Shown in pieces: positions 1 to 64,000 of a stretch of 64,000 nt of DNA. The DNA comes from Lingula anatina. Taxonomy: Eukaryota > Animalia > Brachiopoda. The notes under the pieces were generated by a model. That model saw only the letters and a program-made list of their open reading frames with translations, was not told the origin of the DNA and ran no database searches. Where the stretch lies: assembly GCA_051362555.1 (NCBI GenBank), contig CM120646.1, positions 11,408,001-11,472,000 on the forward strand, in the 5' to 3' direction. Position 1 is the first letter of the stretch; each line of letters opens with the position of its first letter. A program made the position numbers and the translations under genes.

Positions 1-376
1 GCTAAATGCATAAGTGAATATCAACAAACAGTTGTCACACGCATTTGTTCACAGCTATACTCGATACAGCCGATAAAATATGCCTATTACAACATGTATC
101 TGATGCAAACTGAAATTGCAGCCCGTCGGAGGAGTGTTGGTATTATCGCTGATTAAATTACCTAAAGGTTTAGAAATCATCCTGAGGCCCATGGACTGAC
201 GCTAAAAACCCAAGTGAATGTGACCAAGTGGTCGTCACAAGAAATTGTCCTTTGGTCTGTTTGATATGAACGATCAAAGTTCGCCAATTTTTTACCCTAG
301 TCCTAAAATCGAGCCTCATTCTGGGTTAGATAATCCCGTAACCGACTGTAAGAATAGGTGTTCAGCAACATGATGT

Positions 377-1505
377 TCATAGGACAGCTTGGCAGAATTC
401 CTCCATGGAAACCGCATACCCAGTCTAAAAGAAGCGAAAAAAGACCATAGCTGTTGTAAAAATTACATAATCATCCTAGTAGGCATACAGAAAGAGAAAA
501 AAGGTTTTTTGATAAAAGTTATATAGTTTGTATATGTAGCTCCCAAATATTTTTTGCATCAGTATACTTAATCTGTATACTTGGAGTAAATAAAGAACTA
601 TCCCAGGAAAGCCTATTAGATAGAAAAATACAATGCCAACATATTTTACTTTAAACCCTGTTTGTAATTGGATAAAGGTTTGTACACTTGCAATAAGAAA
701 TTTTACCTTATCTTACCTGTCTAATCTCAGCTTTCACCTGGTTGGGTATGATTGCCCTGATAAAAGAAAGCACATCTGCTGGGAAGCTGTAATGGCATCC
801 GTCCGGCCCAATGTCTTGCTTCTGTATAAAAAAAATTACAAAAAATGAATGTTATAACCAAGTGATAGAAACTGGATAAAGTCAACTTCTAATAAAAATC
901 TTATTTGACCTTTTAAAAGTCAGACTCTGTAAAGAAATAGCCCTACACTATTACAAAATACTTTAACCAACACATTTTACACGTTTGTAATAAAAGTGAA
1001 AAACAACATTTTTGTCCTAATGTTTTGCAAAGGAACTCATACTGAAGATTGCTATATTAAAAATAACGTGTTTTTTTTTTACCTTCAATGCCCTTGCCCA
1101 AGAGCTGTAGTGCATGAAACGAATTTTAATATGTGTTTTTCCTTTCATTTTTGCGGCTGTGACTGTATGATCTAATCCTTTTGCGAACTCTTTCCCATCA
1201 AACCTAAAAATAAAAGGAAGGTAAGATAAATACGACGCACGTGGTACCTCAACACATCAGACTTATTCATAAGATAACTTCATTCAGTGCCCTGTGTGAT
1301 CTAGTATTAGACGCAATCCACGGTAAAATGCCGACGCAACTTTTACATGTTTCAAAAGATTTTAATAGATACTTTTTTACAATCAACACGTTCGTGGTTT
1401 CAAAACTCACCCACACTCAGCCATTTCACTCAAAAGCCTTCTCTCAGCCACTTTTATCGCTGATTCTTGTGCAGCTGAGCGTCTCCCCTTTATCTTAGCT
1501 GGCAT
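377..1505 (-). CDS. Four-exon gene for a 122-aa protein of unknown function (exons 1505-1411, 1203-1083, 821-717, 424-377)
   Basis: Three GT-AG introns (gtgagt, gtaaaa, gtaaga donors; pyrimidine-rich acceptors) join in compatible phases (2,0,0) into a stop-free ORF: MPAKIKGRRSAAQESAIKVAERRLLSEMAECGFDGKEFAKGLDHTVTAAKMKGKTHIKIRFMHYSSWARALKKQDIGPDGCHYSFPADVLSFIRAIIPNQVKAEIRQTGYAVSMEEFCQAVL*. Not in the ORF track. Confidence 0.7.
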
Positions 1506-2857
1506 TTTGAGAAATACTGCTATGAGATATTCGCTGGATTTTTCCGTTGATCTGACGATTACCAAGTGTCGTGCAAAATAATCCTGCAGCGTTACCCGTC
1601 AAAAAAACTCGTGTTAACACAAGTGACGGACACTTGCTCTCGACACAGTTTTATCTGATCACTTTGCCGATAACAAAGAAGGAATCTCTCAGGTAAAATT
1701 ACTCGATTGCCGAGGAAGAGCCATTGAAACGATCAAATGCAACTTCACACCTCTTAATTGCGGTTAAACGTAATCGCCTTTGTTAGCGCTTCCTTCTACA
1801 TATCCTTGACACCCTACGGGGCATCACTAGGCTAGCACCCTCTCCAGAGCTGTCAATCAAAGTGGCGGCACGCTTACATGCCTAACGAGTGGTCGGAAAA
1901 TGTAACAAAAGCACGATTTTCTGCCCCTTCAAAGCACCCAAACAAAATATTTTTAGATGACAATAAGCAATGGTTCCATCTGATCGTATAACCGATAACA
2001 GGTAAATTTGCCAGCTAAGCATTTTGACTAATAAGCCCTGTTAACCAACCTGTGAACGTTTTTGGCTGTTTTAACAGCTTTCTATATTGACGAGATAAGT
2101 GAATCGCTGCCGAGTATATCTCACTATCTGAGCAACCGATCGTTACAAAAGTTGCACCTATTGTTGTTAGGAATGTGGACTACAGCATGATATCAGGGGT
2201 TTAAGAGGAAATTGTTTGTTTGAAAGTTATCGCCTTTTAAAGTGAATAACCCATTGAAATATGGGCTGATTTAACGTAAAAGATGATAAAATCAAAAGTA
2301 AATAGTTAAAGACAATTCCCTGGTACCGCGCTGTAGTGCTTTCACCCAGCTTTATGAGGCCTTTTGAATCACTTGAATAGCTGTCTTGGTTATAGAGAAA
2401 ATCCCAATACCGAAAACGGCATTTTTCCCCTCAAATTGGCGCCAGAGCGTCATCCGTTGGACACTGTACTTAATCCCCGTCTTTAATTGGCCTTTTGGGA
2501 AGTTTGTTTTAATTTTTTATTAAAACTTACAAGCCCAGGGCTTTGTTTCTATGACTTTGGTCCTTTTACTATAAGTCCCCTTAAATACTGTAAAAACAGG
2601 AAAGAGGAAAAGAGAAAATACAAAACTATGGTGATAACTCTTATTACTGTTGCGTATCCGTGTGCATTTGTTCAGTTGTTTGATGCATTAGCAGACTGTT
2701 GGCAATGCGCATTGAGACATAGTTTCCATTAATTACATTTATATATTATATTCTGGTCTCACTTCGTTATGAAAATATGGTGTACACGTACGTGTGTTGT
2801 GCAGCAGTGAGCACCTTCATGTTGGACTAAATGCATGAGGGTTGTATTTCAAATAAT

Positions 2858-4019
2858 CTGCTCATGGCCAGAAATGCGCAGCATTCACGCGATACACGAC
2901 GGCGCTACAGTAGGGCTTCACGTGACTCAACTAGCCAATCACAGCACAACAATGGCATCGCACACAGACTCTGTGATAAGTGCTCAGCCCATTGTCAAGT
3001 AGTGTTAATTCATGGTAACAAGCGTCTGACATGTGCAGAGAAGTTTATTGCAATATATATTGTTCTTATTGTTACATTATTAAATCTAACTCTGTAACCA
3101 AGTAGTAACTATACTGTACCAAGTCAGGTACTGATGATGTGCAGAGGTCATATATTCCAGAATAAGCCATTACCACTAATTTATAACTTTAATTTTGTTT
3201 AATATGTTATTCATGAAAGAGTTCATGAAAGATTATTTTAATTTATTAAATCGTGATCTTATTCTTTTTATATTCAAAAAATTGAATAATGTGGGTAAAA
3301 TTGGTCTTCCACTTCTTATTTGCATTTTTCCTTTACTACAAGATTATTTTGGAACAGTTGCAGCATTAAAATTTAAAATAAATAGCAATCTGAAAGGAGA
3401 ATTTTGCATTATTATTAAATGATGATAGGAATTTTGGATTAAGAGATTAGTTAAATACTGAGTAGTGATATTGTCAGTCAATTTATGTAGAATCTGATAA
3501 TATGATTGAAAATACTGATTGAATGCTTGGCCTTGCACTGGGCAGTTTCACATTTGTGCCAAGTGCTTTTGGACTCCATTGTACAGTGGTAAAAGTTCTT
3601 CAATTGCCACGAAAGTTTTTAATCAGACTCTGTATGGTGCTGCTATCTGCTGGTGCTATATCGGCAACGAATTAGTTTGCCTTTGTTTCTGAGTGAATCT
3701 ACCGTCTAAAATCACTATTTCTGAAAATATGTGCGTTTTGCTGAGGGTAGGCTAGGCAGTACACGGCAATCTTCTTAGTACGTGGGTACAACATAATTTT
3801 TTTAAAAAACCTAGCGATATTTGGTCAGGAGTTGCTTGAAGCATAGAACAGCGTTGCTGTCTATCGGCATCAGGCCGTTAGTTTGTCAATTATCACGAAT
3901 TACCCACGAATCGCGAACCCATTCATGTTCCTATGGCAATCTAGCAACTCATTAAAAATGCACGCATGCGCAGTGGGCTAAGCGTGAAGTCATGCAGTGC
4001 ATTTCTGGGGATGAGCCAG
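2858..4019. mobile_element. Old non-autonomous TIR element
   Basis: Imperfect inverted ends ctg-ctcatggccagaaatgcgcagcat / atgcagtgcatttctggggatgagccag; no TSD or coding capacity seen. Confidence 0.45.
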
Positions 4020-5123
4020 TCCTTTTGAATAGGTTACGTACATGTATAAAGGACGGCGAGATTGGGCATTAAATTGATAGTGAAAGCTTTGGGTGTTGAA
4101 TTTTTGACCTTCAGGCAGCTCAAGAAGCAGCTTAAGAGGGCTCAATTGTATCTTATGTATAACTGAGATGAAGCATTTGACAGTAATTTTAACGCAATCT
4201 GAACACGGTTTGTCTGGATTATTATACCCGTATTTGAGTTAGTATACACGGACTAGTGCTAAATTTCATTTTACTCTTCGCTATGCTTGAATATATAATA
4301 ATGTCCGACTTGAAAGGAAAATCAATAAAAGGAAATGCTGGGACTACAGTATTCGTTATAGCTGTCCTGAACATGGATATACATTCAGGGATTCTAGATA
4401 CCTGTACATTTAACTCCTGGAGATTCATCGCCCAGTATGGTTTCTCAACGGAAAATAAGAAATTTTCTTATACTCACGAATCATTTAACATTCTCTCTGC
4501 ACTTGGTATCGACCTTTGACAACTTTTGTAAAGCTTGATTTGAAACGTAAAATGACTGGCCAACCATTATAACAGCGACCATTTCCCATAAGCTTAAAGG
4601 GAAATATCAACATTAGGAACGCTGCAGAAAAAAAAAACTAGGGGTTTAATCATCCCAAGGTGTGTGTGATGTTTTATCAGAAACTATGGATGGCAAAATA
4701 AGCATTTGAGAGGATTTTCAAACCCATGAAGGGTACCTTTAGGCAGCAATTATGCAAAAAGGTTCTGGGAGCGATGCATCGGAATACAACGGAAAAGAGA
4801 AGGTCTCTGACGGGGACGATCTGATGCAAAGACGGAGATATGGAAAATGTGTAGAAAGGATACGCCGTTTATGAAGAGGGGAGTGGAATTATACATTGAA
4901 ATATAAAGAGTGTGAAGTTGTACATTCGCACTTGAAAAATGTAATGAAACCTTATTGTGGTAGCGAAGTTTCACTGCCACGTTGAATGTTTATAATATCA
5001 CGTGACGTAAATTATGTGCAGTTGGCAGGCTATGAGAAATGGATATGTCTGACTTTATTGTTTTTTTTCTGTTTACACGTTAGTCAACAGTTATCAAAAC
5101 AGAAATAGAACGGTAACAATGAC

Positions 5124-5197
5124 ATGTGAAGATTACCCAAACGTGAAGATGACCCAAACATGTGAAGATGATCCAAATATGTGAAGATGATCCAAAC
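5124..5197 (+). repeat. About four copies of a ~19-bp minisatellite (atgtgaagatgayccaaac) overlapping the start of the gene A leader exon
   Basis: Tandem units directly visible. Confidence 0.8.
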
Positions 5198-5237
5198 ACG
5201 CAGACAGCTGCTATCTTTGCGTTGCTGGTAATGCTGG
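5168..5237 (+). CDS. IgSF gene A, candidate leader exon (MIQICEDDPNTQTAAIFALLVML)
   Basis: Hydrophobic stretch ending at a strong phase-1 donor g|gtgagt; splices in frame to the V exon at 15277 to give ...ALLVMLACCSSEA-LQED, a plausible signal peptide. Confidence 0.6.
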
Positions 5238-5835
5238 GTGAGTTAAGTATTGATTCACATTTTGATTTGCCTGAACATCATAGCAGTGCTCCCATTCTTC
5301 AATGTGGGAGAGAAATAACAAGAATGTGGGGGTATAAAATTATTTACCTACGCAGTGAAATACTCTGGTCCACAGGTCCAAGCTTCCAGTCTTGATAAGA
5401 TTTCCACATTGTGCTGGTAATTATTAGGCTTGTGAATAATTTAAATGCAATTTGTAAGAGTAAAACAGCTGTAAGCGTCTGGTTGACTGTACTGTACTAA
5501 ATTATAAATCAGACCATGAGGTCTACTACCCCTCGAGGAATTGTGTCTGAGAAGGTTTCATTAGAGTCACGTACGTACGCCTTAACTTTTTCACCCTGTG
5601 CCAGCTGATCTCACGGGTGTGTTGCTTAAACATTAGCAATCCGTTCTATTCTGGTGACGTAGCTGAAGCTGCGTACGCAACTCTGTCCGCCATTATGTAC
5701 CTCTGCGCACCAAAGCACAATACCGGGGACATTCGTCAAGTTTTAATTTAAAAGCATGCCTGTCTGCGGAATAGTGGGCTGTTCCCGTCGTCAGGGTGAG
5801 GAAATAGGGATAAGGTTTTTCAAAGTGTTTTTCAA

Positions 5836-8800
5836 AGTTTGTGTAACAGTGTGAAAGACAGGCAACGATCTCGAGTCGCTGTTGATATTGTTCGCAATTA
5901 ATATTGGAGTATACCGCCTACATGTAAACATCAGACAAGGCGTTGAGATCGATAAAAGTGGAGGTTTATCTGAAAAATTAGATGCCATTTTTGTGAAATG
6001 ACTTATTAAGTGATGTGCATGTACCGAACATGTTTAAATTCTTGATTTTTATTATTTGAAACATCTTCATACACGGTCTCATATTTATATTTCTCTCAGG
6101 CCATACTCATTTTATTGTATAACATGGGTCTCTAAAGCACAGGACATTGTGAAAGTTAATTGGGTACAGAGACTTGTTATCCTTTATGCAGTTTTATAGC
6201 ATGGATGAACTAGAAACAGGCTTTACTTAGCTTTACTTAATTTACGAAAATTTAAACAAAATCAATCTGCAAGGCTTGCTTTGACTTGATGTTAACCTAA
6301 CACTGGTTTTAAAAGGAGAAATATAAATATGTTGGATGGTTTAAATCACCGACACCGTTCTGTTTTAACTTAACGTGGTCATATACACAGTAACACAGAT
6401 GATATTTATAAGTTGTCTGTCGTTCAGCACGCATTATAGGCGAGTAGCCAAACAGTGACGATGATCAATCCAAGTAAAATCTAGGCAAATATTGTTTACA
6501 AAATAGATCATGATGAATAAACCTACGCTTTAATAAATAATCACCACACGGTTCTGTTTTTGTCACTTAAAAGCTTTCGTTTTAAGACGCTCAATGATAT
6601 CAAAAATGATTCGACGCTTTAAAAATGGACCGGTTCAAGGGGCATTTTTTGTTTCAGCTTGGGACTTCAGGTAGAGGATTCAGTGTAGGTGTTTCCTCGG
6701 ATGATAACAGCATCACACCCTAGGTCTAAGCGAGTTGACTAGAAGCTTTTTGTCCAAGCATCCTATTCCTACTACTAAAGTAATACAGGTAACTCTAAAC
6801 CACAAAAGTTTGTGCGGTAAAAATATTTAAACTAAATGAGGTGCATTGACAGAGGCACAAGTACAATCCAACGCCAACGTGCAACAGGGGAAAGTCTGAC
6901 AGTGTATTACATAATATATGAAAGTGCGGTCAATATTAACAGTGTAAGACATCAGTTAAAGAGGAGGGGGTCTTACTATCTTTTGTTAAACGCGACTGTT
7001 ATTATCTCTCGAACAAGCTTAAACCATGCCTCATACAATTACTGTGTCTCCGGCTGTCGTGCAGAAACGGCATGTCGAACATATTTTGCTACAGTTACAA
7101 ACAGGGAAAACTAGCGACTTAGTTGTTCTAGATCGCTCTAGTAAGAAAGCATAAGTGCGGCGCCCGGGCAAAACAATCAACTACCCGGTATAACATTCAT
7201 ATCTTAGCGTTTACATATGACGCGCAAAGAGCTAAGTACATATGACGCGCAAAGAGCTAAGCAATTAGCCTTGACAAAGTGGTCCGTTTTTAAACAACAA
7301 CGAGAAAAAAGAACGCCTTGTCATAGTTATGAGACAAATCGCTTGCAACGTGCAACAAGGGGGATGGCTGACAGTGTGGTCACACTACATGTTTATGAAA
7401 GTACGTTGAATTAACAGTCTTCGACATCGCCCAAAGAGGAGGGACTTACTGTAGCCCTCAATCTATTGTTAAACGCGATCATTATCTTTTCTCATACAAC
7501 CTTAAACAAAACCTAAACAGTAAGATTGTTAAATTAGATAAGTGATGTAAAATCATATTGGAAATTTACGTTGACGACGGAGACTTCCATTCGCAAAGTT
7601 AATGAAACAAGACTGGTCCAAGTTAACTGCCCATATTGAATAAATCTTGGACTGTTAAACCTAAAGCCATGCTTCACTTTGGTAATAGTTATTTAGTAAG
7701 CTAGGTTTATTCACATATATCACAAAGCATAAGAGCGTTATGCTGCAAACAACTCATTTTGAACGCAATCGTCATCGCTGCCGAACAACCTGAAATCATG
7801 CCTATACAATATTAGGAGATGCACGTCGATTAAAAGATTCATCACCTGGGTGCCCAGCACTATTATGAAAAGGAAAAATGACTTGACGTTTCATGCACAA
7901 TCATCATCGAAAGCCTTATATCAATATGCTGCATGCGCAATCGATTTTTATCAAAATAAAAAGTGTGTTTCATACAAGCAAAATCTAACTTTCCTTTATA
8001 ACTGTTACTGAACAGCGAAGAGTTACATAAACCCAGTTATAAAATTACAAATGTAATTATGAGGCTAATTTCTCTAATGTGGAATGAAATATTTTGTTGG
8101 CTTTCAAATGATAGGACACTCACTTTAATCAAAAAAGAAGTTAGTTAATGTGCTCGTTCCCCTAACGCGGTGCCAAAAGGTCCCATCAAATAACCAGATA
8201 CACATCTGTCTATACTGGTGTTAATGATTTATACCATCTAATTTTTATCTTTTTTATGTGATTCTTAATGTCATCTAATTATTTACTTAATTCTTTAAAT
8301 AATTTATTTATTTATTTATCAAGCCCGTAGCCAGCAATTTCAAAGGGGGGGAGGTCTTTTTCTGAAAAAGTAGACCTTTTACCGAAAAATCCCCATGTAC
8401 TTATGTCAAATTTTACCCAGAGTGGACCTTTTTTCAGCAAAAGGGGGTTCTTTCGAACCTCTTGAACTCCCCCTGGCTGCGGGCCTGTTTATTTATTTAT
8501 TTATTTATTTATTAAGATTTTCTATTATTATCCTTTTACGGATTCGCTCTATTATTTTATATAAAATGTAACTTAATGTAGTAATTGAGGCAACACGTCA
8601 GCTTGTAATGTGAATAAATTGTTTTAATAATGTTTCTTTCTTTGTTATTTCTAAACAGTAATCAATTTTTACACAGGTCGCGATGATGAAAATTTGTGTA
8701 CGGAGCATCTTTAAACTTTTTGAGACGGGGTGATTTGTTGATCATGCTGATGTACGATGCTGATGCATGTTTATCAAATTCAATTTTTGACCACAGAACA

Positions 8801-9259
8801 CTTCATATTGAATTAAATAACTGATACTAAATTAAACTAGCAGTTATCTTGCAACACTTAAAACATGATCAGCTGCGCGTGCCAAGCTAGTGAACATAAG
8901 GATAGGTGGCCACGGGAGTGGCACGGGTTAGCATGGGTTCTAGCATCTTAAAGCTATAATCCTATCGCCGCAACAAACAATGGGCACTTTCTGGCTGATG
9001 TATCCTGCTGTTAACTACACCTAGTCACAGCGGATTGTCGCGCTCGCGCTGGACCACAGAAACAGGCGTCATGGGGTTCACTCGCCTAAGGTATTGTGTG
9101 TTATTACGCCTAAACTATTGTGTTTTTGCGTTCGAATTTTGAAGGGATTAGACGGCTTTCCATTGTTTGTCCGCCCCCTTCTATTCACAGGATAGGGATT
9201 AAAACATTCTGACGCTTTTAAAACGTCGTACAACGGAAACATAATTATTATTTCTACTG
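5836..9259 (+). mobile_element. Unclassified non-coding repeat family X, copy 1 (truncated), nested in the ISL2EU transposase gene
   Basis: Near-identical to the reverse complement of 56188-~59730 (mirrored ORFs 6836/58738 and 7217/58357); ends ...ctactg|TA. Confidence 0.85.
8320..8487. mobile_element. 168-bp MITE (hAT-like CAGG ends) in a (TTTA)n tract inside family X; second copy at 56964-57134
   Basis: 15-bp TIRs caagcccgtagccag / ctggctgcgggcctg. Confidence 0.75.
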
Positions 9260-11119
9260 TATATACACAGTCTGTTACATCTGTAAATACACCATTTTAT
9301 ATAATTTTATTTCCATGTTATTCATCATTGTAATTTTACATGTTATTTTTTTTATTTCAGAGACAAAGGCTTATTTGCATGACAGGACAAATCCTTCCTG
9401 GGCGCCAACAATAAATCTGGGTTATAGCCAGCGGGCTTCAACTCCACAAATTAACAGTGACAGATTCAGAAGGGCTAAGCAGTGTAAAGAAAAGAGAAAG
9501 ATTTCTGATGCAGTGTCTTCTCTTTTAAACCTCAAGAAAGTGAGACTTGAACTTGACAACGAAAGACAGGAAAACACTGAAACAAACAATGACTGCTTGA
9601 GTGAAAGCAACACAGGTTTAGATAATGATGATCAACCAACACTTGCCCATGAAACTGACTGTGAAGCTGAGGAATATGTCAATAACACCAAAGACACACA
9701 AACCCAGTTAACAGGACAAGTCACTGAGCAAATTGTAGCTGACAACAGGGCTAGAGTAGCAGAGTTAGAAGGAAATGACAAAGCTGGTTGTAAACGCCAG
9801 GGTCTGTACAGATTTGAAACTTATGAGATAGATCCTAGCAAAGCTATATTTTACACTGGTCTACCAAGCATAGATGTTAGTGTTTGAACTAGTGAAATGT
9901 CAAATGAGCAACAATTTTAGAAGCTTAAGCAAAGAAAATCAGTTTATGCTTTGTCTTATAAGACTTAGAATGAATTACACTTTTCAGGATATTGCAGATC
10001 AGTTAAATGTCTCACAAGCAACAGTTCAGAGAAGTTTTCATGCTACACTTGATGTTCTTAATGCGAGGCTAGGTTTCTTGGTCAACTGGCCAGAAAGAGA
10101 GGATCTTAGAGAATCTATGCCTATGGTGTTCAGAAAAGGCTTTGGTGAGAAAGTTTGCATTGTATTAGATTGCTTTGAACTGAGGATAGAAAAGCCCAGT
10201 GGTGCTTTGAGCAAAGTGTTCACATATTCAATCTACAAGCGTTCTCATACTGTAAAATATCTGCTAGGAATGGCTCCGCAAGGTGTAGTTACCTGGATAT
10301 CTGAAGGGTGGGGAGGACGAACGTCTGATAAGCACGTAACAGAAGATTCTACTTTACTAGAAAATCTATTACCTGGAGATATTGTTATGGTTGACAGAGG
10401 TTTTCTTATTGATGAATCTGTTAATTTTTATCAGGCATCGGTAGCTCGCCCAGGATTTACCCGTGGCCATCCTCAGTTGCAACCTCTAGAGGTGGAGAAT
10501 ACACGTTCCATTGCAAATGTCCGTATTCATGTTGAACGAATAATAGGGCTGGTTTGTAGAAAGTTCAAAATCTTTGAGAGCATTATACCTATAGAGTTCT
10601 TAAAATTGAAAAAAGGTGAAAATGTCCCGACCATAGACAAGATTGTCAAAGTTTGCTGTTGCTTGACAAATCTTTGTCTGTCTGTTGTGCCATTTGACTA
10701 GTATAATTTTGCAAAATGGATGATAACAACATGTATTCAACTCTGGAGTTGTGTTTACTGTTTGCAGTATTAATACACAAGAATAAGTTTATGCATAAGT
10801 AAATAGTCACAAATAAAGTTTCTTACAAGAAATTTTGATTTCTTTATTTATTCTTTATATTCATATATACGTTGTAATAAAAGCAGATACCATCGTATTT
10901 AAGAAATAAAACTTACAAGTTCATCATCACAAGAATTTATTATGAAACTTTGAGCTTTCGTTTAAGATAATCGGCTGGTGTTACATGAACATTTTGACAC
11001 TCTAATACCAGTCCTCAGGAAAATTTTCCAACATTTTGGAAATAATTTTTAAGAAGTTTCAGAATGACTTTGCATTATTTATTGCACACTTGTTTTAACA
11101 CAACACAGAATAAAGAAAA

Positions 11120-11685
11120 CACATCTAGACTAAATATAAACAAAAATGATAAAAGAAAATGAGCAAAATCATGGCTTGCTTATTGCACTATCAGTTGGAC
11201 TAGTATCTCTCTTGAACAAAATATACATCACAGGAAAAGTACAATCCTGGGATATAATGACACAAAATAACCTAAAATCTACAGACTTAGCTAGTTAAAA
11301 CACACCATTGCATTAGGGAATAAACATCTTTAAAGGTACTGGCTCAAAATAAGCTTCGACTTCACTAAAAGGCATGAGAGACAACCATTTTGAATTGCAA
11401 TTTTCACCATCAGAACCTATCACATTTGTAAAGTACATCTAGAATAAATTTAAAAATGATAAAACAAATGGTGAGCAAAATCATGGCTTAGGTATTGCAC
11501 TATTAGTTTTGATGAATATCTGTCTTGAATAAAGAAATTTAGATCACAGACCAAGTACAATCCTGGGGACTAATAATACAAAAGATCCCCAAAATCTACA
11601 GGCTTTGCCTTCTTTATATTCAGGGTATTGTAACAAAAACATTCCATTGCATTGAGGGAATAAACATCTTTATAAGTGACTGGAT
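11120..11685 (+). repeat. Diverged ~300-bp direct duplication in the spacer between the two ISL2EU genes
   Basis: acatctaga..aaaaatgataaaa..gagcaaaatcatggctt..attgcactat..aagtacaatcctggg..ccattgcatt..gggaataaacatcttta occurs twice. Confidence 0.7.
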
Positions 11686-11763
11686 CATACTAACATTACA
11701 TTACAATGCTAGTTTACTTCACTTACATGTTTTCAGAATTCAATTATCACCACCATAACCTAA

Positions 11764-14301
11764 TTATTTGCAATCAGGGCAGAGCCACTTTTCATCACTT
11801 GGAAACTTTTTCATTCTGAGGCATGAGAGATGGTACCATTCTACCTTGCAATTTTCGCCATCACAACCTATCCATCTACGCCGATCCTCTGTCCCATTGC
11901 ATCCCTCAACACAAAACTTGTTTACTGCATTATTGCTCTTGCCTTTGCCCTTTGTAACAGCTTTCAAGATTCTCCTCTTTGAGAAGTAGTCACTAACTAA
12001 CTCAGGCAGTATAACCCTTTCATGAAAGGCCCGACCTTTCTTAACAATGAATTCCCATAATTCAATATCCCTATATATTCGCTCGCAGGTAAATGTATGA
12101 GGTGTCCACACAAAAAAGTCACAGTATTTAGTATCAGTAATAAACATTTGTGTTTGGACCTGATAGTAGTAGCTGCTGTCCTTCTTTAATTTCCCACCAT
12201 CAAGCCAAGGTGCATCTATCTTGGTTGAATCTTTTAAGGAGTATGGGCATTTTATTTCTACCAGTCCAGTCCCACAACAGTCACAAGTGACAATCCCATC
12301 AGGACTTGCCCCAAACTCAACATAACTTGGGTTAATTACCAACCCACTGTCCCTCACACAGAATTTCTGGTGGTGATCACTGTTGCACTTGACATAATGC
12401 TTTCGTGCTATCCCCTCTTTTCTCCTACCCCAGTCAACAGCAGCATTTGTGAAAGATGCAGGATAGCATATGCCCTTAACAACACTAATTGCAGGCGAGT
12501 TTATGTCCGTGTGTGTAATACTGTAAATTTTAGATGCAGTTAGTCTACCAAGTCTATATTGTTGCCAAAATGGTGAATTAGATTGTCCCCTTGTATTAAC
12601 TTCCAGATATGCGGCTTCCTCTTTGCTAAAGGTGATGTCAATGTCACTAGTGTGTTTCCGTATTTCGCTGATATCTGAGCTCTCAAGATGACATTCCTTC
12701 CTTATAGTTGAAAAGTCAACAGGCCACTGACCCAACAGTGCTTTGGGCCTAAACTGGGTAGAAAAGCCAGGGGTTATTGACAAAATTGCAGATTTGCTAC
12801 TCCTTGCATTAAGGGCTCTGAAGAAGGAATCTCTTTCATTTTTTGTTGGGGATGGGATGGTTGTTGTGATATCTACGGCTGGAGTAGATGGGGTATCTTG
12901 GTGCAACCGTTTCTTGTTCGCTGACTGCAGGTTTATTTCTCGTATCCTTTTATAGGGTTGTTCAAGTTCTTGACTCACTGAGGGGTTTGCCCAGTACGCA
13001 GGGACATCAGTTACTGTTGTCTCTTTCTTTAACCTTGTCCACGTCTCCATGGCGAAGAGGAGGGCAGCAACATGACTGCAGGTTTCCCCAAGGCCTGCCA
13101 TGCATGTACAGTGGGCACAGTCAATCTCCCCATCTGCATTGACAATCACCCAAGGCTCCAAAAGCTTTTCACGAATTCGCATGGAATGGTGAACCTGCAA
13201 CAATGTATGAGAAATACATATTAATACATTATAAACATAATTATATGAAGAGAGAGAAACACCCGTATAGAAATAGTTTCTGTGGAATGAGGTTTCCATT
13301 TTAATTGCAAACTTTGCACATATACACCAAAGTTACTTGTGTTTTACTAGAATTTAATTTAGACAATGAATGCACATATTTGATACACTGAATAAATAGT
13401 TTTAGCTACCCTTAAGATAAATAGCAATGATACAAATAGACTATGGTCCAAATGTGGTAATGCCTTCATTAATTCTGTCTGTATCATAGCGTAAAGTACA
13501 GATAAAAGAAAAGCCATAAATATGGAAAGCCCACATGTAACAAGCATTTTGATATTGTTAATCTACAAAATTTATTTATAATAAGTATATTTAACATAAT
13601 ATACGGCAAAATATTTAATCTAAACAGCAAACATATTACAAATAAATTTCAATGTACAGCCCCTGCAGCATCTCTATCAGTACTGTCATAACAAACATGT
13701 AGACAACAATTTCAACAAGGTTATTTTTCTCAAATCATAGACCTTTAATCATGAAACATCCAAGTAACTAAATCAACATTTCTCCAGCATGGACCTTTTC
13801 TGGGCCAAAAGGTCACAGCTACGGTAATGCTTACTGTAGAGTTCACCATTTTGAAAATATAAAAAAATGGTCATCTATGTAGAATTGTGTGTCCCTTCGA
13901 CAGAGAAGTCAGGATAATATACATGTATCTGGTAAAATTCCTTTGATCATTCTTCTAAGATATTATTTTATTCAAATTGCACTTACCCTTGCTTTCATTA
14001 TGTGGAACCCGTTCGCGTCTTTGTGGAGTACATCTTTGACCCAACCATCTTGAAAGAGCTTGTAGGCTTCCAACGACTTATGACTTCTAAATTGCTCACG
14101 GGTATAAGCAGAGTGCTGATATATCAAAAAATGATATACATGTATGTCTGTTATATTCATGTCTGGCCATGTCTTCTTGTCCGTATCAAAGTCTTTCTTT
14201 GGTATGGCATAAGGGTCTGTGTCCACTTTCGCGATCTTCTCATCGTATCTCTTTCTGGCGTTTTCTGGCAGACTTTCTCTATAATCCATAGACTTGGCCA
14301 T
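11764..14301 (-). CDS. ISL2EU accessory protein: SWIM zinc finger + YqaJ (lambda-exonuclease-like) + PHD finger, 2 exons (14301-13987, 13194-11764), ~581 aa
   Basis: Phase-0 intron agg|gtaagt...ttgcag|gtt; SWIM CTCMAGLGETCSH; YqaJ motifs TRGQS..W..RLTAS, ASPDG, EIKCP, QVQTQM; PHD C..C..WIGCD..C..WYHLSC..WLCPDC; no stops. Confidence 0.9.
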
Positions 14302-14527
14302 AAGCACAACAACAACAACAACAAACAGATGTAACAAAAACAATAAAAACATAAATTTAACGGCAAATAATGAACTTTCTGTGAAGATTTGATGCAGGTC
14401 GATCGGCAGCACGTGTGAACAAAGAGGTAGATAATGGCGACTGAAGTTGGTGCGGGACTAGTGTGATGACGTCAAAGAATAGTACGGATTGAGTGAATGA
14501 AGCAAAACAATTCACTGGCTAAACAAA

Positions 14528-15043
14528 GGGACCGTTCACATGAAAAATCTATTTTCTAAAAATCTAAAAATCTATTGGCGGTATCTTATGATCACGGTCT
14601 GTGCGCTGCATACCCCACGGCGTAATTACTTTCAGCGCGAGCCAGTTACTTCGAAAGCTGTAATTAATTCTCGGCTTGGAGGAGATTCTGACACCTTGAC
14701 GCATGCGCAGTAGTATCTCTACTGTGGAGTTAAGCAGTTTAGTTCTCAAGCATACAGACGCGTAATATGGCCAGTGAAAGTGCTTGTTGTTGCACAAAAT
14801 CGACAAACACATTTTTTAAAGCAACTGCGACCGCCATTTACTTTCTAACTTCCTGCTGCGCATGCATCAAGGTATGAGAATCTCCTCCGAGTGCAGCTGA
14901 GAATTAATTACAGCTTTGGAAGTAGCTCGCTCGCGCTGCCAATAATTATGCCGCGGGGTATTCAGGGCACAGACCATGATCACAAGATACCGCCAATAGA
15001 TTTTTAGATTTTTAGAAAATATATTTTTCTTGTGAACGGTCCC
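14528..15043. mobile_element. Foldback MITE (PIF/Harbinger- or Zator-like)
   Basis: ~190-bp TIRs starting gggaccgttcaca / tgtgaacggtccc; 3-bp TSD aaa. Confidence 0.85.
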
Positions 15044-15276
15044 AAAGTTTTTTTTAATAAAGTTAAAATCGGTGGAATTATATAGAAATATTTCTTGACG
15101 AAATATAATATAATGATGTTGAACAATTAATAACCTCACAAAACACATTATATTGGACAAATTTCTAAGAAAATCTACATGCCATTTTACTAAGATTTAT
15201 TTTTTCTTTACACAAACAAACAGACACATTCACACACATTTAAATGGTCACGCACCAATTAAAACTTTGTTTCCAG

Positions 15277-15651
15277 CGTGTTGTTCTTCAGAGGCTTTGC
15301 AAGAAGACGCAAAAACTGTGTTTGTGCGAGAAAATGGCTCTGTAGAATTGAAATGGTTACTGTTTTTTGGTGAAAATGCAGGCAAGTCCTCGGTGAACGT
15401 CATGATCAAAAAGAGAGACGCTCTGCTTTGTCAGTGGGTAAAGGCACACTGGGAGGTAAACCAATGCGACCCAGGACTGAACTTAACAATTAGCCCAAAG
15501 GATGTGCGTGTGCCGGGCCCGACCAATATTACTGTCACATTTTCCTTCAAGAACAAGGGGCGTTCTGATGATGGGACCTACGAATGTCGATTTGTGATTG
15601 ATGAAAAATGGCACGAGATGCAAATGTACCCGAGATATTTAGTGACAACGG
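15277..15651 (+). CDS. IgSF gene A, V-type Ig exon
   Basis: ttccag| acceptor and g|gtgagt donor, both phase 1; V-frame motifs V.VRENGSVEL.W and DDGTYECRF. Confidence 0.85.
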
Positions 15652-16147
15652 GTGAGTTACTTGATTGTAAAATTGGTTGCATCTGCTAGTACCAGTATGC
15701 AATTCATATGGGGATTCTATATACATACTGTAAGGTAAAAAATATATAAAGAATATCTATTCTACACATCGTGGTCCATATATATAATTTCATAAGCAAT
15801 TAACCAGGATGTACCACATTTATTTAGTCATTGGGCATAACTGCTAAATTTTGTTAAATCTAATAATGTTTAAAATAGTAGAGATGTTATCAAACATTAG
15901 ATCGCCAAGTTTCAGAAAATTCTACACATCAGACAACAATCTGACACTTACAGCGATGAAAAGACCAGCTACATTGTGTATCAATGCTGTTATCTTTACT
16001 CGCAAGAATGAGATTGGTTTATACACCGAAACCTTTTAAGCCATTTAACCCGAAGGTTTGTTATTTTACATTATACGTTGGTAGCTCAAGTGCCTTTGCT
16101 TTTCAAACTTTGTTTTTTCAGCCTTAGGTGTTAATACCTAGGGCCCG

Positions 16148-16981
16148 CCCAGCAGGCATAGTTGCGTTGGATCAACGTTGAAAACAGGTTGATACGTTGA
16201 ATTGCCGTTGATCTACCTAAATTCAACGTAAAATCAACGTTGATCCAGCCACGTCGAAACACCATTATAATGTATTTTGGTCAATGACACAACCTTGCAG
16301 TTATGGATTGTAATTTAAAATATTAATTATTGAAAACCTGATACTTTGTTTATCAATACTGTAACTAAATTTATCAAAACAATAAGAAAGGGGTTTTAAA
16401 GTAAAAGTGACAGTTGTTGTGTCTTTAGTTAACTAGTGAATTTTCTTAGCTTGTTATTCAGAAATACATTCCAATAAACTGAATTCCTTGCAAGGTCAGT
16501 TAACACTAGGATGAATAAGTTGCTGTAAATGTGATGGAGTTACCCTGAGTGTCAGAGCAACGTAAAAGCTAACTAGCTTAAATATACCTTGTGATGGAGT
16601 CGCTTTTACTAGTATTTACCGGTATTGTTGATATGGGTTATATATGAAATCAAGATCGAGCTGGCAATGCCGGACGGAATCTAGAACCTAGGGTAGATGG
16701 AGTTAACAGTTCTTGGTAACCTGTTATAGATAGACAGGTTGAGCTTAAAGTCCATACATTTATACCCTACATATATTTAGCCATCAAACATGTCCTACTG
16801 CTAAACACATCCAGGCTAATTTCCCGCTGTGTGCGGTTGATATAACATTGTTTTCTGACGTTGATACATCGTTGTTATCTGAGGTTGACACATCTTTCAA
16901 ATCCAACGTTTATCCAGTGTCTTGTTAACGTTATGGTTCAACGTTGTTTCAACGTTGAAACAACATAATTTGCCCACTGGG
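16148..16981. mobile_element. Non-autonomous CACTA/EnSpm-type element
   Basis: Ends cccagcaggca / tgcccactggg, 2-bp TSD cg, subterminal caacgttg repeats. Confidence 0.8.
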
Positions 16982-17029
16982 CGGGGACAATGCACTTTAT
17001 TGAATTCACCCTTATCCACTTTTTCTCAG

Positions 17030-17329
17030 CAGAACCAAATGTGACTTTGAATGCAACCAAAAGCAACACACACAACACCAACTTCATCTGCCATGTGGGT
17101 GGTGGCCGCCCGAAACCTGTCGAAACGATCCTTTTAAAGAATGGAACCGAAATGTCTCGCTCCAGACTCATATGTCCAAAAGAAGCAGGCGGTACAGATG
17201 GTGATGAGGATTGCTTTTCTATCCATTCTGTTGAAAACATGGGTGGTCGATGCAAGTGTAGAGTGGAACATGCCGGTTACATTGTTGACAGTGCCGAAAT
17301 GAACATCCCCTTTACGACAGTAGATGAAC
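17030..17329 (+). CDS. IgSF gene A, C1/C2-type Ig exon
   Basis: ctcag| acceptor, c|gtgaga donor, phase 1; EPNVTL..FICHVGGGRPKP..KNG..CKCRVEH. Confidence 0.8.
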
Positions 17330-17516
17330 GTGAGAATGTGACTTTCTATAACATTAAAATCTCTCTCACACATTAATGCTGGTGATGTAAAACCAAATCT
17401 AAAATTAATGTTTATTTGAAATGCGTTTATTTTCAAAGGAAACTACTTTATTCCTAATTTTTGTATCAATTGAAATGTATTTATTTTTTTATCATTTTAA
17501 TCATCTTCAGCGACAG

Positions 17517-17693
17517 AAAATGAAAAGAGTGCTGCATGTCCTGGGATGAATGACTGTGAGTTTGCGGCCACTGTATTGGTATATGTTATAACAATACTAA
17601 CCTCAATTATCGTTTTCCTGGTAATATTTGTAGTGGTACTTGTTTACCTACAGGTACAAGTATGGCGAGGGGGAACACACATGAAAACATACG
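17517..17693 (+). CDS. IgSF gene A, stalk + transmembrane exon
   Basis: ENEKSAACPGMNDCEFAATVLVYVITILTSIIVFLVIFVVVLVYLQVQVWR..; g|gtaagt donor; homologous to 39600 and 53626. Confidence 0.8.
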
Positions 17694-17805
17694 GTAAGTG
17701 ACACTCATTTAAGTTTGACTCAATCACCTTACACTTTACTCATTAATTTAATAGTACTTAAAATATTACGTTCATTTTCTGTTTCAACGAAGATAATTAG
17801 TTGAG

Positions 17806-18042
17806 GATTAAAGGAGTTGACGCTGTGTATGCTTACAGGTAAAATGTCTGAATACTCGTTTTCTTTAAATCGATTATTTGATAGATCGAGGTGGGAATGT
17901 TACGCAAGTCGAAGAAGAAACAGAGCAGTGTTTTGCCCACTATGCACGTGACACTGGTTCAGTTGAGATCATTCCCTTAGCAATGGAAAACGAACCTTGC
18001 ATATCGGAAGTAGATGACGTAGAGAGAGAGACCTGTTCGTAA
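17806..18042 (+). CDS. IgSF gene A, candidate cytoplasmic exons (17806-17838 and 17885-18042)
   Basis: Phase-1 exons reading GLKELTLCMLT and DRGGNVTQVEEETEQCFAHYARDTGSVEIIPLAMENEPCISEVDDVERETCS*; the first aligns with ELKLCM of paralog B. Acceptors uncertain. Confidence 0.5.
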
Positions 18043-18099
18043 TCAAGCCTTATTCGGTCCAACCTTGAAATTGTAAGGGAGAACAAGCTGAGAACAAGC

Positions 18100-19132
18100 T
18101 AATCAGCAGGTGTGGCTGGAAAATGACATGGGCCTCAGTCGCCAATACAGAAATAGAATCAAATGTTTTGAGGAAAGAACACTATGAAGGAAAGATGAAA
18201 GACGCTTGTGATAACACATCAAGACAATGGTGGAACAAAACCTAGGTACTGACTGTAAATCTGGCCAATAGTGAATGCAATAGGGATATCAGAAGACTGG
18301 TAGAGAAAATCATTGTAATTCCAGAATCTGTGGTAAGTGTCTTCATTGCTTCAGAGTCGAATGTCAACGCGGCAACAGGCCTTCTACCTGGAAATTATAC
18401 CATCACCCTTGAAGATATATGGATAATGCCTTTTTGAACACTAGAATTAACAAATCATCAGAACCAGATGAGATCCCATATTGGATTTTACATGACTTCA
18501 CGCCATATCTTGCTCTTCCAATCTGAGCAATATTCAAGTCATTGCTCCCTACCCATGTGCACTGACCAAGTGCCAAGCTGCAAAAATTGAATCCGTCCAG
18601 AAAAAAGTTCTTAAAATATTTCATCCAAACATCTCGTACACCAAGCATTACAAAAATGATGAAACTGATCCCTTGCAAAGCAGGCGCAAAGGCTCATCCC
18701 TTAAAGTATTTACATGCATGTGCATAGAAGAGCATAAATTGAACCATTTATTACCAAGGGTTAAGAAAAATTTGCATTCTCTGAGACACTGTCAGAACCT
18801 CTATATCACAAAAGTTAGAACTGTTAGATCTGCAAAAACTTTTATCCACTGGGCCCTCAGAAATGTTAGTTTACAAACTCTAAACTATTATTTATTTAAA
18901 TAAGATTGGTAATATAAAATTTTAATAATTGAATTCTTTTTTTTTATTTAATGATTTTAAAGATACTGTTTGATTTGATATTTTAATGGTTTTTTGGCAT
19001 TTAACTATTTCAAAGAAGCAGTTTAGATTTGATATTTAAATCATTGAATTATCCTTATTGTCATATTGTTTTAGTATTTATCACTCTTTAAAAACTGACA
19101 TTCGAAATGCGGCTTTTAGTTGCAAGAATATA

Positions 19133-19188
<56 letters not shown>

Positions 19189-19196
19189 TTATTATT
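18100..19196 (+). mobile_element. Decayed, internally deleted LINE (CR1/L2-like) with (TTA)n tail
   Basis: Remnant NKSSEPDEIPYWILHDFTPYLALPI*AIF (pre-RT region), C-terminal HKLNHLLP..LR..RTVRSAKTFI, microsatellite tail ~19135-19196. Confidence 0.65.
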
Positions 19197-19789
19197 GTAA
19201 AATATGCCATGCAGAATAACTCTTCAGCTAAATGTTAATTCTTTCAAGTTGGTAATATTGTAATTGTAGCCTCTTTAAACACCAAAAATAAAGGCAAACA
19301 TCCATGTACATGTACTGGTGAAAGCATATTATAATTTATCTTACAATATTTTCTTCATATCGCGTAGCTTGCAACAGTATTTGTATATCATACCTTAATG
19401 CGGGTAATATTTTATTTAGGTCACACAAGAACCTTTATAACGCAGGAACAGTTATCGGCTCAATATGAGATAAAAACTCACATAAGATCCCATGCTCTGT
19501 CTCAAATATTGGAGGGTTTTGTTGTCGCATGGGTTAACAGTACCTTGGAAAATTGAACAAAGACAGTTTAGTAGTATCCGTGGCGATTGCACCATTCTTG
19601 CTTTGATTGAGGTCTTTGATATAATTACCAAGACAATTTACAGTTTGAATCCACACGCATTTAACATATATATTATAACCTAGACTGCCTCTGTCAGTAC
19701 GTAAGATTGCTTCTGGTAGACTACACTAAGATGATTAACATAAGTAATTCTTCCATACTATTTAAAAATAGCATTCTTTCAAAATGCAT

Positions 19790-20720
19790 TCTATCAAATG
19801 ACAGGCGTTTACCACCACCACCCCCAAAACATAGTGGCATTGGTTGGCCAGATACCCCGTTTGAAATACAGGTATAACCCACCCTCTATTTATCTCAACT
19901 ATGTAGACGACATTTTCGTGTAACTGAACGAGACTGATATCCAGGCTTTCACTGCTCACATCAACAGCATACATAAAAGTCACCCTGGAGCCTGAAACCA
20001 ACGGGAACCTTCCATTCTTGATTGTGTTTGCCAACCAGCAAGAAGATGGACCCGTCAAGACAGCAGTGTATAGGGAACCAAACAGATAATTAATTTAACT
20101 TTGTTCCAACCACCCCATCCAACAAGAGATCCGTCGCCCATATACCCCTGTAGTGCTGAACAGAGCCATACGACACTTGACAACCAGGGAAGACCAAGCT
20201 ATTGAACTGAGGCACAAATGCAAGGAGGTCAGAGCCAGCAACTCTGAACACTCACCATCCCTAGGTCTGATATTCACATCAACACAAACACAGGTTCCAA
20301 ACTCGCAGTTTGGAACTTGCTCGAATGCACCAGCGCCATGGTGTTAATTAATTCATGAAACCTGTAAATTTTGTTGAGGCAACAACAAATTGTAAAACTC
20401 AAAGACTCTACTCCAAGCGGGCGACAACCGTGCATGGTCTATAAGAGCTTATGTGATCAAAATCCATCACTCTTCTACAATTGGGAAACGAAGAGAACAC
20501 TTACAGCTTTGGACTCGTTTTAGCGAACATGTTAAAACTGATAATCTAACAGGCATTAAACAACATTTTAAGGCATGAAACTGAACTGCCAGACGTTAAA
20601 ACGCCAAGAGACTGCCAAAAATGAATGGTGGTATGAGAAGCAGTTTACAACAGAACCCAACGCCCCCCTTCCACTTAACCGCGTCCAGGACCTCCAACTC
20701 CAGCAGGTTAACGATATACA
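19790..20720 (+). mobile_element. Decayed Penelope-like retroelement (RT + GIY-YIG remnants)
   Basis: Fragments YVDDIF, GNLPFL, VYREPT, Y..ETKRTL..RFSEH, LNR, spread over several frames. Confidence 0.7.
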
Positions 20721-20964
20721 TGTAGTGTGATCAAGATCCATAGATGGTGGACCAAAAGGTGGTGTACTCCTCATGCCATTTAGTCTCAAAGTAACGATTA
20801 ACTCTGTTATATCATCCAATAATATATTTAAGTAAGATGAGGGTACTGCAATTATCAGTTTTGGTACTAAAATTTATTTATAGTCTTAAAAGTGGTCAAT
20901 GTAATAATTCGATTTAGTTGCTTTTATCACTATTTTTGTGCAAATGCAACCCTACTTCTACTTA

Positions 20965-21130
20965 CATTTATATTAGTTTATGGCATAAGGCTCTTTATGT
21001 GTATTGGTGATACCAACAAATCTAACAATGTATGCACGTTGCACTGACATTTATATTAGTTTATGGCATAAGGCTCTTTATGTGTATTGGTGATACCAAC
21101 AAATCTAACAATGTATGCACGTTGCACTGA
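20965..21130 (+). repeat. Perfect 2 x 83-bp tandem duplication
   Basis: catttatattag...gttgcactga at 20965-21047 and 21048-21130. Confidence 0.95.
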
Positions 21131-22053
21131 TATCCAGTTGATTCTTGCTTTCACCTCTATGTGAATATAAAAAATGTCAATTCATCTCCATCTTGGTCGC
21201 ATTCCATGAACAATATGTCTCTTTTAGAATGAAAAATCCCATCTAGCTACAGTTTCTTTACAGCATGTCCTTTGGGGAATCCTACACTTTATGTCAGTAT
21301 GAATCAAATGAGATTTTCAAATATTGATCAGTTTCATTGACTATGAAATGGAATCACTGGTAACACAATACAACATGCTTTACATTGCCCAAAGAAAGCT
21401 AGTATGTGTTCTGACACGCGAGATGAAATTAAAATGTGCATTTAAATCTCTGACTAGAACTACAATGTAAAAAAACACTATGAATACAGAATACAGAAGT
21501 ACAGCGAAGCTCTAGCTTCGTTATATACTTTCTGACGGAAGATATTTAGGCAATGTTTGCAACTTGAAATTAAACAGGAACATATGACGGCCAGGAGAAA
21601 ACGGAATTGCCTTAAAGGATATTGTACATGTCACATTTGCTAAATATCGATCTAAGAGACGGTTGCTTTAATAAACTCTACACAGATCACCTGAATTAAT
21701 AATCAGGTAATCCGTTTGTTAAGTTGGTGTTAATTTACCAATATTATCCATATAAATAAACAGCTAAAATACACATTTACAAAATGTTCTAGATAGCAAC
21801 CTTATAAGGTTCTAAAGAGAACAACCTGACCGCGCCCTGTAAAGTATGCGCTCCCTCGTATAGCTGCTAACTTAAATATCCATTAACTGATGTTAGAGAC
21901 ATTGCGTTAGTGGTGACTAACTTGTCGTCGACAACAGCCATTTTATCGAATTTGCTTAGTTGATATTGGAAACCTGCCGCCTTTGCACGACACTTAACGT
22001 TATCTTTCAAACCACGAACAAACTGGAGAGACCAATCTAATCACAGATACAAA

Positions 22054-22084
22054 ATGCTGATCTTGAGTTGCTGTTTAATTCTAG
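22054..22084 (+). CDS. IgSF gene B, leader exon (MLILSCCLIL)
   Basis: aaaATG context, hydrophobic codons, phase-1 donor g|gtgagt; joined to 30513 gives MLILSCCLILASHLAGA-LLDD. Confidence 0.75.
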
Positions 22085-23340
22085 GTGAGTTACGTCATTA
22101 AGGGATTCTGGTAGATATACAGTTTCACCAGCAGGGGCCGTATTTTCCAAAGGTAACAATTTTAATATGTTTACCTGTACTTGTATTGTAACGTGGCGCG
22201 TTAGATAGCGATTCACACAGGTACCGTATAGCTAAAAAAACACGACTATTGGTACGCGTATGATCGATAACTGATTTAATTCTCGTAAGATTACCATCCG
22301 CCCCCTTCCTTATGAATAGGTATTACTTTATTAATACAATGCAACCGTCGTGTAGCCGCATGTTAGAAGACAGTGTTTGATTACGCACAGCAGTAGGAGG
22401 CCGCTACCCCTTCCCAGCAAGGAGTCAACACAGCAGCGCGTAACCCGGGGTTAATTAGGGGTTATTAGCTGTCCACTTATGATCGGTATTGTTCGTCTTG
22501 ATTGCAGCACACTTCCTACTCACTATTGGTTCGACCGCCTCTTCTTTAAATGCTCTCTCAAACCTTTCCTCAGTCAGCCGAGAATGGAAACACGTTTATC
22601 TGCCGATAAACTACGTCGTTGATGTATTACTCGGCATCATTTTACAGTGGGTCATAAGGCTCTATCTATCATTTTTTTCGTCTCGCATTTTACCAGATTA
22701 AGCTGACGCTCGAAAACTAAATTTAATAATTTTCTCACGTGCACCGTATCCAGCTAATTTTACGACAATAACTACCACGGCACCTCCGCCATTTGCAATT
22801 GTAGACGAACCACGTGTTTCCAACTGATAGGCCAATACAATTATACCAGACCCATTGTACGAGAAAAGACCGTTTATATTTAATGAATTAAAAAACATTT
22901 GAGGATTGCGATTTTCTATTGATATACTATCGATGGTATCCCTGTATTAAATCATCCACTGCTACCCCCTCTTTTGTAGTGTAGCATGACTCGTATCACA
23001 AGATGGCCTTAGAAATGAAGTAAGACAGGCCTACACTCTGATAGTTTTTAGTCTATTATTAACCCTAATGTCGTTGCTTGTCATTCATTCTAGAACTCTC
23101 TGAGCCATCGCAAAATTATTTGCCAGGACATTTAAAGGCTACTTCTTAACGGATTTTTTTTTATTTGCGCTGAGTCCAAAATGTTCGAGGACGTCTCTGT
23201 CGTTATCGCCGTTTCTCGGACGCAGTCCCAGACAAAGGATCGGAAAGTTTCTAAATAAAAGAACTTATAAATGCTGCCACTAGCCATCCTTATTGTTCCT
23301 AAGTAAAGAGAGGCGATAATGATCTTTTCTTTCTTCTAGC

Positions 23341-23911
23341 TTAGTCTGTGACAGAATCTTATTTGCATAATAACTATCTGACTAGAGCACAACGACAGAC
23401 CTTTGCTTCACTACGCTGTGGAAGCGCACCCCTCAGAGTGGAAACCGGGCGTTATTCTAATACACCACTAAATGAGCGCATATGCGTTTATTGTTCTTGT
23501 AATGAAATAGAGAGTGAGAAACATTTTTTAATTAACTGTGAGCTCTATAAAGACATCAGAGAAGAGCTTTTTAACCTTGCAAATCAAATAGACGGAAATT
23601 TTAATGTTTTTAATAACTATGAAAAGTTTATATTTCTTATGCAAAACGAACAAATACAATTTTATACAGCAAAAAAAGCACATGCAATGATGTGGAAAAG
23701 AAGCAAAGTTAACAACAAAGAGAGAGTTTAAAGTTTTATTTATAATATCCTTTTTTACGTATTTTATTGATAAGTAACAATTTTAATGAACTTCTTTGAA
23801 TTATAAATGCAGTAGCACGGGTTTTAGTCTCTCATAACCCTTAGCAGGGTGGGTTTTATTTATTTAAAACGTGAGACGTTAATAAAATTATTATTATTAT
23901 TATTATTATTA
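23341..23911 (+). mobile_element. 5'-truncated LINE 3' end (RTE-X/L2-like C-terminal zinc-knuckle region)
   Basis: ORF LRCGSAPLRVETGRY..ERICVYC..ESEKHFLINC..Y..IR, then AATAAA and a (TTA)n tail. Confidence 0.85.
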
Positions 23912-23940
23912 CTAAAATGAACAAGGTTAGGCCTACAATG

Positions 23941-24970
23941 CAACCACCTATTATTACGACCATTAATGAGGTTCTTTGCTACACTCCCTTTCTTCATGAT
24001 CGCGAAACCAGTGGGGTGCTGTGTTTTAAATATATAAAAAAGGGCCTCGCGAGGTGAAGCTATAATAATGAAATAAAAAAATCCAATGAATAGGCCTATC
24101 TAATAAACCATGAAGCACGTAGTCTAGGCCTCTTCTTTGACCGACATCACATTTTTACATTCTTTGTTTTAATAAGAGGACGAACGTGGTCTAATTTGTC
24201 TTTTGGTGGTGTGTGATTTTGCTCGAAGTAGCGGAGTCAAGTAAATCGGTGATTTACCGTTGGTAAGAGTAGCGATCATCGCTCCTGCGTCCTCATAGAT
24301 TACTTTCTAATCACCCGTAATTAACGCAGTCAGGAATAAGCGCTCAAATAGGGGTTTTTGTATCAGGGAAAATTTTAGTATTAATCTTATGTTATTATGT
24401 ATCTGTATTATGTAATCATGTAACTCATTTTCCCAAGGCAACCACCAATTATGACGACCATTAATGAAGTTCTCTGCTACACTCTCTCCTCATGATCACT
24501 TGCTCGATCGTGAAACCCTGGAGGTGTTGTATATATATTTGGGGTAGTTTACTATAGCATGCTACACTCTCCTCATGATCAGCTGCTCGATCGTGAAATC
24601 TGGAGTGAAACCCATGGTTTATCTAACAATGGTTTAAATAAATAAAAAGGGTGTCACGGAGGTGAAGCTGCTTAACTCATAAGAATAACGAACGAAAAAA
24701 TACGATGAACATTTAATAAACCACGAAGCACGTATGTTTTGACTGTTATCGCCTTTTTTACATAAGATGTCTCAACAAGAAGGCAGATGTAGTCCAATTT
24801 GTCTTTTGTTGGTGATTCTGCTTCAGGTGGCTGAGATTAGTTGATCGGTGATGCACCGTTGGTAAGAGTAGCAATCATCACTCCTGCGTTCTAACGGATT
24901 ACTTTCCAACCCCCCATAATTAACGCAGCCAGGAATAGGCGCTGAAATAGGGGGTATTAAATCAGGAATT
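23941..24970 (+). repeat. Diverged ~450-500-bp direct duplication
   Basis: caaccacc..cgaccattaatga..tgctacactc and ccgttggtaagagtagc..taattaacgcag..aaataggggg..atcagg each occur twice. Confidence 0.75.
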
Positions 24971-26367
24971 AATTTTTGTAATAATGTATCCGTAAAATAA
25001 GAATCGTAACATTATCACGTATTTTTCCTGATGGAAAATATCATAATTTATGCACACTGATCGAATTATAAAGAAAATCTCCAGATGTAAACAAAGGTCA
25101 GTCAAGTATCACTCATCCCAGGCTGCAGGGCAGATATAGAGAATTGAATGAAGCGCCAGTGATCTGGCATCCCTACAAATTTGTCATAATGATTCATGGG
25201 CAAACAATAGAAGCATGAAATTAACACCTTTTACAGTGTGAATGACGACACCTTATGAGGCTTTTGTTTCTTCCCCTGGGTTGGTATTACAAAGTAAGTA
25301 TGTTGACGTAAGTGTGTTGACTTTTGCATGTTCAAAGGAACAATGGAAATGTCATTTCAAAACAAAGAGCCACATTTCCCTACTTAGGTGTCAATGAAAC
25401 GCAAAAAAGACAAAATCACCAGCTGTTACTGACTGAGTCTAACTCAAATGCAAAAAGGTACGCACAGCGACAAAGCGCTATTGTAAACAATGACCCGACC
25501 ATGAGATCAATAAGATGTATAAAATGACTATTTGTATTATAAAACTGTACCCCTGCCCCTACTTGTATATTATTACACACACAAGGCCACCCTATTACAC
25601 ACACAAGGCCACCCTATACCAGAGTTACAGATTGATTTTTCATTACACAGTCTCTTGCACTGAAGAAAAATACTCATAATTAATTTGCGGCCCTAGTAGA
25701 GGGTCTTCTCTCGCTTTCTCTCAAATCAAAATAAACTAGCAAACATGAAAATTGGCAAAATGTATTAGAATGTAAAGTGTTGCGAACCCTTTAAACAAGG
25801 TGAATGGTAATATGCACGTTTAGACAAATTTTAATTTTAATTTCAATTAAATTTAATTTTAATTAAAATTGATATTACCAAAATTAGTAAATGTCGTTTG
25901 TGTCATGTATCAATATTTTTGCGCATAATAGTACCTACGTTATAAACATTCAGCAAAGATATTTGGAAGGCCGCTCTTTTGTTGTTTATATCAAAGGAAA
26001 ACTATTTGATACCCATCGTATCAATCATTATACCATGATAAGAGATTAGCATACTAATTTATGTCCCCAGTAATAATAACTTTAACAATAACAACAAACC
26101 TTCCTACTGTGCTTTCTGTTGCAAAAACAATTAGCCACGACTGTTTTATATATTACTAGATATTTATAATAATGACAATTTGAAAATCTTCAAAAGTACC
26201 GACAGGGACACGAACTCCCGTTGGGTAGGTTGCAGACGACTCAACGACGTTAACCGTTGTTCCACCAATTCTATTGTTCACGCGTACAGATATCGACAGC
26301 TCTGTATTGCCGCGCATGCCGAAGCTTTGCGGAAATTGCCGAAGGCTAGGAAAATTCTTCAAAATAT

Positions 26368-28907
26368 TGACCCATTAGAGCCTGCGTCATCAAAACAAAC
26401 GGCAGCCATACTGGAGGGAGACCGGAATCGTCTGCTGCGCATGAACAAGCCATGTCTGTAGTTCAGTTTTCGTTTTCTGTATTTTCTTTCATATTTAACC
26501 GAGCAAAATGATGAATTACTGCAGGGTATTTGATCGAGAGAAGGTAACTAACTTTACAAGCGTTCACAGACTGCCTGCAGTGGTAAAAATCCATGGTGAA
26601 GGAACTAAAACAAACGGAGGAGAGACGTCGAAGTGGTTTTGAATCAAGACTCTTCGGAAAAGTAAAGGATAAAACTAATTTATTTTATAGCAAAGAATGA
26701 AGAGCCAACTGTGCAGATTTTACCATAAAAGAAAAAAAACAGTAGAACACCAAAGACCTAGGTGTGTACGTTTGGGGCGCACGTATATATTTAAAGTAGT
26801 GCCCAAAAAGTGTGGGTGGAGAGTGTGTTAATTTGTTAAAACGTGTGGAAATACCCAGGCAGGGTTTCGACTTTTATAATGAAGACTCGCCTATTGCCTT
26901 GGGTGTAATTTGTTATCAGTTACGGTGCTCTCTAGATTTTATCGGCTGTCACCTACCTCTTTAATACCTGGTTAGCATTATTCCCAATTAGTGTCAAGGC
27001 TATATTTGTACTGTACACAGCTGAGCTGGGCCAATTAAATCAATTACCTGTATGAAGTGTATTTGGAAGTTAGTGGCTTTCGATTTGGTGTAGTGATAAG
27101 AGTAATTTTATTTTGCAAGTAAATTCTACCTCAGGTGTAATTGACATATAACTTTAATAACCTCATGAAATAATTTTGCACTTTCCTCTGTAAAAATGTT
27201 AAATTCTGCTCCTTTCAACTGTAATGTTGTATGTTATAATATGAATAAAAATCACTCTTGTTATCTTTCTATTAATTTACATTTAGGAAATTGATCGGGC
27301 ATTTCCCACCAAGCCACACTGATTGGGTGCAAGTAAATTATTTAAAAAAAACGGAAGCTTTTGATGACAGGTACAAAAGGCAGCTAGATGACACACAAGG
27401 TAGAAGCAGCAAAAAATATTCCTAGATCTCTGTGACCAGCTGAGGAGACAGGATCTGAACATCAGGAGAGTGAAATCCACTGCATGACAGGAGTTATTTA
27501 ATTGAAGCGACACTCAGAACTCAGCATTTCATGTTCACTTTTATTCATACAAAATGTGCAATTTTTCCTATATGTTTAAGCAAATGGTTGCGGAAATCAA
27601 TTCATGAACTGAATTATTGTTATTTTACATTGGACATCATAAATACATAAGTGTGAAAAATGCCTTGCTTCTGTGAATGACTGAATAATAATAAAATCCT
27701 AACAATGTTGCTTATATGAATGGTTGCATTCATGGTGAATATTAAACTCTCTCAAACAACAGTCTCGTTACATGTATTTTCTAATGAACCAAAATGAAGT
27801 ACAAGAATGCTGAAATAATTTAAAAAGTTGATGATGGTATAGAGCAAATGTTCTGCATACTTTACTTATGTATAAACAATAGCATCTGAAAATCCCCAAT
27901 ATAGTTAGGCTTTACATTTAAAAAAAGAGAACAACAAATACCTGATATTGCAGTTTTAAAGTAAATTTAAAATATATGAATTTTGTTCACTGAATACCTA
28001 GCAAAATATTCTCAATGCAAATGGTATATTAAATTTTATAAAATCAGTTTGATACAATACTTTTATCACAGTAGATGTATTTTGAAAACTTATTTACAAC
28101 ACAACTCACCAACTTTATTTTGATACAAAGGACACGTCTTTTTCATCATTGACATAGTTTCTATTGCTCCATTGATATCAAGTGTATAGTCCCATGGCAA
28201 ATTCCCTTCTCTAAGTCCCACTTAAACTGAGGTTTGAGGATATTTGTAGTGCCTAACAAATGCTTCTGTGAATGACTGAACTAATAATAAAATGCTAACA
28301 ATGTTGCTTATATGAATAAACAACAGTCTTGTTACATGTACTTTCTAATGAACCAATATGAAGTACAAGAATGCTGAAATAATTTCTGACAGCTTCACGA
28401 TGTAAAGATAAGTCATAACTAACAGCAATATTTCATGTCATAAGACAATCATACATTCTTCCTTGAATCCACAAGGGTTTATCCTGATGATCAGCTCAAA
28501 TTTCTTATATCTATCCTTTATGAAAAAAAGTGCTTCTATTTAAGGTTAAACTTATGATTACACATTAAACTCTCTCAAACTATAACTGTTATTACCCAAA
28601 GAACAAGAAAAATGAAGTACAAGATAACTGAACTATCTTCTGACAACACGATGTTGGGTAAGTAGCATTTAGTAGGATTTCACGTTTTTAGACTGTCTTG
28701 AGTTCATATCGGTCGATCCCGCTGATCAGCTGAAGCCACAGCTTGTATATATCCTTTTCCCTTTGGTGTCCTTGATCGTGTTATGAAGTTTACTTAGTTT
28801 TATTTGGTTTACCTATATTTACGCTACTATTCCCCGTCGTTCATTCCCTCCAGCATGGCCGCGGGACTAATGTTACGGAGCAAATATGACGTCACTGTAA
28901 TGGGTTA
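26368..28907. mobile_element. Second, internally deleted ISL2EU-type element of a different family
   Basis: TIRs tgacccattagag..gcgtcat..gccatactggaggga / tccctccagcatggc..atgacgtcactgtaatgggtta; AT TSD; THAP remnant MMNYCRVF..HRLPAVVKIHGE..EERRR at ~26508; minus-strand remnant LQLISGIDRYEL near 28720 resembling the SWIM-protein N-terminus. Confidence 0.75.
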
Positions 28908-30512
28908 ATACTTTTAGTACATTAAATCAAATCCAGACTATCTCCCACTGCCCTGAGGTATGGCTAAAGGCTTTCAGTTGTCATCAGACTTTGTAATTTG
29001 GGAGAAAAAAGTGAAACAGTAACTTCTGGTGATGAATAATAGGTAATAGTGCTGCAAGGTGTTGTTTTTTATCCCTGATGTACGAGTAGCTTTTTCTACA
29101 GTTTCTATAATTCTCTTAACGTATGAAAATATGCAGGTTTTCTGATATAATAAGACTTTGATAAAATCAAAACCAATAATACTTTTAAAGTCGAGAGTCG
29201 GGATAAATATCGGCAAGGTGGAGATATGTCCCGCCGGCGCTTCCGCAACAGCAAGACTGAAGGACGCAAGTTACAAAGCAAAACATGTTTAGTCAAGTTA
29301 AAGACTTAATTACCGGTTTAACTTCGGCGGCAGTGCCTACTGCTGTGAGCAACATGCGCTGTCCATCGTAATCCCCCTATCATTAACACTGTCGGGGACG
29401 TGCGCATTAGCGCGTCTGATGTAGACAGCGTGTGCTATTAAAGTGACCGGGGACTTATTAGCTATAGTGTACCTGTGCTCTTTCGAACAACGGTACTGTT
29501 GATTTAGTGACACTATGTTGCACTTATATATATATAGCTAAAGCTGGTGAGAGGTACATAACATACATGTATGAGATCTAAAGGTGAGAGGTATAGTGTA
29601 CATGTATGAGATCTAGGGCTAAGACCCATAAAACGTGTTATTTACTCATTTTGTATTTTACCGATGATCTTTAAGTGCTTGGACGTACAGGTAGTTCATA
29701 AGGCATTAAGACTACCCTCTACCAGGGTGCTAGATTTTACAGGCACATTTTCCACCAGCCAGAAGCTAGGAGATTGACCATATTTAGCCGCAAACATTAT
29801 CTGTGAATATCTAGTGAAAAACCAATCAATGGACCTGGTACAGGGTACATCAAGACTATAAAACATCACTGGGACTAAGAGAATATTCCACGATAAAGTC
29901 GTTCATGATCGTGAAAGCGTTTCCCCTTATACCACCGTGAACAGGTAGATGTCTTTAGCTGTAGGCAGATCGAAAGGCTTTCTTAAGTGAGCCCAGCACA
30001 CTTAAAGTATCTGTTATACAAAGTTTAAATACAATGTACCTCTGCTGAGAAAAAAAATTATGTAACATTTAGGATTTCGTCGCTGTCATTCATAAAAATT
30101 CAAACGGATTATTTACCCTCTCGGCATAGTGTTGTTGGTCGTGACAGAGGGGGATTGTTTGGTTGTTGAATAATTTATTTAAGTACAATATCGATTAGGG
30201 GAGAATAAAAGTGCACAAAGGAGGTAAACAGATGATTCAAATACCTTTGCTATTGCTTTGTTTGTTTTACTTTTTGAAGTATTCACGCGTAGCACTGTCA
30301 GGATAAATCAATCGCCCAAGGTTAACGCCATGGTGTTTTTCTTATGTAACTTGAGCATGTAATAAAAGGGCAAGCTCTTTTTGTAAATCATTAAAATGAA
30401 TCCTAGGTAGCATCACGCCAACACCTCTGATAAGTTTTATGAAACTTTCCACGCACATTCACACACGGTGAAATATATACAGAATTACTTGCAATATCTA
30501 ACTTGGTTTCAG

Positions 30513-30902
30513 CTAGTCATTTGGCAGGGGCTTTGCTAGATGACCCAAATACCGTGTTTGTGCGAGAAAATGGAACTGCCAAACTTCATTGGACACTGTT
30601 TATTGGGGAAAATGCAGGCTTGGCGTCGGTTCTCGCCATGATCAAAAAGAGAGATACCCCCGGTACTCCGCTTTGTCAGTGGGTGAAGTTACGTGCACAC
30701 GGGGAGGACAACCATTGCGACCGAGGAATGAGCTTAACAATCACCCCAGAACATATGCGTGTACCAGGTCCAACGAACATTACTGCTACGTTTTCCTTTA
30801 AGAACAAGGGGCGTGTCGATGATGGGATCTACGAGTGTCGTTTTGTGATTGACGAAAAGTGGCACGAGATGCAAGTGTATCCGAGATATCTAGTGACAAC
30901 TG
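30513..30902 (+). CDS. IgSF gene B, V1 exon
   Basis: tttcag| and g|gtaagt, phase 1; VFVRENGTAKLHW..LCQW..HC..DDGIYECRF. Confidence 0.88.
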
Positions 30903-31052
30903 GTAAGTTACTTGTGCGTTTAGTCCAGATGTTTGCATTTGCTAGTATGTTATATGGTTGTTTTTTTTTATCAAAAGCATCTGATCCGATTCTTTAGTTT
31001 TATATAAAAGTGTAATTAATATATCACATTAAGCAATCCATAAAGCAATTAA

Positions 31053-31737
31053 AGTCATAATAACTCTTTGTTTTGGCCAAAAATTGGATTTTCCTGGCGT
31101 AAACGGCAATTTTCACGTACTTACCAATGGTCAACTACCCCATTCCTGCATTCAAAGTTGGTCCAGGGATTTTTTCCTAAACGCTTGGTTTTTTGTTAAA
31201 ATCTCTTAAGAGATTTTAACTGACGGAGCCCTCTCTGACAATGCATAAGTCACGCGATATCGAGCGGGATTTTCTGATGACCTACTTAAAACCGCGGGAA
31301 AAGCAGACAACAACAACAGTTTATTACAATAAAATAAGATTCAGACGATATACAGGGGTAATCGTCTTATTGCTCAGAATGCATGTATATCTACAACCAG
31401 TGCAGTTCTGGGCTTTTCGTTATCCGACACAATGTACAAAAACTCGCAACATACGTCTGAGGATTGTGTAATGCGGCTGCTATATCTTATCCCGCCACAT
31501 GTTTTTTTGGCGTCGAATGCACGCGAAAATCCGCGTGATGCGCCAACATCCTTGGCAACGGATGCCTTGACGACCGGGAAGAAAGGCACCGAAAGCAGCC
31601 CTATTGACAAGCACAGTTTTCAGTTTTACTACAATAACAGCCGTTTTAGTGGTGAAATGCAATATAATATATTTCCATGTGTTGTTTAGAATGTACATGT
31701 ATTTCTTGCGGAATTTTGAATCTCAATTATTATTGCT
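31053..31737. mobile_element. Non-autonomous Kolobok-like element
   Basis: TTAA TSD, short TIR agtcataataa / ttattattgct; empty site gcaaTTAAgtag in the paralogous intron near 33150. Confidence 0.75.
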
Positions 31738-32060
31738 TTAAGTAGAATATATTTCACTTCCTTTTTTGTTATTGGACAAATCTGGTCAACTTTTTAAAAT
31801 TCGTTTCTACGTGTATATCTATATAGGCATTTAAATGCCTTTATGATGCAAGTCTTGTTTCTGCATTACTATATTTAAATTTAAAAAAAACTATACATAT
31901 GAATGGGGTTATTGTGGAAATAAGTGCTTTCCTGAATACAAGTATGAACTAACAGAAACGGGTGATAATTAAACAATCTTTTTAGGTTAATCCTCTATAT
32001 GAGTTTGTAATAGAGACAGATTTTAAGTTAAAATAGCATTAAACAGTACATTTTCCTCAG

Positions 32061-32360
32061 TTGAACCAAACGTGACCTTGAATGCGACTTACAGTAACAC
32101 ATGCATCACCGACATCATCTGCCATGTTAGAGGTGGCCGCCCAAAGCCTGTTGAAACGATCCTTATGAAGAATGGAACCGAAATATCTCGCTCCAGTCTT
32201 AAATGTCACGATGATGCAGACGAAACAGATGACAGTGAGGCATCCTATTGCTCTTCAGTCCATTCTGTTGAAAACTCGGGAGGTCAGTACAAGTGTCAAG
32301 TGGAACATGCCGGTTACGTTGTTGACAGCGCAGAAGTGGACATTCCATTTAGAACACAAG
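32061..32360 (+). CDS. IgSF gene B, first C-type exon
   Basis: 300-nt phase-1 exon; IICHVRGGRPKP..KNG..YKCQVEH. Confidence 0.85.
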
Positions 32361-32399
32361 GTGAACATGAACAGTGTAATTTCATAATATTTCAATCTT

Positions 32400-32434
<35 letters not shown>

Positions 32435-32626
32435 CGAAAATAAAAGTGATATTTTATTGAAATTATATCAATCGTCAAATAATGCCAAGCTTTTTTTAAT
32501 ATTATTAGAATAATTTATAGGTGGCATCACGTCAACAAGTTTGATAAATTTTATGAATACATTCACGCACATTCACACACGTTGAAATATATTCAGAATT
32601 ATTTGCGATATCAAACTTGGTTTCAG

Positions 32627-33001
32627 GTAGTCATTTGGCAGCGACTTTGCAAGATGACCCACATACCGAGTTTGTGCCTGAGAATGGCCCTGTCGCACTC
32701 CGATGGCCACTGTTTATTGGTGAAAATGCAGGCAGGTCGTCGGTGAACGTCATGATCAAAAAGAGAGACGCTCTGCTTTGTCAGTGGGTAAAGGCACACG
32801 GCGAGTTAAACCAATGCGTGCCAGGAATAAAGTTAACAATCAACCCAAAACACGTGCGTGTACCGGGTCCAACGAACATTACTGCTACGTTTTCCTTTAA
32901 GAACAAGGGGCGTGTCGATGATGGGGTCTACGAGTGTCGTTTAGTGATTGACGAAAAGTGGCACGAGATGCGAGTGTATCAGATATATTTAGTGACAACG
33001 G
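32627..33001 (+). CDS. IgSF gene B, V2 exon
   Basis: tttcag| and g|gtgagt, phase 1; DDGVYECRL. Confidence 0.85.
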
Positions 33002-33227
33002 GTGAGTTGCTTGTGTGTTTAGTGTAGATGTTTGCATTTGCTAGTACGTGATTCTTGTGGTTGATTTTTTTATCGCATGTATCCGATCCAATTTTTTAAT
33101 TTTATATAAAAGTATAATTTTTTTATTTCACAATTAGCAATCCATTAAGCAATTAAGTAGAATATATTTCACATCTTTTTTTTTTTTTTGTTACTGACAA
33201 ATCTGGTTAACTTCGTAAAATTCTTTA

Positions 33228-36200
33228 TTAAGAATGTGTATATTTACCCCGTGGACCATTTGAAGATTACACTGCGATTAATGCGGTGGAAAATACAATA
33301 GAGGGAGTGTATAATGTTAGGATCGCTTAACGATTGTTGACGGCATATAGTAACTAGCCTAATCCCCCTGGTCGCCAGGGTAGCCATGCCCCCTTAGAGT
33401 ACTTATGTAAACAAACGGTCTCCCGTAGCGAACTATCCTTTTGTTCAACAGCTTCGCGCGTGCAGCTGATTATGTATTTAGTGACACTATAGCTATCTGC
33501 ATATAAATTTGTGCTAGCAGTTATTTGATTCATTCTGCTGGGTCGGATGTTGTGGATCAGCCCACTGGTTCGTTGATTTATTTTTTTCTGAAGATTGGTG
33601 ATGCAGATTTTGAGTGCTTAATTATTTACCCTCCTTCTAACAAGAGAAAGGGGAAGGGAGAGAAAAAGAGAGAGTGTCAAATGAAATGGGTAATGAGTAA
33701 TACAATACATTAAATAAAAGGACTCGCGGTGGAAGAAACGATAGACTGTTTTGCATCAAGGTATGTCATTATAATCCGACATGGCCCATAACAGGAGGGA
33801 TTATACTTTAAATACAGACTCATTGTTGTATGACTTATATTTGTGCCGACTTATATTTTACTCTCGTTCATTTCGTGAAACTATTTCCTTGAATAAAGAT
33901 TTGCCTGTTTAAATTTACTTTGTGACAAGAAGTAATTAATAAAACACGCCTGTTGAAAAGGGGGCTTTTCGTAACTAATAAAGGTTCACTGTTCAGGAAA
34001 ATATCGTCGCTGTTCGTCGCCGCTACCTTCAGGAAAGCGTACCCTCCGCTTGGATCACTGGCATTTAAGGGCAATTTACATTTTAGCTAATAATTCTGAA
34101 TTTACCAATATTTTGGCCTAAATTCGATGTCAGATTCATAGCCATGACGCAAAGCCGCCAGAGTAACTGTTTAAATTTCCAAACATTCTATTTCGTTTTT
34201 TTCCTAATGTTTTTTATTATCAGTCGAAAACGTTTTCATGTTTAACTTCTCAAACCTGTACACACCATTCTGGACTATTTTATTTTATCCAACTACACAT
34301 AAAAATACCACTAACTGCCCCCCCCCCCCTAAACAATCAGACTAGAACGCGTGGCGATAAAATGTGTCGCTAGATCTTGTAAACACTCAGCGAAATGCAC
34401 CTAGTGACTATATTCAATGTGCCGTCACTTAATTGCTTTCTCGATTTCATTAATTGACGATAGTAATTGCAGTAAACAAGGAAGAGGAAATGCTGAAGAC
34501 AAAACAACGTCGGGTCTTTGTGTGACTTTCTCCCTAAACACTTTTTATGTTGCTGTCAAAGAAAAAGGAGCCGAGATAGCGATCCTTTAACGTTTGATAC
34601 ATAATGTTCATTAATGTCATAATTTTGGCGATTTATTGAAACCATATTTGTACAGAGTAGGTTAGCATAAGTTTAGCAACAACCAGTATGAAGAACAACT
34701 CCCTTTTTAAATGAGGCAAGACACCCACTTCACACTGATTATAACCTTGAGAAAGACATTATGCAACAAGGCAAAGGAGTTATACAAAGTTCTTTCAACT
34801 TGTGTATGAATACAACACATTCTTTGTCGCTTTTACAAGACAATGGAGGCGAGCAAGCGGTATAATTACAATATACAATAAAAAGGAAATAAGTTTAGAA
34901 AGCTTACTTCGGGTCAGCCCTTTGCTTGTTCGAAAGAAAGAGATAGGTATCGCGCCGCGACTCCCTTTATTAAACCTTCGTGTGTTTGTGTAAAAGTGTG
35001 AAAGACAGGCAACGGTCTTGAGTCGCTGTTGATATTGTTCGCGATTAATATTGAAGTATACCTCCTTCGCCTGCATGTAAACGTGTTACTTTTCCTCATG
35101 TGCACTATATTTCTTTTAGGTGGTTGAGACAAGGCGATGAGATCGATAAAAGTAGAGGTTAATCTAAACAATTAGATGCGATTTTTGTGAAATGTTTAAA
35201 TTCTTGAATTTCTAATTTTTAAAATCTTTCATACACGGCCTCATATTTGTATTACTCTCAGGCCATACTCTTCGATATTATTGTGTTACACGGGACATCT
35301 GGAAACCTGAAGCACAGGGCAATGTGAAACTTAATTCGCTACGGAGTCTTGTTATCCTTCATGCAGTTTTATAGCTGGGATGAACACTGCGAAGTAGAAA
35401 CAGGCTTTACTTAGCTTTACTTAATATACGACAGTTTAAACAAAACCAGTTTGCAAGGCTTGCTTTGATTTGGCGTTAACCTGACACTGGTTTTGAAAGA
35501 ACAAATATAAATATGTTGGATGGATTAAATCACCGACTTCGTTATAATTTAACTAAATGTGTTCATTTACACAGTAACACAGATAATATTTATAAGTTGT
35601 CTGTCGTTCAGCACGCATTATAGGCGAGTAGCTAAACAGTGACGATGATCACAGTAATTGTATAGGCATCGTTTAAGCTTGTTCAAGAGATAATAACAGT
35701 CGCGTTTAACAATAGATAGCGAGCTATAGTAAGACCCCCTCCTCTTCAACTTATGATTTACACTGTTAATTGGCCGTACTTTCATATATTGTATGATCAC
35801 ACAGTCAGACTTTCCCCGGTTGCACGTTGGAGTTAGATTGTCCTTGCGCCTCTGTCAATGCACCTCATTTAATTTCAATTTTATAATACAAGTATAGTAT
35901 AAGTAATATATTATTTCCTTATTCCTCATTCATTATCATTCATGTTTTATAAATACTTGAATGCGGTACGTTTATAAATAAATTATGCATTTTTAAATTA
36001 ATGCAATAAGAATTTTTTGAGACAGATTGATGCTGACGCTCATGCATGTCAATCAAACAAACAATACTTTAGTTCAATTTTTGACTGCGGAAATATCATA
36101 TTTGATGAAATAACTGTTAACAAATTTAACTAGCAGTTTGTAAGCAACGCAAAATCATAATCAGCTGCGCGTGCCAAACTAGTGAACAAAAGGACAGTTC

Positions 36201-36547
36201 GCTACGCGAGGCACGCGTTAGCATGGGTTCTAACCTCTTAAAGCTATAATCCTATCGCCGCAACAAACAATGGGGACCTTCTGGTTGATGTATCATGCTA
36301 TTAATTACACCTAGTTACAGCGGATTGTCTTGTCGCGCTGGACCACAGAAACCGGCGTCGTGGGGTTCACTCATCTTAAGTATTGTGTTATTCCACCTAA
36401 GCTATTGTGTTTGTGCGTTCGAATTTTGAAGGGATTTATACGGCCCTCCATTGTTTGTCCGCCCCCTTCTACTCACAAGATAGGGATTAAAACATTTCGA
36501 ACGTTGTTACACCGGTGTACAACGGAAACAAAATTATTACTACCACG
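33228..36547 (+). mobile_element. Repeat family X, copy 2 (diverged, rearranged)
   Basis: Colinear with the reverse complement of 61600-59100 and 56700-56200; absent from paralogous introns at ~31810 and ~52880. Confidence 0.8.
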
Positions 36548-36620
36548 TACATGTATATAGCCATTTTATGCCTTTATTATTCAAGTCTTGTTTCTGCAAT
36601 TCTGTGTGTATATATATATA

Positions 36621-38284
36621 CAGCATTGGTCAAAAAGGTTGTCACACCCCCATTTCCATGTACTTTTATTTACAAATGATCACCTCACAGCTGTGAACTG
36701 TTATAAATAGTGCTTTTTATTACGTATACCGTGTCTAACATGATTAATGGTTTAAAAATACAAAATAGTGGTGAAAATAAACATATTTTATACCATTTAG
36801 TAAAATTTATAAGAGGTACCCCCTCAAATCGACTGTTTCACTGTGACTTCTAAAGATGTAAAGAAATGACTATAAAATTAAAAAGACGCCATCAAATGTC
36901 ACCGAATTCACACACAATTAGCATTAGGGTGTGCTCATTAAAGATCACGTGCCTAACAGCGTGTGCGTCTACCGCGTACTGCAATTATTTCCTGTAGACG
37001 TCGCGACAAGCCTTCAACACGGGTTACAATTCTGTTTTGTGGGATATTGTTCCATTCTTCTTAAACAAGTTGGGGGAGTTGGTCCACGTTTTTATGGGGT
37101 TGGTTCTCCTTTGCATTGCACACTCCAATACATGTCACAGTTGATTAGTAAGTTTGATATCAGGGCTCAAAGATGGTGGTTCCATCCTTAGACCATTATG
37201 TTTCTTCAACAAACAGTTGTCAGGCGAGAGGTGTGAGCAAGTGTGCAGTCATGATTAAGCCTGAAGTTAACCCCAAAGTCAGTTCTTGAAGATGGAATGA
37301 GATATCAGCTGAGAATGCTACGTTCAGTGATCCCACAGGCACCTGAACCTGGCCATCCATCACTGGAAGGAAGTTGATTTTGACGCAGAATCAAATTATT
37401 TCTTGTATCCCATCGATGGTCAAAGAGGGTCCATAGACATGTTAAAAAATGCCTCTTGGAAGGGTGTGTGTAGGATAATATCGCCTGAGGTGTTAGATCA
37501 ATCCGCATTTGGAGAACATTCCAAGCCCATGGTATTAGTTCATTGTTCCTTTTGGAACAAAACGTAACAGGGGCATTTTGATGTAACATTCTCAACAGAA
37601 ATCTCACTCCATTTGCAAGAGGTGACTTCAGGGATACTACTGGCTTCATTGTGACGACGCACTTGCTCACAGCTCTCGTCTGGCAAACGATTTGTTGCAG
37701 AAACACAGGGCTCTGAGGATGGGACAACCGTCTTTGAGCCCTGATATTAATCCTACTGAGCACCTGTGGCATTAGTTGGAATGTGCATTGCAGAGGAGAA
37801 CCAATTCCCAAATAATCTTGACGAATTCCACCACGCTCTTTAGGATGAATGGGACAATATGCCACATAACCGAATTGTTACCCGTGTTGAAGGCTTGTCG
37901 CGCTGTCTACAGGAGATAATTGCAGTACGCAGTAAACGCACACGCTGTTAGGCACGTGATCTTTAACGAGCACACCCTAATGCTAATTGTGTGTGAATTT
38001 GGTGACATTTGATGGCATCTTTTTAATTTTATAGACATTTCTTTACATCTGAAGAAGTCACAGTGAAACAGTCGATTTGAGGGGATACCTCTTATAAATT
38101 TTACTAAATGGTATAAAATATGTATATTTTCACCACTATTTTGTATTTTTTTAACCATTAATCATGTTAGACACGGTATCCGTGATAAAAAGCACTATTT
38201 ATAACAGTTCACAGCTGTGAGGTGATCATTTGTAATTAAAAGTACATGGAAATGGGGGTGGGACAACCTTTTTGACCAATGCTG
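36621..38284. mobile_element. Tc1-derived foldback element with ~700-bp inverted arms and a transposase relic
   Basis: Ends cagcattggtcaaaaagg / cctttttgaccaatgctg in TA repeats; + strand relic HWKEVDFDAES..DG and DDALAH..SPDINPTEHLW (DD34E type) at ~37355-37900. Confidence 0.9.
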
Positions 38285-38286
38285 TG

Positions 38287-38359
<73 letters not shown>

Positions 38360-38539
38360 CAAACTATACGTACGATGTGAATGGGGTTATTATGGAAATA
38401 AATGCTTGCCTGAATACAGGTATACACTAGAAGAAGAGGGTGATAATTGAACATTTTTTTTCGATTAATCCTCTATATGAGTCTGTAATAGTGGCAGCTT
38501 TTAAGTTAAAATAGCATTAAACCGTCTCTTTTTTCTCAG

Positions 38540-38839
38540 TTGAACCAAACGTGACCTTGAATGCGACTTACAGCAACACATGCATGACCAACATCATCTG
38601 CCATGTTAGAGGTGGCCGCCCAAAGCCTGTTGAAACGATCCTTATGAAGAATGGAACCGAAATATCTCGCTCCAGTCTTAAATGTCAAGATGATGCAGAC
38701 GAAACAGATGACAATGAGGCATCCTATTGCTCTTCAGTCCATTCTGTTGAAAACTCAGGTGGTCAGTTCAAGTGTAGAGTGGAACATGCCGATTACTTTG
38801 TTGACAGTTCCGAAGTGGACATCCCATTTAGAACACAAG
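38540..38839 (+). CDS. IgSF gene B, second C-type exon
   Basis: 300-nt phase-1 exon, very similar to 32061-32360; FKCRVEH. Confidence 0.85.
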
Positions 38840-38878
38840 GTGAACATGAACAGTGTAATTTCATAATATTTCAATCTT

Positions 38879-38921
<43 letters not shown>

Positions 38922-39240
38922 AAAATAATAAAAGTGATACTTTATTGAAATTATATCAATCATCAAATCAATCGTTGTAATTTTAATTTTATATAAAATA
39001 ATAAAACTATTTTATAAATTTTATATAATATTTAGCATATATTTCACTTCCTTTTTTGTTATTGGACAAATAAAAAATTTGTGAATTTTTTTTCTATATT
39101 CATATAGCCATTTAAATGTATTTATTATGCTTGTCTTTTTTTCTTCATTACTGTGTTTATAAAAAAACTATATATACGATGTAAGTGGGGTTATTGTGAA
39201 AATAAATGCTTGCCTGAATACAACAACAAACTTAAAGAAA

Positions 39241-39405
39241 CGCTCTAGACTTCAATGCCAAATAGAGGTATTTGATACACATGACAATCTTATTGCTCTT
39301 CAATCCATTCTGTTAAAAACTCAGGCGGTCAATGGAAGTGCAAAGTGGAACATGCTGAGTACGTGGTTGACAGCGCAGAAGTGGACATCCCATTTAGAAC
39401 AAAAG
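39241..39405 (+). pseudogene. 5'-deleted, frameshifted third C-type exon
   Basis: RSRLQCQ.. then YCSSIHSVKNSGGQWKCKVEHAEYVVDSAEVDIPFRTK in another frame; acceptor and first half missing. Confidence 0.8.
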
Positions 39406-39599
39406 GTGAACCTGAGGAGTGTATTTCATATATTACAATCTCTTTCTCTCATATTGCATGTTGTTGGTAATATTGAAAACGGAACTAAAACTGATATTTA
39501 CTTCAAATATCATTAATTATCACGGGCAATTTTTTCATCTCATTTTAGTAACCAATTCCATTAATTTTTTTCAATCTTTTAAACCATCGTCACCGACAG

Positions 39600-39923
39600 A
39601 AAATGAAACAAGTGCTCCATGGCCTGGGATGAATTACTGTGTGTATGCAGCCAATACACTTGTTAATGTTATAGTGATACTTACATCAATTATCTTCGTT
39701 CTCATAGTATTTGTTATGGTACTTGTGTACCTAATTTTGAGGCAAAGACGGAAACACCAAAACGTTACGGTAAGCTTTACTCATTTCAGTTTGACATTGG
39801 TGAAATAAACTCATTTTATAGATCGTTAAGATACTGCATCCATTTTCTGTTTCAATTAAGCTTCGTTGTAGAATAACAGAGTTAAAATTGTGCATGGTGA
39901 ACAAGTTAAAAGCATTTCAGTGA
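39600..39923 (+). CDS. IgSF gene B, transmembrane exon (39600-39769) and candidate tail exon (39861-39923)
   Basis: ENETSAPWPGMNYCVYAANTLVNVIVILTSIIFVLIVFVMVLVYLILRQRRKHQNVT|gtaagc; tail LRCRITELKLCMVNKLKAFQ* (acceptor choice uncertain). Confidence 0.75.
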
Positions 39924-40226
39924 AGGCCGTACTGGATTAGAAATAGTTCATGCGATGATTTCGAATGGTCTTTCTATCAATCGGTTCTTCTGTGTTCAAA
40001 CATACTACTGTTACATTATACACTCACGCATAGCGTCAAAATGTGATAGGGCTACCGTAAATATTTCAGGTACCGGGGCGATAAAAGATACTTGACTTGT
40101 GGACTTAACTCCGGAGACGGTCAAGCGAAAGTGCTTCCTGGCATTGTGCATGTGGAAAACAATGCACCTTGCGAAGAAACACAGCCTCCTGTTAGGTGTA
40201 GTCTTTGATGATGATGATAGATTAAA

Positions 40227-43200
40227 CACCCAGACCCAATATAGAGGTGCATTTCACATACTGAAGTGTCAAAAAATAAAAATGAATGAATTCAAAATTG
40301 TATACAATATTTCAAAACATATATGTGTATAGAACAAAAATCCACGACTGTCTCAACTGAAATTCTAATTTTAAATTTTACCATGTCTTTAACATTACGC
40401 AAAGAGCCCTATATGGTAACGTATGTTCCAAAAACCGTACGGTAACGTATGTTCTTGCCATATAATTTTCATTTTTATGCTGCGTTCCGATATATTTTTA
40501 GTGGTTCAGTCATCGTAAATTAGACATGACATAAGGACGTTTTTATAAATATTTTAACTGTATCTCAAGGGGCTTTGCGTCATGGCTTATACTAGGTAAC
40601 GTATGTTCCCTAGAAAAATTGTCAAAATGTTTCATTTTGTTAAGTACTTGTGTGCAAGAGGTACAATGTTTTCTTTTGCTGACCGAACAATATATTGTGT
40701 TTCCATGATTGTTTGACATTTCTGATATAATATTTGGATCATGAAGGGAATTTTTTTTATTTAATGCTTATTTTACTGACGGTAGGGTGTATTTTCTCCA
40801 TTATTTTAAATATTCTGTGACAAACAAAGTCGCTCAAAAACAATTAACTGCTGTATACAGAAGATTATTATACTTTTAAGCAACGATATACAGGTACTTA
40901 TGGGAGATAAACCACTGAACAAAACCAGTGATGACTGAATTTTCAAAGTGAGTAGAACGTTTCACAGTTGGACGTTTTGTATTTGTGACAGTAACGTGTG
41001 TTCCTTTTTGGGGTTAAACTAAGAATCATTTTTAATTATTCATGGTTCCAGGAGAGTGAAACTTTAATACAAGCTGCTTCATGTGGGACCCTAAAATATT
41101 CAAAACAGTTAGCAATCTGTGCAGTAAATATTTTTAATAACGTGCTTGTGACATAAATTGCACCTCTATATTTAGTCCGGTTGCTTAGGGCAAAAAAATG
41201 GCCAAATCGTGACACAGCGGATAAAAGCACCAAATTTTGCATGTGGGTACCTTTTGACATACTAAATCAAATAAGAGCCGTAGCCCACGGAAAAAATTTA
41301 CCGTTTGGCCAAAAAATCCAAAATGGCCGCCAATTTGAGAAATTTAGTAGAAATATATACATATCTATGTTGATTTTTATCAAATTAAGTATTTTCTCAA
41401 TGATTTCCACATCCTTATTACCCATATTATGCATATGTGTCAGATAACATACTAGTGTCCTTGGACCTATTGAAAAATCCAAGATGGCCGCCGTATGGCA
41501 TAGGAATATGTACAAGGGTTTTCAACTAACTAATGCCATCTAGGAAGATGCATTGCCCACTATCTAATTAATTTTGTTTCTTATTGCACAAATAATATAT
41601 TTGTGGTGAGTAACTTACCTTTATTCACAGGCAATTCGAGAAAAATCCAAGATGGCCCCCATATCAAAGGAATACTAGTATACACATAGGGCTTCTTCTG
41701 CCATGGAGATATAATATTAATTGATAAATTAGGTTTGTTTCTGAGTATTTTCCACATTTTTTTTAATTAACATAATACATATGTGATGAGATTGTTATGT
41801 GTATCCTTTTTGAAAACAAAACAAAACAAAACAAAATGGCTGCCATTAGCCATAGAAGGTGGGGTTCAGTTAATACCTGCGAGAGATAGGCTTACAAATA
41901 AAATGAAGCTGAATTCAGTTGTTATTCTGTTTTTTTTTTAGTATAATTATCCCATGATACATATCTGTTAGGTAATTAATGTCCATATTTTATCATTTTG
42001 GGGAAATCCAAGCTGGCCTTCTTTTCCCCATAGGAAAACTGGTGCATTAGATTTTATAGGCACTTCTAAGGCAAATGAGGGTAATCATGATATTTTTTCA
42101 AAGTACTTAAGGGTATACACTTGTTACCCACCAGATAGATATCTAAAAGTTCAAAAAGAATGTGGGAAATACCGAGAAACAAAATTCATTTTATATTGAA
42201 CCCAATGTTTCTCTGGCAGTAGTTGAATGTACTATTCTTATTGTGAATTGCAGCAATCTTGAATTTTCTCAAATACGCAAGATGCACACCTGCTACACAC
42301 CAGATTTATAAAGAGTAAGGTTAATAAGGATGTCAACATGTTTAAACATCAAACGGTTTTATTTCAACTATTCTATTAATTGACACCTATGTGCATTTGA
42401 ATGATATATTCCTATGACAACTGGCAACTATCTTGGGTTTTCTCCGAATAATACTCAAGGATACATAGACTTTCAAGACACACAGGATAAATAGGATATG
42501 AAAAACATTTAAAAACGACCCAAAGTTGACTACATTTAAATCGTACTGAGTGTAACTCTAGAATTATTTGATTATGTGTTCAAATATTCAAATGACAAAA
42601 GGCAGACATCTTGAATTTCTTCAGAATACCCAAAGATACACACGTGTCACAGACCAGGTATACATCATAGGGGTAATAATAAATGGAATGAAAAACATAA
42701 ATTATTTTTAAAACAAACCCATGGAAATGTAATTGTATAATGAACCATATGCCTCTCTAGCAGCAATTGAAACCCACCCATTAGTATTCCTATGTTGAAT
42801 TGTAGGTATCTTTTTCTCAGAATATCAAAGGATGCACACTATTTACCCACCAGATATATATCATAGGACTAATAAGGATGGGCAAAACTTGATAAGCAAA
42901 CACAAATTCACCCTGGTAGTAGATGAAAAGCCATGGATGTGCAGTTGTAATTCCAGTAGTATTCCTATGGCCAGCGACGGCCATCTTGGGTTTTCTCAAA
43001 ATGATCAAATATGCACATTTATTACCTGCTAGATATGTATCACAGTGTAATAATAATGTGTAAAACACTAAAAAAATAAGCTGAATTTGATAGTGAATTA
43101 GCTGGCATTAGTTCCAACCCTTTGTAATACTAGAAGTATTCCTATTACATATGACGGCCATCTTGGATTTTCTCAAAATGTCCAAGAATACTGTTAGTTA

Positions 43201-43837
43201 CTCACCACATACATATTGTGTGGGTAGAAAGGATGTGGAAAACACTCAGAAACCAGCTTAATTTGATAGTGAAAAACTCATCTTTCCAGTTGCCATTAGT
43301 TGAATCTCCCGTATACTAGAATTCCTGTGGCACATGGCAGCCATCTTGGATTTTCCAAAATGCCCAAGAACACTTCGTAGTTACTCACCACAAACATATT
43401 ATGTGGGCAACAAAGATCTGAGAAACAGACTTAATTTGATAGTGGACATCGTTTCGTTCTAGCTGGTGATAGTTGTGCACTAGTATTCCTATGGCTGTTT
43501 CTATGGCAAATGACAGCCATCTTGGATTTTTTCAAAAAGTCCAAGGGAACTTGTTTGCTATCTGACATATATGAATAAAATGGGTAATAAGGGTGTGGAA
43601 AACTCTGAGAAAATAATTTATTTGATTAAAATCAACATAGGTATGTATATATTTCTAAAGAATTCAATAAATTGGCGGCCATTTTGGGTTTTTTGGCCAA
43701 ACGGTACATTTTTTTCCGTGGGCTACGGCTCTAATTTGATTAAGAATGTCAAAAGGTACCCACATGCAAAATTTGGTGCTTTTATCCGCCGTGTCACGAT
43801 TTTTTCCTTAAGCCACCGGACTAATTGGGTTTGGGCG
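40227..43837. mobile_element. Non-autonomous Chapaev-like (CMC) element, right TIR split by an Academ insertion
   Basis: 25-bp TIR cacccagacccaatatagaggtgca / tgcacctctatatt^gggtttgggcg; 4-bp TSD taaa; empty site agattaaagcatt near 54215. Related internal remnants at ~48300-48720 and ~61800-62320. Confidence 0.75.
41173..43823. mobile_element. Non-autonomous Academ element
   Basis: Ends tagtccgg / ccggacta, TIRs several hundred bp long, 3-bp TSD att, repeated gccatcttggatttt motifs. Confidence 0.85.
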
Positions 43838-46050
43838 TAAAGCATTCCAAGCCATGGGTTTCCTCCAAACACTCATGTTTAATGAATTTTCACGATAACG
43901 ACATTTTTCTCCGACTTACCAACCTTTATTCTTCCCTTTCTAACAACCGGTAAAATCCAGGCTCGGAAAATAAAGCGATCCACATGGCAACCGATATATT
44001 TTAATCTGAATCATTGCGCGTTTGAAGAACTCGAAAACAATCGACGGAGAATTGTAATGGAAAAAAAAATTAAAAAGAAAGAAAAAAAGGAAAAACACTG
44101 TGTAAATACTACTAGACATTGGGAAGGTAGAGCATCGGAATCGGCTTTAAACGCTGTTAAATTGGCAATCATCTTTATCATTATAGTTTTATCCACACCG
44201 TGATTCTTTCCAAGGAATTTTGGATTCTTCAAACAGCGATGACAAAAACGGATCTGGAAGCGATGCAGCAAAATACAAATTGCCAGGAGTGAAAAAGTAA
44301 TCAGCATCTTTAAAATAAAATAATAAAACAAAAGTGTGCTACAGCTGATGCAACTGTCCAAATTAAGGGATGCATATGTGAAGACATATGTGAACAAGTT
44401 AATTCTGAAACCTGTATATGGCACTTGTTAGAAGCCACTCATTGATCGTTTGGTTTTAAATTTTAGGTCTTTTGAATGTTTCCTGATCCCTTAAGGAATA
44501 TTTGACATTTTGTTTTGTTTGTAAAAGATAATGCAGTCTATGATCCGGTTGATTTGATATACTAATAAACAATTTTTGCATCCATTGAGCCGTCTTTCAC
44601 TCAATAGTTCAAGTTTACCATGTTCACCAGCAGCGTCATATTCAAGATCAGGATAAATTATATAAATTATATTTAGAGCTGTTTCTTGAGACCTTTCTAC
44701 TAGGGTAGTCAATTCATTCGCTAACCCAATGTGCCAGACTTGAATTATTATATAAATGCAAATATTCCATATTCATACCGACAGCACATGCACATTCAGT
44801 ATATGCACATACCAATTGCAGTAGAGAAGTCAACAGTCACACTGAGAACGCATAGGTAAATAAATAAATGTCACACATTTGTTCAAAACGTGTCTTGCCA
44901 AAATACGTACGTTTAAGCGATCTCAGAGTGGGATTTACAAACGATTAACTGGACGATGTAACCTAGGACGTTTTGTGTAAGTGGGGTGAGTTTGGGCGTG
45001 ATTTATTGGCTGTATCTATTTTATTTAGAATTTTTAAAGCGAGTGGTATTATTTTTGTTTCATAAGCTCTCTTGTTTATAGGAGCCTATGGGGCATTAAT
45101 GACATTCGTTTTGAAAATTTCAAGCGTTTTTTTTTTTTTTTTTGCACAATGGAAGACTATGTAGTTTGGCATTCGAATGTCGTTTTACGTTTTTAAGTTT
45201 ATGCACGCGGTTCAAAATCTTGTAGCGATTTTACGACTATGGTTTTATAACCAGTCAAGGTTACATCCGGGCGTGTAATTTCTTAGTAGAGAAATAATGC
45301 GTTGTGCTAGGCCTGTTGGAGTATTTTGCTAACATTGCAGAATATGTTTCTGGTATTTTCTATTTACTTTAAAAGCAGAACACAACTGGAGAAGGTGAAA
45401 CAAACACATAAAGATTACTGGTTGATACTGGTAATACATGTACTTGGTAAGATGAATATCAATTTTATCGATCTACTAGTTCTGTATGTCAACAATGGTC
45501 TGAATGAAACTGAGTCTTTTAAGTTTATGAAAGTGTATGTCTCTGTATACATTAATTTTATCTAGAAAATAAGAAAATATGAGAAACAGATATACCTGTA
45601 TAGACACAAGTACTGGTAACCATACATTCTGCATTAAAACGGATTATTTACCCTGTCTGCATAGTGTTGCTGGTCGTGACGGCGGATAGGTTGTTGAATG
45701 GTTTAAACGCAATATCGAATTTTGGGGAACAAATGTTTTAATATTCAACATTGATCTACAATGTTGAATTTTAGTTGAAAATGCTAGTTATTTTGGAAAT
45801 TTGTGTCAACGTTAAAAACTTAACATTGAATCAAAATTGGCATTCAACGTTGAATGACTGTTGGTTATATACAGGTAACAACTATTCCATATTAAAATTA
45901 TAAACATTGACTCGCCATTAGAATTATAAACATTTATCATAAGTTGATTTCATATTAATTTTAAGATGAGACAAACAACAATGATTTCAAATTTCTATAT
46001 TTATTTTGTAAATTGTATATAAGAAAACTGCTACAAATTAAATGGAATTA

Positions 46051-48044
46051 AGCCTGGATCACACTGCGCTTGCAACCTTTTGGCAACCTCTTTGCAACCT
46101 CAGTCGCAAGGAGGTTGCCATAGGTTTTAAAGTGGTCGCATAAGGTTGGTAACAGGTCGCCTGCGATCATTGACACATGAAGGCCGTTTTTTTGTGCACC
46201 GACAACCAGTGCGACTAAAGATGAAAATTATCGGTATCCTAAAGGTTGCCTATCGGTCTTTTCTTGGTTGTCAGTAGGTTGCTATAACCAGTAGCAGACC
46301 ATTTGCAACTGCACGGTCGATTGACCGTATTTAGGCGACTGGTCGCTTACAAGTTTTTACCAGTCGCAAGTAGTCGGCAGCAGATCGCTAGAAGGTTGCA
46401 TTTGTAACTGCATGGTCGATTGACGGTCTTTAATCTCTTGGTCGCTTACAGGTTTTTTTACCGATCGCAGGCGTTCGAAAATATGTCGCAGGAAGGTTGC
46501 AAGCGACTGCAATAAAATAGGCGTAGGATGGTGGTCTATTTGGGCAAAGACTTTTTCATAATTTGTTATGTAAACCTTCTAAATATCAAGGTCATGAATT
46601 ATAATATTTTAGAAAAAGAAAACATAAAATGCATTTGTTGGCAATATTTAATATCAATTGCCAAGGCTTTCACATACCAGGTATTTCACACTTGTACGAA
46701 ATCAAAAAAAGAAAAAATAAATAAAAAAAAGTGATCCTAAAAGTGATGTCTCATCTTAAAATTAATATGAAATCAACTTACGATTTTTTGACGCTACGTT
46801 TATTCATTTTATCATTTTGCGAAAATTATAGGTAAAATGCCGAAAATCTCAATTATATATCGCAGTATGTTATTTAAAATTTGCGAAGCCAAATTATCAG
46901 AGTAAACAATGAAACAAATACACGAATGCAGGGAAAACGGAAAATAAAAGCAATTTAATCAGCAAGGTATAACTGCTATTTAATATCATAATTTTAACAA
47001 TCAAAATTATCCACAAATAATTGATCAAATCGTAAAATGTGTCCAATAGACTTTAATAAAAATACAACACAAACAATTTAACATCTTCCCAGTGCTTGGT
47101 ACACTCACTACGAGGTTGAGAGTGTAAAATGTACACGATGCGCATGACTTGTCACGATTTAATTACGTTGTATTGTAAGTGGCAAACGCCTAGGGTTAAA
47201 AAGACAAAGGGAAAACCACACATTCGGTTGCAAATCAGTTGCAAAGCAGTCGGCGACCTGTTAGCAACCGGTTGGATACTACAAGTAGGTTTTTCGGTCG
47301 CCAGGAGGTTATCGGTGCTGCACCGTAAACCGGCGCGACCGGTTATTAAACCAGCGTTCTTTTGGAAACCACTTTGCGAGTTGTTGCAACCGGTTGCCGA
47401 CCTTTTTGCAACGGTGACAGTTGCAAGTCGCAAAGAGGTTTTTTGTTCAGTGTGACCGTAACTGCACAGGCCTTGCGACCTCAAAGAGACCAAGTATTTG
47501 ACCAAGAAAATATTAAAGAGTATTATGAGATTAATAAGGATTTAAACGTATGCAAGTTTATGTTTTTATTTTCGAGTTTTTTACTCTTTTTACTTCTTAG
47601 GTAAGCAAAGTCAATCATTATTGCAGTCCCTTCTTTTTGAAAAGGAGTCGTTTTACTAGAGCATTTTTGTATTTTGAGAGGGGAATTTATGGGAAAGCAG
47701 CTACTGTCACAAGTATATTCATGTATATTCTGTGCGATCTTGCTGCTACCAGTTGGCAAGCGATTGCTACAGTCCTGCAACCGGTTTTCGGTCACCAAGT
47801 GGTTGCAGACAGGTTGTTTATCGCTCGGCAAACAGTGTGCGACTGGTAACCTATAACTTGAAGATGGTCTATAAGATGTTGCAGATACCATACTGCAACC
47901 TTGTTGCAACCGGTTTGCGACTGCTTGCCGATCAAAATTGACCATAGCTTCTTAATTAGCTTGCAAAGTGATCGCAAGCGACCGCCAGATTTTGTGGTTG
48001 CAAAAAGGTTGCAAAAAGGTCGCAAGCGCAGTGTGACCGGGCCT
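46051..48044. mobile_element. Non-autonomous PIF/Harbinger element
   Basis: TIRs agcctggatcacactgcgcttgc / gcaagcgcagtgtgaccgggcct; TTA TSD; many ggttgca/gcgac subterminal repeats; empty site near 56132. Confidence 0.85.
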
Positions 48045-49884
48045 TTAAATACACTGTATATATTTCTGTATACAAAAACAAGGCAAAAAATAGGAAGTTA
48101 CCATTAAAAAGATTTCTGATGAACATTTAAATATTTTAATTGTTAAAACAATATGTCCAAAAGTAGTTTTCCAATGAGAATTCTAGTAAAAACTTTTCAT
48201 TTTGTTGTGTTCACAAAATTAAAATCTAGCCTGAAGGAAAATTTAGCACATTTCAAATTACATATCAACATCACATCGCTGTAGTCAAAGTCCCTTTTGT
48301 GATTTCGTGATAGTTTCATATTTCAGTGATATAATATTTGGGCCTCGAATGGAAAAAATGTAGTTCATATAATGCTTATTTTACTGTCAAAAGGGTGTAT
48401 TATCCCCACCTTTTCACAATTTTCAGTGACAAGCAAACTGAAGTCGCTCAAAATATAACTGCTTCATACAGAAGACTGCCATTATTTTTTACAACGTTAT
48501 ACTTGTAGGTGATTAATTAAAGAACAAAACCAGAAATGATTAAATTTGCAAAGTGGGTAAACGTTTCCACTGCTATACACGTATGTTCCTTTTTGGGGTT
48601 AGACGATATAACTAAGATACTTTGCTACAAACTTCTTCATGTGGGACCATAATAAAATAATAAAATATAGTTTGTAATCTGTGCACTAAATATTCTAACG
48701 GCATGCCTGTGACCTCATGTGCTGCACAAAATTAAATATTCGATTATCGGTAGAAACCTTATTAATATTAATGTCAGGAAAAAGATGCACTTTAAAAAGC
48801 CTTTATTGGTTAGAGATGTGTAGTCTGTGAAATCGCAAATAGATAATCTCTTCATTGTGGTAAAATACAGGGCAATGACTTTTCAAAACAAATTAGTCTT
48901 TATACAAGTATACTTTTATATGTCTCTTTCTCTTTTCTCTTTCTTTTATCTTTATGGTCTTTGGGAAAGCGCAGTTAGTTTCAGCACTCTTAAGAGACCC
49001 AGAAGAATTATGTGCTGCACCTACAAAATTAAATATAAAAACATTTTAATGTAATTTAAAGGACTGTTTAAGAAGGGTAGGTGGAGGATTGTAGTTTAAA
49101 TAAATGTGAGTATAAGGAAACTATTACAGATCACGAATATAACCTGTTTCATTCAAATTCAATTTTTAAAAGTTATTCTTACTCTCACATTATCTTTGCC
49201 CGTTTATATATTTCTACGAATATCACAAACTATACACACTGACTTCATTAAATTTCTGTGCCTGGTTGTACCTCTTCCCACATTATTGTGTTCATTTTTT
49301 AAATTAATGATACTCCTAACCTGAAGGTTATGTTGGAGAAATGGCACGGCTCCCGTATGTAATGTAAACATTCTCTCCGTGACCCGTAGCTGCTAATATT
49401 GTTAAAAAGGGTACATATAAATACAAATTGATAAAAAGCGCACTGAAAATCGCATTTCATCATTTCAACGAATCAGACTTCAACACACGGTGCCTGCGAC
49501 AAATTAAATGGCATGTAGCTGTAGCAACATAGGCGTCATAGATAGTGCTCAGTAGTGATCAAATTAGACAAATCCTTTGATGCTCTAAAGTGCACTAACA
49601 CTTACATGTAGCGCGTAACTGTACGTAGCACGCTTGACCATCATATACCCACAACAATTTGTTAGCAGATGCACAAATAATTCAAAGAGTCAAAACAATT
49701 CGCTTTTTGGTGTATTCACGCGGCGCACTGTTAGGATAAATGGATTGCCCAAAGTTTACGCAGTGCTGTTTAAGTAACTTGAGCGTATATAATAAATCAA
49801 AGTCTTTTTTATAATTGATAGGTGCCATCACACCCACACAGCCACGCAAACATCCACGCACATTCACACGCGGTGAAATATATT

Positions 49885-51943
49885 GACAAGATAGCAAAGC
49901 TGTCAAATGTACAGACAAAAAGCAGAAAATAATAATGCACAAAATAGGATCCTGTCAATAATACATTATGCCTAACTGCAACGACAACATCAAATTTAAT
50001 TCTGCACAACAGGTAATACCGATGAAAGTAAAAGCATAAGGCTTCAGACCCATGAGAGTTCAAGTTCACAAATTACCAGAATGAGAAAAATGAAAATTTG
50101 AATAATAAATAAATAAATAAATTAATAAATAAATTTAATTTAAAAAATCCAATAGAGCTGGTTTTGTCATTTGAGCTGTGTGTCAATCCTAAGAATCACT
50201 CTTGTAAGTTGAAAATATAATAAGTAACAGATTTCTTTTCATAACGTTTGTGGTGACAGTGCACGAAGTAGTTTTTTTGTCAACTTTGATGCAATATTAC
50301 ATTTAGAAAATGTGATTACCACTGGGCTTTATACCCTTGGGGTTCTAAGTCCCACAATGAAAATGCCAATATGTGAAAGATAAAAATTTGCAAAAATGTA
50401 CAACAGAAAAAAAGCTTTTCAAACTCAGGCTGAATTTAAGTCCTAGATGTTACCTTTCTGAAAGTTTGGGAAGGGTAAGTGACATGTTTCTTCTTGAATG
50501 GTCACTGTGGAAGGAGTGCCCAAAACAGGGGTTTCTTCAATTTTTATGCAATGTTACATAATGTTTAACAGCAAAAATACCATCAATTTTAATAATAAAA
50601 TAAAAGTGTCATGGATATTCAGAAAATCTGACTAACAAAGCTCTTCAAGCCCATGGAAGTTCAAAGTAACACCTTGTAAACGCCAAAATGTAAACAAGAG
50701 ATAACTGTACTGAAATGAGTTTATTTCCATTTTCACCACATTTTACATAAAACAAAAAAATCAATTTACCGTCATTTTTATATGAACAGCTAAGAAAATT
50801 GTTGACATAGGAAAATATCAATAAAACAATTTTAAATGTCCAATTTCCTCCATTCTGAGATTCTGAACATAGTGAATGATTAAATCTGACAAACTTTAAT
50901 GATATGAGTTTATTTCGATTTGTGACACTTTATTACACAATACACGATAACAGGTTAACCATCATTCTTATATAATCAACTAGAATATTGTTAAGATGCG
51001 GTAAATGTACAAGGACCACCTTAAGATATCTAATAAGTTCAAAAATGAGAATGTTAACATGCCCAAGAGTTAAGAAAACCCATCCCGCAAGAAAACGCAG
51101 TAGATACTCCGGCGCAGTAGACTACTGCAAGCATACTGCAAACATACTTCAAATCTGCTTCGATTTGGGAGCTAATTAGAATATTTGAAACATGCTTATA
51201 TCATGCTGCTAATCTACTGCATTAATGCTCCTCTCTGTACAAACCTGTGTACTTTTTGGAGTAGAATTGCAGTAGGCTATGCTGCATTTCTAATGCAAAT
51301 ATGCTCCACACCACTACTGCGTTAATGCTTTTTTGCTACTTCAATACTACTGCATTTTCGTGCGGGATATAAAAAAGGCACAACTTCAGCAAAACTTAAC
51401 TGATCAAGCTTATTTTCTAACTTGATCTGTATTTTAGTAAGATTAATCACTCCTGAAAGTTTCAAGGCACAAAGCCTATCAATTTTCTTTGAAATGTGTT
51501 ATCAGCGTTGTATATAAGCCGAAAAAAAAAAAAAAAAAAAAAACAGCATAACTTTTAAGAAAATGACCCCATCATGCAGATTTTCGAACTAGACCTGCAT
51601 ATCATGCATATTTATTAGTTCTGTAAGTTTCAAGCCAAAAAGTAAAATGGTTTTCCACTTATCGTGTTATCGACGTTGCTTATATGCTGAAAAAAGTGAA
51701 AAAAAACAGCATAGCTTAAATAAAAATGGCCCGCTCATGCTGATTTTCGAACTTGACCTGCGTATTATGAATATTCATCAGTTCCGTAAGTTTCAAGCCA
51801 AAAGGTAAAACTGTTTTCCACTTATCGTGTTATCGGTGAAAGTGCACGGCGACGACGACGACGGCGACGACGACGACGGCGACGACGACGACAGACGCAG
51901 GTAACGGCTATATGTACAGACACATTTGTGTCTGTACATAAAA
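49885..51943 (+). mobile_element. Helentron-associated (HINE/DINE-1-like) element just upstream of the unit C V exon
   Basis: 5' subterminal motif atgtacagaca (49907) recurs in the 3' hairpin atgtacagacac-attt-gtgtctgtacat; (CGA)n microsatellite before the hairpin; no TSD; absent at the paralogous site 30480. Confidence 0.7.
51084..51366. mobile_element. CACTA/EnSpm-type MITE nested in the HINE
   Basis: TIRs cccgcaagaaaacgcagtag / ctactgcattttcgtgcggg; 2-bp TSD at. Confidence 0.8.
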
Positions 51944-51960
51944 ATTACTTGCAATATCAA

Positions 51961-52351
51961 ACTAGTCATTTGGCGGCGGCTTTGCAAGATGACCCAAATA
52001 CCGTGTTTGTGCGAGAAAATGGAACTGCCAAACTCCATTGTACACTGTTTATTGGGGAAAATGCAGGCTGGGCGTCGGTGAACGTCATGATCAAAAAGAG
52101 AATTACCCCCGGTACTCCGCTTTGTCAGTGGGTGAAGTTACGTGTACACGGGAAAAACAACCATTGCGACCCAAGAATGAACTTAACAATCAGCCCAGAA
52201 TATGTGCGTGTACCGGGTCCAACCAACATTAATGTTACGTTTTCTTTTAAGAACAAGGGGCTTTCTGATGATGGGACCTATGAATGCCGTTTTGTGATTG
52301 ACGAAAAGTGGCACGAGATGCAAGTGTATCAGATATGTTTATATACAACGG
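51961..52351 (+). pseudogene. IgSF unit C, V exon with open frame but deleted splice acceptor
   Basis: Paralogs read atc(a/t)aacttggtttcag|; here atcaaactagtc, i.e. 11 nt including the AG are missing; donor g|gtgagt intact; DDGTYECRF. Confidence 0.7.
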
Positions 52352-53130
52352 GTGAGTTACTTGTGTGTTTAGTGCAGATGTTTGCATTTGCTAGTATGTT
52401 ATATGGTTGTTTTTTTATCAAAAGCATCTGATCCGATTATTTAGTTTTATACATGTATAAAAGTATAATTAATATATCACATTTAGCAATCCATAAAGCA
52501 ATTGTGAAAAGTTAACCCAACAAACGAAATTTGTGCAAAATTGTTTGAAAATAATAACTTTTGCTGACTCGTCACATCATAATTTTTAGGATGATGAGTC
52601 TTATTTAATATTTCTTATTTAATTTTTATCTCTAAGGCCATTACATTTAATGCAGGCAACAATTTGCTACATTGTTATTGTTAAAATTATTAGGATAGTG
52701 GGTTTACATATTGGCCAAATCACGAACAACCGATAGTCATTGTTGCCTTCTCTTTTGTTATGAATGGGACTATGCAAGTTTGTGGTTCACTGGGATGGAG
52801 GAGACATAAAGTAGCATATATATCTCACTTCCTTTTTTGTTATTGGACAAATCTAGTTATCTTTGTAAAATTCTTTTCTATATCTATATAGCCATTTTAT
52901 GCCTTTTATTATGCAAGTCTTGTCTCTGCATTACTGTATTAAAAAAAGAAACAAACTATACATGCGATGTAAATGGGGTTATTAAGGACATAAATGCTTG
53001 CCTGAATACAAGTATTAACTATAAGAAAGGGGTGATAATCAAACAATTTTGCTAGGTTAATCCTCTATATGAGTTTGTAATAGTAGCATCTTTTAAGTTA
53101 AAATAGCATTAAACCGTATCTTTTTCTCAG

Positions 53131-53430
53131 TTGAACCAATTGCGACCTTGAATGCGATTTTCAACAACCCATTCATCACCGGCATCATCTGCCATGTTAG
53201 AGGTGGCCGTCCAAAGCCTGTTGAAACGATCCTTTTAAAGAATGGAAGCGAAATATCTCGCTCCAGACTTAAATGTCAAAGAGAGGCAGTCAATGCAGAT
53301 GACAGTGGAGTAAAATTTTGCTCTTCAGTCCATTCTGTTGAAAACTCGGGAGGTCAGTACAAGTGTAGAGTGGAACATGCCGGTTACGTTGTTGACAGTG
53401 CAGAAGTGGACACCCCATCTAGAACAAAAG
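53131..53430 (+). CDS. IgSF unit C, C-type exon
   Basis: 300-nt phase-1 exon; IICHVRGGRPKP..YKCRVEH. Confidence 0.8.
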
Positions 53431-53625
53431 GTGAACATGAGCAGTGTGATTTCATATATTACAATCTCTTTCTCTCATATTGCATTGTGTTGGTAATATT
53501 TAAAACAGAACTAAAACTGATATTTACTTCAAATATCATTAATTAACACGGCAACACTTTTTATCTCATTTTTAGTTACCAATTCCATTAATTCTTTCAA
53601 TTTTTTATACCATCGTCACCGACAG

Positions 53626-53937
53626 AAAATGAAACAAGTGCTCCAGGGCCTGAGATGAATGACAGAGCGTTTGCACCCAATACAGCGGTTAGTGTTATCG
53701 TAACACTTGCATCAATTATACTTGTCCTGTTTGAACTTGTGTACCTTCGGTTGAGGCAAAGACAGACTCACCAAAACGTTACGGTAAGCTTTACTCATTT
53801 CTGTTTGACATTTGTGAAATAAACTCATTTTATAGATCGTTAAGATGCTGCATCCATTTTCTGTTTCAATGAAGCTTTGTTGTAGAATAACAGTGTTAAA
53901 ACTACGCATGGTGAACAAGTTAAAGGCATTTCAGTGA
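53626..53937 (+). CDS. IgSF unit C, transmembrane exon (53626-53783) and candidate tail exon (53875-53937)
   Basis: ENETSAPGPEMNDRAFAPNTAVSVIVTLASIILVLFELVYLRLRQRQTHQNVT|gtaagc; tail LCCRITVLKLRMVNKLKAFQ*. Confidence 0.7.
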
Positions 53938-56187
53938 AGGCCGTACTGGATTATAAATAGTTCATGCGATGATTTCGCATGGTCATTCCTATCAATCGGT
54001 TCGGATACATTACACTCACACCTAGCGTCAAAACCTGATAGAGCTACCGTAAATATTTCAGGTGCCGGGGCGGTAAAAGCTACTTGATTTGTGGACTTAA
54101 CTCGGGAAACGGTCAAGCGAAAGTGCTTCCTGGCAATGTGCATGTGGAAAACAATGCACCTTGCGGAGGAACACAACCTCCTGTTAGGTGTAGTCTTTGA
54201 TGATGATGATAGATTAAAGCATTACAAGCCAGGGTTTTCCGCCAAATACTCATGTTTAATGAATTTTCACGATAACGGCATCTTTCTCCGACTTACCAAC
54301 TTTTAATCTTCCCTTTCTAACATGTACACTCTTATTACTGTTGCGTTTCTGTGTGCGTTTGTTCAGTTGTTGTTGAAATATTGCATTATCATTACCAAAT
54401 TTGCCATCCGAAGTTTGAATAATTACAATCATTGCAGCATAGTTGAATAAAACCATAAGTAAGTAAGAATAAAGATATATTAAAAGACATATGTAAACAA
54501 ATTTAAGACAAAATATCTAAAATGCAAGGTTGAAAAAGTATCAGTTAATTCTGAAACTTGTATATGGCACTTGTTAAAAAGTCACTCATTGATCGTTTGG
54601 TTTTAATTTTAGGTCTTTTGAATGTTTCCTATTCCCTTAAGGAATATTTGACATTTTGTTTTGTTTGTAAAAGATAATGCAGTCTATGATCCGGTTGATT
54701 TGATATACTTATAAACAATTTTGCATCCATTGAGCCGTCTTTCAATCAGTAGTTCAAGTTTACCATGTTCACAAGCAGCGTCATATTCAAGATCGGGATA
54801 AATTATCTTAAGAGGTGTTTCTTTAGACTTTTCTACTAGGGTGGTCAATTCATTCGTTAACTCAAAGTACCAGGCTTGAATTATTATATAAAGGCAAATA
54901 TTCCATATTCATACCGACAGCACATGCACATTCAGTATATGCACATACCAATTGCAGTAGAGAAGACAACAATCACACTGAAAACGCATAGGTAAATAAA
55001 TAAATGTGACGCAAAACGTGTCTTGCCAAAATACGTACGTCTAAGCGTTTATCGCGTTATTACTACCGATGTCAGAGTGGGATTTACAAACGAGGAACGG
55101 GACGATGTAACCTAGGACGTTTTGTGTAAGTGGAGTGAGTTTGGGGTGATTTATTGGCTGTATCTATTTTATTTAGAATTTTTGAAGCGAGTGGGGTTGT
55201 TTTTTTTTCATAAGCTCACTCTTTTTTATTGACTCTATAGGGGCCTATGGGGATTTAACGACATTCGTTTTGAAAATTTCAAGCGATTTTTGCTTTAGGA
55301 AGACCGGTAATATTTTAGTGATCTCTCCCCCCCCCCACGCGTTGTCCCTCGACCGGTTGATTGAGCTTCCTTTCGTCCTTTCGTGTAGGTCCGCGGTATT
55401 TAGATAGCGGCCTTACTAGACCTCGGCTTTTTTCGTAGTGAATGCTGCCAAGGTGAAAGTCAGGAGTGTGATTTCATTTCCAAGTAGAGAAATTATGCGT
55501 TGTGCTAGGCCTATTGGAGTTTTTTTGCTAACATTGCAGAATATGTTTCAATTATTTTCCATTTACTTTAAAAGCAGAATCAAACTGGAGAAGGTGAAAC
55601 AAATACATAACGTTTACTGGTTGATACTGGTAATACTAGGTAAGATCAATATCAATTTTATCGATGCACTAGTTCTGTATGTCAACATTGGATTGAATGG
55701 TGCTGCAAGAAATTGAGTCTTTTGAGTTTATGAAAGTGTATGCCTCTGTAGACGTTAATTGTATCTTAAAAATAAGAAAATATGAGAAACAGATATACCT
55801 GTATAGACACAAGTACTGGTAACCTTACATTCTGCATTGAAACGCATCATTTACCCTGTCTGCATAGTGTTGTTGGCCGTGACGGCGGGTGGGTTGTTGA
55901 ATGGTTTAAATGCAATATCGATTTTTGTTGAAAAAAACCAGCAGGCACGCGACATTGCTTCAAAGTTTTAATATTCAATGCTGGTCTACATTGATTCGCC
56001 ATAAGATTTATCAACATTTACCATAAGTTGATTACATACTGATTTTAAGATGACACAAACAACATTGATTTTAAATTTCTATATTCATATTGTAAATTGT
56101 ATATAAGAAAACTGCTATAAATTAAATGGAATTACATACACTGTATATATTTCTGTATACAAAAACATGGCATAAAATAGGAAGTTA

Positions 56188-59100
56188 CAGTAGAAATAAT
56201 AATTATGTTTCCGTTGTACGACGTTTTAAAAGCGTCAGAATGTTTTAATCCCTATCCTGTGAATAGAAGGGGGCGGACAAACAATGGAAAGCCGTCTAAT
56301 CCCTTCAAAATTCGAACGCAAAAACACAATAGTTTAGGCGTAATAACACACAATACCTTAGGCGAGTGAACCCCATGACGCCTGTTTCTGTGGTCCAGCG
56401 CGAGCGCGACAATCCGCTGTGACTAGGTGAAATTAACAGCAGGATACATCAGCCAGAAGGTGCCCATTGTTTGTTGCGGCGATAGGATTACAGCTTTAAG
56501 ATGCTAGAACCCATGCTAACGCGTGCCATTCCCATGGCCACCTATCCTTATGTTCACTAGCTTGGCACGCGCAGCTGATCATGTTTTAAATGTTGCAAGA
56601 TAACTGCTAGTTTAATTTAGTATCAGTTATTTAATTCAATATGAAGTGTTCTGTGGTCAAAAATTGAATTTGATAAACATGCATCAGCATCGTACATCAG
56701 CATGATCAACAAATCACCCCGTCTCAAAAAGTTTAAAGATGCTCCGTACACAAATTTTCATCATCGCGACCTGTGTAAAAATAGATTACTGTTTAGAAAT
56801 AACAAAGAAAGAAACATTATTAAAACAATTTATTCACATTACAAGCTGACGTGTTGCCTCAATTACTCCATTAAGTTACATTTTATATAAAATAATAGAG
56901 CGAATCCGTAAAAGGATAATAATAGAAAATCTTAATAAATAAATAAATAAATAAATAAATAAACAGGCCCGCAGCCAGGGGGAGTTCAAGAGGTTCGAAA
57001 GAAACCCCTTTTGCTGAAAAAAGGTCCACTCTGGGTAAAATTTGACATAAGTACATGGGGTTTTTCGGTAAAAGGTCCACTTTTTCAGAAAAAGACCCTC
57101 CCCCCCCCCTTTGAAATTGCTGGCTACGGGCTTGATAAATAAATAAATAAATAAATTATTTAAAGAATTAAGTAAATAATTAGATGACATTAAAAATCAA
57201 ATAAAAAAGATAAAAATTAGATGGTATAAATCATTAAAAAAGGTAAATTATTTCAAATAATTTAATAAATATATTATGATTTAATAATTAAATGAATAAA
57301 TCGCTGTGAAGAAATAATCATTATCAAAGGCCACAGATATATTTTCACTAGTTACCAGTATAGACAGATGTGTATCTGGTTATTTGATGGGACCTTTTGG
57401 CACGCGCGTTAGGGGAACGAGCACATTAACTAACTTCTTTTAAGATTAAAGTGAGTGTCCTATCATTTGAAAGCCAACAAAATATTTCATTCCACATTAG
57501 AGAAATTAGCCTCATAATTACATTTGTAATTTTATAACTGGGTTTATGTAACTCTTCGCTGTTCAGTAACAGTTATAAAGGAAAGTTAGATTTTGCTTGT
57601 ATGAAACACACTTTTTATTTTGATAAAAATCGACTGCGCAAGCAGCATATTGATATAAGGCTTTCGATGATGATTGTGCATGAAACGTCAAGTCATTTTT
57701 CCTTTTCATAATAGTGCTGGGCACCCAGGTGTTGAATCTTTTACTCGACGTGCATCTCCTAATATTGTATAGGCATGATTTCAGGTTGTCCGGGAGCGAT
57801 GACGATTGCGTTCATAATGGGTTGTTTGCAGCATAAGGCCCTTATGCTTTGTGATATATGTGAATAAACCTAGCTTACTAAATAACTATTACCAAAGTGA
57901 AGCATGGCTTTAGGTTTAACAGTCCAAGATTTATTCAATAAGGGCAGTTAACTTGGACCAGTCTTGTTTCATTAACTTTGCGAATGGAAGTCTCCGTCGT
58001 CAACGTAAATTTCCAATATGATTTTACATCACTTATCTGATTTAACAATCTTATTGTTTAGGTTTTGTTTAAGGTTGTATGAGAAAAGATAATGATCGCG
58101 TTTAACAATAGATTGAGGGCTACAGTAAGTCCCTTCTCTTTGGGCGATGTCGAAGACTGTTAATTCAACATACTTTCATAAACATGTAGTGTGACCACAC
58201 TGTCAGCCATCCCCCTTGTTGCACGTTGCAAGCGATTTGTCTCATAACTATGACAAGGCGTTCTTTTTTCTCGTTGTTGTTTAAAAACGGACCACTTTGT
58301 CAAGGCTAATTGCTTAGCTCTTTGCGCGTCATATGTACTTAGCTCTTTGCGCGTCATATGTAAACGCTAAGATATGAATGTTATACCGGGTAGTTGATTG
58401 TTTTGCCCGGTCGCCGCACTTATGCTTTCTTACTAGAGCGATCTAGAACAACTAAGTCGCTAGTTTTCCCTGTTTGTAACTGTAGCAAAATATGTTCGAC
58501 ATGCCGTTTCTGCACGACAGCCGGAGACACAGTAATTGTATAAGGCATGGTTTAAGCTTGTTCGAGAGATAATAACAGTCGCGTTTAACAAAAGATAGTA
58601 AGACCCCCTCCTCTTTAACTGATGTCTTACACTGTTAATATTGACCGCACTTTCATATATTATGTAATACACTGTCAGATTTTCCACTGTTGCACGTTGG
58701 CGTTGGATTGTACTTGTGCCTCTGTCAATGCACCTCATTTAGTTTAAATATTTTTACCGCACAAACCTTTGTGGTTTAGAGTTATTAGTTTAGTAGTAGG
58801 AATAGGATGCTTGGACAAAAAGCTTCTAGTCAACTCGCTTAGACCTAGGGTGTGATGCTGTTATCATCCGAGGAAACACCTACACTGAATCCTCTACCTG
58901 AAGTCCCTAGCTGAAACAAAAAATGCCCCTTGAACCGGTCCATTTTAAAAGCGTCGAATCATTTTTGATATCATTGAGCGTCTTTAAACGAAAGCTTTTA
59001 AGTCACAAAAACAGAACCGTGTGGTGATTATTTATTAAAGCGTAGGTTTATTCATCATGATCTATTTTGTAAACAATACTTGCCTAGATTTTACTTGGAT

Positions 59101-61621
59101 TGATCATCGTCACTGTTTGGCTACTCGCCTATAATGCGTGCTGAACGACAGACAACTTATAAATATTATCTGTGTTACTGTGTATATGACCACGTTAAGT
59201 TAAAATAGAACGGTGTCGGTGATTTAATCCATCCAACATATTTATATTTCTCCTTTTAAAACCAGTGTTAGGTTAACATCAAGTCAAAGCAAGCCTTGCA
59301 GATGATTTTGTTTAAATTTTCGTAAATTAAGTAAAGCTAAGTAAAGCCTGTTTCTAGTTCATCCACGCTATAAAACTGCATAAAGGATAACAAGTCTCTG
59401 TAGCCAATTAACTTTCACAATGTCCTGTGCTTTAGAGTCCCATGTTATACAATAAAATGAGTATGGCCTGAGAGAAATATAAATATGAGGCCGTGTATGA
59501 AGATGTTTCAAATAATAAAAATCAAGAATTTAAACATGTTCGGTACATGCACATCACTTAATAAGTCATTTCACAAGAATGGCATCTAATTTTTCAGATT
59601 AACCTCCACTTTTATCGATCTCAACGCCTTGTCTGATGTTTACATGTAGGCGGTATACTCCAATTTTAATTGCGAACAATATCAACAGCGACTCGAGATC
59701 GTTGCCTGTCTTTCACACTTTTACACAAACTCATGAAGGGTTAATAAAAGGATTCGCGTTGCGACATCTATCTCTTTCTTTCGGACAAGCAAATTAAGGG
59801 CTGACCCGATGTAAGCTTTCATAACTAATTTCTCTTTGACTGTACAGGGGTATATTGTAATTACCCCACTTGGTCGCCTCCATTGTCTTGTAACAGTGAC
59901 AAAGAATGTGTTTTCACACGCTAGTTTACATAACTCCTTTACCTTGTGTCTTTATCAAGGTTATAATCAGTTTGAATAGGTTGTCTTGCCTCACTTAAAA
60001 AGGGAGTTGTTCTTCACACTGGTTGTTGCCTAACTTATGCTAACCTACTTTGTACAATTATGGTTTTAATACATCGCCAAAATTATGACACTAGTGAACA
60101 TTGTGTATCAAACGTTTTGATACCATTAAATAAATGTGCAGGAAGGATTACGGAATGAGTTACTATTTACCCCCCCCCCACGCGCCCCCCAAAAAATGCT
60201 CTTTTGATTTCGAAATGAATTTGTTTTTAACGCAAAGAGGTCCAAAACCCCTTTCACGACTCAGTCATTGTACAGCATGTTGTAATCGATATTTAAAAAA
60301 ATTCATTTTTGTACCCCGCCTTTCAGTGTTTATTGTGGTGCTTGCTTTCATCGGGGACAGTGCCTGTTGAGGTTACAATGACCTCGCTAGCCTATCTCCA
60401 TAGGTTACTGGAATATATCTAAGTACACGTAAAGCTTTGTAAAGTCTCTTTTGTCACACATCATAGTTATTGAATTTTGTCTTGAATGAAAAAATACCCT
60501 CAAATTATCGTTTTGTGCTTAAACGTTTCATAACTTGGACCGAAGTTTGATATACAGTGTACTGTAGCTACAATGGCATTCCTCAAGTTGGGTCTGCTGG
60601 GGGAGGGGGGCATTTAAATGGTAAACGAAGAAGTCCACCTGTAAACAGCAGCGGTTTAAATGATCGCTATCTCGGTTCCTTTTTCTTTGACAGCATCATG
60701 GAAAATGTTAAGGGAGAAAGTCACACATACCCACGGCGTTGTTTTGTCTTCAGCATTTCCTCCTTCTTGCTTACTGCAATTATTATCGCCAATTAATGAA
60801 ACCGAGAAAGCAATTAAATGATGGCACATTGAATATAATCACTAGGTGCATTTCGCTGAGTGTTAACAAGATCTAGGGAAACATTTTATTTCAAAATAAA
60901 TTTATATGTGATTTTACCTCTGTCGTGTGTGTTATTTCAAACAAAACGATTTCCTGAAAGACCAACTTTAAAATGTATGTCTATTCAGCAAAATAATGTA
61001 ATTAAATACAACTATGAGTAATGTATTTAAACTACGGCCGTATATGCGATGGCCATGTGGGATTATAATTGCATACCTTGATGCAAAACAGTCTATCGTT
61101 TCTTCCACCGCGAGTCCCTTTAATTAATGTATTATATTACTCTTTACCCTTTTTATTTGACACTGTCTCCGTTTCTCTCCCCTTTTCCTTTCTCTTGTAA
61201 GAAGGAGGGCAAATAATTAAGCATTCGAAATATGCATCACCAATCTTCAGAAAAGAATGAGTGAATGAACCATTGGGCTGGCCCACAACGTCCGACACAG
61301 CAGAATAAATTAAGTAACAGCTTTCACAGATTTAACTGCATTTAGCTGTATAGCGTCACTATATACATAATCCGCTGCACGCGCGAAGCTGTTGAACAAA
61401 AGGATAGTTCTCTATGGAAGACCTTTTGTTTACATAAGTACTCTAAGGGGGCGTGCCTACCCAGGCGACAAGAGAATAAGGCTAGTCACTATATTCCGTC
61501 AAAATCGTTTAGCGACCCTATCATTATCACACTCCCTCTATTGTATTTTCTGACGTTATAATTGTATCTAATCTTCTTACGTTAGATGGAATAAATGCAC
61601 ACATACATAATCTTATGACTG
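56188..61621 (-). mobile_element. Repeat family X, copy 3 (apparently full length, ~5.4 kb)
   Basis: gaagtTA|cagt...actg|TAcctttaaaaag versus empty site gaagtTAccattaaaaag at 48099-48100. Confidence 0.88.
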
Positions 61622-62979
61622 TACCTTTAAAAAGATTTCTGATGAACATTTTAATATTGTTAATTGTTAAAACAATATGTCCAAAAGTAGTTTTCCAATG
61701 AGAATTCTAATAAAAACTTTTCATTTTGTTGTGTTCACAAAATTAAAATCTAGCCTAAAGGAAAATTTAGCAAATTTCAAATTATATCTCAACTTCACAT
61801 CGCTGTGGTCGCAGTCCCTTTTGTGATTTCGTGATAGTTTGATATCTCTGATGTAATATTTGGGTCTCGAATGAAAAAAAACGTGTAGTTTATTCAGTAC
61901 TGATTTTACTGTCTAAATTGTGTTTTATCACAATAATCAGTGACAATAATCAGTGACAAGCAAACTTAAGTCGCTCAAAAAAAAAAAAAAAAAAATGCTT
62001 CACACACTCGCTCACAAAATAACTGCTTCATACAGAAGACTGCCATTATTTTTACAACGTTAAACTTGTAAGTGATTAATTAAAGAAAAAAAAAAAACAG
62101 TGATGATTGAATTTGCAAAGTGGGTAAACGTTTCCACTGCTGTACACGTACATGTATGTTCCTTTTTGGGGTTAGACGATGGCGTACTTTTTTATCCATA
62201 GTTTCAAGAGAGTGATACTTTGCTACAAACTTCTTCATGTGGGACCATAATAAAATAATAAAATATAGTTTGTAATCTGTGCACTAAATATTCTAAGAAC
62301 ATGCCTGTGGCCTCATGTGCCGCACTAAATTAAAAATTCAATTATCGGTAGAAACATTTTTGTAATATCAGGTAAAAGATGCACTTTAAAATGCCCTTTA
62401 TTGGTTAGAGATGTGTAGTTTGTGAAATCGCATATAGATAATCTCTTCATTCTGGTGAAATATAGGGCAATGTCTTTTTAAAACAAATTGGTGTTTATAC
62501 AACTATACCTTTATGTGTGTCTTTTTTCTCTTATCTTTCTTTTACCTTCATGGTCTTTGGGAAAGCGCAGTTAGTTTAAGCACCCTTAATAGACCCAGAC
62601 GAGTTACGTGCTGCACCTACAAAATTAAAAATAAAAACAATTTAACTATAATTAAAAGAACTGTTTGAAAAGCGAAGGTGGAAGATTACAGTTAAGAAGC
62701 CGCGAGTATAAGAAAACTATTACAGATTACCAGTATAAACTCTTCCATTCAAATTAAATTAAAGTTATTCTTACTATCACAGTATCTTTGTCCGTTTATA
62801 TATATTTTTACGAATATCATAAACTATACAATTAAATTTCTGTGCCTAGCTGTACCTCTTCACACATTATTGTGTTCATTTTTTAAATTAATAATACTCC
62901 TAACCTTTCCATTCGAGACAAAGGCAAACGCATTTTTAAAGTGTGTATGTGTATGTTTGAGAAAGGGCTCCATGAGCTA

Positions 62980-64000
62980 ACTATTTAGCCGCAAACATTA
63001 TCTGTGAATATCTAGTGAAAAACCAATTAATGGACCTGGTACAGGGTACATCAAGACTATAAAACATCATTGGGACTAAGATAATTTTCCACGATAAAGT
63101 CGTTCATGATCATGAAAGCGTTTCCCCTTATACCACCGTGAACAGGTAGATGTCTTTAGCTGTAGGCAGATCGAAAGGCTTTCTTAAGTGAGCCCAGCAC
63201 ACTTAAAGTATCTGTTATACAAAGTTTAAATACAATGTACCTCTGCTGAGAAAAAAAAATATGTAACATTTAGGATTTCGTCGCTGTCATTCATAAAAAT
63301 TCAAACGGATTATTTACCCTCTCGGCATAGTGTTGTTGGTCGTGACAGAGGGGGATTGTTTGGTTGTTGAATAATTTATTTAAGTACAATATCGATTAGG
63401 GGAGAATAAAAGTGCACAAAGGAGGTACACAGATGATTCAAATACCTTTGCTAGTGCTTTGTTTGTTTTACTTTTTGGCGTATTCACGCGTAGCACTGTC
63501 AGGATAAATCAATCGCCCAAGGTTAACGCCATGGTGTTTTTCTTATGTAACTTGAGCATGTAATAAAAGGGCAAGCTCTTTTTGTAAATCGTTAAAATGA
63601 ATCCTAGGTAGCATCACGCCAACACCTCTGATAATTTTTATGAAACTTTCCACGCACATCTAACTTGGTTTCAGCTAGTCATTTGGCAGGGGCTTTGCTA
63701 GATGACCCAAATACCGTGTTTGTGCGAGAAAATGGAACTGCCAAACTCCATTGGACACTGTTTATTGGGGAAAATGCAGGCTTGGCGTCGGTTCTCGCCA
63801 TGATCAAAAAGAGAGATACCCCCGGTACTCCGCTTTGTCAGTGGGTGAAGTTACGTGCACACGGGGAGGACAACCATTGCGACCGAGGATTGAACTTAAC
63901 AATCACCCCAGAACATATGCGTGTACCAGGTCCAACGAACATTACTGCTACGTTTTCCTTTAAGAACAAGGGGCGTGTCGATGATGGGATCTACGAGTGT
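62980..64000 (+). repeat. Very recent duplicate of 29780-30838 (intron end + V1)
   Basis: Near base-for-base match from tatttagccgcaaacattatctg onward, apart from one ~40-nt deletion just before the acceptor. Confidence 0.92.
63675..64000 (+). CDS. IgSF unit D, V exon (runs off the window)
   Basis: tttcag| acceptor; only three differences from B-V1 seen by eye (ctt/ctc; ggaatgagc/ggattgaac, MS to LN). Confidence 0.85.

Follow-up and report, generated by a model that had tools for sequence, protein, structure and literature searches.

What do the immunoglobulin-like exons gathered on one strand of this Lingula anatina DNA encode, and could their products serve recognition? An earlier note, made from the sequence alone, described a tandem array of diversifying V-C-TM receptors of an immune or allorecognition family. 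Our analysis of the window, by which we mean the whole stretch of 64 kb, establishes that four spliced immunoglobulin superfamily (IgSF) genes (A-D), laid out leader-V-C-TM-tail, lie here in tandem. The kind of system is already known, namely a clustered IgSF receptor family confined to one lineage. We propose that the copies exchange DNA and that the products are likely immune-type cell-surface recognition molecules, a reading to which, taken as a whole, we give a probability of about one half.

Gene content of the cluster

On the forward strand of the window there are five V exons, three transmembrane (TM) exons and five C exons, of which four are intact and one is broken (Table 1). Using an L. 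anatina relative as query, tblastn recovered the same five V and five C pieces and no additional V or C copy on either strand of the window; exon scan and tblastn thus bear out the counts and the single orientation given earlier. Instead of the two leader exons claimed, four leader candidates were found (5168, 22054, 45344 and 55543), the last two matching the leader of a database relative, P0002, with E 2e-7 and 5e-7. Each Ig domain lies on one phase-1 exon, and the TM-tail intron is of phase 0 in genes B and C. Translated in all six frames, the window has six occurrences of the motif DxGxYxC, where 20 shuffles average 0.1; in the same control CxVxH by itself does not exceed chance (12 vs 6.55).

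Table 1. Exons and exon candidates of the four genes, with positions in the window.
Gene	Feature	Position	Strand	Remarks
A	Leader exon L1	5168..5237	+	ATG to phase-1 GTGAGT donor; putative splice to V1
A	V exon V1	15277..15651	+	B-strand Trp, no C-strand Trp
A	C exon C1	17030..17329	+	C1-set 16.1 bits, below cut-off 21
A	Stalk and transmembrane exon TM1	17511..17693	+	phase-1 end
A	Cytoplasmic exon	17885..18042	+	52 codons, acidic; putative splice
B	Leader candidate L2	22054..22084	+	short, L1-like 3' end; putative splice
B	V exon V2	30513..30902	+	modelled as IgV
B	C exon C2	32061..32360	+	C1-set 30.4 bits, cut-off 21
B	Second V exon V3, candidate	32627..33001	+	acceptor intact
B	C exon C3	38540..38839	+	C1-set 29.2 bits
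	Broken C exon	39236..39405, start approximate	+	3' half only, frameshifted, without acceptor
B	Transmembrane exon TM2	39600..39769	+	phase-0 end; acceptor position putative
B	Tail exon	40070..40084	+	stop after four codons in spliced frame; same junction seen on gene C copy
C	Leader candidate L3	45344..45446	+	matches P0002 leader
C	V exon V4	51964..52351	+	acceptor deleted, repeat just upstream, B-strand Cys
C	C exon C4	53131..53430	+	C1-set 29.4 bits
C	Transmembrane exon TM3	53626..53783	+	four codons shorter than TM2, Glu in helix
C	Tail exon	54062..54076	+	stop after four codons; GT..AG joint 53782/54061 (run X5)
D	Leader candidate L4	55543..55639	+	matches P0002 leader
D	V exon V5	63675..64000	+	truncated at window end; matches V2 at 323/326 bases

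The HMM search points to a putative C1-type domain, one of the two types (C1/C2) named in the earlier note: CxVEH is present in 5/5 C pieces, and three of the four window C exons pass the Pfam C1-set gathering score of 21 bits (29.2-30.4), C1 (16.1) and the relative P0001 (15.0) falling short, this C1-set call being made from Pfam scores only. The sole model containing a C domain, obtained from the single sequence of P0001, is of low confidence (pLDDT 43).

The tail of gene A is long, whereas those of genes B and C stop almost at once. The former is 49% identical to that of P0001 over 41 residues (E 9e-11), with one Tyr common to both, and a motif check found no ITAM, ITIM or YxxPhi in either. 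No tail in the cluster has an ITAM or ITIM, and the helix of the short-tailed forms contains no basic residue in TM2 and an acidic one instead in TM3. Because these motifs and the basic residue are absent, the logic of vertebrate paired immune receptors does not apply as such. No significant similarity links the other open frame of the B/C tail exon with the tail of gene A, since 252-817 of 2000 shuffled sequences do at least as well.

Transcription and splicing

The exon cluster is transcribed. In reads from other runs, depth lies on exons only and V-C, C-TM and TM-tail splices are visible, with GT..AG joints in runs X3, X4 and X5; in RNA run X14, one read contains the exact V-C joint and two more lie near it. 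One X3 contig matches V2 with a single difference and runs on into a C exon, X3 record 7 fits C1 in length and mismatch count, and X3 record 6, joined to a TM exon, fits C3. The X3 depth likewise fits C3 joined to TM2 with the broken C piece skipped, and B-type transcripts are correctly spliced in three contig sets. A first read mapping, dominated by repeats, gave none at an exon edge among the 15 joints listed of 199. In RNA runs X8 and X11, each read to about 6%, the depth on the exons was near zero.

These data separate the two layouts proposed earlier. V-C stands, its splice being seen in reads; V-C-V-C is the DNA order of gene B, but a four-domain protein finds no support, a C-to-V joint being absent among the 10 joints listed. 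The arrangement also differs from that of a rearranging antigen receptor, with its separate V and J segments, as the V exon includes the G strand and ends in a donor joined to C in RNA. Gene C looks damaged: V4 has lost its splice acceptor by an 11-base deletion. At position 52041 every RNA-like record listed has the G of a Trp codon and none the Cys base.

A V domain with an altered core

In the AlphaFold model of V2 (pLDDT 84.5), the domain is predicted to adopt a nine-strand IgV fold including C' and C''. The fold search that had been suggested gave the expected outcome, IgV chains heading both the Foldseek and the VIA lists. With one exception, the rows shown of the 50-rank Foldseek list are V-type Ig chains, whose identity is 6-18%. 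B7-H3 is at the top of the VIA search (Z 11.5, rmsd 2.3, 103 aligned), tied with CD166, nectins and VCBP3, which ranks fourth (Z 11.1). MPZ, JAML and Dpr/DIP proteins are also among the fold matches, so that adhesion molecules and immune ones are tied in Z. A viral fold library returned generic Ig-like matches only, and a search of solved-structure sequences with the V profile nothing under E 0.55. An Alr structure is absent among the fold matches listed, which says nothing against a likeness. None of the five window V exons reaches the Pfam V-set gathering score of 26 bits, the best being V4 at 20.8.

The core of the domain is unusual. The B-strand Cys site is occupied by Trp in 6/7 sequences and the C-strand Trp is absent in 7/7, while the F-strand Cys is kept in all seven. 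Global hhalign and the Cys of V4 both place Trp26 in register with the canonical B-strand Cys. Gly20 in the A'-B turn and the tyrosine corner (Asp102, Gly104, Tyr106, Cys108) are invariant in 7/7. On the model, the IgV tip domain is thus predicted to bury a Trp in place of the B-strand Cys, with the C-strand Trp gone, and a predicted C'-C'' disulfide between Cys54 and Cys68, paired by hairpin register, would steady its edge. A two-copy prediction of V2, run without alignment, scored 0.01, which speaks neither for nor against pairing.

Sequence exchange, selection and variation

V2 and V3 differ at 46 of 235 bases in one part and at 3 of 95 in the next, the near-identical tract spanning about 32862-32956 in V3 and about 30763-30857 in V2. 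The 25 informative sites fall into three unbroken blocks (16, 7 and 2), which none of 200,000 permutations equalled; after merging adjacent sites, 14 of 200,000 were as extreme. Judged from this pattern, the V exons are mosaics and the copies exchange sequence. This supports the rapid evolution proposed in the earlier note, in the sense of a fast turnover of copies.

By Nei-Gojobori counts, paralogue dN/dS is 0.36-0.84 for V exons (0.6-0.85 among the B/C/D copies) and 0.41-1.50 for C exons (C2-C3 0.41). It is significantly above 1 in none of the six pairs tested; we thus rejected positive selection as unshown, and the word diversifying, in that sense, has to be dropped. Purifying selection is significant only in tested pairs including gene A (V1-V2, p 1e-4; C1-C2, p 0.005). 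The four tested pairs within B/C/D showed no departure from neutrality, with counts too small for power. Over six sequences, invariant positions amount to 5/7 in strand C, 5/6 in C', 3/10 in B, 3/6 in D and 1/9 in G, in a post hoc count that pools buried and exposed residues and in which conversion inflates E-F conservation. The FG loop is nearly invariant, a further contrast with rearranging antigen receptors.

Other genome-sized runs held only 0.05-0.08 of the words, vs 0.54-0.67, and the four longest exon-covering X6 pieces among those listed differ by 10-16%. Polymorphism across individuals is suggested, but the divergent reads may come from paralogues beyond the window or from other species under the same label. 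An assembly artefact is unlikely for copies 64-91% identical. V2 and V5 share 99% of their exon and 98.3% of their intron, with different flanks and leader. Since this divergence is near the heterozygosity of 1.6% given for L. anatina in the available part of PMC4595640, the stretch of about 1 kb may be a haplotype mis-join.

Relatives in databases

The only true relatives found are L. anatina LOC106165109 (P0001) and LOC106165093 (P0002), both annotated as 'uncharacterized protein', which are 62-76% (V) and 56-59% (C) identical to the window copies. P0001 has the leader-V-C-TM order of the window genes and a gene A-type tail, P0002 an L3/L4-type leader as in genes C and D. Both carry the B-strand Trp of the family, and no window copy is closely matched by either one. 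The literature searched describes no function for either of them, nor does it mention a brachiopod cluster of variable IgSF receptors. At E<1e-30, a single one of 1.84 billion representatives matches, again from L. anatina, and the searches run gave no relative outside this species. Seven further candidates (P0003-P0009) were discarded. Two are repeat-rich canonical V-set proteins whose match covers some 30 residues about the F strand; the other five are repetitive and show no evident relation. No named orthologue was found, in line with the earlier failure to assign the family to a known gene; the one-to-one orthologue of a conserved adhesion molecule, named in the earlier note as a result that would speak against it, did not appear.

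What could the cluster do?

One would wonder whether the products could be non-immune adhesion or cell-identity molecules in the style of nectin, JAM, MPZ or Dpr/DIP, or gamete recognition molecules, encoded by local duplicates under relaxed constraint. We regard this as possible, at odds well below even. The conserved C/C'/FG face, the lack of an immune tyrosine motif and the tie in Z of nectins, MPZ, CD166, JAML and Dpr/DIP with immune fold matches are consistent with it; that our searches turned up no conserved orthologue beyond L. anatina argues against it, as do the V dN/dS within B/C/D, the broken copies and the mosaic exons, features unlike those of conserved adhesion genes. It is quite improbable that gene A alone is functional, with B, C and D as drifting, still-transcribed duplicates. 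Significant purifying selection is indeed limited to tested pairs with gene A, and the broken C exon, the lost V4 acceptor and the four-codon tail point the same way. However, in V2, C2, V3 and C3 the frames are still open, with every Cys and splice site in place, B-type transcripts are properly spliced, C2-C3 dN/dS is low, and the counts behind the neutrality comparisons are too small for power.

An allorecognition role, with very polymorphic alleles binding only their own type in trans as in Hydractinia Alr1/Alr2, is unlikely. Lingula is a solitary animal, which counts against it, and the family has no I-set or Fn3-like spacer, keeps its F-strand Cys and lacks ITAM/ITIM. The low word share in other runs and the distance between the X6 pieces, obtained without a control locus, would fit such alleles, but the reads concerned may be paralogues or another species. 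A mostly cnidarian cluster is the best Atlas feature match to V2 (0.95), to be taken as a lead only. In the available part of PMC9546547, Alr domain 1 has likewise lost the C-strand Trp and replaced the B-strand Cys with an aromatic residue. On the other hand, variation and positive selection in Alr2 concentrate on the C/C' side, as far as the accessible text of PMC8282982 goes, whereas these strands are the least variable among the window paralogues; the allorecognition part of the earlier proposal fares badly on this point.

A wider parallel with Alr can nevertheless be drawn. As far as the portions available to us describe them, both are clusters of divergent single-pass IgSF genes with copy turnover and pseudogenes (PMC9546547), long and very short tails, and a V domain without B-F disulfide or C-strand Trp and with an aromatic at the B-Cys site. 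Alr differs in its I-set domains and Fn3-like spacer, where the window genes have a C exon followed by a short stalk and helix; it also lacks the F-strand Cys and often has ITAM/ITIM. No sequence similarity between the two families was shown, and convergence is the default explanation. A bolder hypothesis, which we consider unlikely, would make the cluster the equivalent of the Alr locus in a bilaterian: a brachiopod complex for self/non-self recognition, rich in polymorphism, whose V domains, independently or by deep common descent, would do without core disulfide and Trp, sit on C1-type domains and be diversified by conversion between neighbours.

Vertebrate B7/butyrophilin, CD200, nectin and SIRP proteins resemble the window genes in V-C-TM order, one domain per phase-1 exon, an IgV fold (Z about 11) and a membrane-proximal C1-set-like domain with CxVxH. 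Identity is only 6-20%, with no orthology shown, and these proteins keep the Cys-Trp-Cys core, unlike the window V domain. The VCBP genes of amphioxus also form a small V-domain cluster whose copies turn over and which has pseudogenes and introns rich in repeats, according to the available part of PMC2632668, but encode V-V-chitin-binding proteins and not membrane V-C proteins. Sponge SAML/RTK proteins share the invertebrate V plus C1-type tandem and, in the text at hand (PMC11926128), keep a Cys-Cys-Trp triad that the window V lacks.

We return to our preferred reading, immune-type recognition molecules encoded by copies that exchange DNA, for which an immune role is plausible. The V tip would use its conserved C/C'/F/FG face to bind a partner shared by the family, in the manner of B7-, CD200- and nectin-type proteins, and loop insertions and changes around this face could adjust the affinity or help to escape a microbe. 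Gene A, with its long tail, might signal by way of the conserved tyrosine-bearing segment, while the short-tailed B/C type would serve as ligand or decoy. Copies would be made and broken by unequal crossing-over and gene conversion, gene C being probably on its way to loss.

Considered without functional data, the cluster is one more lineage-specific receptor expansion. It nonetheless gives a little-studied phylum a concrete candidate for a locus of pathogen or self/non-self recognition. The sponge study, in its available part, states that C1-set domains had not previously been reported in non-vertebrates (PMC11926128); should the C domain here prove to be C1-set, a lophotrochozoan V-C1 receptor would join a short list of invertebrate cases. 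In the accessible text of Huene et al. 2022, no V- or I-set domain besides Hydractinia Alr is known to have lost the B-F disulfide as well as the C-strand Trp. The window would provide a second example, from another animal, in which a V-type domain is predicted to fold without the two. Because V domains of this kind fall below Pfam cut-offs, similar families may be widely missed.

Gene organization

The five V-type, four intact and one broken C-type and three transmembrane (TM) exons claimed in an earlier note are present, all on the + strand, as seen by six-frame translation and self-alignment, and splice sites group them into four tandem genes, A to D. Four leader (L) candidates were found where two had been claimed. 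The introns linking leader, V, C and TM exons are in phase 1, the leader joins being putative, and the TM-tail intron is in phase 1 in gene A and in phase 0 in genes B and C, where a stop codon follows four tail codons. The tail exons of these two genes each carry an open frame of 45 codons whose phase is not fed by the TM exon; it may be the remnant of a longer tail, its similarity to the tail of gene A not being significant. The broken C piece of gene B is a frameshifted 3' half devoid of acceptor.

The acceptor of V4 has been removed by an 11-base deletion adjoining a repeat. The end of an abundant transcribed repeat (an ACG run, then a hairpin), very deeply covered in each of the four runs compared, lies immediately 5' of V4 and possibly supplies a cryptic acceptor near 51918, in the right phase. 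A 19-base tandem repeat overlaps the start of L1 and gives several ATGs; the true start codon of this leader is uncertain.

Positions of the genes and of neighbouring elements
Feature	Position	Strand	Description
Gene A	5168-18042	+	L1-V1-C1-TM1-long tail; splice sites
Gene B	22054-40084	+	L2-V2-C2-V3-C3-(broken C)-TM2-short tail; splice sites
Gene C	45344-54076	+	L3-V4-C4-TM3-short tail; splice sites
Gene D	cut at 64000	+	L4-V5; splice sites
Tandem repeat	5122-5198		4.2 copies
Tail exons with 45-codon frame	40071-40208; 54063-54200		genes B; C
Repeat 5' of V4	51846-51944
ISL2EU-like (PHIS) DNA transposon	9222-14457		first intron of gene A
ORF of this element	9874-10698	+	DDE_Tnp_4 + HTH, E 4e-45
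ORF of this element	11767-13332	-	YqaJ + PHD, E 1e-19
3.4 kb element	5836-9261; 56186-59731		opposite orientations; introns between leader and V in genes A and D
Older copy of 3.4 kb element	about 34589-36572		gene B
MITE-like elements	14521-15050; 36609-38296		long terminal inverted repeats
LINE-like ORF fragments	23345-23728; 18496-18900		resemble 3' ends of retroelements

The transposon in the first intron of gene A shares the two-ORF design known for ISL2EU (PMC4482050); clear terminal repeats were looked for in it and none were found. The two main copies of the 3.4 kb element are 97-98% identical by self-alignment, and the older one reaches 76-85%. The inverted-repeat arms of the MITE-like elements measure 156 + 39 nt, and 715 nt at 87%. 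The LINE-like fragments were recognized by eye; Pfam returned only zf-RVT at E 0.25 for 23345-23728 and nothing for 18496-18900.

Transcription and splicing

Reads and contigs were aligned to gene C at 80% likeness. Three contig sets labelled 'DNA?' (X3, X4 and X5) were taken as transcript contigs since coverage in them falls on exons and drops to zero or almost zero over non-repeat introns. The V-to-C joint (GT..AG at 52350/53130) is present in X5 and in one read of the RNA run X14, and paralogous V-to-C joints occur in X3 and X4 and on two reads of X14; X3 gives the C-to-TM joint and X5 the TM-to-tail joint (GT..AG). By diagnostic bases, X3 contains V2 spliced to a C exon, C3 spliced to TM2 past the broken exon, and part of C1, and genes A and B are thus expressed. 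The X4 C exon departs at 4 of 22 listed bases from the C2/C3 type that it otherwise follows, which would indicate either a different allele or a further copy outside the window. One X5 contig (depth 30) joins the V end (52351) to a site midway along the C exon (53316), which would reflect either a divergent paralogue of C or use of an alternative acceptor. Almost no depth was seen over the exons in the RNA runs X8 and X11. The V-C-V-C layout described earlier is the exon order of gene B in DNA but is putative as a protein, no C-to-V joint being among the 10 listed in a test weakened by V3 being only 84% like V4.

Fold and relatives of the domains

No V exon reached the Pfam V-set cut-off (26 bits; best 20.8), and three of the four C exons exceeded that of C1-set. 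Among solved structures, the C profile best matched beta-2-microglobulin, IgM constant and MHC chains (E about 0.001). AlphaFold2 with a 7-row alignment predicted an IgV fold for V2 (pLDDT 84.5; strands A', B, C, C', C'', D, E, F, G). Foldseek retrieved the IgV domains of CD96, JAML, CD155, MPZ and PD-L1 with this model, and VIA, over 48,161 chains, B7-H3 (Z 11.5, rmsd 2.3, 103 aligned), tied with some 30 others. Function cannot be read from the fold.

Trp stands in for the canonical B-strand Cys in six of seven sequences, none has the strand C Trp, and all keep the F-strand Cys. V4 owes its Cys at the B site to a single base, the codon being Trp in all records listed from four runs. By register in the model, Cys54 and Cys68 would oppose each other across the C'-C'' hairpin.

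A V profile search recovered one relative from 3247 candidates in the 227-2000 aa range and another from 77 candidates in the 59-226 aa range, the L. anatina proteins LOC106165109 (P0001) and LOC106165093 (P0002), both annotated as uncharacterised. P0001 has the complete layout of gene A, tail included (49% over 41 aa), and as a query found nothing but itself among 1904 candidates; P0002 has a V exon joined to a leader of L3/L4 type. Among 1.84 billion representatives searched without an index, 8 matched at E up to 0.001, P0002 being the only full-length relative among them (E 4e-63). From P0001 and P0002, the two relatives recovered, Lingula is the probable source of the window. Gerdol and colleagues reportedly devoted a 2018 survey to L. 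anatina immunity, which may mention these genes. We found no description of this Ig receptor family in the main texts searched (Lingula genome supplements could list the genes), nor anything linking Lingula anatina with C1-set; 'immunoglobulin' has 0 occurrences in the accessible main text of PMC4595640 and PMC13121700.

Exchange between copies

The 25 informative sites of V1-V4 fall into three unbroken blocks, equalled by 0 of 200,000 permutations, or 14 of 200,000 when neighbouring sites are merged. The 5' parts of V2 and V3 show 46 differences in 235 bases, against 3 in 95 over strands E-F, which form a tract of conversion or crossover. Identity between V2 and V5 is 99%, yet their leader candidates differ.

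Of the words in region 30400-33100, two runs, possibly the source and not independent, contain 0.67 and 0.54, and three other genome-sized runs 0.05-0.08. In run X6, the four longest exon-covering pieces listed, with over 10,000 more beyond the listing, diverge by 10-16%. This uncontrolled comparison suggests divergent haplotypes between individuals.

Discussion

The rapidly evolving immune or allorecognition family put forward in the earlier note holds in part: anatomy, splicing and mosaicism are shown, and none of the six pairs tested has a dN/dS significantly above 1. Paralogue dN/dS is 0.36-0.84 for V (10 pairs), 0.41-1.50 for C (6 pairs) and 0.51-0.73 for TM (3 pairs). Four of the six pairs are indistinguishable from neutrality, and the two involving gene A are under purifying selection. 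One could wonder whether these are drifting duplicates of one gene, a reading that we regard as quite improbable.

A parallel can be drawn with the Hydractinia allorecognition family Alr, whose domain 1 shows the same B-strand Cys replacement as the V domain here, together with loss of the C-strand Trp; Huene et al. knew of no further V- or I-set domain in which both are missing (PMC9546547). However, the variable, selected face of Alr2 is its C/C' side (PMC8282982), whereas in the family sequences compared here strands C and C' hardly vary, nor does the FG loop, the variation lying in B, D and G, and an Alr-like allorecognition locus seems improbable. Non-immune adhesion molecules deserve more weight and still appear rather unlikely. 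The tails examined contained neither an ITAM nor an ITIM and the helices examined no basic residue, so the genes do not encode classical paired receptors.

We favour, with a probability of roughly 0.5, immune-type surface recognition proteins; partner, signalling and immune role are what we infer for genes A-D. The conserved C/C'/F/FG face would bind a partner common to the family, the long-tailed form would signal, and the short-tailed forms could act as ligand or decoy, while unequal crossing-over and conversion would renew the gene copies.
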